A DNA stretch of 64,000 bases, from contig OY762721.1 in the NCBI GenBank assembly GCA_963666345.1, positions 1,856,001-1,920,000 of the forward strand. The letters run 5' to 3'. The position numbers and the translations under genes were made by a program. Positions 1-64,000 of this stretch are shown one piece after another. Positions within the stretch are counted from its first letter, which is position 1. Every line of letters begins with the position of its first letter. This DNA comes from Desulfatiglandales bacterium (GTDB taxonomy: Bacteria; Desulfobacterota; DSM-4660; Desulfatiglandales; Desulfatiglandaceae). The notes beneath the pieces were generated by a model. The model had not been told where the DNA came from and searched no databases. It saw nothing but the letters and a program-made list of their open reading frames with translations.

Positions 1-1064
1 CAGAGCCGCGCGCAATGATCCACATTGTTTGTACCGATTACCGCCCTCATAAATTTCTGAAAGATGTAATTTTCCTCATTGGTGCATCTGGCGGATGAAA
101 ACCCGGCTATGCTGTCGGCCCCATGCTCCTCAGCTATTTTGCCGAATTTATCAGCAATCAATTCGTAGGCCTCATCCCAGCCTGCCGGCTCCAGTTGCCC
201 GTTTTTTCTTATTAAAGGCGTCTTGAGGCGATCCTCACTGCTGATAAAATCCATCCCGAACCGCCCTTTTACGCAAAGGCAACCCTGGTTGGGCGTTCCG
301 TAATCCCTGTTACCTGTTACCTTTATTATCTCTCCTTCCTTGACGTTTAAATCCATCTGGCAGCCTACCCCGCAATAGGTGCAGGTGGTGCGAACCTTTT
401 CCACCTCCCATGGCCGCCCTGCGAATCTTGAATTTTTGAACGTAAGCGCCCCCGTGGGGCATGCATCGACACATGCCCCGCAGAACACACAACTGGATTC
501 TATATAATCCCTTCCAAAAGCCGGACCCACGGTTGACTGAGAGCCTCTCATCGAAAAATCAAGGACTTCATTTACCTGTATTTCATTGCATGTCCTTACA
601 CAACGCCCGCAGAGGATACATTTGTTGAGATCTCTCTGGATCATGCTGTTGGTGTCCTCGATTTTATGCCCCGGGGGACTGATGGGGAACCGAGGTTTTT
701 CGATCTTGAGTTCATACACGAGATCTTGAAGTTCGCATTCCCCGTTTTTCTCACAGGTAAGACAGTTATGGTCTCCCGAAGCCCAAAGCAGCTCCACTGC
801 GAGCCTTCGGGAGTCCAGGACCCTTTTTGTCTTTGTCTTAACCACCATCCCGGAGGTCACAGGCGTAGTGCAGGATGCCACAAGGCTTCTCGCATTTTCG
901 ACCTCTACGACACAAACCCTGCATGCCCCGACATTGGTGGTACCGGCCTGGTAACATAGGGTAGGGATATGAATGCCGTTACTCCTGGCCACTTCTAAAA
1001 TCGTTTGGCCCTGTTCAGCCTCATATTCATTTCCGTCTATCTTCAAAACAATCCTATCATCCAT
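1..1064 (-). CDS. fdhA: Formate dehydrogenase alpha subunit (NuoG-like N-terminus), 5' part only; runs off window start
   Basis: Own translation from ATG 1064 (GGAG RBS): MDDRIVLKIDG...IPTLC...GACRVCVVEV...CTYCGVGC...CVKGRFG...NNVDHCARL; window begins inside the following TGN codon. Paralogous to 11320-14022. Confidence 0.9.
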   Translation of the reverse strand, partial: MDDRIVLKIDGNEYEAEQGQTILEVARSNGIHIPTLCYQAGTTNVGACRVCVVEVENARSLVASCTTPVTSGMVVKTKTKRVLDSRRLAVELLWASGDHNCLTCEKNGECELQDLVYELKIEKPRFPISPPGHKIEDTNSMIQRDLNKCILCGRCVRTCNEIQVNEVLDFSMRGSQSTVGPAFGRDYIESSCVFCGACVDACPTGALTFKNSRFAGRPWEVEKVRTTCTYCGVGCQMDLNVKEGEIIKVTGNRDYGTPNQGCLCVKGRFGMDFISSEDRLKTPLIRKNGQLEPAGWDEAYELIADKFGKIAEEHGADSIAGFSSARCTNEENYIFQKFMRAVIGTNNVDHCARL

Positions 1065-1142
1065 TTCTTACTCCTGTCTGATTTGATTCGTCTCGTAACA
1101 AAGACGAAGGATGATTTTCATACGGTCTTCCAGTGTCGAAAC

Positions 1143-4100
1143 TCAGATTTCAGCATCGCACCGGAGACACCTGGACGCCTCGCAAATCGCTGTTTCTTCG
1201 CTATAGCCCAGTTCTACTTCGGCAAAGGTTCTTTTCCTTGCTTCCGGATCCAATTCCGGCATCCCCGCCGGAGGCCTGTCTTCCGTATCTTCCTCGACAA
1301 TAAACGGTATATCTATGACCTGATCGGCAGGGGCCTCATAGAGAGACTCCCCCTTTCTCGCTCTTATGACATCATCCATATCGCAGGCTGCCTGGTGACC
1401 GGCTGCTATTGCTTCTATAACCGTGGCAGGCCCTGTCACGGCATCCCCCCCAGCGAAGAATTTCTCGTTGGAAGTCTGAGTCTTGGATCCTTCTGAAATA
1501 TCAAGATAGGACCATTTATTGACTGAGATACCGCTGTCCTCCCGTATAAATGAGGCATCGGTTACCTGACCTATGGCGGCGATCACGGAATCTGTCTTAA
1601 GTGTAAATTCGGAACCCTCAATCGGGACAGGTCTTTTTCTTCCGCTTGGATCAAAATCGCCCAAAGCCATTCTTTGAACTGATATTTCGCTCACCTTTCC
1701 ATTTGTCCCGACAATCTTTGTGGGTGAGACAAGATACTCAATCCTGATTCCCTCCTCCTCAGCCGCCACGATTTCCGCTTCCTCCGCAGGCATATCCTTC
1801 CTCTCTCTTCTGTAGAGGATAGTTACTTCGGAACCCAGGCGTGCGGCGGTACGTGCGGCATCGATTGCCGAGTTGCCGCCTCCAATGACCGCGACCTTCT
1901 CCCCAAGCTTCTTTTCACCATTCAGCCAGGAGTCGGAGTCACCGTTAAAATCGAGCAGGAATTCGACTCCTCCAAGCACTCCATCCAGGTCTACGCCTTC
2001 GACGTTCATTTTCTGGCTCTTCTGTGCGCCTATGGCCAGGAATATGTACTCAAACTCACTGTCTATCTCCTGGAAAGAAACATCCCTGCCTACCTCTGTG
2101 TTGCACCTTATCTCGACTCCGAAGGATCTGATATCATCGATCTCGGAAGCCAGGATATCCCTTGGGAGCCTGTAAGCCGGGATTCCCCACCTCATCCAGC
2201 CCCCGGGCTCCGAATGGGCCTCAAAGACCACTACCTTGTAACCTCTCTTTGTCAGATCCAGGGCGGCTGTAAGACCCGCAGGCCCCGCTCCGACAACTGC
2301 GATTTTTTCATTCCTTGTCACGGGCACCGGTTCCACGACCGGTCTTGTCGCATTGTCCGTGATGAAACGTTTCAAATTTTTGACGGAAAGCGGACCGTCG
2401 GCCATGGCCCTTCTGCATTTAAGCTGGCATTTATGATCACATACCCTGCCGCAACTGGCAGGAAACGGGTTTGTCCTTAAAAGTATCTTGTATGCATCGT
2501 CGTAACGTTTTGCCCTGACAAGCGCGATATAGGAGGGGATATCCATTCCTGCAGGGCAGGCATGCTGACATGGGGATTTGAACAGGGCCGAACAGACCAC
2601 GGCAGGACAGCGTTTCTCTCTTATATGCGCCTCGTATTCGTCTCTGAAATACCGGATAGTGCTCAGCACCGGGTTCGGGGCCGTCTGCCCGAGCCCGCAC
2701 AGGGCGGAGTCCTTGATGATTTCCCCCATCTCTTCGAGAAGTTCAATATCGCCCTCTTTGCCCCTTCCTTCACATATGTTGTTGAGGATCTCAAGCATCC
2801 TCTTGGTACCTTCGCGACAGGGAGTGCACTTCCCGCACGACTCATCCTGGCAGAAATCCATGAAAAACCGTGCCATGTCTACCGCACACTTATCTTCATT
2901 CATGACTATCAAGCCGCCGGAACCCATTATTGCACCCAGCTTTGCCACGGTTTCGTAATCTACCGCGGCATTGAGGTGCTGAATCGGGATACAGCCTCCC
3001 GAAGGGCCGCCCAGCTGCGCGGCCTTGAATTTTTTGCCATCCGGAATTCCCCCGCCGATATCAAAGACTATTTTTCCGAGAGGCATGCCCATCGGGACCT
3101 CTACAAGTCCGACATTGTGGACATCTCCTGTCAGGGCGAAGACTTTGGTACTCTTGCTCTTCTCGGTCCCTATGCCTGAGAACCACACGCTTCCCTTGTG
3201 TATTATCTGCCCGATGCTTGCGAGGGTCTCGACATTATTCAGGACACTCGGTTTCTGCCATAAACCTGATACCGCCGGGAAGGGAGGTCGGGGCCTGGGC
3301 ACACCCCTTTTGCCCTCTATCGAGGTCATAAGCGCGGTTTCCTCTCCGCACACAAATGCCCCGGCGCCCTGATATATGCTGATATCGAAATCAAACCCCG
3401 TTCCCAGGATATCCTTTCCAAGCAGGCCGTATTCTCTTGCCTGCTTTAAAGCAGTGCTCAAGGTCTTTATTGCCAGAGGGTATTCGGCCCTGCAATAGAT
3501 GTATCCCTTATGAGAACCGATCGCCTTTGCAGCGATAATCATTCCCTCAAGGACTGCGTGAGGATCTCCTTCAAGAACGCTCCTGTCCATATATGCCCCC
3601 GGATCACCCTCATCGGCATTGCAAAGGACATATTTGGCGTCCCCTTTCGATCCGGCGGCGAATTTCCATTTTATGCCGGTAGGGAAGCCGGCGCCCCCTC
3701 TTCCGCGCAGGCCTGCATCAAGCACCTCCTGGCATATCTCTTCGGGGCTCATTTCGGTCAACGCCTTGCCCACGCCCGCATAGCCGTCTCTTGCGATATA
3801 TTCTTCAATCTCTTCCGGATCTATCAATCCTCTGTTTCTCAACACGCGCAGTTCCTGATAGGAAAAAAAGGGGACTTCACCTATGGCCGGAATGCCGTTC
3901 TTGATTCCCGGCGTCGGTTTTCTCCCAAGCAGGTGCTCCGGGAACTGTTCTTTTATCTGCTGCTCTCTTCCTCTTGCCAGAGCAAACTGCGGCTGAACCT
4001 CGCCATCCACAACATGTTTTCTGAATATCTGAGAGATCTTCTCCTCATCAACATATTGGTATATAATCGGTTCCTGATCATAGACTTCAACCGTTACAAG

Positions 4101-4334
4101 CGGTTCTCTCGCGCAAAAACCCATGCATCCCGATTTGGTTACTCTGACATCTGTTGAGCCGGCCCTTTCGATCTCCTCCATGAGTCGTGCGAAGACCTTT
4201 TCCGCGCCGCAGGCGATACCGCATGTTCCCATATGCACGGTAACCCTGACCCTTCTTTCATCAGGTGTCAGGCAGGACTCTGATTGGACTTTTTCCTTTA
4301 TCCTTTTGAAATCATCTGAGTTAATTTTGGGCAT
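1143..4334 (-). CDS. Fusion of Trx-like [2Fe-2S] ferredoxin, NuoF/HydB-like FMN/NADH subunit and GltD/NfnB-like FAD/NADPH oxidoreductase
   Basis: HMGTCGIACG / [82 protein letters not shown]-terminal EASRCLRCD. Confidence 0.9.
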   Translation of the reverse strand: MPKINSDDFKRIKEKVQSESCLTPDERRVRVTVHMGTCGIACGAEKVFARLMEEIERAGSTDVRVTKSGCMGFCAREPLVTVEVYDQEPIIYQYVDEEKISQIFRKHVVDGEVQPQFALARGREQQIKEQFPEHLLGRKPTPGIKNGIPAIGEVPFFSYQELRVLRNRGLIDPEEIEEYIARDGYAGVGKALTEMSPEEICQEVLDAGLRGRGGAGFPTGIKWKFAAGSKGDAKYVLCNADEGDPGAYMDRSVLEGDPHAVLEGMIIAAKAIGSHKGYIYCRAEYPLAIKTLSTALKQAREYGLLGKDILGTGFDFDISIYQGAGAFVCGEETALMTSIEGKRGVPRPRPPFPAVSGLWQKPSVLNNVETLASIGQIIHKGSVWFSGIGTEKSKSTKVFALTGDVHNVGLVEVPMGMPLGKIVFDIGGGIPDGKKFKAAQLGGPSGGCIPIQHLNAAVDYETVAKLGAIMGSGGLIVMNEDKCAVDMARFFMDFCQDESCGKCTPCREGTKRMLEILNNICEGRGKEGDIELLEEMGEIIKDSALCGLGQTAPNPVLSTIRYFRDEYEAHIREKRCPAVVCSALFKSPCQHACPAGMDIPSYIALVRAKRYDDAYKILLRTNPFPASCGRVCDHKCQLKCRRAMADGPLSVKNLKRFITDNATRPVVEPVPVTRNEKIAVVGAGPAGLTAALDLTKRGYKVVVFEAHSEPGGWMRWGIPAYRLPRDILASEIDDIRSFGVEIRCNTEVGRDVSFQEIDSEFEYIFLAIGAQKSQKMNVEGVDLDGVLGGVEFLLDFNGDSDSWLNGEKKLGEKVAVIGGGNSAIDAARTAARLGSEVTILYRRERKDMPAEEAEIVAAEEEGIRIEYLVSPTKIVGTNGKVSEISVQRMALGDFDPSGRKRPVPIEGSEFTLKTDSVIAAIGQVTDASFIREDSGISVNKWSYLDISEGSKTQTSNEKFFAGGDAVTGPATVIEAIAAGHQAACDMDDVIRARKGESLYEAPADQVIDIPFIVEEDTEDRPPAGMPELDPEARKRTFAEVELGYSEETAICEASRCLRCDAEI

Positions 4335-4460
4335 AACGATTTCTCTCCCATATTTTTCAGTCGCATTTAATCGCTTTCCTTATCCCACACAAGCCGAATA
4401 TGACATCTCTTTAGGAAAGCAGCCTTTTCAGGCCCGTTAAAGAGATCCTCTGATCTGTCT

Positions 4461-4955
4461 TCAATTGTATTGCTTAAGGATATCCTTAACCTTTGTCGGT
4501 TTGACCCTTCCATGAACATCATCATCGATTACAACAACGGGGCCCAGGCCGCATGCCCCCAGGCATCTTACGGTCTCAAAGGTAAACATGCGATCTTCAG
4601 TGGTTTCACCCTCTTCAACCCCAAACTCCTTTTTTATAATATCCGCTATACGCTTTCCGCCACGGACATAGCATGCCGTGCCAAGGCATACCCTGACCGT
4701 ATGCTTACCCTTTGGTACCATAGTGAAAAAGGAATAAAATGTCGCGACCCCGTATACAAGGCTGATCGGAAGGCTCAGGCCCTGGGCGATCCTTGAAAGT
4801 ACCGCCTCCGGAAGAAATCCCAGGGCCACCTGAGCCTCTTCCATTACAGGAATCAATGAACCAGGCTCTTCTTTCCTGCTTTCGATAATCTGATCCAATT
4901 CGTTTAGCTGTTCAGCCGAAAACTCATTTAAAATTTCATCATACTCAGCATCCAT
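4461..4955 (-). CDS. nuoE: NuoE/HydC-like [2Fe-2S] subunit
   Basis: VATFYSFF, VCLGTACYVRG, RCLGACGLGP; AGGAGG upstream of ATG 4955. Confidence 0.9.
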   Translation of the reverse strand: MDAEYDEILNEFSAEQLNELDQIIESRKEEPGSLIPVMEEAQVALGFLPEAVLSRIAQGLSLPISLVYGVATFYSFFTMVPKGKHTVRVCLGTACYVRGGKRIADIIKKEFGVEEGETTEDRMFTFETVRCLGACGLGPVVVIDDDVHGRVKPTKVKDILKQYN

Positions 4956-5176
4956 GCATTCACACCTCCTCACTAATTATAATGGGACTTAAGGATACAA
5001 ACCGGAATCATAAAATTTTTCGATGCCATTCTTTTCTACCGGATCGAACTTTAATCAGATAGCTGCCGAAACGTCAAGGAACAAAACCGTAAACGATCTG
5101 ACCTATGCAAACAAACTATAGGTAATTAGCATTTTTCAAAAATGAGATATCGCACTCCTCACTGATTTTTATTAAG

Positions 5177-5191
5177 GCAATGACCGTGCCA
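5177..5191 (-). promoter_or_regulatory. Sigma54 -24/-12 promoter of the nuoE-nuoF/gltD-fdhA operon
   Basis: Minus strand reads TGGCACGGTCATTGC, an exact TGGCAC-N5-TTGC match; IHF-like TTTCAAGTAGTTA at 5220-5232. Confidence 0.8.
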
Positions 5192-6158
5192 GCAAACCTG
5201 GCTATTTTCTGATATTTGTTAACTACTTGAAAATCTTTTTATTATAGACGGGGAGGGGGTTGCGGGAGATAAAACAAGCCGCATATGGGTGTCAAAAATT
5301 TTTACTACATGTAAATATTATTTCAATTTATAAGTAAGATATCTCAACATATATAATTATTTCAAACTACTAATACTGTTTTTGAAGGGATTTAGCCCCA
5401 AGATATTAACCCGATTTTCATTTAAAATAAAATCGTCCGGAAACATTTCAAAGTTATCATAAGGGGGCCGGCACCCGGGGCGGCCGGACATGCACATAAT
5501 AATATCGTCGGCTTAATTCAACATAGATATCATGGACATGAATTCCTTAAACCTGGCTTGAATTCAGAAAAACAAATCGTGTCTTTAAATTCAATCGGCC
5601 CGGATAACCACCGCAACGATAGCAATCTCCTCTTGAATCATGCTCTTGAGTTATTTCCTTGAGTGTCCATTTATTTTACACAGCCGCCAGGCAGGAAAAA
5701 AGGCATCAAGCCGTTTGCATACAGAAAGACCCCGTTTTCGCAATCCCGCCGTAAATCAGGGAATTCGAGTGGAAGCGCTACAGACTGCGTCGCCTTGTCC
5801 AATTGCCCCTCTGCATCCGGAACCCTCAGGGCCGAAAAATCAATAAGCCGGAGACTTGCCCAAGGCGGAGGGATTTTCCCCGGTCCCCTGACATGTCCAT
5901 CCTGAATAAAAACATTTGGGCGTCATCGGTTAAGGTATCTTGAAATTAATTTATATTTGCCTGGAACTGAAACGGGAATCTGTTTTATACTTTAATAATA
6001 TGTGGTATATAATTTGTTTAATTCTACTAACCTCGGTAAATTCGTAAAAGGACGGCACAGTGAAAAGCTACTCCGCCAGGGAGGGACAAATCTTGAAGGC
6101 TGATGTGTACCTATCCCGCAACCGGCTGGAGAGTAACAGCGAAAAATAAGGCATAAAC

Positions 6159-8024
6159 ATGTCCCATTCCATTAAAACCAGGATTATAGCGGGGTTTTTG
6201 GGGATTTTTCTTTTATCAGGACTCACCTGCACGGCTATAGGATCAAGACTTTGTTATAAATCGCTCCATAGAGAAACAGCGAGAAGGTTGAAATCAGAAC
6301 TCGATAAGGCGGTGTTACTCTTTCAAAACAAGGCAGGAGAAATTGAGAACGCACTTACTCTTACGGTCCTCAAAGAAAATCTTTCTTCGGCCCTTGAGGA
6401 CGAGGATTTTCCCCGCCTCGGTCGACTGCTGACCATAATGGATCAAGACCCCGGCATCGACTTTGCGGGCATTTCAGACGGGCGGGGGAAAGTAATATTG
6501 AGGACGGGAACTGTCGACTTTAAACTGCCGGGGGTGGCTATTGGAATGAAAAGGCCCCTGTCGGGTTTAATTGCTGTAAGTATACCCCTCACTGAAAAAA
6601 AGACTCCCGGAGGCAAGATCGTTGAAAAACGGTTTGACGCAACGCGCGATAAGGAGCTTTTGGCCATTGCAGCCGCCATCCCCCTGTTTTCCGGTAAGAA
6701 AGTCATCGGGGCGATCCACGCAGGTTTGATACTGGACAAAAACCTGACCTTTGTTGATTACCTCAGAAAGAATCTTTATTCGAAACAGAGGACCGGAACC
6801 GAAGGGGCGGAAATAATTTCCATCTTCTTTGGAGATGACTGTATAGCAACAAATATAGACCCACAGATGCAAGACGGGATTAATAACAGGATCTTAAAGA
6901 AAATCAGGGAAACCTTTTTATTGAAAGAACAAAACGGCCCAGGCCCCCCCCTTGTAAATGAGAGCGGATACATTGGGAAATTCGTTTCGATTAACGACAT
7001 CTTTGATAAAAGGATCGGCATTCTCGGTTTATCAATACCTGAGCCGCACTACTTTGATATGATGGTGAAAGGAGATCTTTTCTTACTTGTTATTATAACC
7101 CTCTTTTGTATCATTTTAGTGACAGGACTGGGCTATTTCATGGCACAGAGGATTCTTAACCCTGTAAGGTCACTTATTAAGACCACCCGGCAGGTCAAGG
7201 AAGGCAACCTTACTCCTGATATCGGATCTGTTTCAAAAGACGAACTGGGCCTGCTGCAGAAAAACTTCTCGGAAATCATCGGAACAATGGAAAGAAAGAT
7301 AGCAGAGAGCAATAATGCCCTCTTCCAGACGGAAAAACAGGCAAGCATAGGGAGGCTTGCCGCAGGAATCGCCCATGAGGTCAACAACCCCCTTACAGGT
7401 GTCTTAACCTTCAGCCACATGCTGCTGAAGCGCAAGGACCTCGCAGAGGATATCCGTTCCGACCTTCAGATTATAGCTGATTCCACTGAAAGGGTAAGAA
7501 AGATAGTAAAGGGACTCCTCGATTTCTCCAGACAGACCATGCTGGACAAGGAACCTACAGACTTAAACAGCCTTCTTGTCTTGACAATTCCGCTCATAAA
7601 AAACCAGGCATTTGTAAAAGGAATCGACGTCAAATTCTGCCCCGAAGCGGGCATTCCTCTCATTACACTGGACCGGAGCCAGTTCCAGAGCGCCATCCTC
7701 AATATCCTGATAAACGCCCTTGATGCAACCGAGTCAGGAGGAGAAATTCACATAACGACAGGGTTATGCCATCTGGATTCCACCGGGCGCGATGAGGCTG
7801 AAATCATTATCACAGACACAGGCTGCGGCATCCCACCGGAGAATATCGGCAGGCTCTTTGATCCCTTTTTTACAACCAAGGCCGTTGGTCATGGTACTGG
7901 ATTGGGGCTGTCTGTTTCTTACGGGATCGCCGAAAGACATGGCGGCAACATAATGGTTGAGAGTATAGTCGGAAAGGGGAGTACTTTTATTATAACCGTA
8001 CCGATAGATGACAAGAAACAGTAA
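6159..8024 (+). CDS. Membrane sensor histidine kinase (Cache-like, HAMP, HisKA, HATPase)
   Basis: Two TM segments, AGIAHEVNNPL H-box, NALDA, DTGCGI, FDPFFTTK, GTGLGL. Confidence 0.93.
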   Translation: MSHSIKTRIIAGFLGIFLLSGLTCTAIGSRLCYKSLHRETARRLKSELDKAVLLFQNKAGEIENALTLTVLKENLSSALEDEDFPRLGRLLTIMDQDPGIDFAGISDGRGKVILRTGTVDFKLPGVAIGMKRPLSGLIAVSIPLTEKKTPGGKIVEKRFDATRDKELLAIAAAIPLFSGKKVIGAIHAGLILDKNLTFVDYLRKNLYSKQRTGTEGAEIISIFFGDDCIATNIDPQMQDGINNRILKKIRETFLLKEQNGPGPPLVNESGYIGKFVSINDIFDKRIGILGLSIPEPHYFDMMVKGDLFLLVIITLFCIILVTGLGYFMAQRILNPVRSLIKTTRQVKEGNLTPDIGSVSKDELGLLQKNFSEIIGTMERKIAESNNALFQTEKQASIGRLAAGIAHEVNNPLTGVLTFSHMLLKRKDLAEDIRSDLQIIADSTERVRKIVKGLLDFSRQTMLDKEPTDLNSLLVLTIPLIKNQAFVKGIDVKFCPEAGIPLITLDRSQFQSAILNILINALDATESGGEIHITTGLCHLDSTGRDEAEIIITDTGCGIPPENIGRLFDPFFTTKAVGHGTGLGLSVSYGIAERHGGNIMVESIVGKGSTFIITVPIDDKKQ

Positions 8025-8096
8025 CTGAAACTTTGACCTTTACTCCTGAGGAGTTACCGAGAACATTCAGCCGGCATATTTAAATGGAGGACACAG

Positions 8097-8726
8097 ATGG
8101 AGACCATAAAGGCACTTGTAATTGACGACGAACAGATCGTGCTTGACAGCGTAAAGAGGATACTTACGACAGAGGCGAATTATGAAGTGGATACCTCGCT
8201 AAGCGGCAGGCAGGGCCTTGAAAAGGCGATCCAGGAATCATACGACATAGTTCTAACAGACATACGGATGCCCGACATAGGGGGGATGCGGGTCTTGAGG
8301 GATGTGAAAAGGGCCAAACCGGCCCTTCCAGTTGTTATTATCACAGGCTATGCCACGGTAAAGGGTGCTGTCCAGGCGATGAAACTGGGTGCCACGGATT
8401 ATGTTGAAAAGCCCTTTACTCCTGATGAACTGGTTCAGGCCTTATCCTCCGCACTTGACATGGCTGCATCCCAGGAGCCTGAAGAACAGGCCTTGATCCA
8501 CAAGGATGAAATCATAAAGGTCCTCGAAAGGGCCGAATCGGACAGTCAATTCATCGCAAATCTGCTTTATCACGGGGCAGAAGCTCTCGAGGAATATGGG
8601 CTTACAGGCCCTGAGAAACTTGCCCTTCTTACCGGTGACATCGACTGGATTGAAAAACAGATAGGACCTCTTGCAAAGGGTCAGAGAAAATGGCTGGAGC
8701 AACGCCTTTCCGCTGAGATCTGGTAA
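8097..8726 (+). CDS. Response regulator: REC domain plus atypical C-terminal helical domain
   Basis: LVIDDE, LTDIRMP, ITGY, EKPF; ~80-aa tail with no HTH or AAA+ motif. Confidence 0.9.
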   Translation: METIKALVIDDEQIVLDSVKRILTTEANYEVDTSLSGRQGLEKAIQESYDIVLTDIRMPDIGGMRVLRDVKRAKPALPVVIITGYATVKGAVQAMKLGATDYVEKPFTPDELVQALSSALDMAASQEPEEQALIHKDEIIKVLERAESDSQFIANLLYHGAEALEEYGLTGPEKLALLTGDIDWIEKQIGPLAKGQRKWLEQRLSAEIW

Positions 8727-8741
8727 ATCGTATCAAGGCTC

Positions 8742-8765
8742 CGGGCGGGATTAAACCCCGCCGGC
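8742..8765. terminator. Possible hairpin terminator between convergent genes
   Basis: GGCGGG-ATTAAAC-CCCGCC inverted repeat; no clear U-tract. Confidence 0.35.
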
Positions 8766-8780
8766 GCTCCAAAAGGTCTT

Positions 8781-10316
8781 CTAAAAAATCGCGTCTGACG
8801 GGCAGTTGGTTATGCATGTCATACATTTTATGCACTTATGTGTGTCGATAAATGCGGGCTCCTTTTTTTCCCATTCAATCGCCCCTACCGGACACCGTTT
8901 TTTGCAGAGCCCGCAGCTGATGCATTTTTCTTCATCCACTTCAAATTTAAGAAGGGCTGCGCAGCGTTTGGCGGGACAGCGTTTCTCATAGATGTGCGCC
9001 TCATATTCATCCCTGAAATACTGAAGAGTGGAAAGGACGGGATTAGGTCCTGTCTGGCCCAGACCGCAAAGGGCACCATCCTTTATTACCTCACTCAGTT
9101 CCTCGAGCAGATCGATATCGCCCGGTTCTCCCCGGCCTTTTGTTATCTTCTCAAGGATCTGCAACATCCGCATGGTTCCTTCACGACAGGGGGTGCATTT
9201 TCCACAGGACTCATCCTGAATAAAATCCATAAAAAATCTCGCCATGTCGACCATGCAGGTATGTTCATCCATGACTATCATTCCGCCTGAGCCCATTATG
9301 GCCCCCACCTTTGCAATCGACTCGTAATCAACCGGGGTATCGAGATAGGCCTCAGGCACACACCCCCCTGAAGGCCCGCCCAGCTGAACGGCCTTGAACT
9401 TTCTCTTTTTGGGTATGCCGCCGCCCACATCGAATATGATGGTCCTCAAAGTCGTACCCATGGGTACTTCCACGAGACCTATATTTTTTACGTCACCTGT
9501 AAGGGCGAAGACCTTTGTACCTTTGCTCGTCTCAGTTCCGATTCCTGAATACCACTTTCCACCCTTGAAAATTATCCGTGCCACATTCGCATAGGTCTCT
9601 ACATTGTTGAGCACTGTGGGCCTTTTCCAGAGTCCCTGTTGAGCGGGGAAAGGGGGCCTCGGCCTCGGCATGCCCCGCTTTCCTTCAATCGAGTGCATCA
9701 AGGCGGTTTCCTCTCCACACACAAAGGCCCCCGCACCTTGATAAATCTCAAGATCAAAGTCAAAACAGGTCCCGAAGATATCCTTTCCAAGAAGCCCGTA
9801 ATCACGTGCCTGCGATATCGCGATATTGAGTCTCTTAATTGCAAGGGGATATTCAGCCCTGCAGTATATATAGCCCTGAGCCGCGCCTATGGCCCTGGCG
9901 GCGATTATCATCCCCTCGATGACCGCATGGGGATCCGCCTCAAGCACGCTTCTGTCCATAAAGGCACCCGGGTCCCCCTCATCCGCGTTACAGAGCACAT
10001 ATTTGATCTCGCCTTTGGCCTTCTGCGCAAACTCCCATTTGGTTCCCGTCGGAAATCCCGCCCCCCCCCTTCCTCTTAAGCCTGACACCTTCATTTCTGA
10101 TACGATCCCCTCGGGAGTCATATCGATCAGGGCCTTGGCCGCCGCCCTGTATCCGTCTCTGGCCACGTAGGCATCAATCGATTCAGGATCGATGCCCTTG
10201 TTTTTAAGAACAATGAGCTTCTGGTGGCTGAAAAAGGGGACATCTTCCAGATAGGGAACGACCTTCTTTTTGGTCCTGTTTTCCTTCTTCTCTGCTTTGG
10301 GAGGCTTATCAGGCAT
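8781..10316 (-). CDS. nuoF: NuoF/HydB-like subunit with C-terminal 2x[4Fe-4S] domain (bifurcating type)
   Basis: [63 protein letters not shown]; start set at MPDK after AGGAG. Confidence 0.92.
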
Positions 10317-10713
10317 AATGATCTTCTCCTTCTTGATCACTCTGTTTTATCCTGGCTAAGGCATGGGAGGTCTGGATTTCTCCATTCATGACATGGCCCT
10401 CGAATATCTTGCGCATCTTCTTTGCGTTCACGTCACGGTAAAGGACCGCGTCTTCATTGATAATCTTCACCGTAATATTAGGCTCACTGCTGCACATGCC
10501 CGCGCACCCTGAAACCAACACCTCTATGTCATCTCTGCCTGAGGATGCAATCTCATGCTTAAGTGCCTCGTATACCGCGTCTCCCCCGGCGGCGATACCG
10601 CAGGTACCCAGATGGACGGTTATCCTCACCCTTTTGCCACCTTCCTTCAGAGATCCTTCCGCTAAAACCCTTTTCCGGATTTTTTCGAGATCTTCCGGCA
10701 TAAACCCCGCCAT
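10309..10713 (-). CDS. Thioredoxin-like [2Fe-2S] ferredoxin subunit (HydD/HndB-like)
   Basis: [21 protein letters not shown]; homologous to the N-terminus of 1143-4334. Confidence 0.88.
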
Positions 10714-10739
10714 ATTTGACTCCTTATAGGAATTTTATT

Positions 10740-11240
10740 CTATTTATAACTATCGATAATCTTTAAGGCGCTTTCAGGCGTAACCCCCCCATGAGTGTCC
10801 TCATCCACAACCAATACCGGAGCCAGACCGCACGCCCCCAGACACCTGACCGCCTCGAGTGAAAACCGCCTGTCCTCCGTGGTTGAACCCACTTCCAGTC
10901 CATATGAGGCCTTTAGGCGATTTATAACCTCCGCTATACCCCGAACGTAACATGCCGTGCCCATACAGACCTTTATGACATGTCTGCCCTTTGGTATCAT
11001 CGAAAAGAATGAGTAAAAGGTGACCACCCCATATACCGTACTTCCCGGGATATTCAATCCATAGCCGATATAATCCTGCAGTTCCCTGGGAAGATAGCCT
11101 ACGATACCCTGACATTCGGCAAGCGCAGGTATCAGTGCCCCGGCCCTGCCTTCATAGCGCCCCAGGATCTCATCAACCCTATCGATCACCTCGGGTGTGA
11201 GATCATTGTTCTTAACTCCAATATTTCGGAATTGATGCAT
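10740..11240 (-). CDS. nuoE: NuoE/HydC-like [2Fe-2S] subunit
   Basis: VVTFYSFF, VCMGTACYVRG, RCLGACGLAP; AAGGAG before ATG 11240. Confidence 0.9.
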   Translation of the reverse strand: MHQFRNIGVKNNDLTPEVIDRVDEILGRYEGRAGALIPALAECQGIVGYLPRELQDYIGYGLNIPGSTVYGVVTFYSFFSMIPKGRHVIKVCMGTACYVRGIAEVINRLKASYGLEVGSTTEDRRFSLEAVRCLGACGLAPVLVVDEDTHGGVTPESALKIIDSYK

Positions 11241-11319
11241 AATTTGAACTCCTTGACTAATTGCCGATTCAGATATTAGACACTGGCCGGCCGGATAAGC
11301 ACCGGGCGGCTCTTCCTCC

Positions 11320-14022
11320 CTACAAAGGGTCCTGAACCTTTTCAATCCTCACAGCGCACACCTTGTACTCGGGGATCTTTGCCGTAGGATCAAGAGCGGC
11401 GTTGGTCAACCTGTTTGCAGCGGCACCGGCGTAATGAAAGGGAATGAATATCGTTCCCTTCACCGCCTTATCGGAGATCATCGCCTTTGCCTCGATCTCG
11501 CCCCTCCTGGATATGACCTTTAGCATGGACCCGTCTTCTATTCCAAGCCCGTCCGCGTCCTCCATGGAAATTTCCACAAAGCACTCAGGCGCCAGTTCAT
11601 TAATACCGTAGGATTTCATCGTCATTGTGCCGGTATGGAACTGGTAAAGGACGCGGCCTGTAGTTAAAAAGACCGGGAACTCCTCATCCGGAGTCTCTGC
11701 AGGGGGGATATAGTCCAAGGCATGAAAAACGCCCAGTCCGCATGTAAACTGATCGATATGAAGGCATGGAGTCCCCGGATGATCCGATCCCGTGCAGGGC
11801 CAGTGTATTCCATCTCCTTCCAGCCGATCATAGTTTATTCCGCAATAGGAGGGTGTAACGGATCCGATCTCGGTCATTATCTGCCAGGCATCTTCATAAT
11901 CCATCGGATAGCCCATTCGGTCTGAGATGCCGGCGGTTATTCTCCAGTCCTCCCACGCCTCACCCGGAGGCTCGACAGCCTTTCTTACCCGCTGGACTTT
12001 TCTCTCAGTATTGACGAAGGTTCCGTCCTTTTCGGCATAAGAGGCGGATGGAAGCACCACATCGGCCATCTTCGCCGTCTCCGTAAGAAAGATATCCTGT
12101 ACCACAAGAAAATCCAGACCTTCAAGACACTTAATTGTATGATTCAGGTCAGGGTCGGAAATCATGGGGTTTTCACCTATGATATATAGCCCCTTGAGCC
12201 TTCCGTCATGGGCTGCCCCCATCATCTCGGTTACTGTCAGGCCCGGCTTGGGCGGCAGGTTTTCGACACCCCACGCACTCTCCATCTTTTCCCTTACCGT
12301 CTTTTCATCCACCCTCTGATAACCGGTGTAGACGTTGGGAAGCGCCCCCATGTCACAGGCACCCTGGACATTGTTCTGACCCCTCAACGGATTCACTCCC
12401 CCGCCCGGGATTCCAACGTTCCCGCACAGCATGGCAAGGTTTGCCAGTGACTTTACATTGTCAGTTCCGGTTATATGCTGGGTAATGCCCATGGCATAAA
12501 GAATCGAAGCGGCGGGCGCACCAGCATAGAGCCTTGCAGCCCTTTCAAGCTTATCGGCAGGGATCCCCGTTATCTTTTCAACATATTCAGGGGTATATTT
12601 TTTAACCTTTTCCCTTAATTCATCCAGACCCACGGTCCTTGAAACGACATAGTCCTCATCGAAAAGGCCTTCTCTGAAAATCATATTCATCATCCCGTTT
12701 ATCCAGGCCACATCAGTACCCAGGTTGGGCCTTAGCCACATATCCGCGAATTTCGTAATAGGGATCTTTCGCGGATCCACCACGATCAGCCTCGCCCCTT
12801 TATGCGTAACCGCCCTCTTCACGTAAGAAGAAAGCACAGGGTGATTCTCCGTGGTATTTGACCCGGTGATGAGTATGACATCCGCCTTTTCAATATCCGC
12901 TATCGGATTTGTCATCGCGCCACTGCCGAACGCCGCGGCCAGACCGGCCACCGTGGAGGAGTGTCAGAGCCTTGCGCAGTGATCTATGTTGTTTGTACCC
13001 AGGACCGCCCTTGTAAATTTCTGGGCCACATAGTTTTCTTCATTTGTCACCCGGGCACTGCTGAGTACCATTAATGAGTCAGGACCGTTTTCATCCTTTA
13101 TCGCATTTAATCTCTCCGCTACAAGATCCAGGGCCTCATCCCAGGAGGCCTCCCGGAATTCACCATTCTCCTTTATAAGAGGCGTCTTGAGCCGGGCGGG
13201 GTCCTGGATAAAGTCATAGCCGAAACGCCCCTTCACACAAAGGCTCCCGTAGTTAGGACCGAAATCCTCAACTCCTGTAATCTTCACTACCCTGTCATCC
13301 TTGACATGCAGATAGATCTGGCACCCGACTCCGCAGTAGGTGCAGGTAGTACGAACCTTTTTCAATTCCCACGGTTTCCCCTTGAACCGGCTCTGCTTTA
13401 CGATCAACGCCCCCACGGGACAGGCCTGGACGCACTCCCCGCAAAAAACGCAGTCGGAATCCATATAAGGTCTGTCTCCGGTGGCAACGATCTTGGAGGC
13501 AGTACCTCTGTATCCGTATGAAATGGCGCGGTTGACCTGGACCTCGTTACATGCCTGGACACAACGACCGCACATGATGCACCTGGAAAAATCCCTGGTG
13601 ATCAGATCGTTTTCCTCCACAGGGTAGCGCTGGGGGCTTTCAGGAAACCTGACTGTTTCCACCTTATATCTGTAAGCCAGATCCTGCAGTTTACAGTCAC
13701 CATCCGCCTCGCAAGTAACGCAGTAGTGATGTCCCGAGGAAAGGAGAAGCTCTATGTAATTTTTCCTTGCCTTTATAACCCTCTCGGTTGCGGTTTTAAC
13801 CACCATGCCGGGGCCTGCCGGAGCGGAACAGGAGGCAACAAGGTTTCTGGCTCCTTCCACCTCAACTACGCATATCCTGCAGGCGCCTGTCGGCTCGGCC
13901 CCTTTCAGATAACAAAGAGTAGGAATATCGATATCATGATTTTGAGCTACCTGAAGGATTGTCTCTCCCGGTGAAAAGGCGCACTCAAGATCATCTATGA
14001 CCATTCTATTTTCAAATCCCAT
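11320..14022 (-). CDS. fdhA: Selenocysteine-containing Mo/W formate dehydrogenase alpha subunit (readthrough of UGA at 12964-12966)
   Basis: ORFs 12964-14022 and 11320-12951 are in frame across one TGA: [37 protein letters not shown] motif. Confidence 0.95.
12931..12963 (-). promoter_or_regulatory. Bacterial SECIS element
   Basis: After UGA: CACUCCUCCACGGUGGCC-GGUCU-GGCCGCG; stem with G-starting apical loop at fdhF-like spacing. Confidence 0.8.
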
Positions 14023-14564
14023 ATTTTCTCCTTGAAAAAGATGCCCCCAATAAATGAAAAAGCCTCAGGATATCGGCTCAGTCACCGATTTTCTCAGCTA
14101 TTAAAACTCCCTGTCAAATATTCTTTTTTATATCCCTAAATCGCCTGATCCGGTTGACAAACAAATTGGTATACAGCCATGTTGATAATTCTATTGCCCA
14201 ATAATAGATCGATAATAAGACCGCTTCCCCTGGTCATTAAAATAAAGATCAATTTATCTTAAACACGTCAATTATTTTAAGCAGTATTTGGGTGATATAA
14301 TGGAGAATGCCTTATGGTAATAAGAGGTTCATTGAGGGCATTGTCTGAGAGAATGAATTAGCTTGCCATAAGGGCGCGCCGAGTATAACAGAAAAGGCAG
14401 GCGTTTTAAAAGAAGTTTTTATTCAAATATGTTCGGAGGTTAAAAACGGATATATCATTCAGAGCAATAGTTTTGTGATAACAGATTGTTACAAAATTTA
14501 AAGCATGTCTCTAAATATTGGCTCCACCTAATAACCCTTATTTTTTTCTTGATTCCGGGGTACG

Positions 14565-15266
14565 TCATTTTACTTGGCCTTTTATATTCTCCAGTGCCTC
14601 TTTGGAAAGTGCGCCTACGGTTGTAGGCCTCATTCGACCTTCCCGATATATCCTTAAAGCCGCTTCATCCCCGATCAATTCAAGAAGCCTCGGTACGGCC
14701 GGCTTTTCCTTGACTATACCGGTGATCCATACGCACAAACCGCGTACGGTACTGTCATCCGATTCAAGATAGTCAAGCATATAAGGCATCGCTTCTTTCA
14801 CCTTCTGAGGTCTGGCCTGAGCGAATCTTCCTATACCCCACAGAAGCCCCCGCTGAAGGGGTCCAAGCTCCAGATAATTTCCATCCTTATGAGCATAGGA
14901 GAAAAGTATATGCTGAAATTCATCTGCCAGACCTTTGTGCCTTGAAAGTATTTCACCCATTGCCTCGGCAGAACCCCAACCTATGCCTCCCGATTCATCG
15001 TTCAAGCTCCACATAAGTCGACGCATAATGACCCGTGCCGATTCCATATCCTTGCAGGCCAGGTCTTTCACCACCAAACCCACGGCCTCAACAGCCCTCC
15101 ACCTGATCTTTTCATCAAGAGAAAAAAGATATGAAAAAAGCGGATTTATCACCTGGCGGGGAGGATACTCCCTTAATTTCTTCATGCCCTGTTTAAAATC
15201 ATCGCAACAGAGCAATTCATATACTTCCGCCTTTAGCCTTCTTCCTCCCTTATCCCTTTCCTTCAC
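14565..15266 (-). CDS. DVU0298-family HEAT-repeat protein
   Basis: ARVIMRRLMWSLNDESGGIGWGSAEAMGEI motif; helical repeats. Confidence 0.8.
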   Translation of the reverse strand: MKERDKGGRRLKAEVYELLCCDDFKQGMKKLREYPPRQVINPLFSYLFSLDEKIRWRAVEAVGLVVKDLACKDMESARVIMRRLMWSLNDESGGIGWGSAEAMGEILSRHKGLADEFQHILFSYAHKDGNYLELGPLQRGLLWGIGRFAQARPQKVKEAMPYMLDYLESDDSTVRGLCVWITGIVKEKPAVPRLLELIGDEAALRIYREGRMRPTTVGALSKEALENIKGQVK

Positions 15267-15369
15267 TTTTGCCTGACCTCCTTGGCTTCCTACACGCTGG
15301 ATTCAAGGTGGATCCTGGTTCTGCAGATCCATCATTAAAGCATGGGCATGGTTATTTGTTATACTTAGG

Positions 15370-15527
15370 TAGTTCCCATCCAGAAATGATCCATTTCTGG
15401 ATGTTGCCTTCAGCTGTCAGCTATCAGCAAGTAGCCAATAAATTGATATCTCAAGTGTTTTACTTACTGCTGAGAGCTGATTGCTGATAGCGTGAGTCCA
15501 TAAATCTTGATTTATGGATGAGCACTA
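15370..15527 (+). mobile_element. Repeat family B copy 1: 158-bp MITE/REPIN-like element
   Basis: Imperfect TIRs TAGTTCCCATCCAGAAAT / rc TAGTGCTCATCCATAAAT; terminal hairpins; near-identical copy at 29673-29830. Confidence 0.8.
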
Positions 15528-15612
15528 GGTAATGTTTACAAAAGCCCGGGGATGCGGTCACTTCTCCGTAAGACATAGATAAGGCCGGATGAAAAAGTGC
15601 CGGCGCCGCAGC
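15528..15612 (+). repeat. Repeat family A, right-half fragment (linker fragment at ~15343-15363)
   Basis: AAAGCCCGGGGATGCGGTCACTTCTCCGTAAG...AAGGCCGGA matches the other copies. Confidence 0.85.
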
Positions 15613-15635
15613 TCAGACACCCTTTTAAGGGCACT

Positions 15636-16994
15636 TTATTTACAGCTGGTTCCGGTTTTACTGAAACCGTACAGTGATGAAAGCCTGCGGGGAGAAACAC
15701 CCATAATAATCCCCAGTTCTATGACCTTATTTATCAGGGTGGTTTTACACAGCCCCACCGACCGCCACCTCCTTGCAGATGTGACGGCGCATGCAGGCAG
15801 TGTCCTGATCTTTCCCTTCTTCCTTAAAAAACTTACAAATTTCAGATCCTCTGCAATGGCAATTTCAGGGAACCCTCCATATCTTTCGAAATGCGTTTTT
15901 TTCAAAAAAAGGGCCTGATCACCATAGGGAAACCCCATATAGCGTGAGCGGATGTAGGCACACATTTCAATGAACCGCATGAACGGATGGTCGAGATCCG
16001 TTTTAAAACGAAATGCACCCAGAACCGTGTTGGAATCGACAAGGGCGTCAAATATCATCTTTTTGAATCCGGCCGGAAGAAGAGTGTCCGCGTGAAGGAA
16101 CACAAGGATCTTACCCCCGGCAACTGACGCCCCTGAATTCATCTGAGCACCCCTGCACCTTGCTCCCTTTAAAACTACGGCACCCGCTTTTTCCGCAATC
16201 GCCGCTGTATTGTCACCGCTGCCGCCGTCAACGACTATAATCTCCACTTCATCGTCTCTTATATCCTCAATCAGAGGTCCGATGTTTTCCTCCTCATTCA
16301 GCACAGGGATGATAACTGAAAAAAACGGCCTTTTTGCCGCCTCTTCGGGCCAGGATGCTTCAAGGTCCCTGAATCTGTCTATGTCAATCAATCTGTCCGC
16401 GAATGTAACGGTCAGCCCCGATTTTTCCGCACAACGGACAGTATCATTCAAGACCTTATCAGTCCCCCAGCCTATATCCTTGAAAAGGCATTCCTCTTTT
16501 TTCATGCCTATGAGCCAGTACCCCCCGTCCATACTCGGGCCGATTACCACATCACTTTCTTCAAGGGCGGAAAATGAATCAAGGAGATGTCTGAAATTGA
16601 GGCCCGGGATATCGGCGCCTAAAAGGACCACCTTTCTGCATCCGGCCCTAAAGGCCCCGGCAAAGGCATGGGCCATGCGTTCACCCAGATCGACTCCGAC
16701 CTGGCGGGAATAGATCGTGCCCTTCCCAAGCCATCCGCGCATATCTTCCCTAAAGCCTCCTTCATAGCCCACCTCAACGGCAATACCTCCTCTTTCTGCC
16801 GCCATTGCGACCGTTGCCAGGGTCTTTCGCGTCATGCGGCACTGAAGACAGGCCGCGCCATAAGCCCCGATATCAGGTATAAGGCGCGTTTTTGTCTTTC
16901 CCGGGACGGGGTAACGGGTGAACACTATTATCCTGTCTTCAAGATGACTCGGATCTTCAGGCACCGGGAAACACCTCCCTATAAATGACGACAA
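15636..16994 (-). CDS. Fused TIGR04282 (DUF2064/CofC-like) and TIGR04283 (GT2) glycosyltransferase, arsenosugar-biosynthesis-associated families
   Basis: FTRYPVPGKTKTRL, DLGERM, GPSMDGGYWLIG; then SVIIPVLNEE, VDGGS, FLHADT, PYGDQALF, TSARRW. Confidence 0.85.
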   Translation of the reverse strand: MSSFIGRCFPVPEDPSHLEDRIIVFTRYPVPGKTKTRLIPDIGAYGAACLQCRMTRKTLATVAMAAERGGIAVEVGYEGGFREDMRGWLGKGTIYSRQVGVDLGERMAHAFAGAFRAGCRKVVLLGADIPGLNFRHLLDSFSALEESDVVIGPSMDGGYWLIGMKKEECLFKDIGWGTDKVLNDTVRCAEKSGLTVTFADRLIDIDRFRDLEASWPEEAAKRPFFSVIIPVLNEEENIGPLIEDIRDDEVEIIVVDGGSGDNTAAIAEKAGAVVLKGARCRGAQMNSGASVAGGKILVFLHADTLLPAGFKKMIFDALVDSNTVLGAFRFKTDLDHPFMRFIEMCAYIRSRYMGFPYGDQALFLKKTHFERYGGFPEIAIAEDLKFVSFLRKKGKIRTLPACAVTSARRWRSVGLCKTTLINKVIELGIIMGVSPRRLSSLYGFSKTGTSCK

Positions 16995-17397
16995 AAAATA
17001 TTCGGTTTATTTATATAAGCTTTTATTTATATTGTTAAAAACAAAATATTGACATTTCATCAGCAAAGACTTTATTATACTTCAAGTTTATCACTTTTTA
17101 TCCATATCATGACTGTCTTTGAAAGGACACAGACTCGTAGCATATTATATTCGGGTTATTCTTTGTCATGAGTTCATCTCTTTCCCTGGAATATGCCAGC
17201 CCTGCATGGTGCGATAATTCGCAGATTACCGCTATCCCTGACCAAAATCAAACCTCGATTATAAGGCGCCTGATTTCGGATTCCATGATTATTAAATCAT
17301 CAAAAGGGTCTTCCTTATTTGAAGTCATCTTAAGCGGAAGATCGTCTGTCTCACAGCACCCTTAACAGGTGAACTATGTTAAAGGTATGACTTGTTC

Positions 17398-17691
17398 ATG
17401 GCAATAAAGATCACAAGGGCGGCAAAAAAATACATTGATGAAAAACAAATAAGAACGGTGGTTCTTACCTTTGTGGAGCTGGAGGCAGGGTGCATGGTAG
17501 GGGTGGCAAAGGATATAGACGTCTCTTTTGACCCTCCTGGAAATGAAGAACCCTACCTCAAGAGTAATGTCGAGGGGATAGACATCTATGTTGATAAAAG
17601 GCTCTCTCCTGCAGAAGAGGTGACAATCAGAAAACAGGGATTCTGGAGATTTTCATCCCTTTATGCCGACGGACTCAGGGTGCCCATATAA
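17398..17691 (+). CDS. HesB-like / CC-Se motif family small protein
   Basis: IKITRAAKKYI...GC...EGIDIYVDK pattern typical of the HesB-like fold. Confidence 0.6.
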   Translation: MAIKITRAAKKYIDEKQIRTVVLTFVELEAGCMVGVAKDIDVSFDPPGNEEPYLKSNVEGIDIYVDKRLSPAEEVTIRKQGFWRFSSLYADGLRVPI

Positions 17692-17837
17692 GATGGCGGA
17701 TTAACGTGGTTACATGCCAGGCCCGGGGCGGAACCACTTCGGGGTTATCCCCGATTTTATCAAAGGGGTTTACCGTAATTCAATATTAACAACCTGTTCA
17801 GTGGCAATGCCGCTCAGATAAAGGGAAGGAGGGAGAT

Positions 17838-19553
17838 ATGAATTCATTGGTTTTGGGTTTAATAATGATGATAGGCTTCATAATCGCCTATCATACATAC
17901 GGCAAATTTTTAGGCCGTAAAATTTTTAAACTTGCAGCGGACAATGTATGTCCTTCTCATGAACTAAGGGATGATCTTGATTTTGTCCCCACCAACAAGC
18001 ATATTTTGTTCGGTCATCACTTCACCTCGATCGCGGGTCTGGGACCGATTGTGGGCCCTGCCATAGCCATCATCTGGGGATGGGTGCCGGCGGTTCTGTG
18101 GGTGTTCTTCGGATCGATATTTTTCGGAGCGGTCCATGACTTCGGTGCCCTTATCGTTTCTCTCAGGCACCAGGGAAGATCCATCGGGGATCTCTCCGCA
18201 GACCTCATCAACAATCGGGTAAGAACCCTTTTCCTGCTTATAATATTTTTTCTTCTCCTTATAGTAATCGCCGTTTTCGCCCTTATAATAGCCATCCTTT
18301 TCAACATGTATCCCCAGGCCGTCATCCCTGTATGGTTCGAGATACCCATAGCCCTCTGGCTGGGGAACCAGGTCTATAAAAAGGGCGGCGACCATGTAAA
18401 GCTGGGTATTGTGGCTGTTGTTATCATGTATATTACGGTTGTAATAGGCGCATACGTACCGATCGACCTTAAGGCGGTCATGGGAGCTAAGGGGTCACTG
18501 GTCTTCTGGATGATAGTGCTTTTTGTCTACTCCTATATCGCATCCACGCTTCCGGTGCAGACGCTGCTGCAGCCAAGGGACTACATCAACAGCCATCAGC
18601 TTTTCGTGGCCTTTGCCCTGCTTATCCTGGGGGTCTTCGTGTCTCATCCTGCCATAATCGCACCCGCGTTTGATGCGTCTCCAAAGGGGGCTCCGCCTGT
18701 CTGGCCGTTTCTTTTCGTGGTAATAGCCTGCGGCGCCATATCCGGTTTTCACTCCCTTGTAAGCTCCGGGACTTCATCAAAGCAGTGCTACTCGGAAAGC
18801 GACGCCCGCTATGTGGGTTACGGTTCAATGCTGATGGAAGGCACCCTTTCCACACTGGTTATAGTAGCGGTTGCCGGAGGAATAGGGCTCGGCCTTGCCA
18901 CCAAGGGGGGGGAAGTTCTGACAGGTACTGCGGCATTCACACACCACTACGCATCCTGGGCGGCGGCAGCCGGACTGGGTGCAAAGATAGGCGCATTTGT
19001 AAAGGGATCCGCCAACATGATCCAGGCTTACGGGGTGCCTGCAAAGATAACAATCACGATCATGGGAGTCTTCATAGTCTCCTTTGCGGCCACAACCCTT
19101 GATACGGCAACCAGGCTCCAGCGCTACGTAATCGCTGAGCTGGCAACCGCCTACAAGATGCCCAAGCTTGCCGAGCGTCACCCGGCCACACTTATCGCGG
19201 TGATTACCGCCTTTATCCTGGCATTCTACAACGGCTCAGGGAGCGGTGCCCTTACACTCTGGCCCCTTTTCGGCACCTGCAACCAGCTCCTGGGTGCTCT
19301 CGCCCTGCTGGTTATAACGGTCTATCTTGCCAAGAAAAAGGTCCCGACCTTCTATACCCTCATCCCGATGATCTTCATGGTCATAATGACGGGCTGGGCA
19401 ATGATACTCAACCTCAAGAATTATGTGGCAACCGCAAACTGGCTCCTCTTCATAATCGGACTCATTGTTTTCATCCTTGAGATCTGGATGATAATCGAGT
19501 CCTATCTCTTCCTGAAGAAGGGGACCGGAATGGAGGCGGCGCAGGCTACGTAG
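17838..19553 (+). CDS. cstA: Carbon starvation CstA family peptide/pyruvate transporter
   Basis: LFGHHFTSIAGLGPIVGP, LLQPRDY, IACGAISGFH, GYGSMLMEG. Confidence 0.92.
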   Translation: MNSLVLGLIMMIGFIIAYHTYGKFLGRKIFKLAADNVCPSHELRDDLDFVPTNKHILFGHHFTSIAGLGPIVGPAIAIIWGWVPAVLWVFFGSIFFGAVHDFGALIVSLRHQGRSIGDLSADLINNRVRTLFLLIIFFLLLIVIAVFALIIAILFNMYPQAVIPVWFEIPIALWLGNQVYKKGGDHVKLGIVAVVIMYITVVIGAYVPIDLKAVMGAKGSLVFWMIVLFVYSYIASTLPVQTLLQPRDYINSHQLFVAFALLILGVFVSHPAIIAPAFDASPKGAPPVWPFLFVVIACGAISGFHSLVSSGTSSKQCYSESDARYVGYGSMLMEGTLSTLVIVAVAGGIGLGLATKGGEVLTGTAAFTHHYASWAAAAGLGAKIGAFVKGSANMIQAYGVPAKITITIMGVFIVSFAATTLDTATRLQRYVIAELATAYKMPKLAERHPATLIAVITAFILAFYNGSGSGALTLWPLFGTCNQLLGALALLVITVYLAKKKVPTFYTLIPMIFMVIMTGWAMILNLKNYVATANWLLFIIGLIVFILEIWMIIESYLFLKKGTGMEAAQAT

Positions 19554-19569
19554 ACATTAAACATAAACC

Positions 19570-19607
19570 AACAGAAAAGCCCGGTAACATTACCGGGCTT
19601 TTCTGTT
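19570..19607. terminator. Intrinsic terminator after cstA
   Basis: Perfect inverted repeat AACAGAAAAGCCCGGTAA / TTACCGGGCTTTTCTGTT. Confidence 0.85.
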
Positions 19608-19659
19608 TCAGAAACAAAAAAAGACTCACCTGCCCATTTCCTCGTATCTCTTTTTGCTA

Positions 19660-19935
19660 AAGAACAATTGGAGGAGCGGGGGCTCTTTTTGGAGGCCTTA
19701 TCTCACAAAAAAATGCCACAGGAAGATGCAATGGCCGCAGACAGGGCTTTCCTCCCGGGAGCCCTATCAGTTAAGACAACACTTACAAAAGCCCGGGGAT
19801 GCGGTCACTTCTCCGTAAGGAATAGAATAGAGAAGGCCGGAGAAAGAGTGCCTGCGCCGGAGCGGATGGTCTAAATACACGCGATAAGCGAGAGAAAAAA
19901 CAAAATTCGGGCAGCGTTATTTGTTATCGGTTATA
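19660..19935 (+). repeat. Repeat family A copy (diverged)
   Basis: GGCCTTATCTCACAAAAAAAT...GGCCGCAGAC...CCCGGGAGCCCTATCAG...GGATGCGGTCAC...AAGGCCGGAGAAAGAG followed by GTTATT linker. Confidence 0.9.
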
Positions 19936-20053
19936 AGGAACATCCACTTGAACCCCCGGCACCTTGAATCCTTGGATCCTCATATATAGTTAGACAACAG
20001 CAAAATATACTCACATATTATCAGCAAACAACAATTTGCCTGACGTGCAGCCT

Positions 20054-20929
20054 TTACTCCAATATCTCATAACTGCTTGATGTTACAGGCGCCCTCAGAT
20101 TTGAAAGCACCCTTTCAAGGAGTACCCCTTCTCTTGCAGGATAGCGGTATCCGAAGGTGGCCCTTATTGCCATGGATATGAACTGGACCGCCCTGTCAAG
20201 CGCTATAGGGAGGCTGTCCCCCTGAAGAAGACTTCCCACGATCACGCTTGCGAAGACGTCCCCGGTACCCGGATAGTAGGCGGGGATATAATTACAGTCA
20301 ACCTTCCAGAATCTGCCGTCATCCCTGTCATATGCCACCACCGAGGAAACCTTTTTTTTGCTCGGCACAGGCACACTTGAAAGGATTACCATCCTGGGTC
20401 CTTCCTCTGAAAGACGGACAGCCCAATCCTTTACCTCACTTTCCTCAATGCTCGATTTAAAGGACTCATCCAGCAAAAAGGCCGCTTCAGTAAAATTAGG
20501 AGTTATCACATCGGCCGTCGCGACAAGCCTTTTCATCTGGGCTATCATCTCAGGCCCCATTGTGGAATAGGGCTTTCCGTCATCGCCCATAACCGGATCG
20601 ACTATCACGAGCTGTTCTTTGTGGGAAAAAAATCTTATAAACTCAGACACAATGTCGACCTGTCTGGGGGAGCCCAGAAACCCGCTGTAAACGGCATCAA
20701 AATGAATATCAAGACTCTTCCAGTGTTCGATAAATCCCTCCATTTCCCCTGTAAGATCGACGAACCTGTAATCCTTGAACCCCCCTGTATTGGTGGAAAG
20801 CACCGCCGTAGGAAGGGGGCAGGCCTGAACACCCATGGTTGAAAGTATGGGTATTACAACATTAAGGGATGTCCTTCCGAAACCTGACAGATCATGTATG
20901 GCCGCAACCCGCGGCACGGGATTATTCAT
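20054..20929 (-). CDS. pdxK: Pyridoxamine/pyridoxal kinase
   Basis: HDLSGFGRTSL, DPVMGDDG, TPNFTEA, GTGDVFAS. Confidence 0.9.
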   Translation of the reverse strand: MNNPVPRVAAIHDLSGFGRTSLNVVIPILSTMGVQACPLPTAVLSTNTGGFKDYRFVDLTGEMEGFIEHWKSLDIHFDAVYSGFLGSPRQVDIVSEFIRFFSHKEQLVIVDPVMGDDGKPYSTMGPEMIAQMKRLVATADVITPNFTEAAFLLDESFKSSIEESEVKDWAVRLSEEGPRMVILSSVPVPSKKKVSSVVAYDRDDGRFWKVDCNYIPAYYPGTGDVFASVIVGSLLQGDSLPIALDRAVQFISMAIRATFGYRYPAREGVLLERVLSNLRAPVTSSSYEILE

Positions 20930-21890
20930 TTATATTCTCCAAGCCGGACCCCTTGGTCCTTGTAGCAATACTCAGCCAGATGACCAGCGAAAAGCCTGCA
21001 ACGGCCAGCAACAGGGCAAAGGTTACTTCCATGCTCCATTGAGAGGGAAGGAAATTATTCTGAATTGAATTGACCACATGACCCTTTTCATCCGAAATAG
21101 TCCTTACAGCACTTTTCCAGGGCCACACCTTTCTGAGAGAGCCTGTCATAAGGCCCGTCAAAAGGGCTACTATCAGGTCATGATGTCTTTTGAAACACCA
21201 CTTCAAAAGGCGCGAAAATGCCGCAAGACCCAGGGCCGCACCGGCTGCAACAATGAAAAGGCTTACAAAGTCACGGTTGTTAACCGCCTCCAGGACAAAA
21301 AGGTATTTGCCCAGAAGCACCAGTATAAAGGCCCCTGAGATCCCGGGGAGGATCATGGCGCATATGGCAACCGCCCCGCTTAAGAACAGAAACCATGGGG
21401 CGTCAGGGGTGGAGGCCGGAGCCATTCCAACCAGAAGGTATGTGATCAGGGCGCCCAAAGCCGCCCACACCATATTGACTGCCCTCCAGGCTTCCATATG
21501 GCGGCTTACCGTATAGACGGATGCCACTATAAGCCCGAAGAAAAAGGACCATATCATTACAGGCCTGTTCTCAAGAAGCCAGCTGAGCAGCCTTGCCATG
21601 CTGAATATTGCAAGCAGGATCCCCGTGCCCAGACAGGCCAGAAAGGCCATTGATACATGCTCAAATGCCTCCCTTATCCTGAGTGAAAAAATGAGGCTGA
21701 AAAAGTGAAGATCAAAGGAACTGACAGCCCTTATAAGCCTTTCATAGATGCCCATGATAAATGCCATGGTGCCCCCTGAGACACCTGGTATCACGTCGGC
21801 GGCACCCATGCAGAAACCCTTTAGGACAAAAACCATATATTCCTTCAGCAGACCGGCACCTCGTTTTTTGTTCATCAATACCTCATGCAA
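20922..21890 (-). CDS. DUF368 family membrane protein (undecaprenyl-phosphate translocase family)
   Basis: MGAADVIPGVSGGT and AMILPGISG repeats. Confidence 0.9.
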   Translation of the reverse strand: MHEVLMNKKRGAGLLKEYMVFVLKGFCMGAADVIPGVSGGTMAFIMGIYERLIRAVSSFDLHFFSLIFSLRIREAFEHVSMAFLACLGTGILLAIFSMARLLSWLLENRPVMIWSFFFGLIVASVYTVSRHMEAWRAVNMVWAALGALITYLLVGMAPASTPDAPWFLFLSGAVAICAMILPGISGAFILVLLGKYLFVLEAVNNRDFVSLFIVAAGAALGLAAFSRLLKWCFKRHHDLIVALLTGLMTGSLRKVWPWKSAVRTISDEKGHVVNSIQNNFLPSQWSMEVTFALLLAVAGFSLVIWLSIATRTKGSGLENINE

Positions 21891-21900
21891 AAAGCCGGTT

Positions 21901-23472
21901 TTATATTAAAGCCTGATGTTTTTTTCTCAAAAGATCGTTAACGGTCTTTACAGGATTAAATGTGGTGATAGGGACCTCTACAAAAACAGTATTCCAGAAG
22001 GCCATGGACCCGTTCCATAGGCCCGGCAGTTCAAGGGCCTTAAGTTCCCGCCCCCCCTTTGACTTTATTGAGATAAATACGGCATGGTCGTCCCTGTATT
22101 CTGCAAGATCAAAGGCTCTGCCCCTGTAATCGCGAAGCCCGCATACTATATCCACCGGGTTGAAATGGGTGGCCGATCTCAAAATCTTCTGCTGCCGGTC
22201 GCTTCCTGGGTCAACCTGGACCGATTCAACAATCTGAATCGAAGACCCGGCCTCATTTTCAACCCAGAACGGGCCGCCGCCCGGCTCCCCCTCGTTTCTT
22301 ACCATACCGCATACCCTTATCGGCCTGTTTAACCTGGAAAAAAGGAATTCATTTCTCTTTTTGAGCCCTGCATCATCAAGGTCTTCAGGCGGAACGATAT
22401 TAAGGCCTTCCCGGGCAAATTCAAAGATTTTTTCGATATCCTCTCTTTCGATATTCTCCCTTTCAAGCCTTTTTAGAAACTCAAAGGACTTTTGCTGCAG
22501 TTCCACAAGGAGCCCGCCAAGCACCTTTTTGTAAAGACAGGTCTCCTGCTTCAACCTGTCCGGCACGATATTGTCAATGTTCTTTAAAAAGACAATATCC
22601 CCGTCAAGTCTGTTAAGATTTCCAAGAAGCGCCCCATGCCCGCCCGGACGAAAAAGGATTCGCCCTTGATCGTCTCTGAAGGGCCTGTTTTCAAGATCAA
22701 CCGCAACCGTATCTGTGGAAGGATCCTGAAACGAAAGACCTGCATTTATTTTCCTCCCTTCCTTTTCATATATACTGCGGCTTCTTGCTATTTCATCAGC
22801 TACAAGCGCCTCATGTTCAGGCGAGACGGTAAAATGCAGCCTGCTGACTCCCCTTTTATCCGTGGCATATTCGAGTGCCTCCACGATATGCTCTTCTATG
22901 GGAGTCCTTGCCTGATTCCGGTAAAGATGAAAATCGATCAACCCCTTGGGCATACCGGCGTAGCTGAGCCCCTTTTCACTCAGGATATATTCAAGGATGA
23001 TTTTCCATTGGTTTTTCTGAATAAGCGCCTCAAGATCCAGACCATTTTCCCTCATCAGCCATTTAAGCCGGGGATAAAATGCAAACGAGCCGATATTGTC
23101 AGTAAACTCAATAAAATCCGCGCAATCGGAATCACCCTTAAGGGCGCAGGCCTCCATTCCCTTAATATCCAGCGCGTCCAATCTGTTGTACGCCGAATGG
23201 AGCACCTTAAACATCCTGCTTGCGGCTCCCGATGCAGGCACGAATTTGAGTACCCTTCCCTGTAATTGCGCCTTTATGTACGATCGGCTCAACCTTTCAA
23301 TCTCTGAACCGTCGAGCCTGATTATTCCGTCCCCTGTGGTGCAGGGTCTAAGGAGCCTGCAAAAAGGCGCCTCCCTTTTAAATGTCTCTATCTGTTTGAG
23401 GACATCTTCGGTTGAAATGCCTCTTTCCCGGATCTGCCTTAAATCACTTTCCGTGAGAATCCGTGCTGCCAT
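21901..23472 (-). CDS. DUF4301 family protein
   Basis: KFVPASGAASRMFK, FRPGGHGALL, KNIDN, GEPGGGPFWV, THFNPVD, ELPGLWNG. Confidence 0.9.
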   Translation of the reverse strand: MAARILTESDLRQIRERGISTEDVLKQIETFKREAPFCRLLRPCTTGDGIIRLDGSEIERLSRSYIKAQLQGRVLKFVPASGAASRMFKVLHSAYNRLDALDIKGMEACALKGDSDCADFIEFTDNIGSFAFYPRLKWLMRENGLDLEALIQKNQWKIILEYILSEKGLSYAGMPKGLIDFHLYRNQARTPIEEHIVEALEYATDKRGVSRLHFTVSPEHEALVADEIARSRSIYEKEGRKINAGLSFQDPSTDTVAVDLENRPFRDDQGRILFRPGGHGALLGNLNRLDGDIVFLKNIDNIVPDRLKQETCLYKKVLGGLLVELQQKSFEFLKRLERENIEREDIEKIFEFAREGLNIVPPEDLDDAGLKKRNEFLFSRLNRPIRVCGMVRNEGEPGGGPFWVENEAGSSIQIVESVQVDPGSDRQQKILRSATHFNPVDIVCGLRDYRGRAFDLAEYRDDHAVFISIKSKGGRELKALELPGLWNGSMAFWNTVFVEVPITTFNPVKTVNDLLRKKHQALI

Positions 23473-23595
23473 ATCTTCCAGGCCTCCATATTATCGTCCC
23501 GATTCCATGAGCTATTGCTTACAGGTTATCATATCTCATCTGTTTCTCAAAACTGTTCACTCCCCGGCCCATTTTTTTCATATCTCCTAATATTA

Positions 23596-24105
23596 ACGCG
23601 CAAGCGGAGGCGCAGGGACTCTTTCCGGAGGCCTTATCTCACAAAAAAATACCGCAGGCATATGCAGTGGCCGCATATAGGGTTTTCCTCCCGGGAGCCC
23701 TGTGAGATTAGGTACTGTTTACAAAAGCCCGTGGATGCGGTCACTTCTCCGTAAAAATTAGATAAGGCCGGAGAAAGAGCCCCGGTGCCTGAGCGTAACG
23801 AATGCAGATACGCGAAAAGAAAACAGGGGTTATCTGTTATTCGTTATACGGAGAAAAACCAAAAACACACCCCTGTCCTTTCTTTTATACCTTTGTTTGT
23901 TTACGCACAAGAGCAGGTGCCGGAGCTTTTTTTCCGGGCTTCTCTCACAAAAAAATACCACAGGAAGATGCAGTGACCGCAGACCGGGCTTTCTTCCCGG
24001 GTGCCCTATCAGTTAAGGTAACATCTGCAAAAGCCCAAGGATGCGGTCACTTCTCCGTAAAAAATAGAGAAGGCCGGAGAAAGAGCCCCGGCGCCTGAGC
24101 GTACT
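23596..24105 (+). repeat. Repeat family A, tandem head-to-tail copies (period 307 bp)
   Basis: CAAG anchor at 23601 and 23908; two hairpin cores joined by the linker. Confidence 0.92.
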
Positions 24106-24145
24106 ACATAACAGACAGCGGGTGGATTTCTCCCCCTATAAAGAC

Positions 24146-24187
24146 AAAAAAGGCAAGACCCTATCTTAGTTGAGGGACTTGCCTTTT
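24146..24187 (-). terminator. Probable terminator of the aminotransferase gene
   Basis: AAAAGGCAAG-ACCCT...AGGG-ACTTGCCTTTT. Confidence 0.6.
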
Positions 24188-24208
24188 AAATCCGGGGGCT
24201 GATTCGCA

Positions 24209-25126
24209 CTATTTTAGAGGGAAAAGCCAGTCACTGAATCTCTTATCCCTTCCGCTCGTAATTTCAGCCATCTGGTCTAGAAGTTTTTTGCTCACTTCAC
24301 CAGGCACGTTTTCAAAAACCCTGTCCTCGATCTTCCTGACCGGAAGGATCTTGAAAGATGTTCCGGCGAAAAAGGCCTCTTCAGCCTCATAGATCAGCTC
24401 CGGCCTGAACCTGGCCTCAACCGTCTCTATGCCGAGTGATTCGGCTACCTTGGGCAATGACTTTCTGGTAATGCTTCTCAGAATAGTCCCGAGTGAGGGA
24501 GTAAGAAGCGCGCCGTCTTTTACAAAAAAGATCGACTCCGTTCCACCCTCCGCTATGAAGCCCTGCGTGTCGAGCATTATGGCCATGTCAAAGCCACGCT
24601 TCCTGGCCTCTATCCTTGCCATCATGCCGTTTATATAGTTTGCGGCAACCTTTGCCTCAGGCGGAACCGTCTGGGGATCCAGCTTCCGCCAGCTGGAAAT
24701 GGAGGCGGTGGTTCCTTCCTTCAAAGGATAGTTGTTTCCGCCCAGATCCTCCTCGGGGCTCATTACAAATACGGAAAGGCTGAGACTGCCCTCCGGAGGA
24801 AGGATCTCAAAGGCGACCTGGGGATAATACCCCATCATCTTTATCTGGCCATGGTCAAGGCCGTTTTTCTTTACCGTTTCAAGGACCGCAGCCATGATCT
24901 CATCCTTTGTCAGGTCGAGCTTCATCTCAAGCAATTTCGAACTCCTGATAAATCTATCCACGTGCTCGTCCAGTCTGTAAACACAAGGCCCTCTGTCCGT
25001 GTTATGGAACCCCAGCACCTCAAAAATACTTGAGCCGCGTGCAAAGCTGTGGCTCATTATGTGGACGGTAGACTCATTCCACCCTATAAATTCTCCATCC
25101 CTGTATACTATTCGATCTTCCAGCAT
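24209..25126 (-). CDS. ilvE: Class IV (branched-chain) aminotransferase
   Basis: RLDEHVDR, AKVAANY, AEGGTE, ILRSITR, EAFFAGT. Confidence 0.85.
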   Translation of the reverse strand: MLEDRIVYRDGEFIGWNESTVHIMSHSFARGSSIFEVLGFHNTDRGPCVYRLDEHVDRFIRSSKLLEMKLDLTKDEIMAAVLETVKKNGLDHGQIKMMGYYPQVAFEILPPEGSLSLSVFVMSPEEDLGGNNYPLKEGTTASISSWRKLDPQTVPPEAKVAANYINGMMARIEARKRGFDMAIMLDTQGFIAEGGTESIFFVKDGALLTPSLGTILRSITRKSLPKVAESLGIETVEARFRPELIYEAEEAFFAGTSFKILPVRKIEDRVFENVPGEVSKKLLDQMAEITSGRDKRFSDWLFPLK

Positions 25127-25414
25127 TATTGTAATCTCCTAAGAATCTTATTTTTAAAAATCAGGCAATTCATATATTATCAGTCCCTGATGCCAGGGGC
25201 CGTTCATGACCCATCCGCCTAAGTAAAAACCGGCCCAAAGGGCCAGGTTTTCCGTGACGGAACAATGCCATATCTTATACACAGGCTCAATATCAAGCGT
25301 CAAGCATCAAGTATGAAAAGCTCAAAGAAATAATTATCTTATATAAAAAATATGCTATAGGGTCCTCTTGCATATACATTCCGGACAAAACAATCCTGAA
25401 TCGGAGTTCTTTTC

Positions 25415-26329
25415 TTGAGAAAAACAGCACCAGGGGCATACCTGGCACTCATATCAGCAGTAGTAATCTGGGGGCTTTCCTTTGTCGCAACAAAGATGGC
25501 ACTTGAGTCCATCCCCACCTTTACACTCATATTCGCCCGTTTCGGCATCGGCGCGTGCCTCTTCATCGGCATTATGGCCAAAAGGGGGGTCCCCAGGCTT
25601 TCAAAGGGCGACAATCTGAGGATGTTCCTTACGGCCCTTTTCGAACCGGGTCTTTATTTCTTTTTTGAAACCGTAGGGCTTCAATACACAACAGCGGCAA
25701 AGGCATCGCTAATAATAGCGGCGATCCCGGTTGTGGTACTCATTCTGGGAAGGATTCTCATCAAGGAAAAGACCGGATTTTCATCCTTTATAGGCGTGGC
25801 AGTGTCGATTGCGGGGATCTCGATACTGGTGGCGGGAGACCCGAGGATCGCAAACGGCCTGGGAGGGGGACTGCTGGGTGACATGCTGATATTCGGAGCG
25901 GTACTGTCCGCCTCCCTTTACACGATCTCCGTGAGACATCTGGCCAAAAGACATTCCTCTTTTGAAATCACTACCATGCAGACTATTTACGGCGGCATTT
26001 TCTATGCGCCCGCCTTCCTGTGGGAACTGCCCGGCATTGAATTTTCCGCCATAAGCGGAAGATCGATAGGGGCGCTTGTCTATCTGACCCTGTTTGCAAC
26101 CATAATCGCATTTCTATGCTACAATCATGCCCTTTCAAAACTGACGGCGGCAAAGGCGGCTGTCTTTATTAACGGGGTCCCGGTAGTCACGGCGATCGGA
26201 GCATGGATAATACTGGGGGAAAGGCTCACCCTGATACAGGCGATGGGGGGCCTCCTGGTGCTTTTCGGTGTGTTTCTCACCAATTTCCAGGGAGTTCTCG
26301 GGAAAAACAGGAGAGCCACAAGTAACTAA
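25415..26329 (+). CDS. DMT/EamA family transporter
   Basis: IWGLSFVATK, ~10 TM segments, LGERLT. Confidence 0.88.
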   Translation: MRKTAPGAYLALISAVVIWGLSFVATKMALESIPTFTLIFARFGIGACLFIGIMAKRGVPRLSKGDNLRMFLTALFEPGLYFFFETVGLQYTTAAKASLIIAAIPVVVLILGRILIKEKTGFSSFIGVAVSIAGISILVAGDPRIANGLGGGLLGDMLIFGAVLSASLYTISVRHLAKRHSSFEITTMQTIYGGIFYAPAFLWELPGIEFSAISGRSIGALVYLTLFATIIAFLCYNHALSKLTAAKAAVFINGVPVVTAIGAWIILGERLTLIQAMGGLLVLFGVFLTNFQGVLGKNRRATSN

Positions 26330-26377
26330 CGGATATCTCTCAAGAGTTGAGGATTAAACGAATAGCGTAACAAAAGG

Positions 26378-27106
26378 CTATTCAATCAGAGACACGGCAT
26401 CGCTGTCGAGGAGCCAGACCAGCTCTCCATCGGAAGGCCTTACTTTTAAGGCGGGAAGATCATGGCTATTAGGGCCGAAGAGTTTCTTTATGATACCTGC
26501 CTTGGATTTCCCTGACACCATAAAGGCCACCTTTTTCGCCCTGTTTATTACAGGAAGGGTCAGGGTGATGCGATCAAGGGGAGGTTCTCCTCCGGTCAGT
26601 GCCGCTGCCGGTCGCTCTTTTTCATCCAGCACGTCATGTCCCGGGAAAAGCGAGGCTGTATGCCCGTCTTCTCCGATGCCCAGAAAGATAAGGTCAAAGA
26701 CGGGGATCTGACCTTCACTGAGGCTGAAAAAATCGATGAGGAACTCCCCGTATTCCCTGGCCCCTGTTTCAGGGTCCATCTCACCAGGCATCGGGTGGAC
26801 ATTTCCGGGTCTTACAGGTGCCTTATCGAGAAAATCCCTTTTCGCATTTCCGTAGTTGCTTTGCCTGTTTTGTATCGGCACGCAGCGTTCATCCACCCAG
26901 AAGAAATCCGTCTTATCCCACGGCATTTCAGACAGGAAGGGTTCTTTTGAAAGGAGGCCGTGCATCGGCCTGGGGGTCTTACCCCCTGAAAGGGCTATCG
27001 AAAAGCCGCCTTTGAGCGATGCACACCTTTCGGCCTCTGAAACGATCAGTTCCGACCCTGTTGCGGCAAGCTCCTTTTCGCTATCGACAATAATCCTTGT
27101 TACCAA
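26378..27106 (-). CDS. pgl: 6-phosphogluconolactonase
   Basis: ALSGGKTP, DERCVP, LGIGEDGHTASLFP, RITLT. Confidence 0.93.
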   Translation of the reverse strand: MVTRIIVDSEKELAATGSELIVSEAERCASLKGGFSIALSGGKTPRPMHGLLSKEPFLSEMPWDKTDFFWVDERCVPIQNRQSNYGNAKRDFLDKAPVRPGNVHPMPGEMDPETGAREYGEFLIDFFSLSEGQIPVFDLIFLGIGEDGHTASLFPGHDVLDEKERPAAALTGGEPPLDRITLTLPVINRAKKVAFMVSGKSKAGIIKKLFGPNSHDLPALKVRPSDGELVWLLDSDAVSLIE

Positions 27107-27130
27107 CCTTCACCCCCCCGCTGCCTGAGA

Positions 27131-28693
27131 TTATCGTCTTAAAGGCATTATCGTATCAGCCTCTTCAGGGCCCCATGAACCGGCAGGATAAAACATGAGG
27201 TTCTCGGCCCTGTCGCCGCAGGTCTCGCAACTCTCCAGTATGGGTGTAAGAAAGGACCAGCAGAGATTGACGCCGTCCTGACGCCAGAAAAGCATCTGGT
27301 CCCCCAGCATGCAGTCGACCAGCACCTTTTCGTATGCATCCAGCATCGGCCCCTTGTAGTCCCGGTTGTATTGGAAATCCATGGTAACCGATCTCAGGCA
27401 CACCTTTGCCCCCGGCTGTTTTGTCTGAAACGTGAGAGAGATCTTCTCCTCCGGATATATCCCCAGGATCAGCCTGTTGGCGGCTATTTCAACCCCTACT
27501 ATGGACCTGAACATCGAATGGGGGACCTCCCTGAAGTCTATGGCGATCTGCGTCAGTTTTCTTTTAAGCCTCTTGCCCGATTCAAGATAAAACGGCACCC
27601 CCTGCCAGCGCCAGTTATCGATAAACACCCTCATCACGGCATATGTGGGTATAAGGGAAGAGCCGCTTACCCTCTCTTCACTCCGGTAAGACGGGACCTT
27701 GGCTCCTTCGAGGTCTCCCTCCTCATACTGGCCCAGCACCAGGTGTTCACGCAGGTTATCAACCGGAAACGGTCTCAGGGCCCTGTAGACCCTCACCTTT
27801 TCATCCCTCACCAGGTCCGCCTCAAAGCGCGAAGGGGGGTCCATGGCGGTAAGGGAGAGAAGCTGCATCATATGGTTCTGAAACATGTCGCGCAGGACCC
27901 CTGCATGCTCGTAATAACCGGCCCTGTGCTCAACCCCGAGGGTCTCTGCCGCCGTGATACTTACCGATTCGATATATCTCCTGTTCCAGACCGGTTCGAA
28001 TATGGCGTTTGCAAAGCGGAACATGAGTATATTCTGGACCGTCTCCTTTGCCAGGTAATGGTCTATCCTGAATATCTGGTGTTCCAGGAAATTTTCATGA
28101 AGGGCACTGTCAAGGGCAAGTGCGGTTTCAAGGTCACGGCCGAAAGGCTTTTCCACCACTATCCTTGACCATCCGTTAAAATCGCCCTGTTCCCTTGAAA
28201 GATCCGCCCTGCCGAGCATCCGGGCAACCTCCTGATAGAGTATGGGAGGAATGGCAAGATAAAACATTCGATTTCCCGCGGTACTGCCCTCTAGGTCAAG
28301 CCTTTTAAGCCTTGCCGAAAGCACTTCAAAGGAATCCGGGTCCCCATAGACAAGGGGACAGTAAAAAAGGCGGGAGGAAAAGGAATCCCACTCTGAAAGA
28401 TCAAGCCCGGCATGTCCTGACATGGCCAGCCTCATCCTGTCCCTGAATGATTCATCGGTCATCTCCGTGCGGCTTGCGCCCACCACCAGAAAGGGGGAGG
28501 AAAAGGCGCCTTTAAGATAGAGATTATAAAGCGCCGGCATGATTTTTCTCGCGGCAAGGTCTCCTGAGGCACCGATGATTACAATCATACATGGATCAAG
28601 TGCGCCTTCGATCATGCAGGAGCCTAAATTATAATCCGAATCAGGCGTGTCAAACGTAACAAGGGTATCCGGTTTTTTATCATCCATAATCAT
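27131..28693 (-). CDS. zwf: Glucose-6-phosphate dehydrogenase
   Basis: [36 protein letters not shown]. Confidence 0.95.
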
Positions 28694-29598
28694 TTCACCT
28701 TTTCCTTTACGGCATGACCGCCGAATTCGCGGCGCAGGGCCGCCACAAACCTGTCCGAGAAGCTGTCCCGTGTCTGAGATTCAAACCGGCGCATAAGGGA
28801 AAGAGTGGTAACAGGGGCCGATACCCCGCTTTCCACCGCATGCTGAACCGTCCACCTGCCCTCGCCTGAATCCTCGATATAACCCTTTATATCGTCAAGC
28901 TTATCCCCCCCGGCAAATGCATCCTCTGCAAGCTCAAGCAGCCAGGAACGGATCACGCTTCCCTGATTCCAGAGATGTGATATCTCCCTGTAGTTGAAAG
29001 AACCGGAATAGGGAGATGCCTCAAGCAGCTCGAATCCCTCTCCGTATGCCTGCATCATACCGTATTCTATGCCGTTATGAATCATCTTTACGAAATGGCC
29101 CGCACCTGCAGCCCCGCAGTGGAGAAAACCGCCTTCAGGAGCGAGGGTCTCAAATACAGGCTCAAGATATCCGAAGGTCTCCTTGTCTCCTCCCAGCATG
29201 AGACAGTATCCGTTCTTGAGTCCCCGGATACCCCCGCTTACCCCGGCATCCATGTATCTTATGCCTCTTTTCTCAAGTGTCTCGCTCCTTTTTATGTCAT
29301 CCCTGTAAAAGGAATTTCCCCCTTCGATTATAATATCACCTTTTGAAATAAGAGGTAAAAGCCGATCAATATGATCATCCACCGGAGGGCCTGCGGGAAG
29401 CATAATCCATATGATACGAGGCTGATCCAGTTTTTCGACGACCTCTTCAAGGCTGTATGCCCCTAAGGCTCCTTCCCGGCTCAAAAGGTCCACCTTATCC
29501 CTGCTCCTGTTATACGCCACCACCCGGTGCCCCCCATTGATAAGGCGCCTTGCCATATTCATACCCATACGGCCCAGTCCTACCATGGCTAATCTCAT
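28690..29598 (-). CDS. gnd: 6-phosphogluconate dehydrogenase, short (YqeC-type) form
   Basis: [35 protein letters not shown]. Confidence 0.93.
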
Positions 29599-29631
29599 AA
29601 AAAACCTCCAATGATTAAGACAACTACCGGT

Positions 29632-29670
29632 TAGTTCTCATCCGTGGTTGCATTTCCGGATGGGAATCTA
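29632..29670. repeat. Minimal 39-bp element with family B termini
   Basis: TAGTTCTCATCCG...CGGATGGGAATCTA. Confidence 0.55.
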
Positions 29671-29672
29671 AT

Positions 29673-29830
29673 TAGTTTCCATCCAGAAATGAATCATTTC
29701 TGGATGTTGCCTTCAGCCGTCAGCTATCAGTAAGTAGCCAACAAATTGATATCTCAAGTGTTTTACTGACTGCTGAGAGCTGATTGCTGATATCATGAGC
29801 CCGTAAATCTTGATTTATGGATGAGCACTA
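29673..29830 (+). mobile_element. Repeat family B copy 2 (158 bp)
   Basis: Same length and near-identical to 15370-15527; terminal CTA is the stop codon of the adjacent CDS. Confidence 0.8.
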
Positions 29831-31282
29831 ATTAGGGGTGCACGCCCTTCCCTTTAGGTGAAAAAAGAACTTCAGCCCCTTTTTGACCGTATCAGAAAAA
29901 ATCCTTGGTGAAAAATAGGTCCCTGCCACCCGCTTGTTTATCTCTCCCAGCGTGGGATAAGGATGAACGGCGGAGGCCAGAGTCGAAAGCTTTACCCTGC
30001 CGTTTAAGACCGCGACCCACTCGCTCAAAAGCTCGCCTGCATGGGGACCCGCGATCTGGACTCCGATCGGTTTTTCCCTTGAATCCAGCAGCATCTTAAT
30101 CCTGCCTGCCCCCTCCCCTTCTGCAAGGCCCCTGTCATTGTCTTTGAATTCCTCTATATACAACTTGAAATCTATTCCCGCGGCCTTTGCAACCTTTTCA
30201 TTCATCCCGATGCTCGCCAGCTCCGGCTCGGTATAGGTGCACCAGGGGAGGAAGGTATAATCCGCCTTTCTCGGAAGACGAAACAGGGCGTTACTCAAAA
30301 CGATTGCCCCTTCATAACCTGCCGCATGTGTAAACTGATACCTGCCCGTGACATCTCCTGCCGCATATATATGTTTACGCGAGGTTTTCATGCGGGCATC
30401 CGTTGATATGCCTTTTTCATCACATTCAACACCGATCGCTTCAAGATTGAGCCCCTCGGTATTAGCCTTTCTTCCAAGGGCCACAAGGAGAGTTTCCGCC
30501 TTGATCGACACCTCTTTTCCCTCTGAGGTATCGATTCTAACGACCCTGGCATTTCCCTTATCCTCTGCGGACACGACCCTGGAGTTAAGGTAAAATTTGA
30601 CCCCTTCGGAACTCAAGGTCTCCATGACCAGGTCCGCCATGTCTTTATCCTCCCTGCTCAGGATCTGCCCGCTTCGCTGAACCACCGTGACAACTGTACC
30701 CAGACGGCGGAAGGCCTGGGCCATTTCAACGGCTAGCGGCCCGGCCCCCAGGATTATCATCGATTCAGGAAGGGACCTAAGAGAAAAAAGCTCCCTGTTG
30801 GTGATAAATGTTGATCCTTCAAGACCGGGTATATCGGGTATGCCTGCAGAGGACCCTGTTGCTATGACCCAGTTTCTGGCGGAAAAAGTCCCTGCTCCGA
30901 GATCTATTGTATGAGAATCGATAAATCCCGGTTCACCGAATTCCACTCTTGCGCCCAGAGAGCAGAAGCGTTCCTCGGAATCATAAGCCTGAATGGTATT
31001 TATCACGGATTGAATCCTTGCCGCCACCTTGCTGAAATCAACAGGGGGGATATCGACCTTGGGCAGTCCATGGTCTTTATGTCTTTTCATGAGATGATAG
31101 ACATGGGCCGACCTTATAAGGGTCTTGCTCGGAACGCACCCGAAGTGCAGGCAGTCACCACCGAGAGATTCCTCCTTTTCTATCAAAAGGGTTCTTGCTC
31201 CAAGCTGGGCCGCCCCGGATGCAACGGTGAGGCCCGCGGCCCCTCCTCCTATTATACCTATATCAAAATCATAATCCGGCAT
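29828..31282 (-). CDS. Pyridine nucleotide-disulfide oxidoreductase (MerA/LpdA-like)
   Basis: GGGAAG, GGDCLHFGCVPSK, AAGDV, HPYPT; no MerA C-terminal CC pair. Confidence 0.88.
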   Translation of the reverse strand: MPDYDFDIGIIGGGAAGLTVASGAAQLGARTLLIEKEESLGGDCLHFGCVPSKTLIRSAHVYHLMKRHKDHGLPKVDIPPVDFSKVAARIQSVINTIQAYDSEERFCSLGARVEFGEPGFIDSHTIDLGAGTFSARNWVIATGSSAGIPDIPGLEGSTFITNRELFSLRSLPESMIILGAGPLAVEMAQAFRRLGTVVTVVQRSGQILSREDKDMADLVMETLSSEGVKFYLNSRVVSAEDKGNARVVRIDTSEGKEVSIKAETLLVALGRKANTEGLNLEAIGVECDEKGISTDARMKTSRKHIYAAGDVTGRYQFTHAAGYEGAIVLSNALFRLPRKADYTFLPWCTYTEPELASIGMNEKVAKAAGIDFKLYIEEFKDNDRGLAEGEGAGRIKMLLDSREKPIGVQIAGPHAGELLSEWVAVLNGRVKLSTLASAVHPYPTLGEINKRVAGTYFSPRIFSDTVKKGLKFFFHLKGRACTPN

Positions 31283-31296
31283 GATATCCTCCCCTT

Positions 31297-32055
31297 TCAA
31301 CTGCCGTTAAGCGACCAGTCATAATCGAGATATTTCACCCTGATTTTATCCCTGCCCTCATCCAGCGCCTTTTTCAAATCTCCTTCTGCGTAAGGCAGGA
31401 AAAACCTGGGGATATCATCGTTAAAATCCTCTTTAAACCAGTCAAATATCTTGCTTACATGGAGGGTATCACCCTCAAGACGGTTCATTTCCGGATCATT
31501 TATAAAGGATCTGGTCGCATCATCCAGCTGCGCCTCAAGTATTTCACCCTCATAAGGCTCGCCTCTCAGGGGAGGGCAGCTCCTGAATGCGCAGTTTATT
31601 GCAAAATGCACACGAGGGTCATTGAAGTCCTTGCGAAGTATCTCATGCTCTATCTCATCGAGACTTTTCAGGTCCCCGTCTATACGGCAGATCTTTTTCT
31701 TCCAGGGGCTCCTCAAAAACGATCCCAGCTCCTTTATCGACTCAACACCCGGGTATCCGGTCAGGATAAGTTTTATTGTCCAGGCATTGTAGGCGTTTAC
31801 GTAAAAGGCAAACCGCGATTCCTTCGAAAGGGCCTCAGGACTTACCTCTTCCAGCACCATTAGATATCGGTCCAGCACCTCTTCGTCTTTCTTCAGTCCG
31901 CTGTAATCGACAAGGCCGTCCTTTACATATCTTTTGAGCAGTTCCGCATAGAGGCTGTTGTCAGCCGCCCCTTTGGCAGGGCACTCTCCGGCGCAGAAAA
32001 TCCCAGGTATAATAAGGGCCAGGGCAAATATAAGAAAGGCCCCTTTCATATTCAT
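31297..32055 (-). CDS. DUF547 family exported protein
   Basis: Signal peptide, FYVNAYNA, DPRVHFAINCA..SCPPL, SKIFDWF, YDWSLN. Confidence 0.9.
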   Translation of the reverse strand: MNMKGAFLIFALALIIPGIFCAGECPAKGAADNSLYAELLKRYVKDGLVDYSGLKKDEEVLDRYLMVLEEVSPEALSKESRFAFYVNAYNAWTIKLILTGYPGVESIKELGSFLRSPWKKKICRIDGDLKSLDEIEHEILRKDFNDPRVHFAINCAFRSCPPLRGEPYEGEILEAQLDDATRSFINDPEMNRLEGDTLHVSKIFDWFKEDFNDDIPRFFLPYAEGDLKKALDEGRDKIRVKYLDYDWSLNGS

Positions 32056-32124
32056 AAGATCTCTCCCTTTTGGATAGTGCGCCCCCTTAGGGCTGAAGAT
32101 TCTACTTGCCCTCCCGACCCCTCA

Positions 32125-32835
32125 TTACTCAGCCAAAGAGGGGTCCTTGCCCTTCTTTATTCTGTAACGGGCCATAAGCTTTTTTACCGTAATGGGGAAA
32201 AGGCCAAGTATAACAAAAGATATTATCAGGCCCGGGGATAAGATACCTGAAAGGGAATCAATCCGCCCCAGCTCTTTTCCCGCGTTTACATAGACCATTG
32301 TGCCGGGCAGCATGCCCACCTGAGACACCCAGTAAAAGGAGAAAAGCGGCATCCTGGTTATCCCCATGGCGAGATTTATCACAAAGAAAGGAAAAACAGG
32401 AATCAGGCGCAGTGAGAAAAGGTAGAAGGGGCCTTCAGTTTCAATCCCCCTGTTAATGGCCCTGAGCTTATCTCCGAATCTCTGCTGAACCCACTGCCTG
32501 AGGATAAATCTTGAGACAAAACAGGCGGCAGTCGCACCAATGGTGCTTGCAAAAGATACGATAAACGTTCCGTAGACAAAGCCGAATAAAGCCCCGCCGA
32601 TAAGTGTGAGTGCGGCAGCTCCGGGCAGGGAAATGGCCGTCGCTACGATGTAGATCATCATATAGACGGCAATCGCAAGGAACTGATGCCGGGAGTAGAT
32701 TTGAGAAAAGGAATCTCTGGATGCCTTCAGATAGTCAAGGGAGAAAAACCTGTCCAGATCAAAGATCTTGAATGCGGCAAAAAGGACCGCTACCCCTAAC
32801 AGGATGGCAAGCCTTTGAATCTGCTTCTCTTTCAT
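32125..32835 (-). CDS. TVP38/TMEM64 (DedA superfamily) membrane protein
   Basis: SLPGA, GGALFG, LRLIPVFPF, GMLPGT. Confidence 0.9.
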   Translation of the reverse strand: MKEKQIQRLAILLGVAVLFAAFKIFDLDRFFSLDYLKASRDSFSQIYSRHQFLAIAVYMMIYIVATAISLPGAAALTLIGGALFGFVYGTFIVSFASTIGATAACFVSRFILRQWVQQRFGDKLRAINRGIETEGPFYLFSLRLIPVFPFFVINLAMGITRMPLFSFYWVSQVGMLPGTMVYVNAGKELGRIDSLSGILSPGLIISFVILGLFPITVKKLMARYRIKKGKDPSLAE

Positions 32836-33044
32836 TTTATCGGCCGCCGGTTTTTATCTTTTCTTTCACCTTCATGTCCTCTACTAAAACATGGAAGCTC
32901 AATCTTTATCGGCAGGTGTTAATATGTTTTTTGGAAGAAACATGGTTTCAGTGCTGTTTGCAAATGAACCCCGTCAGGGGTTCATTTTTCTTGGGACAGG
33001 GAAAAACCCATACCGCAGACAAGGCCTGGCACCAGATTATGCCA

Positions 33045-33377
33045 CTAGGATATCTTCTCAGGCGGCCTTCTTTCAGGAACGTACTTATGTGGCGGCTCCT
33101 CTTCGTTCCATTCCTTTGTCACATAGAGGTTGCAGTAACAGCTGCCGTATTCCTTTACATCCTGATCCCTGTAGACACAGGGGCAGAGGATATCCTTGTC
33201 TTTTTCACGGTCCCCCGATGCGAGCCTGCAGGGGCAGCCCATATAGCCGTAGCGCTCTTTGTTTAACAGAAGTGCTTCAAGAAGCTCAAACACCCTGTCT
33301 TTGTCTTTATTAAAGTAATAACCCCTGGGTTCCTGAACCTTTTTCAACATTTCATAAAGCTTTTCTACTTCATTCAT
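33045..33377 (-). CDS. Ferredoxin:thioredoxin reductase catalytic subunit
   Basis: CPC...CPC...CYC triad. Confidence 0.92.
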   Translation of the reverse strand: MNEVEKLYEMLKKVQEPRGYYFNKDKDRVFELLEALLLNKERYGYMGCPCRLASGDREKDKDILCPCVYRDQDVKEYGSCYCNLYVTKEWNEEEPPHKYVPERRPPEKIS

Positions 33378-33634
33378 AGTCCGAGGGCCTCCTTGATCTC
33401 ATCTTCTTTAAATCCAACGATGACGGTATCACCGATTATTATCGTGGGAAAAGAAAGGTTAGGGTTATGTCTTTTCACATCATCAACCACGCTTTTTCTT
33501 TCTTCTCCCTTGAGAAGATCCACATCCTCAAACTCATATTCAACATTGCATTTATCAAGCATTCTCTTGGTGGACTTACAGTGACTGCATGTACTAAGGG
33601 TGTAAACCATTACAGGTATCTGGGCCATAAGCAT
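33374..33634 (-). CDS. Glutaredoxin/NrdH-like protein
   Basis: CSHC, SFPT, IVGF. Confidence 0.9.
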   Translation of the reverse strand: MLMAQIPVMVYTLSTCSHCKSTKRMLDKCNVEYEFEDVDLLKGEERKSVVDDVKRHNPNLSFPTIIIGDTVIVGFKEDEIKEALGL

Positions 33635-33715
33635 GCCTCCTTTGTCTACTTTATGATCTGATGCGATCTTTGCTGAAATCTTAAGTACGTCTCTAACCTA
33701 ATCCTTCCTTTCACT

Positions 33716-33910
33716 TCATTTCTCGATTGATATGCATTCTTCCGGACAACAGGCAACAGCCTCGTTAAGGGCATCTTCCGGATACTCTTCAAGATCCCTT
33801 ACCCATACCTCTCCCAGGTCTTCATCCCACTCAAAGACCTCGGGACAGACAGACACGCATGATTCGCATCCGCTGCATCTGGATCTGTCTATTATGGGTG
33901 CGGTCTTCAC
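33716..33910 (-). CDS. Ferredoxin (single [4Fe-4S])
   Basis: CSGCESCVSVCP...CCPEECI. Confidence 0.88.
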   Translation of the reverse strand: MKTAPIIDRSRCSGCESCVSVCPEVFEWDEDLGEVWVRDLEEYPEDALNEAVACCPEECISIEK

Positions 33911-33943
33911 CCGATCGAAAATCCTCCGGCCTTAAACGGCACT

Positions 33944-35128
33944 TTACTCGGGAAGCTGCTCAGCCACCTTTCTTCCAAGTTCATAGCAGGCCTCAAGCGC
34001 CTCTCCGTCAGGCACATACTGAACCCTTAGTCCCGGTTCCACAACCTTGAAATTCATTGCATCCAACTCATTTTTTATCAGTTTTACCGCCTCTCCGCTC
34101 CAGCCGTAAGAACCGAATGCCGCGGCCACCTTATTCTTCGGTTTAAGACCTTTCATATAGGTAAGAAAATCACCAAGGGTGGGGAATATCCCATTATTAA
34201 GGGTCGGTGAGCCTACTACTACAGCTCCTGCATCCAGGACCTCCGTTATAATATCGCTTCTGTGGCAGCTTCTTAGATGCATCGGTTTGGCGTAAACGCC
34301 TTCATTTATGAGCGATTCCGCGATTGCGTCGGCCATCTTCTCCGTGCTGTGCCACATGGTATCGTATATCACCACAGCCTTTCTGGTCGGCTCCTGTCTG
34401 CTCCAGCTGTCATAGGCATCTATGATCCTTCCCGGATCCTTTCGCCATATGATCCCATGGTCAGGACATATCATGTCGGGATTGAGCCCGATTTCCTTTA
34501 CCTTGGACAGAAGCTTCTGGATGAGAGGAGAATAGAGAAGCAGGATGTTTGCAAAATACTTTTTGGCATGGGGCATTATATCATCCCCGATCTGATCGTC
34601 GAACCTTTCAGGACCTGCATAGTGCTGACCGAATGCGTCACTTGAAAAGAGGATATTATCCTCCTTTACATATGTGAACATGCTGTCCGGCCAATGAAGC
34701 ATCCTTGTCTCCATAAATGAGAGGGTCCTTTTGCCCAGGCTCAGCTCACCCCCGTTTTCAACAGGGTTGTAATTGTATTTGCCGGGCAAATGCATTGAAA
34801 GGTTTTTTTGTCCCATCTTGGAACAGAAGACAGGCTTTTCCTCTCCTATCCGGTGCATAACCCTGGGGATGCTTCCGGAATGATCCATCTCGGTGTGGTT
34901 GCTGACAAAATAGTCTATCTTTTTAGGATCGACAATCCTGCCTATGTTCTCAATGAGATCATCTGAGAATTCTTTTTTTACCGTATCTATGAGGGTTATC
35001 TTTTCATCCATTATGAGATAGGAATTATATGTGGTTCCGGGATATGTCGAATAACCGTGGAAATCCCTTATATTCCAGTCTACAGCGCCAACCGAATAGA
35101 TCCCGTCGGCAATCTCTAAAGGCTTCAT
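33944..35128 (-). CDS. fprA: Flavodiiron protein (FprA/Roo, O2/NO reductase)
   Basis: GTTYNSY, NHTEMDHSG, LHWPD, SDAFG, CPDHG, GSYGWSG. Confidence 0.95.
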   Translation of the reverse strand: MKPLEIADGIYSVGAVDWNIRDFHGYSTYPGTTYNSYLIMDEKITLIDTVKKEFSDDLIENIGRIVDPKKIDYFVSNHTEMDHSGSIPRVMHRIGEEKPVFCSKMGQKNLSMHLPGKYNYNPVENGGELSLGKRTLSFMETRMLHWPDSMFTYVKEDNILFSSDAFGQHYAGPERFDDQIGDDIMPHAKKYFANILLLYSPLIQKLLSKVKEIGLNPDMICPDHGIIWRKDPGRIIDAYDSWSRQEPTRKAVVIYDTMWHSTEKMADAIAESLINEGVYAKPMHLRSCHRSDIITEVLDAGAVVVGSPTLNNGIFPTLGDFLTYMKGLKPKNKVAAAFGSYGWSGEAVKLIKNELDAMNFKVVEPGLRVQYVPDGEALEACYELGRKVAEQLPE

Positions 35129-35235
35129 AGCTCTCTCCTAAAACTTAAACCCATAAAAATGTTCGGAAACGCCCGGCCGATTAATACAGTAGGGACGTTT
35201 CCGAAGTTCTCAAGATATCACACCGCAAAACGACC

Positions 35236-35397
35236 CTAGTCCTCCTTATCAAACTGGTCCTTGCTTGCGCCGCAGACCGGGCATGTCCAATCATCAGGCA
35301 GTGCGTCAAAAGAGGTCCCGGCATCGACTCCATTATCAGGATCTCCATCAGCCGGATCATACACATAGCCACATACCGTACACACATACTTGTCCAT
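35236..35397 (-). CDS. rub: Rubredoxin (53 aa; not in ORF track)
   Basis: [15 protein letters not shown]...[26 protein letters not shown]. Confidence 0.95.
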
Positions 35398-35493
35398 CTC
35401 TTTACCTCCTGTTAGTGATTTAATTAAAAACAGATTTAAAAAGTCCGCCCTTGCCTCAGCAGGGGCGTTTTGACCTTACTGGCTGTGAGAGGC

Positions 35494-35679
35494 CTAATTT
35501 CCAGCCTCCAAGGTGCACTTTGTAAAATCAATTTCCTTTCCGCAGCCTTTGCATTTATGCACCCTGTCGAATTCGTCGGAAAAGATTTCTTTCTCTTTCC
35601 CGCAGTTCGGGCACTTGCAAACAAAAGACTTGAGATTCTTGCGCTGTTCAAAACCGGGGCAATGCTGAGGAGTAGTCAT
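35494..35679 (-). CDS. Small Cys-rich zinc-ribbon/rubredoxin-like protein
   Basis: HCPG, CPNCG..EIFSDE..CKGCG; AGGAG RBS. Confidence 0.75.
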   Translation of the reverse strand: MTTPQHCPGFEQRKNLKSFVCKCPNCGKEKEIFSDEFDRVHKCKGCGKEIDFTKCTLEAGN

Positions 35680-35708
35680 GGTTTTCTCCTTTCTTGCATT
35701 AATAAGAT

Positions 35709-36146
35709 TCAGGGATTCAGCATCTTTCCTACCTGGCGGCCGTAATCCTGCGCCATTTGCTTGCCGCCGCCTAATAAGGCGGACTTCAGTTTCAAAGGGC
35801 CGCTTACCATTGCCATGTTGAATATATTCTCCATGGTGTCGAAAATGCGCCCTGGCGCCTCCCCGCTCCAGCCATAGGCCCCGAAAGAACCTCCGATTTT
35901 TCCTTCAAGATTTGCCTTTTCCGCGAGAAAAAGCATGGTCTTCATACCCTGCATCATTTGCCCATGATATGTGGCGGAACCGAAAATATAGGCGTCATAG
36001 CCATTGAGTGCATCTTCCTTTTTTATCTCGGAAACATTTACGACCGTTGATTCATGACCCTCAAACCGTATACCCTCCGCGATTAACTCGGCGATATTCT
36101 TGGTTTGTCCGGTCCTTGTACAATAGACTACAAGAGCGTTTCCCAT
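35709..36146 (-). CDS. Flavodoxin-domain protein
   Basis: YCTRTGQT, GSATY, FGAYGWSG; GGAGG before ATG 36146. Confidence 0.9.
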   Translation of the reverse strand: MGNALVVYCTRTGQTKNIAELIAEGIRFEGHESTVVNVSEIKKEDALNGYDAYIFGSATYHGQMMQGMKTMLFLAEKANLEGKIGGSFGAYGWSGEAPGRIFDTMENIFNMAMVSGPLKLKSALLGGGKQMAQDYGRQVGKMLNP

Positions 36147-36232
36147 TTTTACCTCCCGGAGGGCACTACGCGCTGATGGTCCATCAAACATGCGCAATAT
36201 CAAGGAGTAAAAACATAAGATAATTGCTGATG

Positions 36233-36388
36233 TTATCCCAGTCGAGTATCCTGGCCGGTATTACCACAATCCGGGATATAGCACGTAATGTCTATAAACT
36301 CGCACTTTTCACTGCAAGAGGGGCATTTCTCCGGAGGCGTTTCCGCCTTGAGGGTATACCCGCAATTCGTACACTTCCAATCGCCCAT
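36233..36388 (-). CDS. Small rubredoxin-like protein with extra Cys tail (51 aa; not in ORF track)
   Basis: MGDWKCTNCGYTLKAETPPEKCPSCSEKCEFIDITCYIPDCGNTGQDTRLG; GGAGG RBS. Confidence 0.8.
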   Translation of the reverse strand: MGDWKCTNCGYTLKAETPPEKCPSCSEKCEFIDITCYIPDCGNTGQDTRLG

Positions 36389-36432
36389 TTTTTCCTCCCT
36401 TGCTGAATAATGTCAGACAAAACAAAAAGTTG

Positions 36433-36807
36433 CTAGGCCTTCCACAAACCGTGCATATTACAATACTCCCTTGCGGTAACCTTATCCGCCTCTATCTCAA
36501 AAACGGCTGCAGGCTCCTGCCCGGGGCTTAGAAATTTACGGTAAAGTCTTCCGTCGGCGATAATTTCAATCCATTCGATATAATGTTTTTCTTCCATCGG
36601 ATGGGCCACATCCCCTACCTTCACCTTGAAACCGGCTGAGGTCTTTTCAACAACAGGCACATGTTTTTCCTTTGCCGCGTCAACGGTATTTTCCTTGAAA
36701 AGCTTCATAGGCGCACCGCAGCATACAAGCTCTCCCTTGCCCCCATGCAATACCTCCACGATATTTCCGCAAACCTCACATTTATAAATCTCAAGTCTTT
36801 CCGCCAT
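36433..36807 (-). CDS. dfx: Desulfoferrodoxin (superoxide reductase)
   Basis: [33 protein letters not shown]. Confidence 0.95.
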
Positions 36808-36884
36808 TTTTTATCCTCCTTTTTTCAAATTAACAGGACCGTTATACCTGTGATAACTATTTTTAGTTGATACGCCGAATGTCT

Positions 36885-36975
36885 TACTGACAGCTGAGAG
36901 CTTGTACGCCGTCTTTTTGGCGTACTGATTGCTGATAGCATGAGTCCATAAATCTTGATTTATGGATGAATACTG
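36885..36975 (+). repeat. Repeat family B right-half fragment with an inserted mini-hairpin
   Basis: GCTGAGAGC...TGATTGCTGATAGCATGAGTCCATAAATCTTGATTTATGGATG. Confidence 0.75.
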
Positions 36976-36976
36976 A

Positions 36977-37552
36977 CTAATAGTTTTCTCCCAGCAATTC
37001 AAAATGAGCCTGAGGGTGGGCACAGGCGGGACATAGTTCCGGAGCCTCATCTCCTGTAAAGATATAGCCGCAGTTCCTGCATCTCCAGACCACCTCTTTC
37101 TCCCTTTTAAATACACGACCTGCTTCAATATTTGCCGCCAGATCATTGTAGCGCTTTTCATGCTGCTTTTCCGCAACCGCGATTGCCTCAAAAACCGCCG
37201 CTATCACGCCGAAACCTTCCTGTCTGGCCGTTTCAGCAAAACCGGGGTACATCTCAGTATGCTCATAGTTTTCGCCTGCCGCAGACGCCTTGAGATTGTC
37301 CACGGTATTTCCTATTACGCCTGCCGGGAAGGCCGCCGTGATTTCCGTTTCACCGCCTTCCAGGAATTTGAAGAGCCTCTTGGCATGTTCCTTTTCCTGG
37401 TTGGCTGTCTCCTCGAATATGGCGGAAATCTGCACAAAGCCTTCCTTTTTGGCCTTGCTTGCAAAATAGTTATACCGGTTTCTCGCCTGAGATTCCCCCG
37501 CAAAGGCGGTTAACAAGTTTTTTTCCGTCCGGCTTCCTTTCAAATCCATCAA
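36977..37552 (-). CDS. rbr: Rubrerythrin
   Basis: [33 protein letters not shown]. Confidence 0.95.
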
Positions 37553-37654
37553 TCCATACCTCCTTTGATTCGTCTAAATTGTTTCAGGTTCCTATCCGAA
37601 TTTCTCATACCTGCTGCCACGGTAATAAAAAACATCTTGTTTACTGAGGGACCG

Positions 37655-37864
37655 TCAACTCCCTTCCGCCGCCACCGACCCGGGTCCACCCAGTGGCCTG
37701 AAAGCCTTTTTTGTAGCCCCGCATACCGGGCATTTCCAATCGGCCGGCAGATCCTCAAAAAGGGTCCCTTTGGGGATCTTACCCTTTCGGTCCCCCTTGT
37801 CGGGGTTGTATATATATCCGCAATTTACGGTCTGACATTGCCACATGTCTTTAGGTTCAGCCAT
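37655..37864 (-). CDS. Rubredoxin-like protein (CxxxxC variant)
   Basis: [14 protein letters not shown]...[11 protein letters not shown]. Confidence 0.9.
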
Positions 37865-38010
37865 GTCTATTATATCTCCTCCATCTTTGCCTGCGGGTCA
37901 AAATTGAACTTTTTTCAAGTTTACTTCAATATGTACTAAAAAGAGTCCGATTTGGGAACAAACCCGCTTATCGGTTTTTAAACGGATAATGATCTTTTTC
38001 AGCCATCTTC

Positions 38011-38505
38011 CTATTCTACTTTAAAAAAGGCCTTTGCCTTTGATTTACATACGGGACAGCTTTCAGGGGGTTCTCCCTCACAGGTATATCCGCACACGGA
38101 ACAAACGTAATAGTCAGTTTCTTCAAGGCTGTCCATCTTTTCCAGGGCCTTTTGATATAGCCCTGCATGTATCTTTTCCACCTCATTTGCATAGGTAAAA
38201 GATCTGAGTGCCGCCTTGTTGTCTTCATTCATAGCCTCTTCAATCATATCGGGATACATCTCTTTGTATTCATGAGTCTCACCCTCTATGGCATCCTTTA
38301 GATTCTCCGAAGTGGACCTGATCGCGCCCAGCGCCCTTAAGTGTGAGTGTGCATGAACCGTTTCCGCTTCCGCGGCTGCCCTGAAAAGCCTGGCGATCTG
38401 AGAAAGGCCTTCATTTTCCGCCTGTCTTGCAAAGGCAAGGTAACGCCTGTTTGCCTGTGATTCACCGGCAAATGCCTCCATGAGATTACTTTTGGTCTTA
38501 TCCAT
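38011..38505 (-). CDS. Rubrerythrin family protein (short type)
   Basis: [28 protein letters not shown]. Confidence 0.92.
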   Translation of the reverse strand: MDKTKSNLMEAFAGESQANRRYLAFARQAENEGLSQIARLFRAAAEAETVHAHSHLRALGAIRSTSENLKDAIEGETHEYKEMYPDMIEEAMNEDNKAALRSFTYANEVEKIHAGLYQKALEKMDSLEETDYYVCSVCGYTCEGEPPESCPVCKSKAKAFFKVE

Positions 38506-38660
38506 GCTTTCCACCTCTTTCTTTTAATATATGATTATAGCCAATTAATCGCCAAAAAGGGGAATTTTTTGATCCTTTACCGCTCTTCCGCCTTTTCCGG
38601 CAGGTTTTAATCTGAAGCCCCTGCTACACACAGGATGAAAATTGCGCACTTCTCATTTCA

Positions 38661-38768
38661 TTATTGTTTTTTCTCAAAGCTCTTTTTTTCTCCGCATTCC
38701 GGGCACTTTTGAGGTTTGCATCTTCCATCCTTTTCATAACCACATTTTGAACATTTAAAAACCGCCAT
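38661..38768 (-). CDS. RCKP-type rubredoxin-like mini-protein (35 aa; not in ORF track)
   Basis: MAVFKCSKCGYEKDGRCKPQKCPECGEKKSFEKKQ; GGAGG RBS. Confidence 0.85.
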   Translation of the reverse strand: MAVFKCSKCGYEKDGRCKPQKCPECGEKKSFEKKQ

Positions 38769-38828
38769 TTGATCAGCCTCCATTAAAATTATCATGCCTG
38801 AATATAATAAAATAAATTAGCCGGGCAC

Positions 38829-39056
38829 TTATCCCCACTTACCTTTTTTAATATGAGCATCCTTTTCAGACTTTGCAAATTTCTGAAGTTTGTAGGCCGA
38901 GTCTCTCAACATGCCGTAAAGTGCTCCGCATCCGTTATCATCTCTTGCTGCATCACCCTTATCGGCAAGATCGATCATCTTTCCGGATAACTCCAGAACC
39001 CTGTTTATCATTTCATTACATGCCTTCATTACTTTCAGCTTCTCCTGCCGGCTCAA
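38829..39056 (-). CDS. Small helical hypothetical protein
   Basis: LADKGDAARDDNGCGALYGMLRDSAY; plausible coding ORF at the head of the cluster, start uncertain. Confidence 0.65.
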   Translation of the reverse strand: MSRQEKLKVMKACNEMINRVLELSGKMIDLADKGDAARDDNGCGALYGMLRDSAYKLQKFAKSEKDAHIKKGKWG

Positions 39057-39150
39057 AAGGTAGGAGCGTCTGAAGAATTTACAGGCCTGCCAAAAACCCG
39101 CCCCCTATAAATGAACCTCACGCAGTTGTTTCATTGTTGGAATAGATATA

Positions 39151-39165
39151 TCAAAAAGCATGCCA
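39151..39165 (-). promoter_or_regulatory. Possible sigma54 promoter for the oxygen-defence cluster
   Basis: TGGCATGCTTTTTGA: -24 element good, -12 element is GA rather than GC. Confidence 0.4.
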
Positions 39166-39468
39166 GAAGGCTGCGCAAAAAAACAAGCATGATATCAAGC
39201 GCTTAACCGGGAAGGCTTCACAAGTCCCGTAGGCAACCCGGATTTTTCCGAGACATAATCGAGACATAACGCTTTTTGATCTCAAAAAGGCATAATGCTT
39301 TGTTATTATTGCTGTTTTGAACACATCAAGGGCAGGCATTGCAGGATGCGGCACCGAGCCATGATTCAATCAGAGACAAGCGGTCCGCTATGCCGACATG
39401 TTACATGTGGGGCATAACTACTTGAAATAAAAATATAAAACATGTCATTTACAACTTCAATTCATATA

Positions 39469-39491
39469 TGTCTCAATATTTTTTTGAGACA
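39469..39491. promoter_or_regulatory. Palindromic candidate enhancer (UAS)
   Basis: TGTCTCAA-N7-TTGAGACA; further GAGACA half-sites near 39250, 39261 and 39373. Confidence 0.5.
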
Positions 39492-39499
39492 AAGGTGTA

Positions 39500-40840
39500 T
39501 CATGATACACCTTTATTGTCTTTTAAAAACCTGTACAGGGTGGCGCGTCCCACGCCCAGTATTCTGGCGGCCTTGGCCTTGTTGCCCCCGCTTTCGGTTA
39601 AGGCGTCTTTTACAAGGGTCTTTTCCAGTTTTCCGGCAGGGCCCCGTCTGCCGGACATTTTTTTCATATTATTCAGTTCCAAGGGCAGATGCTCGGGTCC
39701 GATTATTTCGCCCCTTGATCTTACGGTGGCGAATCTTACGGCACTCTGCAGCTCCCGAACGTTTCCGGGCCAGTCATAATCAAGGGCAAGATCCATCGCC
39801 TGTCGCGAAATCCCCTTGATGATTTGCCCTTCCTCTTTTGCCGTCTCAAGAAAGTGTTCGATCAGCAGCGGCAGGTCCGCCTTCCTCTCCCTCAGGGGAG
39901 GTACAATGACCGGCACGACATTAAGCCGGTAATAGAGGTCGTCTCGAAAGCTACCCTTTTTCACTTCACTGCCGAGGTCCTTATTGGTTGCGCTGATAAT
40001 CCGTACATCTACAGATATTGTCCGCTCTCCTCCAACCCTCTCAAAGGATTTATCCTGAATAACGCGCAATATTTTTGCCTGCATGACCTTCGGCAGATCC
40101 GCTACCTCATCAAGAAACAGTGTGCCTCCATGGGCAAGCTCAAAACGGCCCTTTTTGTCTCTGACCGCGCCCGTAAACGCCCCCTTCACATGTCCGAACA
40201 GTTCACTTTCAAGGATACCCTCAGGAAGGGCGGCGCAGTTAACCGGCACAAAAGGAGCACCCCCCCTGCGGCTTTCTTCATGTATCGCGTTTGCAACCAG
40301 TTCCTTGCCGGTTCCGGTCTCCCCGGATATGTGCACGGGATAGTCATTTGTGGAAAGATCCCGGATCTGTTGAAAGATGTTCAGGATTTTGGGGTCCTTG
40401 CCTATTATCCCTGAAAATCCCTTGAGTTTGCCGAGGGCGATTCTGAGTCCCGTAATATCCGTAACATCCCTGAAGGCCGCTATTATCCCGATAAAATCAC
40501 CGGCCTCGTCCGTCATCCCGCTGACCCGCATTTCAATCCTTCTGCTTTCCCCGCCGGCGGTAACTATGTTGAGGGGGTATTCCATGTCCACCCAATTCGC
40601 CGGAGGATCTTCGGAAAAAGAGCACCTGCCCCCGCAGAAAGGGCCGCCGAATGCATCGTGACAGTCTCTTCCAAGCACCTGTTTTCTTGAAAATCCGGTT
40701 ATCTTTTCAGCTTCACGATTAAAATAGACTACGCGCCTTTCCCTGTCATGGGCTATTATACCTTCGGCAAGGCTGTCTATTATTCTCTCCAGGTTTTTCT
40801 TATAGGCCAGAGACCTTTCAAGGCTCATTTTATTTTTCAT
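39500..40840 (-). CDS. PAS-domain sigma54 enhancer-binding protein (OrpR-like)
   Basis: PAS with CHDAFGGPFCGGRC (Cx8Cx3C); GETGTGKE, GAFTGA, WPGNVREL, Fis-type HTH. Confidence 0.92.
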   Translation of the reverse strand: MKNKMSLERSLAYKKNLERIIDSLAEGIIAHDRERRVVYFNREAEKITGFSRKQVLGRDCHDAFGGPFCGGRCSFSEDPPANWVDMEYPLNIVTAGGESRRIEMRVSGMTDEAGDFIGIIAAFRDVTDITGLRIALGKLKGFSGIIGKDPKILNIFQQIRDLSTNDYPVHISGETGTGKELVANAIHEESRRGGAPFVPVNCAALPEGILESELFGHVKGAFTGAVRDKKGRFELAHGGTLFLDEVADLPKVMQAKILRVIQDKSFERVGGERTISVDVRIISATNKDLGSEVKKGSFRDDLYYRLNVVPVIVPPLRERKADLPLLIEHFLETAKEEGQIIKGISRQAMDLALDYDWPGNVRELQSAVRFATVRSRGEIIGPEHLPLELNNMKKMSGRRGPAGKLEKTLVKDALTESGGNKAKAARILGVGRATLYRFLKDNKGVS

Positions 40841-40913
40841 AAAAGGCTTTCATCTCAATGGCTGGTGAAGTCGTAATAGAATGGATTAAGAACGGTTTCT
40901 GCCTTACGAATAC

Positions 40914-41552
40914 TCAAGGTTTTGCCCCTAAGAGACTTGATTCTATGTAGCCGAAATAGTTGTCCATCAAGGCTATTCGTGCCCATTTTCCTTCCCTGCT
41001 CAGGAGTTGAGCTGCCGCCCCCTGTCCCAGGTAGCCTATTACAGGGGAGTCCTTGTCTGCTGATGCATGAATCCCGGCCATTCCGGCCGCAAGTTTTTTC
41101 AGGTCAAAATCATTTTTTTCACACAGGCTCTCCCGCAGCCGGTTGAAAAGCTCCTCTTCCGAGGAGTATTCCCTGGTGGAGACACTGCCTCGTTTCAACT
41201 TGCATATCACCTTTGTAAGCCTTGGAGTTATCGTCTCAAGAGACAGGCACACGAAGGCATCCCCCCAATCGGCTCGTACGTAGCCTTTCTGACTGAAATA
41301 TTCGATTCTTTTGATTTTGAAATTCATCTCTCCCAGGTCATGAACAACAGCGGCAAGCACCCTTTTTACCGGATGGGAGAAACTTTCCTCCTGCCCTATG
41401 ACATAGTCCTTTGCCTCCTTTAATGTCACGGGAACGGCTGAAAGCGGAGAGCAGGCCTGCAGATTCGCCCATACCAGGATAATGGCCGAGATGAAAATTT
41501 TATGAAGATTTAATTGTCTAAGGGTCGGGCCAACCAAATTTTTCGGATGCAT
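40914..41552 (-). CDS. Exported protein, DUF3568-like N-terminus and SH3b-like C-terminus
   Basis: Hydrophobic leader with Cys; C-terminal SPVIGYL...WARI...GYI. Confidence 0.5.
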   Translation of the reverse strand: MHPKNLVGPTLRQLNLHKIFISAIILVWANLQACSPLSAVPVTLKEAKDYVIGQEESFSHPVKRVLAAVVHDLGEMNFKIKRIEYFSQKGYVRADWGDAFVCLSLETITPRLTKVICKLKRGSVSTREYSSEEELFNRLRESLCEKNDFDLKKLAAGMAGIHASADKDSPVIGYLGQGAAAQLLSREGKWARIALMDNYFGYIESSLLGAKP

Positions 41553-41872
41553 TTCTATTATTAAAATCTATGGTCAGTTATATGAGGTAAAAAAGGGTTC
41601 GCCTGGTAAAAATCCGGCGTTTTCGAAGTGGTAGGATATGGAATGGAAGGCCGGGTGTAAAGAGAAAAGGTCTTGTAAAATTAAAATAAGGCAATTTCTC
41701 CGGAAAATTATTAATTGCCTGAACAAAATAAACCGGGGACCTGAAAAAATGCACATGTTCATATTCAAGTATTAGGCTCCGGCAATTTTCACCCTTGAAT
41801 GTTGATTTAAAAACCACACTGATTTATTCTCTGATCCATGTCCTGAAAATAATAAGACAGGAGAAAGGCACA

Positions 41873-43009
41873 ATGAAGAAAGATCTTATTGAAAAGGCCC
41901 TTCTGGTGACGGCATTTTTTTCTATCGTTTTTGCCCAACCGGTGCTGGCAAGGGTCAAGCTGGTAGCCCTTCCTGAACGGGGGGCTGCCGTTATAAGAAT
42001 GGAAAATCCGAGGGCAACCCTGATTGAAGAGGAACGGGTCCTGACACTTCAGAAAGGGATCAATAAGGTGGATTTTTCATGGAAAGGGGTAAGCATTGAT
42101 GAGGATTCGATTCGCCTCAAGGTCCTTTCCCACCCATACAAGGCGACCCTTCTCGCAGTAAGCTACCCGCCTGACGAGGACGCCCTGGTCTGGGATATTC
42201 ACTCTGACGGAGCCCTGGAGGTGGCTGTAAGGATAAGCTATCTTCTGTCCGACATAGACAGGCTGGTTAAGTACAGGGCAATGGCAGATCAGAATGAAAC
42301 AGGGATTAACCTCAAGGGATTTCTCGTGATTCGCAATTTTTCCGGTGAGGAGTTTGAAAAGGCCCTGGTTTTTTTGGACCAGGAAAGAGCCTTTGCCAAA
42401 AACATACGGCAAAATGAGACAAAACAACTGCTATTATTTGAAAAAAAGGAGGTCCCTGTCCAAAAGGTATGGACCTTTGATGCGGGCATTCATCCCTGGG
42501 ACCCTGAATCAGAAAATGCCGCGCAGGGCATTCCTGTTGTCTACAGGATCTCAAATGATAAATTATCCAACCTGGGCGGGTTCGACCTTCTTGCCGGAAA
42601 AATTCGCATTTTCCAGAAGGACGGCCATGGGAGCGGCATATTTCTGGGTGAAGACTCAATCGGCCGGGTTCCTGTGGGAGAAAGGATGGACATATACATA
42701 GGAGACAGCCGGGATATTGTCGTAACCCAGAGGAAGATGAAAGAAAGGCGAATAAACATCAGGCGAAATTCAAAAAACAGGACGGTTCTCTATGATACGG
42801 ATGAAATGATTAAAGCGAAAATCGAAAATTTCAAAAAACAACCGGCCACTCTTACAATGATTCAGCATATCCCCGGACAATGGGATATGCTGAACTGCAG
42901 CTTCGAGTATAACTTGAGGGATGCCAACACCGTTGAATTCAGGATCGATCTGCCCCCCGGGGCCAAAAAGGAACTTATAATGCATTACAACAGAAGGAAT
43001 GTGAGATGA
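41873..43009 (+). CDS. DUF4139-family exported protein
   Basis: Signal peptide, LIEEERVLTLQKGIN, NFSGE, FLGED, C-terminal IENFK. Confidence 0.75.
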   Translation: MKKDLIEKALLVTAFFSIVFAQPVLARVKLVALPERGAAVIRMENPRATLIEEERVLTLQKGINKVDFSWKGVSIDEDSIRLKVLSHPYKATLLAVSYPPDEDALVWDIHSDGALEVAVRISYLLSDIDRLVKYRAMADQNETGINLKGFLVIRNFSGEEFEKALVFLDQERAFAKNIRQNETKQLLLFEKKEVPVQKVWTFDAGIHPWDPESENAAQGIPVVYRISNDKLSNLGGFDLLAGKIRIFQKDGHGSGIFLGEDSIGRVPVGERMDIYIGDSRDIVVTQRKMKERRINIRRNSKNRTVLYDTDEMIKAKIENFKKQPATLTMIQHIPGQWDMLNCSFEYNLRDANTVEFRIDLPPGAKKELIMHYNRRNVR

Positions 43010-43023
43010 TTGGAGGGACAACT

Positions 43024-44385
43024 ATGAGGCACGCCCTTGTTTGCATTTTATTATTTTCAGCCCTTTTCTGGAACTTTCCGGCCCTTGCGAAGGTGGATCT
43101 GGTCACCCTTCCCCAGCGAGACGCGGTCCGGCTCACCATATATAATTCTTCTGATCTTACCCTGGTAAGGGATACCAGGGCACTTACATTGAGAAAAGGC
43201 CTCAACCGTCTCCAGTTTTCATGGGCCAACACACTTATAGACCCCACAAGTCTTGACATGCGGCCCAAAAGGCAGGCCGATCAGGTTGAGATATTGGAGA
43301 TCTCTTTTCCTGCTCAGGGAAAGAACCTCGGAATATGGAATGTTGAAAGCAGGGTAGCAGGTAACCTACCGGTTGAAATCACCTACCTGACAAGCGGATT
43401 GTCATGGCGGGCATTCTATGTCGCCACCCTTGGCAGGGATGAAAAATCGATGGATCTTAAAGGCTATATAAGGGTTATTAATAACAGCGGTGAAGGCTAT
43501 GAAGATTCCGAGATACGCCTGATAGTCGGGAAAATAAACCTCCTTGATGAGATAGCGACACTTGCCCGCAGAAAATTCCCCTACGGCACGCCTATGACTT
43601 TCAAGGCAGATCGCGAACCGGGAAGGGAACCTGCCAGACCTGCAAGGCTCGCCAAGATGAAGCTTGAAAAGGCCGTGAGTGTCTTAAGCGAAAGGCCCAA
43701 GGAGATAAAAAAAGAGGCCCTCAGCGAATATTTTCTCTATTCAATAGAGGGCAGGGAAACAATCCCTGACAGGTGGGCCAAAAGGCTGCTTAGTTTTGAG
43801 GCAACCGGCGTCCCGGTCACGAACCTCTATAAATATGATCCTGCCCGTTTCGGCGATAAGGTAACGAGATTTTTGAGCTTCAAAAACGACGCTGAACACA
43901 GGTTAGGCAAGACTCCCATACCTGGAGGCACTCTGAAGGCCTACAAAAAACTGGGAGAAGAAGGATACCTCACCTATGAAGGCGGTTCAAAATTCAAATA
44001 TATCCCCGTGGGGGAAGATATCGAACTCAACCTCGGCTCAACCTCGGATCTGATTGTCGAACCCAGGCTGCTGTCCCATGAAAGTTCAGATTATACATTT
44101 GACAAACAGGGCGATATAAGCGGCTGGCGGGAGATTCAGAAAATTGAGATAGAGGTGAAAAACACCCGGCCTGTTCCATGTCAAATAGAGATAACGCGCA
44201 ATTTCTCTTCCGGATCATGGCAGATTGAAAAGAGCGGTGATTTCGATTCCTTTGAAAAACTGGACCTTAAAAGAGTGCGGTTCAAACTGGATATGAAACC
44301 TGGAGAAAAAAGGACCTTTTCCTATGTATTGACAGCCTTTCACGGCCTTCAGGCTGACAAAAGGCTTATGAAATCGTCCGGATGA
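43024..44385 (+). CDS. DUF4139-family exported protein (paralog)
   Basis: Signal peptide, LTIYN...LVRDTR, YLTSGLSWRAFY, NNSGE. Confidence 0.8.
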   Translation: MRHALVCILLFSALFWNFPALAKVDLVTLPQRDAVRLTIYNSSDLTLVRDTRALTLRKGLNRLQFSWANTLIDPTSLDMRPKRQADQVEILEISFPAQGKNLGIWNVESRVAGNLPVEITYLTSGLSWRAFYVATLGRDEKSMDLKGYIRVINNSGEGYEDSEIRLIVGKINLLDEIATLARRKFPYGTPMTFKADREPGREPARPARLAKMKLEKAVSVLSERPKEIKKEALSEYFLYSIEGRETIPDRWAKRLLSFEATGVPVTNLYKYDPARFGDKVTRFLSFKNDAEHRLGKTPIPGGTLKAYKKLGEEGYLTYEGGSKFKYIPVGEDIELNLGSTSDLIVEPRLLSHESSDYTFDKQGDISGWREIQKIEIEVKNTRPVPCQIEITRNFSSGSWQIEKSGDFDSFEKLDLKRVRFKLDMKPGEKRTFSYVLTAFHGLQADKRLMKSSG

Positions 44386-44411
44386 TTGAAACATGACCTG
44401 ACAGCAGGCCA

Positions 44412-45620
44412 TTATGACAGATACGCCGCTGCCATCGAGAAAGACCTTTCAAAGGATTTTTCAATCTCCCTGCTCCTTTTCTCCATAAGTGGAAACGGTT
44501 CCTGATGTGTGTAGGGGTATTCAAAATCAAGATAAGATCGCCTTATGGGCAGGTCTCCCTTTGAGCCGCTGAATGTCCATTCAAGCGCACACGGGGGGAC
44601 TACGATGTCTTTTTGAAGCCCAATCACAAAAAGCCTGTCAGCCAGTTGTCTCAGTCTATCATCCCTGATATCGCTCAATCTTTCACGATCAAGCAGCGCC
44701 CTGAAAAAGTTTACGGCCCTCTCATCAAAAGATGCCCCGGCTGAAAAATCATCTTCGCTATCCAGAAACCTGTAAAAGAAAGAATTAAGCTCCTTATTTG
44801 CAAGGCTGTCCATTATCGATTTTCCTTCAGGTCTTGTCGTAAGCATGGCCGCGCCCCCGCAGAACATGCAGAGCCTGGAATCTGAAAACAGCTCCCTTGG
44901 GTCTGTCATGACGATAATCAGGGACAGGAAACAGCCTATGGAATAGGCAAAAAAATCAATGCTTGCATCCCTGTCAAAATGGGGATTTCTTCCGTCCCTT
45001 ATCTGACCTGCAAGCGAAACCACATCCTGGAATGTCTGCATAACAGATGTCATAAATCTTGCCGGTTCATCATGCAGCCTGCAGCTTATGGCGGCATTTG
45101 CAAAGGAGCTCGACCTTAGCCCGGGGAACATCTTTTTGCGAGTCTTTGAAAGGTAATTCATTAACCGGGGCTCACTCCAGCTCTCCGGGGCACGATTCAT
45201 GTGGTATGCTATCGGAAACAGGATGACCGTTTTACCGGTTAACCTGTGGAGGATCTCGGCCCACGGGAGGTATTTGTCCCATTTTCTTTCATTTAATCCA
45301 TGGAAAAAAATGAGCGCCTCCTTTGATTTGGAGCAAGAAGGGCCTTTGATTATGCTGTATTTGAATGAATTATTCCGGGTTATGGCCTTGTCAAGTCCCA
45401 ATATATCCCGCTGAAAATCCGGTTTATCGCATACGCCCGAAAAATCGGCGGGAAACTGGCTCCTTTTGCCGCAAAGACTTATACTCTCCAAAAACCTGGA
45501 ATTTCCTTTTGAAAAAAAAGGCTGATTGAGAACCTGTATCCCCTTTTCAGGGAGATATACGACTTCGTCAACCTGATTGAATTTCAAGTTGAAATATCTG
45601 GAATCATCTATTAGAGACAT
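44412..45620 (-). CDS. DUF6051-like alpha/beta hydrolase
   Basis: HGLNERKWDKY, FPIAYHMNRAP, AYSIG nucleophile elbow, HQEPFP. Confidence 0.7.
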   Translation of the reverse strand: MSLIDDSRYFNLKFNQVDEVVYLPEKGIQVLNQPFFSKGNSRFLESISLCGKRSQFPADFSGVCDKPDFQRDILGLDKAITRNNSFKYSIIKGPSCSKSKEALIFFHGLNERKWDKYLPWAEILHRLTGKTVILFPIAYHMNRAPESWSEPRLMNYLSKTRKKMFPGLRSSSFANAAISCRLHDEPARFMTSVMQTFQDVVSLAGQIRDGRNPHFDRDASIDFFAYSIGCFLSLIIVMTDPRELFSDSRLCMFCGGAAMLTTRPEGKSIMDSLANKELNSFFYRFLDSEDDFSAGASFDERAVNFFRALLDRERLSDIRDDRLRQLADRLFVIGLQKDIVVPPCALEWTFSGSKGDLPIRRSYLDFEYPYTHQEPFPLMEKRSREIEKSFERSFSMAAAYLS

Positions 45621-45711
45621 AGCTTCTTCATCTGAGCAGACCGGCTATCCTGATCAAGGCCTGATAGAATTCCTCATGACTTTACCTGTCAAGGAAAAAG
45701 GCTCACCCTCT

Positions 45712-46992
45712 CTATCTTACAGGTTGATTGAAATAGCCCAGCTCAAGGTCGGGACACGCATCCTTGAGGATGGAAATCATTTTCTTCATGCCCATGCCGG
45801 GCTGTTCTGAACAGGGCATGCTTTCAAGATAAAATGCTGGGTCAATGTTCAGGTTTTTGAGGTGTATGAAGTTTACACCCGTTTTTTCAACAAGCGCCAG
45901 GAGTGCCTCCAGCTCCTTTTCCTGATCCGATATCCCTGGAAAGACAAGGTAATTGATCATGGTGTATATGCCCATATCCCGTGAAAGCCTGACGGATTCC
46001 ACCACATCATCGAAACCATAGCCCTTCGGCCGATAGTAGGCATCATACAAGGATTTCCTGGGACTGTTGAGGCTTATTCTGATGGAATCTAGCCCGCTTG
46101 AGATTATCTTTTTCACCATCCCCGGAAGGCTGCCGTTTGTGTTGAGATTGATCGTGCCCTTGTCCGTGCCCTTTCTCATATCACTTATGCTCTCCACGAT
46201 AAGTGCATGCTCTGTCAAAGGCTCACCCTCACAGCCCTGGCCGAAGCTTACAATAGGGTTGGGAGCGTTCTTCAGATGATTGAGCGCAATAGATACGAGT
46301 TCCTCCCTGCCTGGCCTGAACGCCAGCCTTGCGTGCGAGGCCTCAAATGATCCCTCCGGCTGCAGGGAAAGGCAGCCAAGGCATCCGGCATTGCAGCTCT
46401 GACTTACAGGAAGCGGGGCCTCCCATCTTCTGAGAAACAGGTTTTTAGCGGCAAAACAGTGGTTAACCGTGGCACAATTTATAAGATGCTTTGTAAGAGG
46501 CCCCGCACCATATTCATCCCTGAATCTGTCGATTGCCGTAATCAATTCCCGGTCGTCATAATTTGCAGGGTCCCATGTGTGGTTATATTCGATCTGGAAA
46601 CCGGCGACCCGGTAGCTGTCATCCCTGAAACCGACCGCGGTGTAGGCCCACATCGGAAGATCATAATCCTTTTCACCGTAATCGGCGGCCGGAAGGTGTG
46701 TCCTCACGAATCCGGGCTCAAGAAATGCCGATACCGCGTTGCACCTGACCTTTTTTCCCGACACATCCTCTTCTTCGATCCGAACAAGCTCACCGCTTTC
46801 CGGATCAACCCCGATAGGCGGGCATTTGGGAAGAAAAAACAGTTTGCTGAATTCAGGCATTGAGATGAGATCGCTTTCATCCAGCTCCACAGGCTTATCC
46901 CCTGAAAAGGCGGCCATGCGCAGATACGGATGTTCATAGATTTTACCTTCATCATCGGCGTACAGCATAAAAGGAAGCCGTTCCAGATCCAT
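45712..46992 (-). CDS. Radical SAM protein of unknown function
   Basis: CNAGCLGC, SFGQGCEGEP, NLNTNGS. Confidence 0.88.
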   Translation of the reverse strand: MDLERLPFMLYADDEGKIYEHPYLRMAAFSGDKPVELDESDLISMPEFSKLFFLPKCPPIGVDPESGELVRIEEEDVSGKKVRCNAVSAFLEPGFVRTHLPAADYGEKDYDLPMWAYTAVGFRDDSYRVAGFQIEYNHTWDPANYDDRELITAIDRFRDEYGAGPLTKHLINCATVNHCFAAKNLFLRRWEAPLPVSQSCNAGCLGCLSLQPEGSFEASHARLAFRPGREELVSIALNHLKNAPNPIVSFGQGCEGEPLTEHALIVESISDMRKGTDKGTINLNTNGSLPGMVKKIISSGLDSIRISLNSPRKSLYDAYYRPKGYGFDDVVESVRLSRDMGIYTMINYLVFPGISDQEKELEALLALVEKTGVNFIHLKNLNIDPAFYLESMPCSEQPGMGMKKMISILKDACPDLELGYFNQPVR

Positions 46993-47059
46993 TTCTAATT
47001 TGTTCCTTTCCTTTACTCTTTAATTTTTACGACTTTGTAAAAAGTCCATTCTTGTACCT

Positions 47060-47277
47060 CGTTTGCACACAAGAGCAGGTGCCGGGGCTCTTTCAGGAGG
47101 CCTTATCTCACAAAAAAATACCACAGGAAGATGCAGTGGCCGCAGACCGCGCTTTCTTCCCGGGAGCCCTATCAGCTTAGGTAATGCATACAAAAGCCCG
47201 GGGATGCGGCCACTTTTCCGTAAGAAATAGAGAAGGCCGGAGAAAGAGTGCCGGCGCCTGCGCGCACCGGCTGCAGC
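47060..47277 (+). repeat. Repeat family A copy abutting the purD stop codon
   Basis: Complete hairpin core GCAGGTGCCGG...CCGGCGCCTGC. Confidence 0.92.
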
Positions 47278-48570
47278 CTAAGACCCTGAGTTTTCTCTTG
47301 CAATAGCCCTATGGCCTATATCAGTGCGATAATATGCATCCTTCCAGCCTATCTTCTTGACTATGTCATACGCCTTATCCCTGGCACTGCTCACCTTCCG
47401 ACCCAGTGCGGTCACGCACAGCACCCTGCCGCCGTTTGTAACTATCTTTCCGTCCCGCATCCTGGTGCCCGCATGAAACACCTTGTAACCCCTTTCATCC
47501 AGGCCTCCCAGACCCTCTATAACGTCTCCCTTCCGGTATTCTATAGGATACCCCCCGGCAGCCATTACCACCCCGAGGGACGATCTTTCATCCCAGAGTG
47601 CCTCTACTTCGTTCAATCGTCCGTCAAGGGCTGCAAGGCAAAGCTCCACAAGGTCCGATTTAAGCCTCAGGATTATCGGCTGTGTCTCAGGATCTCCAAA
47701 ACGGCAGTTGTATTCAAGTACCTTGGGTGTACCATCCTTCTGGATCATCAGCCCCGCGTAGAGGAACCCGATGTAAGGGACACCCTCTTCAGCCATGCCC
47801 TTTACGGTCGGTTCAATAACCTCTTTCATGGCCCGCTGGTAGATCTCATCGGTAAGCACCGGGGCCGGCGAATAGGCGCCCATACCTCCGGTGTTTGGTC
47901 CCTTATCACCATTGTCTCTGGTCTTATGATCCTGAGAAGTGGCTAGAGGCAGTATGTTTTTCCCATCGGTCATTACGATGAAACTTGCCTCTTCACCCCT
48001 GAGCATCTCTTCAACAACAATAGTCTGCCCCGCCTTGCCGAATGCCTCGCCTGAAAGCATATTGTCCACACTGCTGAAGGCATCTGACTCGCTTTGAGCT
48101 ATGATGACACCCTTTCCGGCCGCAAGCCCGTCCGCCTTGATAACCAGGGGGGTGCCGATTTTGCGTATATAATCCTTTGCGGCTCCCGCATCCTCGAATA
48201 TCTTATAGTCGGCCGTTGGGATGAAATTTCTCGCGAGAAAATCTTTCGCAAAGCCCTTTGATCCCTCCAGTTGAGCCCCCTTTCTCGTAGGGCCGAAACA
48301 CTTGAGACCCTTTTCGGCAAAAACATCCACAACCCCTTTAACAAGAGGATTTTCAGGGCCTATTATGGTGAGGTCAATCCTTTCCTTTTCCGCGAAATCG
48401 GCCAGCTCTCCCACGGAACCGTCACTTATGGCCAGATTTTCAACGTTTTTCTCCCCCGCCGTACCCGCGTTTCCCGGCGCGACAAAAACCCTTTCCACCA
48501 ATGGTGAGCAAGCAGCCTTCCAGGCCAGGGCATGTTCCCTTCCGCCTCCTCCTACAACCATTACCTTCAT
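47278..48570 (-). CDS. purD: Phosphoribosylamine-glycine ligase
   Basis: GGGGREHAL, KADGLAAGKGV, QDHK, NTGGMGAY, EYNCRFGDPE. Confidence 0.96.
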   Translation of the reverse strand: MKVMVVGGGGREHALAWKAACSPLVERVFVAPGNAGTAGEKNVENLAISDGSVGELADFAEKERIDLTIIGPENPLVKGVVDVFAEKGLKCFGPTRKGAQLEGSKGFAKDFLARNFIPTADYKIFEDAGAAKDYIRKIGTPLVIKADGLAAGKGVIIAQSESDAFSSVDNMLSGEAFGKAGQTIVVEEMLRGEEASFIVMTDGKNILPLATSQDHKTRDNGDKGPNTGGMGAYSPAPVLTDEIYQRAMKEVIEPTVKGMAEEGVPYIGFLYAGLMIQKDGTPKVLEYNCRFGDPETQPIILRLKSDLVELCLAALDGRLNEVEALWDERSSLGVVMAAGGYPIEYRKGDVIEGLGGLDERGYKVFHAGTRMRDGKIVTNGGRVLCVTALGRKVSSARDKAYDIVKKIGWKDAYYRTDIGHRAIARENSGS

Positions 48571-48616
48571 ATCACCCCTCCCTTTGATTATACCGTAACA
48601 CCTTCCACCCCAGCCT

Positions 48617-49309
48617 TCAGGCAAGCGCGTATTCGACCGCCGCTACCGCATGAATACGGGCGGTATCAAAAAGTTCAACAGGCGAATCCTTGTCCTTGAC
48701 GAGAAGACCGATCTCGGTGCATCCCAGGATTATCGCCTCCGATCCTCTGTTTACGAGCCGTTCGATAACCTCCAGATATCTCCTCCTGGCCAGTTCGGAG
48801 ATCTTACCGCAGCACAGTTCGTCATATATTACCTTGTGTACCATCTTCCTATCAGGGCCTTCAGGAATAATGACATTCAGATCGTGCATCTGCTCCAGTC
48901 TGCCCCTGTAAAAGTCCGCTTCCATGGTAAAGCTTGTGCCGAGGAGGCCTATGGTATCATAGCCTTTTTCTTTTATCCTGGCTGCCGTTGCATCCGCAAT
49001 ATGAAGAAGAGGTATGCCTATCCCGGCTTCCACCTGTTCGGCCATAAGGTGCATGGTATTAGTGCAGATGATTACAAAATCGGCACCTCCCCTTTCAAGC
49101 GCCCTGGCGGCATCTATCATTACCTCCGTGGCTTCTTCCCACCTTTGCCCTTTCTGGAGTTTTTCCACTTCGGCAAAATCAACCGAGTAGATAAGCGACT
49201 TCGCAGAGTGAAGACCTCCCAGCCTTTGCCTTACCGTTTCATTTATTATCCGGTAGTATTCAATCGATGATTCCCAGCTCATTCCACCGATAAGTCCGAT
49301 AGTCTTCAT
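48617..49309 (-). CDS. Aspartate/glutamate racemase family (YgeA/RacX-like)
   Basis: GLIGGMSWES, CTNTMH, ILGCTEI. Confidence 0.92.
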   Translation of the reverse strand: MKTIGLIGGMSWESSIEYYRIINETVRQRLGGLHSAKSLIYSVDFAEVEKLQKGQRWEEATEVMIDAARALERGGADFVIICTNTMHLMAEQVEAGIGIPLLHIADATAARIKEKGYDTIGLLGTSFTMEADFYRGRLEQMHDLNVIIPEGPDRKMVHKVIYDELCCGKISELARRRYLEVIERLVNRGSEAIILGCTEIGLLVKDKDSPVELFDTARIHAVAAVEYALA

Positions 49310-49425
49310 TATGCCTCCAGATTATTTGCATGTTGAGCCGATTAAATGACCTGCTTATTGAAAGGCCCGTTACAAACGATTCTTAAGATTCAATCTCCAT
49401 AAGGATATTTCCACCTGCCTTATCT

Positions 49426-49857
49426 CTACAGATTATACACCTGACTGCCCGGGATCACGGTAAAACCTTTTTCCTGAAGCACGTCTATCGCCTCATCTGT
49501 CCGGTCGAACCTGAAGATGATCAGCGCCTTTTCCTTGCTTCTTTCAACAAATGCATAGGTATATTCGGTGCTGATGTTCTTTTCCGAGAGCGCCGCCAGA
49601 ATGCTGTAAAAACCTCCCGGACGGTCCGGCACTGCAACTGCAACCACAAAGGTCCTCCTGACGGTGAATCCCTTTTCCTGAAGTGCCTTTTCAGCCTTGT
49701 CAATATCGTTTACAATTATGCGGAGGATTCCGAAGTCAGAGGTATCGGCCAGAGACAGCGCCCTGATATTGATTTCCTTTTCGCCAAGCACCTTGGCCGC
49801 CTGTTCAAGCATTCCGGGTTTATTTTCCAGAAATATGGAAAGCTGCTCAACTTTCAT
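49426..49857 (-). CDS. Tandem ACT-domain protein
   Basis: QLSIFLENKPG, ADTSDFGILR, PDRPGG. Confidence 0.9.
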   Translation of the reverse strand: MKVEQLSIFLENKPGMLEQAAKVLGEKEINIRALSLADTSDFGILRIIVNDIDKAEKALQEKGFTVRRTFVVAVAVPDRPGGFYSILAALSEKNISTEYTYAFVERSKEKALIIFRFDRTDEAIDVLQEKGFTVIPGSQVYNL

Positions 49858-49871
49858 GGACCTATCTCCTC

Positions 49872-51173
49872 TCAGCTGTGTCTATTGTCTATTACCCTGT
49901 GGGCCTTTCCCTCGAATCGCCTGAGATTCTTGGGCCCTACCAGTTTTATCTTCGCGGTAATTCCCAGATACTCCTTGATATCCTTTGTTATCCGCCTTTC
50001 CAGATTCTGAAGCGCCCTGATTTCATCTGAAAAGATCTTTTCACTCACCTCCACGCAGATCTCCAGTGTATCCATCTTCCCGACCCTGTCGACCATCAGT
50101 TCATAGTGCGGTTCAAGCCCTTCTATATTGAGAAGCACGCTCTCCACCTGGCTCGGGAAAACGTTTACGCCCCTTATTATCAGCATATCATCGCTTCTGC
50201 CCGATACCCTTTCCATCCTCACATGGGTCCTTCCACACCTGCAGGGCTCTTTTATAAGCCGTGACAGATCCCTGGTTCGGTAGCGGATAAGGGGAAAGGC
50301 CTCCTTGGTCAGAGAGGTAAATACCAGTTCCCCTGCCTCACCCCGGGGAAGGACCTGTCCTGTCTGAGGGTCAATGGTCTCCACCAGGAAGTGATCTTCA
50401 AAGATATGAAGACCCTCCCGACCCTCTTTGCACTCGATTGCCACGCCCGGACCGATTATCTCGGAAAGTCCGTATATGTCCAGGGCGTCGATATCGAGTC
50501 TTTGTTCTATCTCCTTTCTTATCTTCTCGCTCCAGGGCTCGGCCCCGAAAACACCTACCCTGAGGGCCAGGGCCTTCATGTCGACACCCATCTCTTCGCC
50601 CTGTTCGGCCAGGTAGAGTGCGTAGCTAGGGGTACAGCATATAGCGGTGGGGGCAAAGTCCTGGAGGATCATTATCTGCTTTTTTGTGTTTCCGCCGGAC
50701 ATCGGAATAACGCTTGCACCGAGTCTTTCAGCACCGTAGTGAGTCCCGAGCCCGCCGGTAAAGAGGCCGTAACCGTATGCGTTGTGTATCATATCATCCC
50801 GGGTAAGACCGGCAGCCATAAAGGACCTTGCCATCAGTTCCGACCACGTGGCTATGTCTCTTCGTGTGTATCCTACCACGGTGGGTTTTCCTGTTGTCCC
50901 TGATGAGGCGTGAAGCCTCACGATGCTGCTCATCGGGACAGCAAAAAGACCGAAAGGGTAGTTGTCCCTCAGATCCTGCTTTGTGGTAAATGGGAATCTC
51001 TTGATATCATCAAGACCCTTGATTTCATCAGGCGAGATCCCTGATTTTTTAAACGACCCCTTATAAAAATCAACCGTATGGTAGGCCCTTTGAAGCACCT
51101 GCTTGAGCCTTTTAAGCTGAAGCGCTTCAAGTGCCTCCCTTGGAAGGGTTTCGAATTCCTCATTAAAGATCAT
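49872..51173 (-). CDS. paaK: Phenylacetate-CoA ligase
   Basis: [36 protein letters not shown]. Confidence 0.92.
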
Positions 51174-51561
51174 ATCGTCTTCCTCTCCTTTTATTCACCT
51201 TCAAAATAGACGCCCTCAGGAGGTATAATCGGAGACCTTCCTTCTGCGGGCCTAGCGTGTAAAAGCGGACCTGCTGTCCATATTCTCTTTAACTGATAGT
51301 TCCGCCTGGAGGGCGGAATCAGGGACTGACCGAGAGCATTAAAATTCAGGTATGTTTTTCATGTCAACATTTCTTTTTGCGGTTATATTAAACACTATTT
51401 CATTTACGATCTCAAGGCAGGCGGCGCCAGGTGAGAACTTTTTGTTAATTTAAGACCGGAGCCCCGCTTCGTTCAACGCCTTTACCCTCACGCCTTCGGC
51501 ACTTACCCCTGTTTCATTCGGCCAGAAACAGATACCCATTTTCTTGTTCAATTTTCTGCCA

Positions 51562-51890
51562 TACACACAAGAGCAGGTGCCGGAGCTGTTTCAGGAGGCC
51601 TTATCTCACAAAAAAATACCACAGGAAGTTCCAGTGGCCGTAGACCGGGCTTTCCTCCCGGGAGCCCCATCAGTTCGGGTAACGCCTGCAAAAGCCCGGG
51701 GATACGGCCGCTTTTCCGTAACACATAGAGAAGGCCGGATGAAAGAGTGCCGGCGCCTGCGCGCACCGGCTAAAGATGCGAGAAAAGAAAAAAAGGGGCA
51801 TGGTTATTTTATACGGAAAAACCGGAAACGCACCCCTGTCCATTATTTTATACCTTTGTTTGTTTGCGCACAAGAGCAGGTGACGGAGCG
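51562..51890 (+). repeat. Repeat family A, one unit plus start of a second (period 303 bp)
   Basis: CAAGAGCAGG at 51568 and 51871. Confidence 0.92.
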
Positions 51891-52041
51891 TGACCAAGTA
51901 AATAAAATAAGACTCACACCCATAGATGTTGACCCGGACTATTGTTTATGAATAATATCAAGAGTTGGAATATTTTATTTAAGACCCCTTTCGGCAATCT
52001 AAAATCAAGCTTTACCCGGAGGCCCAGGCCCTTTCTTAATT

Positions 52042-53466
52042 ATGGCAAAAACTGAAAATATCCGCCCTTTAAAAGGGAAACAGTTCAGACTCGTAAAATT
52101 TTTCGCCTATGCCAGCTTCATCGTCCTCGCCCTGGCCAGCTTTCCCTTCTCCGTTGTCATATCTCAGCAGGCAAAGGATCTTCTCACAAAAAGCTACGAA
52201 AACTACGCCCTTTTTCTGGGTGAGAACCTCAACCACCAGGTATTTCAAAACTTTGTCATTCCTGTGACTATGCGTTTCGGGCAGATACGGCTTAGGGAAA
52301 AAGAACAACATGATCTGATGGACCGGATAGTCAAAAACACCACCCATAGCTTTAAGATGGACATGGTCAATATCTATGACATAGGCAAAGGTGTGGTCGC
52401 CTACAGCACGGACCCGGAGATTGTGGGTAAAAAGGTATCTGAAAATCCCGGCTATCTGTCGGCCGTAAAAGGGAAAAGCAGTTCCAGGCTTCTATCAGAG
52501 GAAGAAAGTCTCTGGGGCCTTGGCCTGGACCTGATCGGAGGAGAAAAAAAACTCAGGACCTATATACCATTTCGAAAAATGGGATATATGGCAAATGAAA
52601 AGGGTTATGTGCTCGGGGTGTTCGAACTGATACAGGACCTGACAACAGAGTACAAGTCGACAGTGAGACTTCAGTATGTCATATTCGGGCTTTCGCTACT
52701 TATAATGGGCTTCATATTCATCGCCCTCTTATTGATTGTCCATAAGGCCGAAAACATCCTGGAGCAAAGGGCAAGGGAGCAAAGAGAGCTTCAGGCTCAG
52801 CTCGATCAGGCCGAAAGGCTTGCAGCGCTAGGTCAGATGTGCGCCGGAGTATCCCATGAAATCAGAAATCCTCTGGGGATTATAAGAAGTACTGCAGAAC
52901 TGCTCGGAACGCTGCCTGACGCACAGGAAACCCAGAAAAACTTATCAGGCGTCATAGTCGAGGAGTCAACAAGGCTCAATAACATTGTTACCGAATTCCT
53001 CGATTTTGCGAGGCCTTCTGAACCCAATCTTCAGGACTGTTATCTGGACGAGATCATAACTAGGAATCTCTCCTTTCTCGGGCCTCACCTGGCTAAACAT
53101 GGAATCATCGTCAACAAAGATCTCAACCGCCCCCTGAGGATAAATGCCGACCCTCAACTCCTGTACAGGAGTTTCCTTAATATTCTCATGAATTCCGTGC
53201 AGTCCATGAAACAGGGAGGCGAAATAACCATAGAAGTAAACGAAGATGAAGAAAATTATATCCTTGCTATAAAAGATACCGGTTCCGGCATCCGTGGGAA
53301 AGACCTCGGTAAGATATTCAACCCTTTTTTCAGTACAAAGGATGAAGGCAGCGGGCTGGGACTTCCGATTGTGAGAAATATTATCGAAGGCCACAGGGGA
53401 TCGATCTGGATCGAAAGCGATGAAGGTTCAGGAACCATGGTCTTCATTAAACTGCCCCGTGCCTAG
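52042..53466 (+). CDS. Sensor histidine kinase (NtrB/ZraS-like)
   Basis: Two TM segments, VSHEIRNPL, DTGSGI, FNPFFSTK, GSGLGL. Confidence 0.93.
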   Translation: MAKTENIRPLKGKQFRLVKFFAYASFIVLALASFPFSVVISQQAKDLLTKSYENYALFLGENLNHQVFQNFVIPVTMRFGQIRLREKEQHDLMDRIVKNTTHSFKMDMVNIYDIGKGVVAYSTDPEIVGKKVSENPGYLSAVKGKSSSRLLSEEESLWGLGLDLIGGEKKLRTYIPFRKMGYMANEKGYVLGVFELIQDLTTEYKSTVRLQYVIFGLSLLIMGFIFIALLLIVHKAENILEQRAREQRELQAQLDQAERLAALGQMCAGVSHEIRNPLGIIRSTAELLGTLPDAQETQKNLSGVIVEESTRLNNIVTEFLDFARPSEPNLQDCYLDEIITRNLSFLGPHLAKHGIIVNKDLNRPLRINADPQLLYRSFLNILMNSVQSMKQGGEITIEVNEDEENYILAIKDTGSGIRGKDLGKIFNPFFSTKDEGSGLGLPIVRNIIEGHRGSIWIESDEGSGTMVFIKLPRA

Positions 53467-53480
53467 GTGGAGCGCATACT

Positions 53481-54845
53481 ATGGAAACAATTCTTATAGT
53501 GGACGACGAAAAAAATTATCTGGTGGTTCTGGAGGCGCTGCTTTCACCGGAAGGATATGAAATACTTACCTGTCAAAACGCCAAAGATGCATTGGAGCTT
53601 ATAAGGAACTCCGATCTTGATCTGGTCATTACGGACATGAAGATGCCCGGCATGAGCGGTATGGAACTGCTGAAAAGCTGCAAAGCCATGAAATCCGAGC
53701 TGCCCGTAATAATAATGACCGCATTCGGTACTATCGAAATGGCGGTTGAGGCGATGAGAGAGCAGGCCTATGATTACATAACCAAGCCGTTTCAAAATGA
53801 AGAACTGAAGCTGACCGTAAAAAAGGCCCTGAAAAACTTCCGCCTTGTAAAGGAAAACATACGGCTCAACGAGGCACTGACCGACAGGTTCAAATATGGG
53901 AATATGGTCGGCAAAAGCTCACCCATGCTCAAGATATACGATATCATCGACAAGGTTGCCCAGTCAAAGGCCTCCGTGCTAATAACCGGACCCTCCGGAA
54001 CCGGAAAGGAACTGATAGCAAAGGCCATTCACTATGGAAGCCCGAGAAAGGATGAACCCTTTATCTCCATAAATTGCGGAGCACTCACGGAGACCCTCCT
54101 TGAAAGTGAGCTGTTCGGCCATGAGAGGGGTGCCTTTACAGGGGCCGTGGCAATGAAAAAGGGGCGGTTTGAAATGGCGGACGGCGGCACCCTGTTTCTT
54201 GACGAGGTGGGTGAAATGCCTCCCCCCCTGCAGGTAAAACTGCTGAGAGTTCTGCAGGAAATGGAATTTGAAAGGGTTGGAGGTACAAGATCGATAAAGG
54301 TTGACGTGCGTGTTCTTTCAGCATCCAACAGAGATATCAAGGACGATGTCTCAAAAGGCGTTTTCCGGGAAGACCTCTTTTACAGGCTTAATGTCATTAA
54401 AATCGACGTGCCCCCTTTATGTGAAAGAACGGATGACCTCCCCCTGCTTGTAAGGCACTTTATTCAGAAATATAAAGAGGAAGGTTCGTCGGAGACATCA
54501 GGATTAAGCCCTGAGGCGTGGAAGGCTATTTATTCATATGGCTGGCCCGGAAACGTCAGGGAGCTTGAAAACGTCATTGAAAGGGCGGTAGTTCTCAACT
54601 CCGGAGGCACCATTTCGGCTGAAGACCTGCCTGATGAACTGACCGGCGCTGAAACCGAATTTGATGTGGACAGATTCGTCCCTGTAAATATACCTCTTCC
54701 TGAAGCACTTGAAAGGATTGAAGAAAAACTGATAAGACGTGCACTTTCCCAAAACAAAAATATACAGGCCCATGCTGCAAGGATGCTCGGAATTACAAAA
54801 AGCCTGATACAGCATAAAATGAAGAAGTACAATATCAATGTTTAG
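53481..54845 (+). CDS. Sigma54-dependent response regulator (NtrC family)
   Basis: REC, GPSGTGKE, GAFTGA, WPGNVREL, HTH. Confidence 0.95.
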   Translation: METILIVDDEKNYLVVLEALLSPEGYEILTCQNAKDALELIRNSDLDLVITDMKMPGMSGMELLKSCKAMKSELPVIIMTAFGTIEMAVEAMREQAYDYITKPFQNEELKLTVKKALKNFRLVKENIRLNEALTDRFKYGNMVGKSSPMLKIYDIIDKVAQSKASVLITGPSGTGKELIAKAIHYGSPRKDEPFISINCGALTETLLESELFGHERGAFTGAVAMKKGRFEMADGGTLFLDEVGEMPPPLQVKLLRVLQEMEFERVGGTRSIKVDVRVLSASNRDIKDDVSKGVFREDLFYRLNVIKIDVPPLCERTDDLPLLVRHFIQKYKEEGSSETSGLSPEAWKAIYSYGWPGNVRELENVIERAVVLNSGGTISAEDLPDELTGAETEFDVDRFVPVNIPLPEALERIEEKLIRRALSQNKNIQAHAARMLGITKSLIQHKMKKYNINV

Positions 54846-54846
54846 C

Positions 54847-54941
54847 GGTTTAAAATATTGTATCCATGTTTTTACTGTAAATTCAAAGCGTTAAACCGAA
54901 ATAGCAATCCATGGGCGATATTGGGTACAATATTTTGTACC
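54847..54941. promoter_or_regulatory. Two candidate enhancer sites
   Basis: GGTACAA-TATT-TTGTACC at 54924-54941; a 15/18 match to its reverse complement (GGTTTAAAATATTGTATC) at 54847-54864. Confidence 0.6.
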
Positions 54942-55037
54942 TTTTATGCCCAGGCAAAAAAGGGTCACGCCTGACATCCTGCTTAAATATTCAATTAATT
55001 CAATAGATTACCAATTTACCGCAAAATAAAGAGGGAT

Positions 55038-55053
55038 TGGCAGGCATATTGCA
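55038..55053 (+). promoter_or_regulatory. Sigma54 promoter
   Basis: TGGCAGGCATATTGCA (GG-N10-GC); IHF-like ATTCAATAGATTA at 54998-55010. Confidence 0.75.
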
Positions 55054-55062
55054 TAATCTATT

Positions 55063-55123
55063 GTCAGTCAAATTACTCTTTCCTCCTAAAAAACCAACCG
55101 TCCTTAAGGGCGGTTGGTTTTTT
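55063..55123 (+). ncRNA. Candidate ~60-nt sigma54-dependent small RNA
   Basis: No credible ORF between promoter and terminator; single-stranded ACUCUUUCCUCCU seed. Confidence 0.55.
55088..55123. terminator. Bidirectional intrinsic terminator
   Basis: AAAAAACCAACCGTCC-TTAA-GGGCGGTTGGTTTTTT. Confidence 0.88.
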
Positions 55124-55192
55124 ATACCCTGCTCCAAAATGCGCCACATGCTGAAGCCGCAAGATTTTATCCAATCGGCCTGTATGCCGGCA

Positions 55193-56077
55193 TCAATAGC
55201 CCAGATTTCGAAGGATCCTCGAATCTCTGCTCCAGTTTCTGGACACTACCACTGTAAGATCAAGAAAGATCCTGCTTCCGAATATCTGTTCAAGCTCCTT
55301 CCTGGCCGAGGTGCCGATCTCCTTTATGTTTTCACCTCTGCGGCCGATAAATATCTTCTTCTGAGACTCCGTTTCCACATGTATGCGTGCCTTAATTGAA
55401 ACAAGGTTTCTTTCAGATGCCTCGCCAATGGTATCAACAGTCACGGCGGATGAGTAGGGAAGCTCTTTTTTCATTCGCAGATAGATCTTTTCTCTTATGA
55501 TTTCAGAGACCATAAAGGACTCGGACTGATCGGTTTCCATATCAGGGGGGAAAAACTGAGGTCCCTTGTCAAGTCTTGACCTCAATTCATCAACAACGGC
55601 GTCAATACCCTCTCCATTCAAAGCGGACACAGGCAAAAAGGCCTCAAAAGGAAATTTACCCCTGTAGTGATCAATAATAGGGAGGAGTGCCTCTTTCGGC
55701 CTGATATCGATCTTGTTGATAACCAGAAGGCAGGGCTTTTTCAGGTCACGCATCCTCCTTAAAATATTGGATGATTCCTGATCAAAGGCCTTTTGGGTTT
55801 CTATCATAAGAAGGAGGATATCGACCTCATTGAACGCGGCGTATGAGGACTCCACCATGCTTTTGTGGAGAGCCGTCCTGGGCCTGTGGATACCGGGGGT
55901 ATCCACGAATACGATCTGGGAATTCTCCCCGTTCAAGATCCCCATTATCCTGTTGCGGGTAGTCTGCGGCCTGGCAGAGACAATCGCAAGCTTTGCGCCT
56001 GTAATTCGGTTTAAAAGCGTCGATTTACCTACATTAGGCGCCCCGAATATGCCGACGAAACCGGAATAAAAGCTCAT
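55193..56077 (-). CDS. era: GTPase Era
   Basis: GAPNVGKS, PQTTR, DTPG, NKID, KH domain; ATG overlaps upstream TGA. Confidence 0.95.
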   Translation of the reverse strand: MSFYSGFVGIFGAPNVGKSTLLNRITGAKLAIVSARPQTTRNRIMGILNGENSQIVFVDTPGIHRPRTALHKSMVESSYAAFNEVDILLLMIETQKAFDQESSNILRRMRDLKKPCLLVINKIDIRPKEALLPIIDHYRGKFPFEAFLPVSALNGEGIDAVVDELRSRLDKGPQFFPPDMETDQSESFMVSEIIREKIYLRMKKELPYSSAVTVDTIGEASERNLVSIKARIHVETESQKKIFIGRRGENIKEIGTSARKELEQIFGSRIFLDLTVVVSRNWSRDSRILRNLGY

Positions 56078-57108
56078 AAGCACTCCACCCTGATCGTTCC
56101 CCGGCTGATGGCGGACCCCTCTCTTACATCCGAGACCCTGGCCCCGCTTTTCATCTCTATCCATTTCATCCCCTCGTTTTTGTAGCCTCTGATAAGCGGG
56201 ATGTCTCTCTTGTTTGCATATATCATAATCTCCGAAGCCTTGCCCGGCCCGGGAAGGGACCCGGCCATTCTTACGCGGAATATCTCAGACCTTACCAAAA
56301 ACCCGAAGGCGCAATGCCAGGGGCCTCCCAATATCTGGCCCTTTTCCAGTAGGGATGGGGAACTCATCAGTCCTATCCTTATGACAGGGATCCCTTCCGC
56401 CTCAATTCGCATGCACGCCTTTGAGCAGAGATCGACCGCCTCTTTCAGCTCAAGAGGTTTATACCTTCCGTTTTCATACCATTCAGCCATTTCAGTCCCC
56501 TTTATCACAAGGGCCGGGTAGATCCTTACCATATCAGGTTTAAGAGCGACAACCTTTTCCACCGTCTCGAAAAAGCCTTCGGCACTGTCACCGGGAAGAC
56601 CGGGCATAAGCTGCATCCCGACCCTGAAACCGGCGTCTTTGAGTTTCTCAAACGCATTGATTGTATCAGAGGAACCATGCCCCCGGTTGGTAAGGCTCAA
56701 CACCTTGTCGTCCATAGACTGCACACCCAGTTCCACTGTCTCGACATGATAGTACTTGAGCGTGTCAAGACGTCTGTCCGCAAGCGCGTCCGGCCGTGTC
56801 GAAACACGAATCGTTTTAAAAAGGCCTTGCCTTATATAAGGTTCGGTAGCATTTAGCAGTTCCGTCATTTTGTCAAAAGGCAGTCGTGTGAAGGTGCCGC
56901 CGTAAAAGGCGATCTCCGGATTTCGCTCGGGATCAAAGCCCCTGGAGGCAACGGCCGTGTCCAGGGTTTTCCTCACATCCTGAGCACTCACGGCCCCTGC
57001 CGACCGGGATGTAATCCGCTCCTGTTCACAGAAGATACAGCGATGCGGACAGCCATGATGGGGGATAAAAATGGGAACTATAAACGGTTTCAAATCTCTT
57101 TCAGACAA
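56074..57108 (-). CDS. Elp3/YhcC-like radical SAM protein
   Basis: CPHRCIFC, FYGGTFT, STRPD, ELGVQS. Confidence 0.88.
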   Translation of the reverse strand: MSERDLKPFIVPIFIPHHGCPHRCIFCEQERITSRSAGAVSAQDVRKTLDTAVASRGFDPERNPEIAFYGGTFTRLPFDKMTELLNATEPYIRQGLFKTIRVSTRPDALADRRLDTLKYYHVETVELGVQSMDDKVLSLTNRGHGSSDTINAFEKLKDAGFRVGMQLMPGLPGDSAEGFFETVEKVVALKPDMVRIYPALVIKGTEMAEWYENGRYKPLELKEAVDLCSKACMRIEAEGIPVIRIGLMSSPSLLEKGQILGGPWHCAFGFLVRSEIFRVRMAGSLPGPGKASEIMIYANKRDIPLIRGYKNEGMKWIEMKSGARVSDVREGSAISRGTIRVECL

Positions 57109-57782
57109 AAATACGCAGTTTCCGCTGCCTTTTGTTCTGCCTCCTTTTTACTCTTGCCCTCACCTTCCGAAATAATGTCATCGTTTATGCTGAGGGCGAT
57201 CTTGAATCTCCTGTCATGCGCGGGCCCGGTTTCCTCAAGCAATCTGTATCTTGGAAGCACCTTGTAGAGCTGCTGTGTATGCTCCTGAAGGAGGCTTTTG
57301 AAATCACGGCCTGTCTTTGCCTTTCCAAGGGCCTTCAACTGTGTGGAAAACAATCTGCCGATTATCTCAAGGGTCCGCTCAAACCCGGCATCAAGGTATA
57401 TGGCACCCAAAAGGGCCTCCACGGTATCCGAGAGTATAGAAGGTTTTTCCCTTCCCCGGCTCCTCTCCTCCCCCTTGCCCAGCATCAGAAATTCACCCAG
57501 GTTCAAAGATTCCGCAATTACGTACAGACCTGCCTCATCCACAATCATTGCCCGGAATTTTGACAGCACCCCTTCCTCGGCATCATTGAAAAGTTCCATC
57601 AGGATATGACTCACACCCAGATCCAGCACCGCATCACCGAGAAACTCCAGCCGCTCGTTGTCCTTGAGAGCTGAATCTGGTTGTTCATTTACATAGGATG
57701 AGTGCCTGAAGGCCTGCCCAAGCAGATCCATATCCCTGAATTTGTAGCCAAGCCTTTCACTTAGTTCATTAAATTTTTCCAT
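57090..57782 (-). CDS. rnc: Ribonuclease III
   Basis: NERLEFLGDAVL, dsRBD KSKKEAEQ. Confidence 0.96.
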   Translation of the reverse strand: MEKFNELSERLGYKFRDMDLLGQAFRHSSYVNEQPDSALKDNERLEFLGDAVLDLGVSHILMELFNDAEEGVLSKFRAMIVDEAGLYVIAESLNLGEFLMLGKGEERSRGREKPSILSDTVEALLGAIYLDAGFERTLEIIGRLFSTQLKALGKAKTGRDFKSLLQEHTQQLYKVLPRYRLLEETGPAHDRRFKIALSINDDIISEGEGKSKKEAEQKAAETAYFCLKEI

Positions 57783-57960
57783 ATCAATTTTCTTGATTTA
57801 AAGGGGCATTGTCTTGGCCCATATGATTTTATTGACCTTTTGCCCTGTCAGCTTTCCTAAATTCTGATTAAAAGTGCCGGTTCTGAATAATATGAATTCT
57901 CCTCTCCTTTTTCAAGAAAAGATAGGAAAAGAATTCAAAGGGCCTCAGCCGCCCAGACGT

Positions 57961-58323
57961 GCAGCGTTATTGGTTATTGGTTATTGGTTATACGTTATAC
58001 GGAAAAACCGGGAATACACCCTGTCCAGCCTTTTATACCTTTGTTTGTTTACGCGCAAGCGCAGGCGCCGCGGCTCTTTTTCCGGCCTTATCTCACAAAA
58101 AATACCACAGGAACATGCAGTGGCCGCAGACCGCGCTTTCTTCCCGGGAGCCCTATCAGCTTAGGTAATGCATACAAAAGCCCGGGGATGCGGCCACTTT
58201 TCCGTAAGGAATAGAGAAGGCCGGAGAAAGAGTGCCGGTGCCTGTGCACACCGGCTACAGATGCGCGAAAAGAAAAAAGGGGCATGGTTATTTGTTATTC
58301 GTTATACGAAAAAACCGGGAATA
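57961..58323 (+). repeat. Repeat family A, one unit flanked by directly repeated linker (period 307 bp)
   Basis: GTTATACG-[G/A]AAAAACCGGGAATA at 57994 and 58301; (GTTATTG)3 microrepeat. Confidence 0.92.
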
Positions 58324-58413
58324 TGAAAGGCAGACATAAGGGCCGGGCAAAGAGGCTTTCTTTACTTGACTAATCACATTTTTTTTGCTAAGGCTTCACG
58401 TTCTCCATAAGGG

Positions 58414-58971
58414 GTGAAAAATATGCAGAAGAATATCATTCTCACGCAGCAGGGTATTTCAGATATAATTGATCGGATAGCCGAAGAGATATCAGGAAAA
58501 GGCCGCCCCATTGAAAGTCTTGTCCTGATAGGCATCCGTACCGGGGGGGCATATCTGGCCGCCAGGCTTCAGCACGCCCTTTCGACCCTATCGGGTGAAA
58601 CACCTGGCCTCGGCATCCTTGACATAACGCTCTACAGGGATGACTGGACAAGGATAGGTCCCATGCCTGTAGTAAAAAAGACGGAGATCCCATTTTCCGT
58701 CAACGATAAAACGGTCATCCTTGTCGATGATGTCCTGTTCACCGGTCGTACTGTTCGCGCCGCAATAGATGCCCTGATCGACTACGGCAGACCGAAAAAG
58801 ATAGAGCTGGCCGTTTTGGTTGACAGGGGCGTTTCCTTTCGTGAACTTCCGATTATGGCCGATTATGTGGGCGGCCACTGGGACACATCCCCAAAAGAGA
58901 CAATAAACGTCTACCTGAATGAGCAAGGTTTCAAGGACCACGCGGCAATAGAGGGTAAAAAGGCCGCCTGA
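58414..58971 (+). CDS. pyrR: PyrR pyrimidine regulator / uracil phosphoribosyltransferase
   Basis: [37 protein letters not shown]. Confidence 0.93.
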
Positions 58972-59062
58972 GCGTACCCACTTATGGGAAAAGGCTCCTG
59001 CCATTCACTTAAATCGCTTTAAAACACTCATAAAAATTAAAACATCCCGAAATGGGGGGTTT

Positions 59063-59455
59063 ATGACCGGTTCCTTTTCAGTTAAAACCGATGCAAGAAC
59101 AGCTATGAAGGATATCACCTCCCTGATTCGCGATGAAATCGAAAAATCAGGGGTGAAAGAGGGGATTTGCATTGCCTATGTGCCTCACACAACCGCCGGC
59201 ATAACAATAAATGAGGGAGCCGATCCGTCTGTGTGTCACGATATTATCGCGGCGCTTGACAAACTGGTGCCTCAGAATGCCGGCTACAGGCATCTTGAAG
59301 GAAATTCCGACAGCCATATAAAGACCGGCATTGTGGGAAACTCTGTGACGGTGATAATCCAAAAGGGCGGGCCGGTTTTGGGGACATGGCAGAGGATCTT
59401 TTTATGTGAGTTCGACGGACCCAGGACCAGAAAGGTAATCGTCAGGATTCAGTAG
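59063..59455 (+). CDS. yjbQ: YjbQ (UPF0047) family protein
   Basis: [33 protein letters not shown]. Confidence 0.92.
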
Positions 59456-59466
59456 GAAAGCGAAAA

Positions 59467-60324
59467 TCAGATCAGTCTAACCGCCCCTGGGTCAAGACCG
59501 GAATCCTTTAACCAGCCCCTGACAGAATCATATAAAAGCTTATAATATCTTTCTATCCCCCCGAATCCGCGTCTTCCAAAATAGTAGTTGATCTCCAGGA
59601 AAAATGCCTGGGGATCTTTCAGCTCAACGGAAAAGACAAGATCTATCGCGGCAAGATTTATCCCTGTCTTTTCAGACAATATCCTGACCTCGTTTTCACC
59701 CTTTTTTTGCAGCTCCGGTTTCCAGAGGTAATCTATCTTTGCGCCACTACTGATGGTTGTGACCCTCTGCTCCTGAAAGCCGGGTTTTTTCCAGTAGGTA
59801 AAAAGCCTTTTGCCGATAATCACAACCCTTAAGACATTTCCCCCTGAAGGGATATATTCCTGCCACAGAAAACCGGAGGAGCGGCTCTTGTCCATCCGGG
59901 AAAGACGGCTTATGGCCCTTTCAAAAGACTCTTCGCCACGGACCAGGAAGACCCCCTTTCCCTCATGGGCCAAATCGGCCTTCAGATAAAAGGGCATAGC
60001 TGAGTTACCCGGCATGCCTTTCCGGAAATAGACCTCGACATCCTCCAAGGATGCCCATGCTCGGCTCACCGGATGCGGCAGATTGTAATCAATAAAAAGA
60101 CGGTTTTGTCCAACTTTACCGGGATAGACAAAGCGCAGGTCATAGTTCGGGAATATCTTGTCGCAGTACCTTTTGCAGATTTCGTATAGAGGCCTCCTGC
60201 TTTCCTGAGGAAGGATGATCGCGTCCGCCTCCTTGATAAGTTCAATATGCCTGGAGGAAAGAGGTTTGTCTCCAAGCAAGTCGGATTCATCGGCTTCAAT
60301 ACATGGGTGAAAAGAAAGAATCAT
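59467..60324 (-). CDS. RimK-like ATP-grasp protein
   Basis: LK...HEGKGVF, WQEYIP, LRVVIIG, AIDL, FLEIN. Confidence 0.8.
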   Translation of the reverse strand: MILSFHPCIEADESDLLGDKPLSSRHIELIKEADAIILPQESRRPLYEICKRYCDKIFPNYDLRFVYPGKVGQNRLFIDYNLPHPVSRAWASLEDVEVYFRKGMPGNSAMPFYLKADLAHEGKGVFLVRGEESFERAISRLSRMDKSRSSGFLWQEYIPSGGNVLRVVIIGKRLFTYWKKPGFQEQRVTTISSGAKIDYLWKPELQKKGENEVRILSEKTGINLAAIDLVFSVELKDPQAFFLEINYYFGRRGFGGIERYYKLLYDSVRGWLKDSGLDPGAVRLI

Positions 60325-60347
60325 CGGTATGGGCCATTAAAATATGA

Positions 60348-60738
60348 GGATCATCTCCCGATTAGTTGGTGTTAAACAGGGCTAAATAAAGAAATCCTTC
60401 TTATTTAAGCGGCTGAGACCTCGTAGGATTCTTCGCCCTCGCTTGCGCTTTGCTCAGTCCCACTGCTTCGTAGCGGGTTCCCGGTTTCGAGGATTCGAGG
60501 ATTCAAGTGCTCCATTGAAACGGCGGATAACACCGCTAAAGCATAACAAAGAGTTAAAGCTGTTGCAGAAATCCTACGAACGCGTTTCAGGTATATAGAA
60601 TAAATGAAAAATTCTCAAATAACATAAGGTACACGGAGATCAATAAATTGTTAAAAATGCTGACAAAGCCCTTAGAAAACAAACCCTTGAACCCTTGGGT
60701 CCTTGGACCCTCTTCGCCAACTAAGTTGGAGAAGAACC
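60348..60738. mobile_element. 391-bp non-autonomous ISL3-like element (MITE)
   Basis: TIRs GGATCATCTCCCGATTAGTTGG / rc GGTTCTTCTCCAACTTAGTTGG (17/22); 8-bp TSD AAATATGA at 60340-60347 and 60739-60746. Confidence 0.8.
60533..60699 (+). pseudogene. Internally deleted four-helix-bundle (23S rRNA IVP-like) gene remnant
   Basis: LKHNKELKLLQKSYE (N-terminal-like) and EINKLLKMLTKPLENKPLNP (C-terminal-like) fragments; no start codon. Confidence 0.55.
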
Positions 60739-61074
60739 AAATATGAGGACCTTGTGAACCGGGATTTTACCATCCGATTACAGCCCCTTAGACCGCGGCT
60801 CCGGCATGCCCCTCCGAGCACCGGCAAGATGCCGGATTAAAGATACCGGGACGTTACAAGAACGCCTTATGATCTGAAGCGCGCAGATGACCTCTGGTGA
60901 ACCAAAATGAGCCACAATTATTTGACTTTACCAATCCCAGATACTATATTTTCCAGATTGTAAATTCCATGAAAATCAACGATATATCCAAAATCCACCC
61001 ATGGCCTGAATACCGCAGAGCATATCTTTATGGTGGATCAGGGTAATGATACCCTATTATGAAGGAGCTGTTCA

Positions 61075-61320
61075 ATGCCTATATATGAATTCAGGTGTCT
61101 CAAATGCGGGCATCTTTTTGAAAAATTATTCGTGAGTTCAGATGAAGCCGCTGAAGTAACTTGTCCTGAGTGCGCATCCGATTCTTTTGAAAGGGTCGTA
61201 AGCAGGACGAATTACGCCATGGGAGTTGGAAAGGCCGGAAAACAACCGAAACTGACATCCAAATCATGCGGCCCTTCAGATAAATGCATGACCCTTGAGC
61301 TGCCCGGTCCGGCAAAATAG
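61075..61320 (+). CDS. FmdB-family zinc-ribbon protein
   Basis: [12 protein letters not shown]...CPEC. Confidence 0.9.
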
Positions 61321-61379
61321 TCCGCTCACCGTTTAAGTCTTGAAAAATCTCATATCCATGAATTCTTAAACAGTCGAAG

Positions 61380-61643
61380 TTGAAGAATAGATCTGAAAAA
61401 GACATGACTCCCAAGATTTCTCCCTATACACTGGATCAAGATCAGAGGATTCACATATCCCTGGTATTTGAACAAGAGGTGGTCCCCAGGCTCAAAATAA
61501 GGAATGCAAGGACCGGGGCGCTCTGCTGTGATTTTGCCGGAAAACAGTACGGTAACTGGCTCCTTTTCTTCAGGTCCAGGGGATACGGTTTCGAGATTAC
61601 CGATTTCGAATATGACGAAGATGCATCAGGATTAAACCTTTAA
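61380..61643 (+). CDS. Hypothetical protein
   Basis: 87-aa ORF co-oriented within the cluster; start uncertain. Confidence 0.55.
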   Translation: MKNRSEKDMTPKISPYTLDQDQRIHISLVFEQEVVPRLKIRNARTGALCCDFAGKQYGNWLLFFRSRGYGFEITDFEYDEDASGLNL

Positions 61644-61738
61644 AAGGCTTTGAAAAAAGGGCATTAAACATGATGCGTTGATGAGAAATCAGATGTGAGA
61701 CGGCAAGGCAAAAAGTTCTCCCGGCCCAGGCGGTTCAG

Positions 61739-62929
61739 TTGAACACTTTACAAGGCCGCCCGATACAACCAAACAGAGATACAGGGGTAAAAAAATTGAA
61801 AGGCAAAACTGGGATTAGTGACGAAAGACTCGGAAGATACACGGTGGAAAGGCCTAAATGCCCCTTCTGCGGTCTGGAAATTGAAAGACCTAAGGAACTG
61901 GACAGCAGGATGCCGGGAGAGATGCCTGTGGGCAGGTGCAGCTGCGGCGCGGTATACGCGGCCGATGAGGCCGGGCACAGCCTCGGCATAGCCCAGCTTG
62001 ACGCCCTTTTGATAAGCTGCAACATGGACGCGGATCTTGCATGGGGACTCATCCCTGAAGATGATTACATAGAAAAGATCGTTGAAAAATACGATTTTGT
62101 TAAGCACCTTATCGTCCCGGGCGGCGTACTCGAAGGCAGAAGGATAAGAGGAGCGCTCTTCTTCATACGGCTTCATGACGATGTGCAGGAAGTGACATCC
62201 GAAGGAGTAAAAAAGAGGATCAAGGATTCAGGAAACAAAAGAGCGGAAAGGCCTTATAAGAGAGTATCCGGGGGATCTCTTTCAAAATCCGACATAGAAG
62301 AGCTTGTATCTAAATTTGATTTAGGCCCGATCCTTGAGTCAGCCCCGGCCGACAGGAAGATAATCAAAAATCTCCAGAGGCTGCTTTATTCCGGAGACGA
62401 TCTTTACAGAAAAAGGGCGGCAGACGCCCTCGGTCAGGTGGCATCCATTATCGCGGAAGAGGACCCCGGTACCATTTCAAAGCTTTTGCAGCGCCTGCTG
62501 ACCGCACTTGCCGACACCGCGGCCTTTACTTGGGGGGCCTTTGAGGCCGTGGGAGAAATCATAAGCAGAAGACCTGAGCTTTTTTCAGGTTACATCCCCT
62601 ATCTGTATGAGTATCTTCAGCAGGATACGAACAGGGGTCCTGCCGTTGACAGTCTGTCCAGGATCGCGCGTAAGAGCCCCCAATTGCTGAAAAAGGTGAC
62701 CTTTCGTTTTATATCCTTTCTAAAAGACCCTGACCCCCTTGTGCGTGGATATTCCACCAGGATTCTTGGAAGCCTTGGCGCGGCTGAGGCGGAAAAGGAG
62801 ATACGGAATCTCATCGAGGATCAGAACATGGTCCCGATCTACGAAAACGGTCGGATTCAGGAGATAAAGATCGGTCAGATCGCCTTTGAGGCACTTGAAA
62901 AAATCGGCCGTAAAGCAAAAGACGTCTGA
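61739..62929 (+). CDS. DVU0298-like HEAT-repeat protein with N-terminal Zn-binding domain
   Basis: CPFCG...CSCG; LQRLL...WGAFEAVGEI; C-terminus similar to 14565-15266; start uncertain. Confidence 0.75.
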   Translation: MNTLQGRPIQPNRDTGVKKLKGKTGISDERLGRYTVERPKCPFCGLEIERPKELDSRMPGEMPVGRCSCGAVYAADEAGHSLGIAQLDALLISCNMDADLAWGLIPEDDYIEKIVEKYDFVKHLIVPGGVLEGRRIRGALFFIRLHDDVQEVTSEGVKKRIKDSGNKRAERPYKRVSGGSLSKSDIEELVSKFDLGPILESAPADRKIIKNLQRLLYSGDDLYRKRAADALGQVASIIAEEDPGTISKLLQRLLTALADTAAFTWGAFEAVGEIISRRPELFSGYIPYLYEYLQQDTNRGPAVDSLSRIARKSPQLLKKVTFRFISFLKDPDPLVRGYSTRILGSLGAAEAEKEIRNLIEDQNMVPIYENGRIQEIKIGQIAFEALEKIGRKAKDV

Positions 62930-62947
62930 AGACTAAGAATCAATAAT

Positions 62948-64000
62948 ATGGAAATCTCCTACACCTTTTCCACCCCCTCCGGCGATCTGCCTGTCGGCCC
63001 CCGGGAAATGAAAAGGGCCTTCATGACAGGACCTCAGAAAGTCCACCCCTTCCTTACCGTGGGAGACTATTTTGACTGCCTGAGAGACTTTCTCCTCAAG
63101 GACAACGGATCGATAATCGTCCCGCTATCGAGGCGGGCGCTTAAAGAAAACGACCTGAAACAGGAGGATATCTCCCGCCTTCTGATTCGAAGTGAAAAAC
63201 ATGGAAGGCTCTATCACGTATCAAGTATCGAAATCGACACAAGCGAAGGCCCTTTCAAGTTGGCCTTGAGCGCCGCCTTGACCGAAGATGCACGAAAGTG
63301 CCTCTTTGCCGACAGGGATAACCTGATCCTTCTTGGGGGCAGAGGTTCCCTTTCCTACCTGCCGGAGGTATATGCCTGTGGTGAATCAGGGGTAGCAAGG
63401 GGTAAAGACAGTCAGACGATAGGCCTTCTTCTATCCGGGTGGCTCGATGACTTTCATGAATGGCACCTGAGTCGGGCCGAGGCCATGGAAGAGCCCCGAA
63501 TAAGCCTTTGGGACACAAAAAGGGGTTTCCGCTTCCTGGAAAGAGATGAAGCCTGTGAGATATTTCGCAAAATATCCATGATACTCACCTTATATTTTGA
63601 TCCTGAAACCTTTTACCAGGTATATCCCTGGCATCATTCCGCAGGTGATTTTGTAGTAAGAACGGGTGAACGGATAGAGGTGAGACTTACCACGGTGAGA
63701 AACTACATTCCTGTCATTGATGTGCCGGTTGAAAAAACTCTGAGGCCGATTCTTTCATTGATATATTTTCTTTTCCATATGCTGCTTATTATAAGAATCG
63801 ACAGATCGGACGGGGTAGGTGAAATCGTGTGGGCAGGCCCTTTTTCCATTAAGGCATCCCTGAGGGGGTTTTTCGATGCCCTTTCCCTACACACAGGCGG
63901 ACGCGCCTATCCTGCCGGTTCCTTAGAGATCCTCTCGCTTTTGCAATCTTTTTCAGGAGATGAACTCCTGAACCTCCATCTTTCCCTCTTAAGCTATTAC
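62948..64000 (+). CDS. Hypothetical protein, possible kinase-like fold; runs off window end
   Basis: Own translation from ATG 62948: MEISYTF...SEKHGRLYHV...YLPEVY...WLDDFHEWH...PWHHSAGDFVV...LTTVRNY. Confidence 0.75.
   Translation, partial: MEISYTFSTPSGDLPVGPREMKRAFMTGPQKVHPFLTVGDYFDCLRDFLLKDNGSIIVPLSRRALKENDLKQEDISRLLIRSEKHGRLYHVSSIEIDTSEGPFKLALSAALTEDARKCLFADRDNLILLGGRGSLSYLPEVYACGESGVARGKDSQTIGLLLSGWLDDFHEWHLSRAEAMEEPRISLWDTKRGFRFLERDEACEIFRKISMILTLYFDPETFYQVYPWHHSAGDFVVRTGERIEVRLTTVRNYIPVIDVPVEKTLRPILSLIYFLFHMLLIIRIDRSDGVGEIVWAGPFSIKASLRGFFDALSLHTGGRAYPAGSLEILSLLQSFSGDELLNLHLSLLSYY

What the first reader, a model, noticed from the sequence alone, without database searches (positions are those of the whole stretch)
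15343..58323. Family A: ~305-bp structured repeat with covariation, permuted ends and one orientation
Seen: six loci (15343-15612 partial, ~19660, 23596 tandem, 47060, 51562, 57961), all in + orientation whether flanking genes are convergent, divergent or tandem. The period is 307, 303 and 307 bp at three loci, and copies start and end at different registers with no TIR or TSD evident. The ~185-nt core folds into nested stems (GCAGGTGCCGG/CCGGCGCCTGC, CTCTTTC/GAAAGAG, GGCCT/AGGCC, AGTGGCCGCA/TGCGGCCACT). Compensatory changes occur: AGTGACCGCA/TGCGGTCACT (23972/24042) and AGTGGCCGTA/TACGGCCGCT (51633/51703) versus 47135/47205. Several other variants in these stems are G-U compatible on the + strand only. 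Inference: a single-stranded structured element under selection. It could be an undescribed ncRNA, or a non-autonomous element spreading via circular or multimeric (rolling-circle/HUH- or RT-dependent) intermediates.
Basis: partly seen in the sequence, partly recalled or inferred. Interest (0 to 1): 0.85.

Follow-up and report, generated by a model that had tools for sequence, protein, structure and literature searches.

The report
Modular one-strand hairpin repeat between genes
A non-coding repeat of about 300 bases that folds into one long hairpin sits, always on the same strand, between ordinary genes of an anaerobic bacterium; it looks like a new variety of the palindromic intergenic repeats known in other bacteria, not a proven new RNA gene.

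Summary
Seven core copies at six loci, all on the + strand, match a 25-base pattern expected 0.01 times by chance. Periods are 306, 303 and 307 bp, and every quoted stem is at the stated coordinate.

The anatomy is more ordered than "permuted ends". The unit is P plus S. P is a ~260-280-nt imperfect palindrome: a U-rich leader, the 190-nt core and an A-rich trailer. S is a 20-55-nt spacer of GTTATNN heptamers. Arrays read S-P-S-P, and most ends fall near S/P junctions.

The hairpin is conserved: 94.8% of cells pair. Covariation is thin: 4 double-change pairs, reached by 7 of 500 shuffles. The + strand folds better and carries the G-U wobbles.

There is no Rfam match. The window holds no transposase, HUH or RT gene and no conserved promoter. 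The repeat has no defined ends or target duplication. Translated copies, including a tandem dimer, occur on other public contigs.

Best reading: a lineage-restricted, non-autonomous palindromic intergenic repeat, like ERIC or BIME, acting through a single-stranded + strand hairpin. An sRNA family and a rolling-circle origin remain open but unsupported.

The parts
15346..15364 (+). Locus 15: start of spacer module S (GCATGG plus two GTTATNN heptamers). It is cut off at the family-B insertion.
15519..15625 (+). Locus 15: 3' half of a family-A core. It resumes at the TAGGTA duplicated by the family-B MITE and runs to the stop codon of ORF 15636-16994 (-).
19616..19945 (+). Locus 19: partial S, then P (core 19659-19872), then S (19911-19945, three heptamers). 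It spans 0.94 units by local alignment. It lies between the bidirectional terminator after cstA (19570-19607) and the stop codon of the pdxK-like gene.
23513..24109 (+). Locus 23: degenerate S, P (core 23595-23803), S (23828-23867, three heptamers), P (core 23902-24109). It spans 1.88 units. The two cores are only 80% identical.
47044..47276 (+). Locus 47: a single P trimmed at both ends (core 47064-47272). It fills the 285-bp gap between the purD stop codon and the start of a radical-SAM gene.
51497..51889 (+). Locus 51: degenerate leader, P (core 51562-51771), S (51798-51830), a conserved leader, then the first ~25 nt of a second core (51865-51889), where it is truncated.
57961..58323 (+). 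Locus 57: S (57961-58016, five heptamers), P (core 58050-58256), S (58282-58323, three heptamers). It spans 1.18 units, and both outer ends coincide with S boundaries.

Best explanation
Family A is a lineage-restricted, non-coding, modular intergenic repeat. It belongs to the same broad kind as ERIC, BIME/REPIN and BOX elements.

Anatomy (shown). The unit is ~300-320 bp and has two modules.
- P is a ~260-280-nt imperfect palindrome. A pyrimidine-rich leader (CACCCCTGTCC-TTTCTTTT..) pairs with a purine-rich trailer (..GAAAAGAAAA-AGGGG) around the 190-nt core, so the whole module folds into one long bulged hairpin with a ~35-nt apical loop.
- S is a 20-55-nt spacer of 1-5 exact-period GTTATNN heptamers followed by ACGGAAAAACC.
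Units lie head to tail (S-P-S-P), all on one strand. They decay by truncation and by insertion of another MITE.

Mechanism (inferred).
- The repeat is non-autonomous. It is copied as S-P units by an enzyme encoded elsewhere in the genome.
- Arrays grow both by insertion next to resident copies and by unequal exchange or slippage.
- The form that matters is a single-stranded + strand hairpin, either RNA or DNA. That would explain why stem variants are tolerated as G-U/G-T on that strand.
- Local effects on neighbouring transcripts (hairpin or terminator-like) are likely by-products.

What is shown: anatomy, conservation, strand asymmetry and presence on other contigs. What is inferred: mobility, the trans-acting enzyme and the active strand.
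For: 1. Copy contexts. The six loci sit in unrelated intergenic settings: three between tandem (-) genes, one convergent and two divergent. They occupy 6 of the 23 gaps of at least 120 bp. The neighbours are housekeeping genes.
2. Palindrome. The covariance model hits the same loci on the - strand at 20-41 bits. The leader-trailer helix is predicted in P23a, P51 and P58.
3. Dispensable copies. There is a half copy with a nested family-B MITE at locus 15, a second core truncated after ~25 nt at locus 51, and a trimmed copy at locus 47.
4. Modular arrays. Ends fall at phase 0 and 7 (start of S), 42-62 (S/P junction), 23 and 55 (in S and at its end) and 281-299 (end of P). One exception lies at phase 109. 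Heptamers are spaced exactly 7 nt apart, at 1 to 5 copies per S.
5. Array history. The two cores at locus 23 are 80% identical, no closer than copies at other loci (78-95%). The two units in P0003 are nearly identical in the core and have a 318-nt period.
6. Strand asymmetry. C/T-polymorphic columns outnumber A/G ones in paired columns (11:7) but not in unpaired ones (4:8).
7. Narrow distribution. The pattern found 0 matches in 185,579 species-representative genomes. Plasmids gave 0 real hits and phages gave none. The model found 0 hits in 1.4 Mb of unrelated loci. Even so, 10 ORF clusters translated from copies exist on other contigs, one of them 4.16 Mb long.
8. No Rfam family matches.
Against: - No terminal inverted repeat with sharp ends and no target-site duplication was found by inspecting the boundaries.
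- No transposase, RAYT, IS200-like or RT gene is in the window, so mobility is unshown.
- No empty site could be compared, because no close relative's DNA was reachable.
- Unpaired core segments such as UCUCACAAAAAAAUACC and CAAAAGCCC are as conserved as the stems: 61% of unpaired against 73% of paired columns are invariant. That fits a functional RNA as well as a young repeat.
- The better-folding + strand is the C-rich strand. GC skew is negative on the + strand in 14 of 16 4-kb bins, and 39 of the 52 ORFs I took as genes are on the - strand. It is therefore probably the leading-strand template and the template strand of most genes, the strand least exposed as single-stranded DNA.
- The sample is six full copies and one half copy. 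Covariation rests on 4 pairs.
- The G-U counts on the + structure are inflated because the structure was predicted on that strand. The - strand prediction has 48 G-U cells of its own, mostly in an alternative pairing of invariant columns.
Confidence: 0.45

Rival explanations
1. A family of paralogous small-RNA genes. Each P, or its 190-nt core, is transcribed from the + strand from a promoter in S or the leader. It ends at the long hairpin followed by the U-rich S, and the RNA acts in trans.
For: - All copies share one orientation.
- The + strand folds better, and G-U wobbles fall on that strand.
- There are compensatory pairs.
- Long unpaired stretches are strongly conserved.
- The base of the leader-trailer helix is followed by a U-rich S.
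- Tandem sRNA paralogues are known in other bacteria (recalled, not tested here).
Against: - The simple consensus scan reported no sigma-70-like site in the leader next to any core.
- The leaders of four of the six full cores are degenerate, though their cores are 78-90% identical.
- At locus 19 only about 20 nt separate a strong terminator from P, which leaves no room for a promoter.
- Truncated and MITE-disrupted copies exist.
- No RNA data are available.
Confidence: 0.2
2. A passive cis element of - strand mRNAs. The repeat is co-transcribed with the mostly - strand genes around it, and its hairpin acts as a terminator, stabiliser or RNase target. The uniform orientation reflects selection on what the transcribed strand folds into.
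For: - In 5 of 6 loci the element lies directly upstream of a - strand gene start (15266, 23472, 46992, 51173, 57782), and 39 of 52 ORFs are on the - strand.
- At locus 19 it lies between the pdxK-like stop codon and the shared terminator.
- In three copies a - strand hairpin, GCCGGTGCGCGCAGGCGCCGGC followed by a T-rich tail, sits at the right end of the core. Its wobble pairs form on the - strand only.
- The - strand fold is also far below its shuffles, with z from -1.5 to -5.2.
Against: - Stem variants favour + strand pairing, not - strand pairing.
- Two loci are in divergent gaps, where no terminator is needed.
- In another assembly a copy follows a transketolase gene in the opposite relative orientation, with the + strand of A on that gene's coding strand (P0007).
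- The neighbouring genes are functionally unrelated.
Confidence: 0.15
3. The copies are integrated pieces of a circular or multimeric intermediate made by rolling-circle (HUH, IS91 or Helitron-like) or reverse-transcriptase copying, which would explain units that start and end in different registers.
For: - Arrays are head to tail with fractional units.
- No TIR or TSD is evident.
- All copies share one orientation.
- A relative carries a dimer of nearly identical units.
Against: - Lengths are not whole multiples of the unit, and the left and right phases of a locus differ (0 to 55, 7 to 286, 42 to 23, 89 to 109).
- Most ends cluster near S/P junctions instead of being spread round the unit.
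- The two units at locus 23 are 80% identical, so they are not a fresh concatemer.
- No HUH or RT gene is in the window.
- There is no ribozyme match.
- The better-folding strand is probably not the lagging-strand template that IS200/IS605-type elements use (the expectation is recalled from the literature).
Confidence: 0.1

Closest known systems
REP / BIME / REPIN elements with RAYT transposases (PMC2817692, PMC3337134 and PMC3116915: search listing and start of abstract only)
   Same: Both are non-coding and intergenic. Both are built from two inverted arms separated by linkers. Both are arranged as regularly spaced mosaic arrays of variable length and are thought to act as single-stranded hairpins. 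Neither has a classic TIR/TSD signature.
   Different: The arms here are about 75-120 nt against 20-40 nt. No GTAG or CGTC head was seen by eye. The unit is about 300 bp against about 100 bp or less. The spacer is a heptamer microsatellite. No RAYT gene is in the window.
ERIC/IRU of enterobacteria (Delihas review PMC3184786: passages read with 'find')
   Same: The whole element is one imperfect palindrome. It lies in intergenic, often transcribed DNA. It has species-restricted abundance and no coding capacity, and its effects on mRNA fate have been proposed.
   Different: ERIC is about 127 bp with TIRs and flanking TA (PMC3184786). Family A's P module is about twice as long, has no TA or TSD that I could find, forms S-P arrays, and shows one orientation in all 7 copies.
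BOX elements of Streptococcus pneumoniae (named as a tandem array of repeat modules in PMC3184786; details recalled)
   Same: Both are modular and non-coding, with a variable number of an internal module, and are predicted to form stable RNA structure.
   Different: There is no sequence or structural similarity. BOX modules are 45-59 bp (recalled). The variable module here is a 7-nt repeat.
IS200/IS605-derived palindrome-associated elements and other HUH-mobilised repeats (recalled)
   Same: Neither has a TIR or a TSD. Both depend on a strand-specific hairpin and have a uniform orientation within a chromosomal region.
   Different: No conserved short target word lies to the left of the copies. 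There are no distinct subterminal left-end and right-end hairpins. The strand that folds better is probably the leading-strand template. No tnpA gene is in the window.
STRR heptanucleotide repeats of heterocystous cyanobacteria (recalled; one search found no paper on them)
   Same: S is a tandem run of 7-nt units in intergenic DNA. The only plasmid hit to the query was a 33-nt run of the same heptamer in a cyanobacterial plasmid.
   Different: Here the heptamer run is a fixed module of a larger palindromic unit, not a free-standing array.

Membership tests
Any Rfam 15 family (including ribozymes, HEARO and IS605-orfB type RNAs, and 6S) | A match to the family's covariance model at its gathering score | tested here: not met
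   There were 0 matches at gathering score in the whole window. In E-value mode on three loci the best hits were hairpin ribozyme at 18.4-18.8 bits (cut-off 65) and SQ2397 at 18.9 bits (cut-off 100).
MITE | Terminal inverted repeats at sharply defined ends | tested here: inconclusive
   P is an imperfect palindrome along its whole length. However, copy ends are ragged and differ between loci.
MITE | Target-site duplication flanking each copy | tested here: not met
   Inspection of the 12 array ends showed none. As a contrast, the family-B MITE nested at locus 15 and its copy at 29675 show 7-bp duplications.
MITE | A related autonomous IS with matching ends | not testable with these tools
   No transposase is in the window, and the rest of the genome was not available.
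REP/BIME/REPIN | A 20-40-nt REP hairpin with a conserved GTAG or CGTC head | tested here: not met
   The arms are 75 nt or longer, and no such head was seen in the alignment.
REP/BIME/REPIN | Inverted arms at regular spacing in mosaic arrays | tested here: met
   Arrays are S-P-S-P with periods of 303-307 bp here and 318 nt in P0003.
REP/BIME/REPIN | A cognate RAYT gene flanked by the repeats | not testable with these tools
   None is in the window, and the genome was not available.
IS200/IS605-type non-autonomous element | A conserved short target word directly 5' of the left end, distinct left-end and right-end hairpins, and the active strand on the lagging-strand template | tested here: not met
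   The left flanks share no word. The better-folding strand is the C-rich + strand. The strand expectation is recalled, and the direction of replication is inferred from skew alone.
Integron attC array | 57-141-bp sites with R''/L''-L'/R' cores that separate ORF cassettes next to intI | tested here: not met
   P is 260-280 nt. Units are separated by 20-55 nt with no ORF. Loci are dispersed over 43 kb of housekeeping genes, and no integrase is present.
Independent sRNA gene | Its own promoter and terminator, and a discrete transcript | tested here: inconclusive
   The simple consensus scan reported no sigma-70-like site next to the cores. A terminator-like arrangement (long hairpin followed by a U-rich S) exists but is not canonical. 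There are no expression data.

The most novel reading that the evidence does not exclude
The 190-280-nt hairpin is an undescribed structured nucleic acid whose + strand fold is itself under selection. One possibility is a new multi-copy ncRNA class. The other is the cis-acting single-stranded form of a new kind of non-autonomous element, copied head to tail, in which the variable heptamer spacer sets where copying or transcription starts and stops. The evidence does not exclude this. Stem variation is biased to + strand wobble in the window and in six further copies. Unpaired segments are strongly conserved. The S-P array recurs in another genome.
Probability: 0.2. Interest if true: 0.7.

Novelty: new variant of a known kind. 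Interest (0 to 1): 0.4.

Why it matters
If this is only a palindromic intergenic repeat, it is a tidy and apparently undescribed example: large, modular, with a heptamer microsatellite as a fixed module. It would be useful for strain typing and for annotating spurious ORFs in this lineage. At least 10 ORF clusters in public protein sets are translations of it.

If the + strand fold is truly selected, it becomes a tractable case for an old question: how REP-, ERIC- and BOX-like repeats are copied, and whether they work as RNA or as single-stranded DNA. The strand asymmetry gives a direct prediction for RNA-seq and for orientation against replichore in a complete genome.

Tried and rejected
- Rfam. 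I searched at gathering score over the whole window and in E-value mode on three loci. Only chance-level hits appeared.
- Exact-pattern scan of the 185,579-species genome collection: 0 hits.
- The second and last scan used PurD. It returned only gammaproteobacterial loci at 60-67% identity, with no close relative and no synteny. The covariance model found nothing in those 1.4 Mb. Empty-site comparison, genome-wide orientation and the search for a linked HUH or RT gene therefore stayed undone.
- blastn against plasmids gave only a 33-nt heptamer run. blastn against phages gave nothing.
- ORF trick. The 135-aa + frame ORF found itself and one other copy. A - frame ORF found nothing. A profile of frame-a translations found 9 representatives, and the 90%-cluster search found 8 proteins. 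These give proteins only, no DNA.
- Back-inference of nucleotides from those proteins was used only where both partners of a pair were unambiguous. Two inferred copies carry an uncompensated mismatch at columns 85/148.
- Promoter and terminator scans found no conserved + strand promoter. They did find a - strand hairpin in three copies.
- Sigma-54 and Bacteroidetes-type promoter words were looked for by eye in S and the leader. The spacing does not fit and the words are not conserved.
- Integration of a circle. This was rejected because array lengths are not whole units and the end phases differ.
- Coding potential. This was rejected because copies differ by 1-nt indels.
- Literature. Five searches found no description of such an element in sulfate reducers or Desulfobacterales. 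That is a limited search, not proof of absence.


Full report
**What is there.** A repeat search, an exact-pattern search, nhmmer and a covariance model all recover the same set. There are six full cores of ~205 nt (19659-19872, 23595-23803, 23902-24109, 47064-47272, 51562-51771, 58050-58256) and one 3' half (15519-15625). All are on the + strand, and the 64 kb holds nothing else. The 25-base pattern is expected 0.01 times and occurs 7 times. Cores are 78-95% identical and differ by 1-nt indels, so they are not coding. Start-to-start spacings are 306, 303 and 307 bp.

**Context.** The window is an ordinary chromosomal stretch of an anaerobe that resembles a sulfate reducer. It encodes:
- DVU0298-family proteins;
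- a formate dehydrogenase interrupted by an in-frame TGA;
- desulfoferrodoxin, rubrerythrins and sigma-54 activators;
- era-rnc, purD, zwf-pgl-gnd and ilvE.

No transposase, HUH protein, reverse transcriptase or integrase is present. Family A fills 6 of the 23 intergenic gaps of at least 120 bp: three between tandem (-) genes, one convergent and two divergent. GC skew is negative on the + strand in 14 of 16 4-kb bins, and 39 of the 52 ORFs I treated as genes are on the - strand. The + strand is therefore probably the lagging strand, that is, the leading-strand template.

**Anatomy.** The conserved part extends beyond the 185-nt core.
- Every core is preceded by a pyrimidine-rich leader (..CACCCCTGTCC-ATT-TTTTATACC-TTTGTTTGTTT-ACGCRCAAG).
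- Most cores are followed by a trailer: a small hairpin (GYGYA-N11-TRCGC) and then GAAAAGAAAA-AGGGG.
- Leader and trailer are complementary. Folding the full module gives one long bulged hairpin of 260-280 nt, and the outer helix is predicted in P23a, P51 and P58. I call this module P.
- Between successive P modules lies S. S is GCAKSG, then GTTATNN heptamers at exactly 7-nt spacing, then ACGGAAAAACC(GGGAATA). The heptamer count is 5, 3, 3, 3, 2 and 1.

Local alignment of each locus to a trimer of the locus-57 unit gives these results:

| Locus | Start phase | End phase | Layout | Units |
|---|---|---|---|---|
| 57 | 0 | 55 | S-P-S | 1.18 |
| 23 | 7 | 286 | S-P-S-P | 1.88 |
| 19 | 42 | 23 | partial S-P-S | 0.94 |
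| 47 | 62 | 299 | P trimmed at both ends | 0.74 |
| 51 | 89, with a degenerate leader further left | 109 | P-S-start of P | 1.07 |

Locus 15 starts at the first base of S. It then jumps to the middle of the core, at the point where a second repeat is inserted. So the ends are not freely permuted. All but one fall in or next to S.

**Nested element.** The insert at locus 15 (about 15372-15527) belongs to another family, with copies at about 29675-29830 and a partial one at 36925-36981. It has ~18-nt imperfect terminal inverted repeats and 7-bp flanking duplications: TAATTAG, and TTAGGTA/CTAGGTA. It landed in the apical loop of a family-A core at TTAGGTA. This shows that family-A copies can be disrupted.

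**Structure and covariation.** RNAalifold on the six cores gives 58 pairs in six helices. Of 348 cells, 94.8% pair, against 42-47% when partners are slid by 1-3 columns. Four pairs show changes on both sides, against 1.3 +/- 0.9 in column shuffles, and 7 of 500 shuffles reach four. Thirty-three of the 58 pairs never vary. With six related sequences this is suggestive only. Because P is a palindrome, the hairpin would exist without any selection on RNA.

**Which strand.** Several tests bear on this.
- On the + strand structure there are 31 G-U cells at 15 pair positions, and 4 A-C cells at 4 positions.
- That count is biased, because the structure was predicted on the + strand. The - strand prediction has 48 G-U cells of its own, largely from an alternative pairing of invariant A-run and G/A-rich columns.
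- Fairer test 1: on the 34 pairs common to both predictions, there are 8 G-U and 0 A-C cells.
- Fairer test 2: the core alone folds better as the + strand in 5 of 6 copies with RNA parameters, by 3.6-13.9 kcal/mol, and in 6 of 6 with DNA parameters.
- Fairer test 3: z-scores are -2.3 to -7.4 for the + strand and -1.5 to -5.2 for the - strand, although the + strand has a G+T fraction of 0.46-0.50.
- Fairer test 4: C/T-polymorphic columns outnumber A/G ones in paired columns (11:7) but not in unpaired ones (4:8). By my estimate this is not significant alone.
- With the flanks included, the two strands fold about equally well.
- One small hairpin at the right end of three cores pairs fully only on the - strand.

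Overall the evidence favours the + strand moderately. The strand biases usually expected from replication and transcription would push the other way here (inference).

**Copies elsewhere.** The exact pattern found nothing in the species-representative genome collection. The PurD-based scan returned only distant gammaproteobacterial loci, and the model found nothing in them. Plasmid and phage collections gave nothing real.

Gene callers sometimes translate the repeat, and this gave an indirect view. A profile of one + frame found 9 representatives. The 90%-cluster search found 8 proteins from JGI, ENA and NCBI contigs of up to 4.16 Mb.
- P0003 contains two tandem units with a 318-nt period, nearly identical cores and a longer heptamer run, translated as RYWLL...
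- P0007 is a copy fused behind a transketolase C-terminus (PF22613), with the + strand of the repeat on that gene's coding strand.

I also inferred nucleotides only where the amino acids fix both partners of a pair. Six extra copies then give 65 Watson-Crick, 12 G-U, 0 A-C and 10 other cells, plus 6 pairs that cannot pair. Two of these copies carry an uncompensated mismatch at columns 85/148. The family and its S-P array are therefore real beyond this window. The wobble bias recurs, and so do broken pairs.

**What it is not.**
- No Rfam family matches, ribozymes included.
- The simple consensus scan reports no sigma-70-like site next to any core. The leaders of four leftmost cores are much more degenerate than their cores. 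At locus 19 only ~20 nt separate a strong terminator from P. An autonomous sRNA gene is therefore not supported, though it is not excluded.
- Integration of circles or concatemers predicts whole-unit lengths with equal end phases, or ends spread round the unit. Neither is seen. The tandem cores at locus 23 are only 80% identical.
- No sharp ends, target duplication or conserved left-flank word were found. Membership of the MITE and IS200/IS605-derived classes is therefore not met on those features.

**Most likely explanation.** This is a lineage-restricted, non-autonomous, modular palindromic repeat. It is closest in kind to BIME/REPIN arrays and to ERIC, but several times larger and with a heptamer microsatellite as a fixed module. 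It is propagated as S-P units by a function encoded elsewhere, and a single-stranded + strand hairpin is the relevant form. The anatomy, the strand bias and the wider distribution are shown. The copying mechanism and any effect on neighbouring genes are inferred. I put this at about 0.45, a + strand sRNA family at 0.2, a - strand cis element at 0.15 and a rolling-circle or RT origin at 0.1.

**Literature.** Five full-text searches found no description of such an element.
- REP/BIME/REPIN definitions come from the listing abstracts of PMC2817692, PMC3337134, PMC3116915 and PMC3733652.
- ERIC features come from passages of PMC3184786.
- Statements on the strand bias of IS200/IS605, on attC sites, on BOX module sizes and on cyanobacterial STRR heptamers are recalled, not checked here.

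Noticed in passing
15365-15534; 29668-29837; partial 36925-36981: A second repeat family (family B) that looks like a classic MITE. It is ~158 bp with ~18-nt imperfect terminal inverted repeats, each inside its own small hairpin. It has 7-bp flanking duplications: TAATTAG at 29668/29831, and TTAGGTA/CTAGGTA at locus 15. One copy is nested in the apical loop of a family-A core. The third copy has only the right half plus a 24-nt insertion.
   Followed up: partly
11320-14022 (-), stop codon at 12964-12966: The formate dehydrogenase alpha subunit is read as two ORFs joined by an in-frame TGA, in the motif CARL*HSS. This is probably a selenocysteine codon rather than a break. I did not look for a SECIS element.
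   Followed up: partly
57965-57998: The left S module of locus 57 holds five exact-period GTTATNN heptamers, and Tandem Repeats Finder reports it as a 7-nt array. Other S modules hold 1-3, and the translated dimer P0003 implies more. The run therefore behaves as a length-variable microsatellite inside the repeat unit.
   Followed up: partly
1143-4334 and 8781-10340; repeats 2576-2875/8945-9244 and 4171-4254/10550-10633: The direct repeats D3 and D8 are not mobile DNA. They are two paralogous NuoF-like/2Fe-2S ferredoxin gene sets, ~70% identical, each beside a formate-dehydrogenase-type gene.
   Followed up: no
47250-47271, 51749-51770, 58234-58255 (- strand): Three cores of one subfamily carry an 8-bp hairpin, GCCGGTGCGCGCAGGCGCCGGC plus a T-rich tail, that pairs fully only on the - strand. 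It has a U-G to U-A and a C-G to U-G change in the locus-57 copy. At locus 47 it lies 7 nt after the purD stop codon and could serve as that gene's terminator. It competes with the outer stem of the core.
   Followed up: partly
protein P0007 (ENA contig of 98 kb; not in the window): In another assembly a family-A copy is read through from the 3' end of a transketolase gene, and the normal C-terminal residues appear to be replaced. A copy may have landed in, or right at, the end of a coding region.
   Followed up: no

Follow-up and report, generated by a model that had tools for sequence, protein, structure and literature searches.

In enterobacteria, transcription of the small RNA MicF depends on sigma-70 and on OmpR within the EnvZ-OmpR system, and the RNA requires Hfq and pairs imperfectly with the ompF mRNA. 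MicA, RybB, and VrrA are sigma-E-dependent and Hfq-dependent RNAs which are triggered by the envelope and shut down the synthesis of abundant outer-membrane proteins. Other small RNAs depend on sigma-54, a factor that is silent without its activator. These are Qrr, encoded beside luxO in Vibrio, Pxr, beside an NtrC-like regulator in Myxococcus, and GlmY, beside glrK-glrR in enterobacteria; their targets belong to quorum-sensing regulators, development, and the control of glmS, respectively, and their action is mostly Hfq- or RapZ-dependent. To our knowledge, post-transcriptional control is nearly unexplored in sulfate-reducing and related Thermodesulfobacteriota. The passages of two published accounts that concern Desulfovibrio vulgaris Hildenborough describe ncRNAs encoded just behind two response-regulator genes, DVU0679 (Dv_sRNA2) and DVU0653. 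These RNAs are targets of the respective two-component sigma-54 activators, their function is stated there as unknown, and no target of theirs is named; the motif of DVU0679 is GAYTGS and not GAFTGA (Rajeev 2011, PMC3333781; Kazakov 2015, PMC4641369).

The locus described here lies in the genome of a Desulfatiglandales bacterium, which consists of a single contig of 4.16 Mb with 48% G+C and is 96.7% complete. The window, that is the whole stretch of DNA that was analyzed, comprises 64,000 nucleotides (G000:C1:1856001-1920000), and all positions below refer to it unless stated otherwise. The element of interest sits in a 347-bp gap bordered on one side by the stop codon of a gene encoding a sigma-54 activator and on the other side by the convergent era gene. 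The activator gene (53481-54845, + strand) encodes an enhancer-binding response regulator with a receiver domain, an AAA+ domain (Pfam Sigma54_activat, E 8.3e-72) in which GAFTGA is present in the translation, and an HTH_8 domain. It is preceded by a gene encoding a sensor histidine kinase (52042-53466, + strand), and this arrangement of the two genes is kept in relatives. Hydropathy and Pfam analyses of the kinase predict two membrane segments (approximately residues 15-44 and 207-240) around a periplasmic part of ~165 residues, followed by the HisKA and HATPase_c domains. Neither protein corresponds to a named equivalog: the NCBIfam models closest to the kinase core are AtoS and ZraS, with scores far under the cut-offs, and those closest to the activator are AtoC, NtrC, and ZraR, below every curated cut-off by a wide margin. 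The genome encodes rpoN (Sigma54_DBD, 212 bits). The era GTPase gene (55193-56164, - strand; Pfam MMR_HSR1 and KH_2) is outside the circuit, and a 135-codon open reading frame at 51544-51951 was taken as spurious because it matches no Pfam family, lacks a membrane segment, and encodes a basic sequence of low complexity.

Directly after the stop codon of the activator gene, a distal enhancer site (UAS), GGTTTAAAATATTGTATCC, can be read at 54847-54865, and a proximal UAS, the palindrome GGTACAATATTTTGTACC, is found at 54924-54941, ~100-115 nt upstream of the promoter, the starts of the two sites being 77 bp apart. Sites with at most two mismatches to GTACAA-N4-TTGTAC, most of them perfect, occupy the proximal position in 48 of 50 genomes (75-145 nt before the promoter), and a distal site with at most three mismatches is found in 46 of 50 (145-215 nt before it). 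The placement of the two conserved palindromes agrees with the ~80-200 bp expected between upstream activator sites and a sigma-54 promoter. In G109, both sites are altered together and read GTTRAA-N4-TTYAAC. The adjacent activator presumably binds these two sites. Between enhancer and promoter, the sequence ATTCAATAGATTA (54998-55010) resembles WATCAANNNNTTR, which we take to be the IHF consensus, and agrees with it at 8 of 9 specified positions. Comparable AAACAA-N4-TTA sites occur at this position in many relatives, a loose regular expression being positive in 27 of 50 only, and the IHF-like site is the least secure of all the features listed here.

The promoter itself, TGGCAGGCATATTGCA, is read at 55038-55053 on the + strand and is conserved in relatives. 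It agrees with the sigma-54 pattern TGGCAC-N5-TTGCW, with GG at -24, GC at -12, and a fixed spacing, and the elements TGGCA and TTGC with their N6 spacing show no variation in the 20 copies that were aligned. Sigma-70-like hexamers at 55037-55064 were rejected, since they coincide in part with the sigma-54 promoter and the portion resembling a -10 element varies among copies. A pattern with the spacing TGGCA-N7-TTGC returned 51 stretches in unrelated taxa, none of them with a terminator behind, and these are chance matches. Examination of open reading frames and Pfam matches from 55053 up to the convergent era gene gave no + strand gene downstream of the promoter.

The promoter geometry would place the 5' end of the transcript at about 55064 and, with a 3' end in the U-tract, the predicted small RNA would cover ~61 nt (55064-55124, + strand). 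Among the sequencing runs searched for this DNA, two DNA runs from a single study matched and no RNA run did. Folding from 55063 leaves the first 24 bases unpaired and puts the following ones into a hairpin of 17 pairs. The leader is unpaired and ends with CUCUUUCCUCCU, and the seed AUUACUCUUUCCUCCUAAA (55072-55090, + strand) is fully open in the minimum-energy fold of the RNA from this genome. This property is not general, since at least 10 of 12 nt of the seed are unpaired in only 27 of 52 distinct homologues and the minimum-energy fold pairs some of the seed in the other 25. Folding and covariation identify the hairpin and its flanking A- and U-tracts (55087-55124) as a Rho-independent terminator. 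On the + strand, it folds at -25.2 kcal/mol (z -8.2), none of 200 shuffled sequences being as good. The argument that a G-U pair favors the + strand holds because the - strand hairpin folds more weakly, at -20.7 kcal/mol. A simple terminator scanner gave no entry for 55087-55124; folding reveals the hairpin clearly. Probably, the same hairpin also terminates the convergent era gene. A cmscan of positions 54000-56000 against Rfam 15, with E values up to 10, returned 12 matches, all of them terminator-driven and far below the gathering scores, and Qrr, Pxr, MicF, and GlmY are not among these 12. The element would represent a new small RNA family of a known kind, outside Rfam.

The architecture had been anticipated in an original prediction made from the DNA alone, which listed two related sites 77 bp apart after the activator gene, an IHF-like site, a GG-N10-GC promoter, about 25 unstructured nucleotides ending in a complement of the Shine-Dalgarno (SD) sequence, and a strong terminator whose G-U pair favors the + strand, and which stated that no protein gene is served by the promoter. 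All of these components were recovered at the positions given above, the IHF-like site with the lowest frequency among relatives.

Conservation of the RNA gene was examined with a 501-nt blastn query in 40 relatives, and a second conserved block was found beyond the 3' end of the activator gene, which corresponds exactly to the stretch from promoter to terminator. Twenty copies drawn from 18 genomes were aligned and constitute the basis of a covariance model, R1, that includes the promoter, the seed, and the terminator. In this alignment, CUYUUUCCUCCU is found without change in 20 of 20 copies, and conservation exceeds the anti-SD sequence, with ACUCUUU on its 5' side and UAA on its 3' side. 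The segment of 20-35 nt that connects promoter and seed is free to vary in both length and sequence. Along the terminator stem, the sequence shifts while pairing is kept, with at least one double compensatory change in 10 of 12 pairs; four further "pairs" of the covariation prediction were discounted as they represent the promoter's own palindrome.

In its own genome, R1 finds one copy (87.4 bits, E 1.5e-14), the runner-up at 27.7 bits being a terminator. Within the taxonomic family, the element is present in 94 of 105 genomes, including 41 of the 43 high-quality ones, and in 41 of 45 genera. The order sample contains it in 126 of 151 genomes (80 of 90 high-quality), distributed over the families of the order, designated f1 to f6, as 47/54 in f1, 3/3 in f2, 27/34 in f3, 0/5 in f4, 0/1 in f5, and 48/53 in f6. 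The class sample, with the six families already represented in the order sample, gives 130 of 151. In the part of the phylum sample that belongs to other classes, 19 of 146 genomes have matches that are full-length yet weak (34-53 bits); the sequences inspected show a like architecture with different CU-rich seeds, and in 3 of 7 fetched loci the element is immediately preceded by an activator gene with 54-58% identity. Some genomes possess two copies of the small RNA, either in tandem (G015, G048, and G080) or on separate contigs (G017, G044, and G021). Because promoter, seed, and terminator are kept across the order and the two UAS are kept in 48 and 46 of 50 genomes, the features listed here are more than chance. 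In our opinion, the element almost certainly represents a conserved functional unit.

The connection with the two-component system was assessed by a synteny survey with one locus per genome (51 entries), in which the activator count was limited to loci with at least 600 nt of flanking sequence. In all 47 such genomes, the small RNA is preceded on the same strand by an orthologue of the activator (70-79% identity), whose gene ends 194-281 nt before the promoter, and era is convergent downstream of the small RNA in 42 of the 47. Absences follow the same rule. Family f4 has neither the small RNA (0/5) nor the target motif described below (0/5), and the best activator identity of 40-45% in the three genomes tested, 3 of 3, corresponds to no orthologue. 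G016, which is negative for the small RNA, has an orthologous activator gene (79% identity) that is broken off by a contig end. These absences are consistent with a single unit.

The original prediction had regarded the RNA as the output of the adjacent two-component system, had suggested a search for the element behind orthologous regulators, and had been made dependent on conservation of the promoter and the seed. The fixed synteny, the conserved UAS, and the presence of rpoN agree with the proposed wiring, and the invariance of TGGCA-N6-TTGC and CUYUUUCCUCCU in the aligned copies gives the prediction the conservation on which it had been staked. The element is very probably a sigma-54-dependent small RNA under the control of the adjacent regulator, and it would be the sole dedicated output of this two-component system.

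Candidate targets were searched for by a duplex scan of the whole genome, in which 1698 sites with an 8-mer complementary to the conserved core were ranked by duplex energy. The top site outside the RNA gene itself is the initiation region of a porin gene, with -31.6 kcal/mol against -27.0 kcal/mol for the runner-up. This site, 5'-UUUAGGAGGAAAGAGUAAUG-3', is located outside the window at G000:C1:2280562-2280543 on the - strand, and its final three bases are the start codon with which a 377-codon gene begins. Over 19 nt, the seed AUUACUCUUUCCUCCUAAA is complementary without a mismatch to the porin mRNA, from the SD sequence through the spacer to the AU of the AUG start codon. The next-longest perfect complements in the genome measure 15, 14, and 13 nt, and 100 shuffled seeds gave a longest match of 16 nt with a mode of 13. 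The encoded protein of 377 residues has a signal peptide ending in AMA, a C-terminal F, a Porin_4 score of 36.7 bits for a cut-off of 27, and predicted-structure neighbors that are porins (TM 0.77-0.91); its closest clusters in the Atlas belong to Thermodesulfobacteriota. The Porin_4 profile has a single match in the whole genome, which is the target gene.

The function initially proposed for the RNA, that of a ~60-nt trans-acting repressor pairing with ribosome-binding sites, is supported by the conserved promoter, seed, and terminator, with the refinement that the RNA is not a generic anti-SD, its seed reaching through the spacer to the porin start codon. The gene at 36388, which had been put forward as an example of a target, was designated on the 8-mer GGAGGAAA; as this 8-mer occurs 413 times in the genome, the gene is no specific candidate. 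Taken from complementarity, the results support the view that the seed addresses one gene class, the porins, and is not a generic anti-SD sequence.

Porin homologues (E <=1e-10) were found in 11 of 40 relatives, with 29-45% protein identity, and the initiation regions were compared for the 10 that align from residue 1, G031 being left out as its match begins at residue 144. All 10 read UUUAGGAGGA(A/G)AG(A/G)GU(A/U)AUG or a form one base shorter and give predicted duplexes of -20.6 to -29.4 kcal/mol, and the remainder of their 5' UTR differs. At the scale of the order, exact matches to the degenerate 18-mer TAGGAGGARAGRGTWATG amount to 49 in 43 of 151 genomes, with a reversed control at 0 of 151. 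Five of the 49 are the antisense of the small RNA gene itself, which leaves 40 of 151 genomes with the exact motif outside that gene, compared with 126 of 151 that have the small RNA. When one mismatch is allowed, 76 of 151 genomes are positive, many through the antisense of the small RNA gene, and the reversed control rises to ~25 genomes; this search is too noisy, and the exact pattern was therefore relied on.

Thirty of the TAGGAGGARAGRGTWATG sites were fetched, and 26 of them precede genes resembling outer-membrane protein genes, three being the small RNA gene and one lying before a Kelch-repeat protein. The 26 proteins begin with M(K/R)K, and their signal peptides terminate in AMA or in one of the close variants AVA, AIA, AMS, AAA, and VMA. 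F or W is the last residue in 22 of them; of the other four, two run into a contig end and two are short. Pfam analysis of 25 encoded proteins placed eight above the Porin_4 cut-off and gave seven weaker barrel matches, nine without any match, and one Kelch protein. Three porin size classes can be distinguished, namely ~350-380 residues ending in WQINF, ~400 residues ending in QFQITF, and ~440-480 residues ending in LVINW. Since the eight Porin_4 proteins and the seven weaker barrels carry TAGGAGGARAGRGTWATG, several porin subfamilies have one initiation region in common. Independent porin subfamilies from four families of the order share this same region of 18-20 nt.

The covariation between small RNA and target is more modest. 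In G014, G030, G131, and G181, a GUU in place of GUA in the target is matched by AAC in place of UAC in the small RNA, which represents one double change. The small RNAs of f3 read CUCUUUUCUCCU and pair with an unchanged AGGAGG via one G-U pair, pairing stops at the spacer in several f6 genomes, and a C-to-G change inside the anti-SD sequence of G074 is accompanied by a porin-like gene that nevertheless retains AGGAGG. Two f6 genera, g30 and g37, carry the seed variant GCUUUUUCCUCCU; its complement AGGAGGAAAAAGC was searched for in five f6 genomes, where five hits correspond to the small RNA genes and three others are off gene starts. The three Porin_4 genes of G123 and G033 have an ordinary SD sequence only, with no extended pairing, and the search for targets of the out-of-class seed variants gave only self hits and one unrelated zinc-ribbon-like open reading frame. 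A strong SD sequence with an optimal spacer could persist at abundant porin genes for translation alone, and the case for co-evolution of small RNA and target is thin.

These observations have to be weighed against other explanations of the locus. The RNA might be a real sigma-54-dependent small RNA acting as a general anti-SD repressor of many mRNAs with AGGAGG, or as a mimic of the 3' end of 16S rRNA, the porin being its best-matching client. The invariant core CCUCCU is indeed the anti-SD sequence itself, the genome is enriched in AGGAGGAAAG-type sites, as illustrated by the frequency of GGAGGAAA, and pairing ends at the spacer in several families, no extended target having been found in some f6 genera. 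However, such an RNA would have to be extremely abundant, at 60 nt, to titrate hundreds of mRNAs, and the model does not account for the conserved ACUCUUU and UAA on either side of the anti-SD sequence, for a single site that is far ahead of all others (19 nt versus at most 15), or for an extended motif that in relatives is nearly exclusive to genes for outer-membrane-like proteins. We consider this explanation unlikely. In a further reading, the RNA is real but acts chiefly through a different target or partner, such as another mRNA or a protein, and its match to the porin is a by-product of a shared strong SD sequence. The shuffled seeds, with matches no longer than 16 nt, and the 18-20-nt initiation region shared by independent porin subfamilies in four families make this reading improbable, even though complementary sites of 14-15 nt exist at 536493(-) and 964381(-) of the genome and the search gave no target for the CU-rich seeds, different from the present one, of the out-of-class relatives.

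A third alternative dispenses with the small RNA altogether and considers the hairpin as a terminator shared by era and the regulator operon, with a fortuitous promoter and CU-rich stretch, or considers AGGAGG as the ribosome-binding site of a small - strand open reading frame. A hairpin flanked by A- and U-tracts is able to terminate both strands, and a - strand TTG located 9 nt after AGGAGG opens a 23-codon frame. Yet promoter and seed are invariant across the order around an intervening segment that is free to vary, and as the leader length varies, a conserved open reading frame is excluded on either strand. The - strand frames of three relatives are unrelated peptides (23 residues, complete, in L168; 9 residues, complete, in L177; 18 residues, read as far as the fetched DNA extends, in L176), and the conserved enhancer sites have no other gene to serve. 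The absence of a small RNA from this locus is thus highly improbable.

We favor a two-component circuit that represses porin translation and operates as follows. The membrane kinase, via its periplasmic sensor part, would phosphorylate the sigma-54 activator, which, bound to the two GTACAA-N4-TTGTAC sites and with the DNA bent in between, would open the TGGCA-N6-TTGC promoter. The product would be an RNA that is unstructured in its 5' part and ends in the terminator hairpin, and its seed would pair with 19 consecutive bases of UUUAGGAGGAAAGAGUAAUG in the mRNA of the sole recognizable general porin of the genome. The resulting duplex over the SD sequence, the spacer, and the start codon would keep the 30S subunit off and porin synthesis would fall; the sign would be repression because pairing across the start codon cannot activate translation. 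The Hfq profile PF17209 matched five control genomes and had no hit in the present one, a single contig that is 96.7% complete. A perfect duplex of 19 bp fits an Hfq-free action, as it needs no chaperone and the Hfq gene was not found. We infer transcription, the 5' end near 55064, binding of the activator, repression, and the envelope signal from sequence and comparison, and on this basis the complete chain, from the two-component system through a sigma-54-driven small RNA to the repression of porin translation, appears probable.

The whole circuit can be read from the sequence as a sensor kinase, a sigma-54 activator, two enhancer sites, one small RNA, and one predicted target, and since it is kept across an order it is open to direct testing. 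If true, it would provide a clear example of a small RNA that acts through a very long, perfectly complementary seed in an Hfq-free genome and would mean that sigma-54 is used to gate outer-membrane permeability. A wider reading, which we put forward as tentative and rather doubtful, is that the RNA is the founding and best-defined representative of a class of CU-rich small RNAs, independent of Hfq, that extends over the phylum Thermodesulfobacteriota, each of them wired to a dedicated kinase that senses the periplasm and to a sigma-54 activator. Jointly, these RNAs might form an outer-membrane homeostasis system, a counterpart of EnvZ-OmpR/MicF and of sigma-E/MicA-RybB, in which unrelated outer-membrane protein genes would be enrolled by a 19-nt address tag in their initiation region, and of which the DVU0653 and DVU0679 ncRNAs might be diverged members. 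This reading draws support from the weak full-length matches in 19 of 146 genomes outside the class and on the 3 of 7 loci with a 54-58% identical activator upstream. In the openly accessible literature that was searched, no account of this small RNA or of any sigma-54-dependent porin small RNA was found.

In terms of function, the closest known case appears to be MicF/ompF under EnvZ-OmpR. As proposed here, both involve a short trans-acting RNA, a membrane-sensing two-component system as trigger, pairing at the SD sequence and start codon of a porin mRNA, and a block of translation. In contrast to MicF, the RNA described here has a sigma-54 promoter with an AAA+ activator and a perfect duplex of 19 nt, with no Hfq gene found, and the two RNAs have no sequence or Rfam relationship. 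With MicA, RybB, and VrrA, the proposed circuit would share an envelope trigger and a lowered synthesis of outer-membrane protein, while the sigma factor and the signal pathway are different. In terms of layout, the closest systems seem to be Qrr, Pxr, and GlmY, together with the D. vulgaris ncRNAs. As for the former three, the small RNA gene adjoins the gene of its enhancer-binding response regulator, and the tandem copies in G015, G048, and G080 are reminiscent of the Qrr1-5 duplicates; unlike here, Qrr, Pxr, and GlmY act on other targets and have other RNA structures, and no Rfam match connects them with the present RNA. The D. vulgaris ncRNAs, as described in the passages that concern them, come from the same phylum and show the same layout, with an ncRNA gene just behind the gene of a sigma-54 activator.

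Two copies of the sRNA gene are found in some relatives, including genomes G015 (locus L013), G048 (L097) and G080 (L083), and also G017 (L025 on contig C112). In G015, G048 and G080, the copies are arranged in tandem with a spacing of about 450–660 bp, and each of them is equipped with its own promoter and its own proximal enhancer site. Alongside this duplication, the G015 genome carries three OMP-like genes bearing the target motif, i.e. the initiation region complementary to the seed. The motif also precedes porin-like genes of merely 218 and 247 codons at L159 (G062) and L160 (G063), respectively, whose products end with a residue that is neither Phe nor Trp; these genes may be frameshifted or truncated copies.

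A variation of the enhancer sites themselves is observed upstream of the sRNA promoter at L114 (G109), with GTTRAA-N4-TTYAAC replacing GTACAA-N4-TTGTAC at both sites. Because the two sites have changed together, this suggests a matching change in the DNA-binding helix of the G109 activator.

In G000, the genome under study, the second- and third-longest complements of the seed, of 15 and 14 nt, lie outside the window on the minus strand of contig C1, at positions 536493 and 964381, respectively. Neither of these two sites is followed by an ORF of at least 40 codons, and the 15-nt complement falls within a GGCTTAG...CTAAGCC hairpin. Furthermore, a search with Pfam PF17209 identified no Hfq gene in the whole single-contig genome, while control genomes did match.

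On the minus strand of the window, era forms a string of genes with rnc and a radical-SAM gene. The last 91 nt of the radical-SAM gene, which lies upstream, are shared with the longest era ORF (window 56074–56164), and for most relatives alignments to era start only at about residue 20–32. The gene probably begins in reality at an internal codon close to 56075.

Beyond the class, the seeds at L127 (G303), L128 (G239) and L132 (G208) are unlike that of G000 (e.g. UCUCCUUUCCUU), and a search for targets of these variant seeds found none. These loci from other classes of the phylum share the architecture of the G000 sRNA locus: an activator gene (54–58% identity) comes first, followed by a sigma-54 promoter, then by a CU-rich stretch and finally by a terminator.
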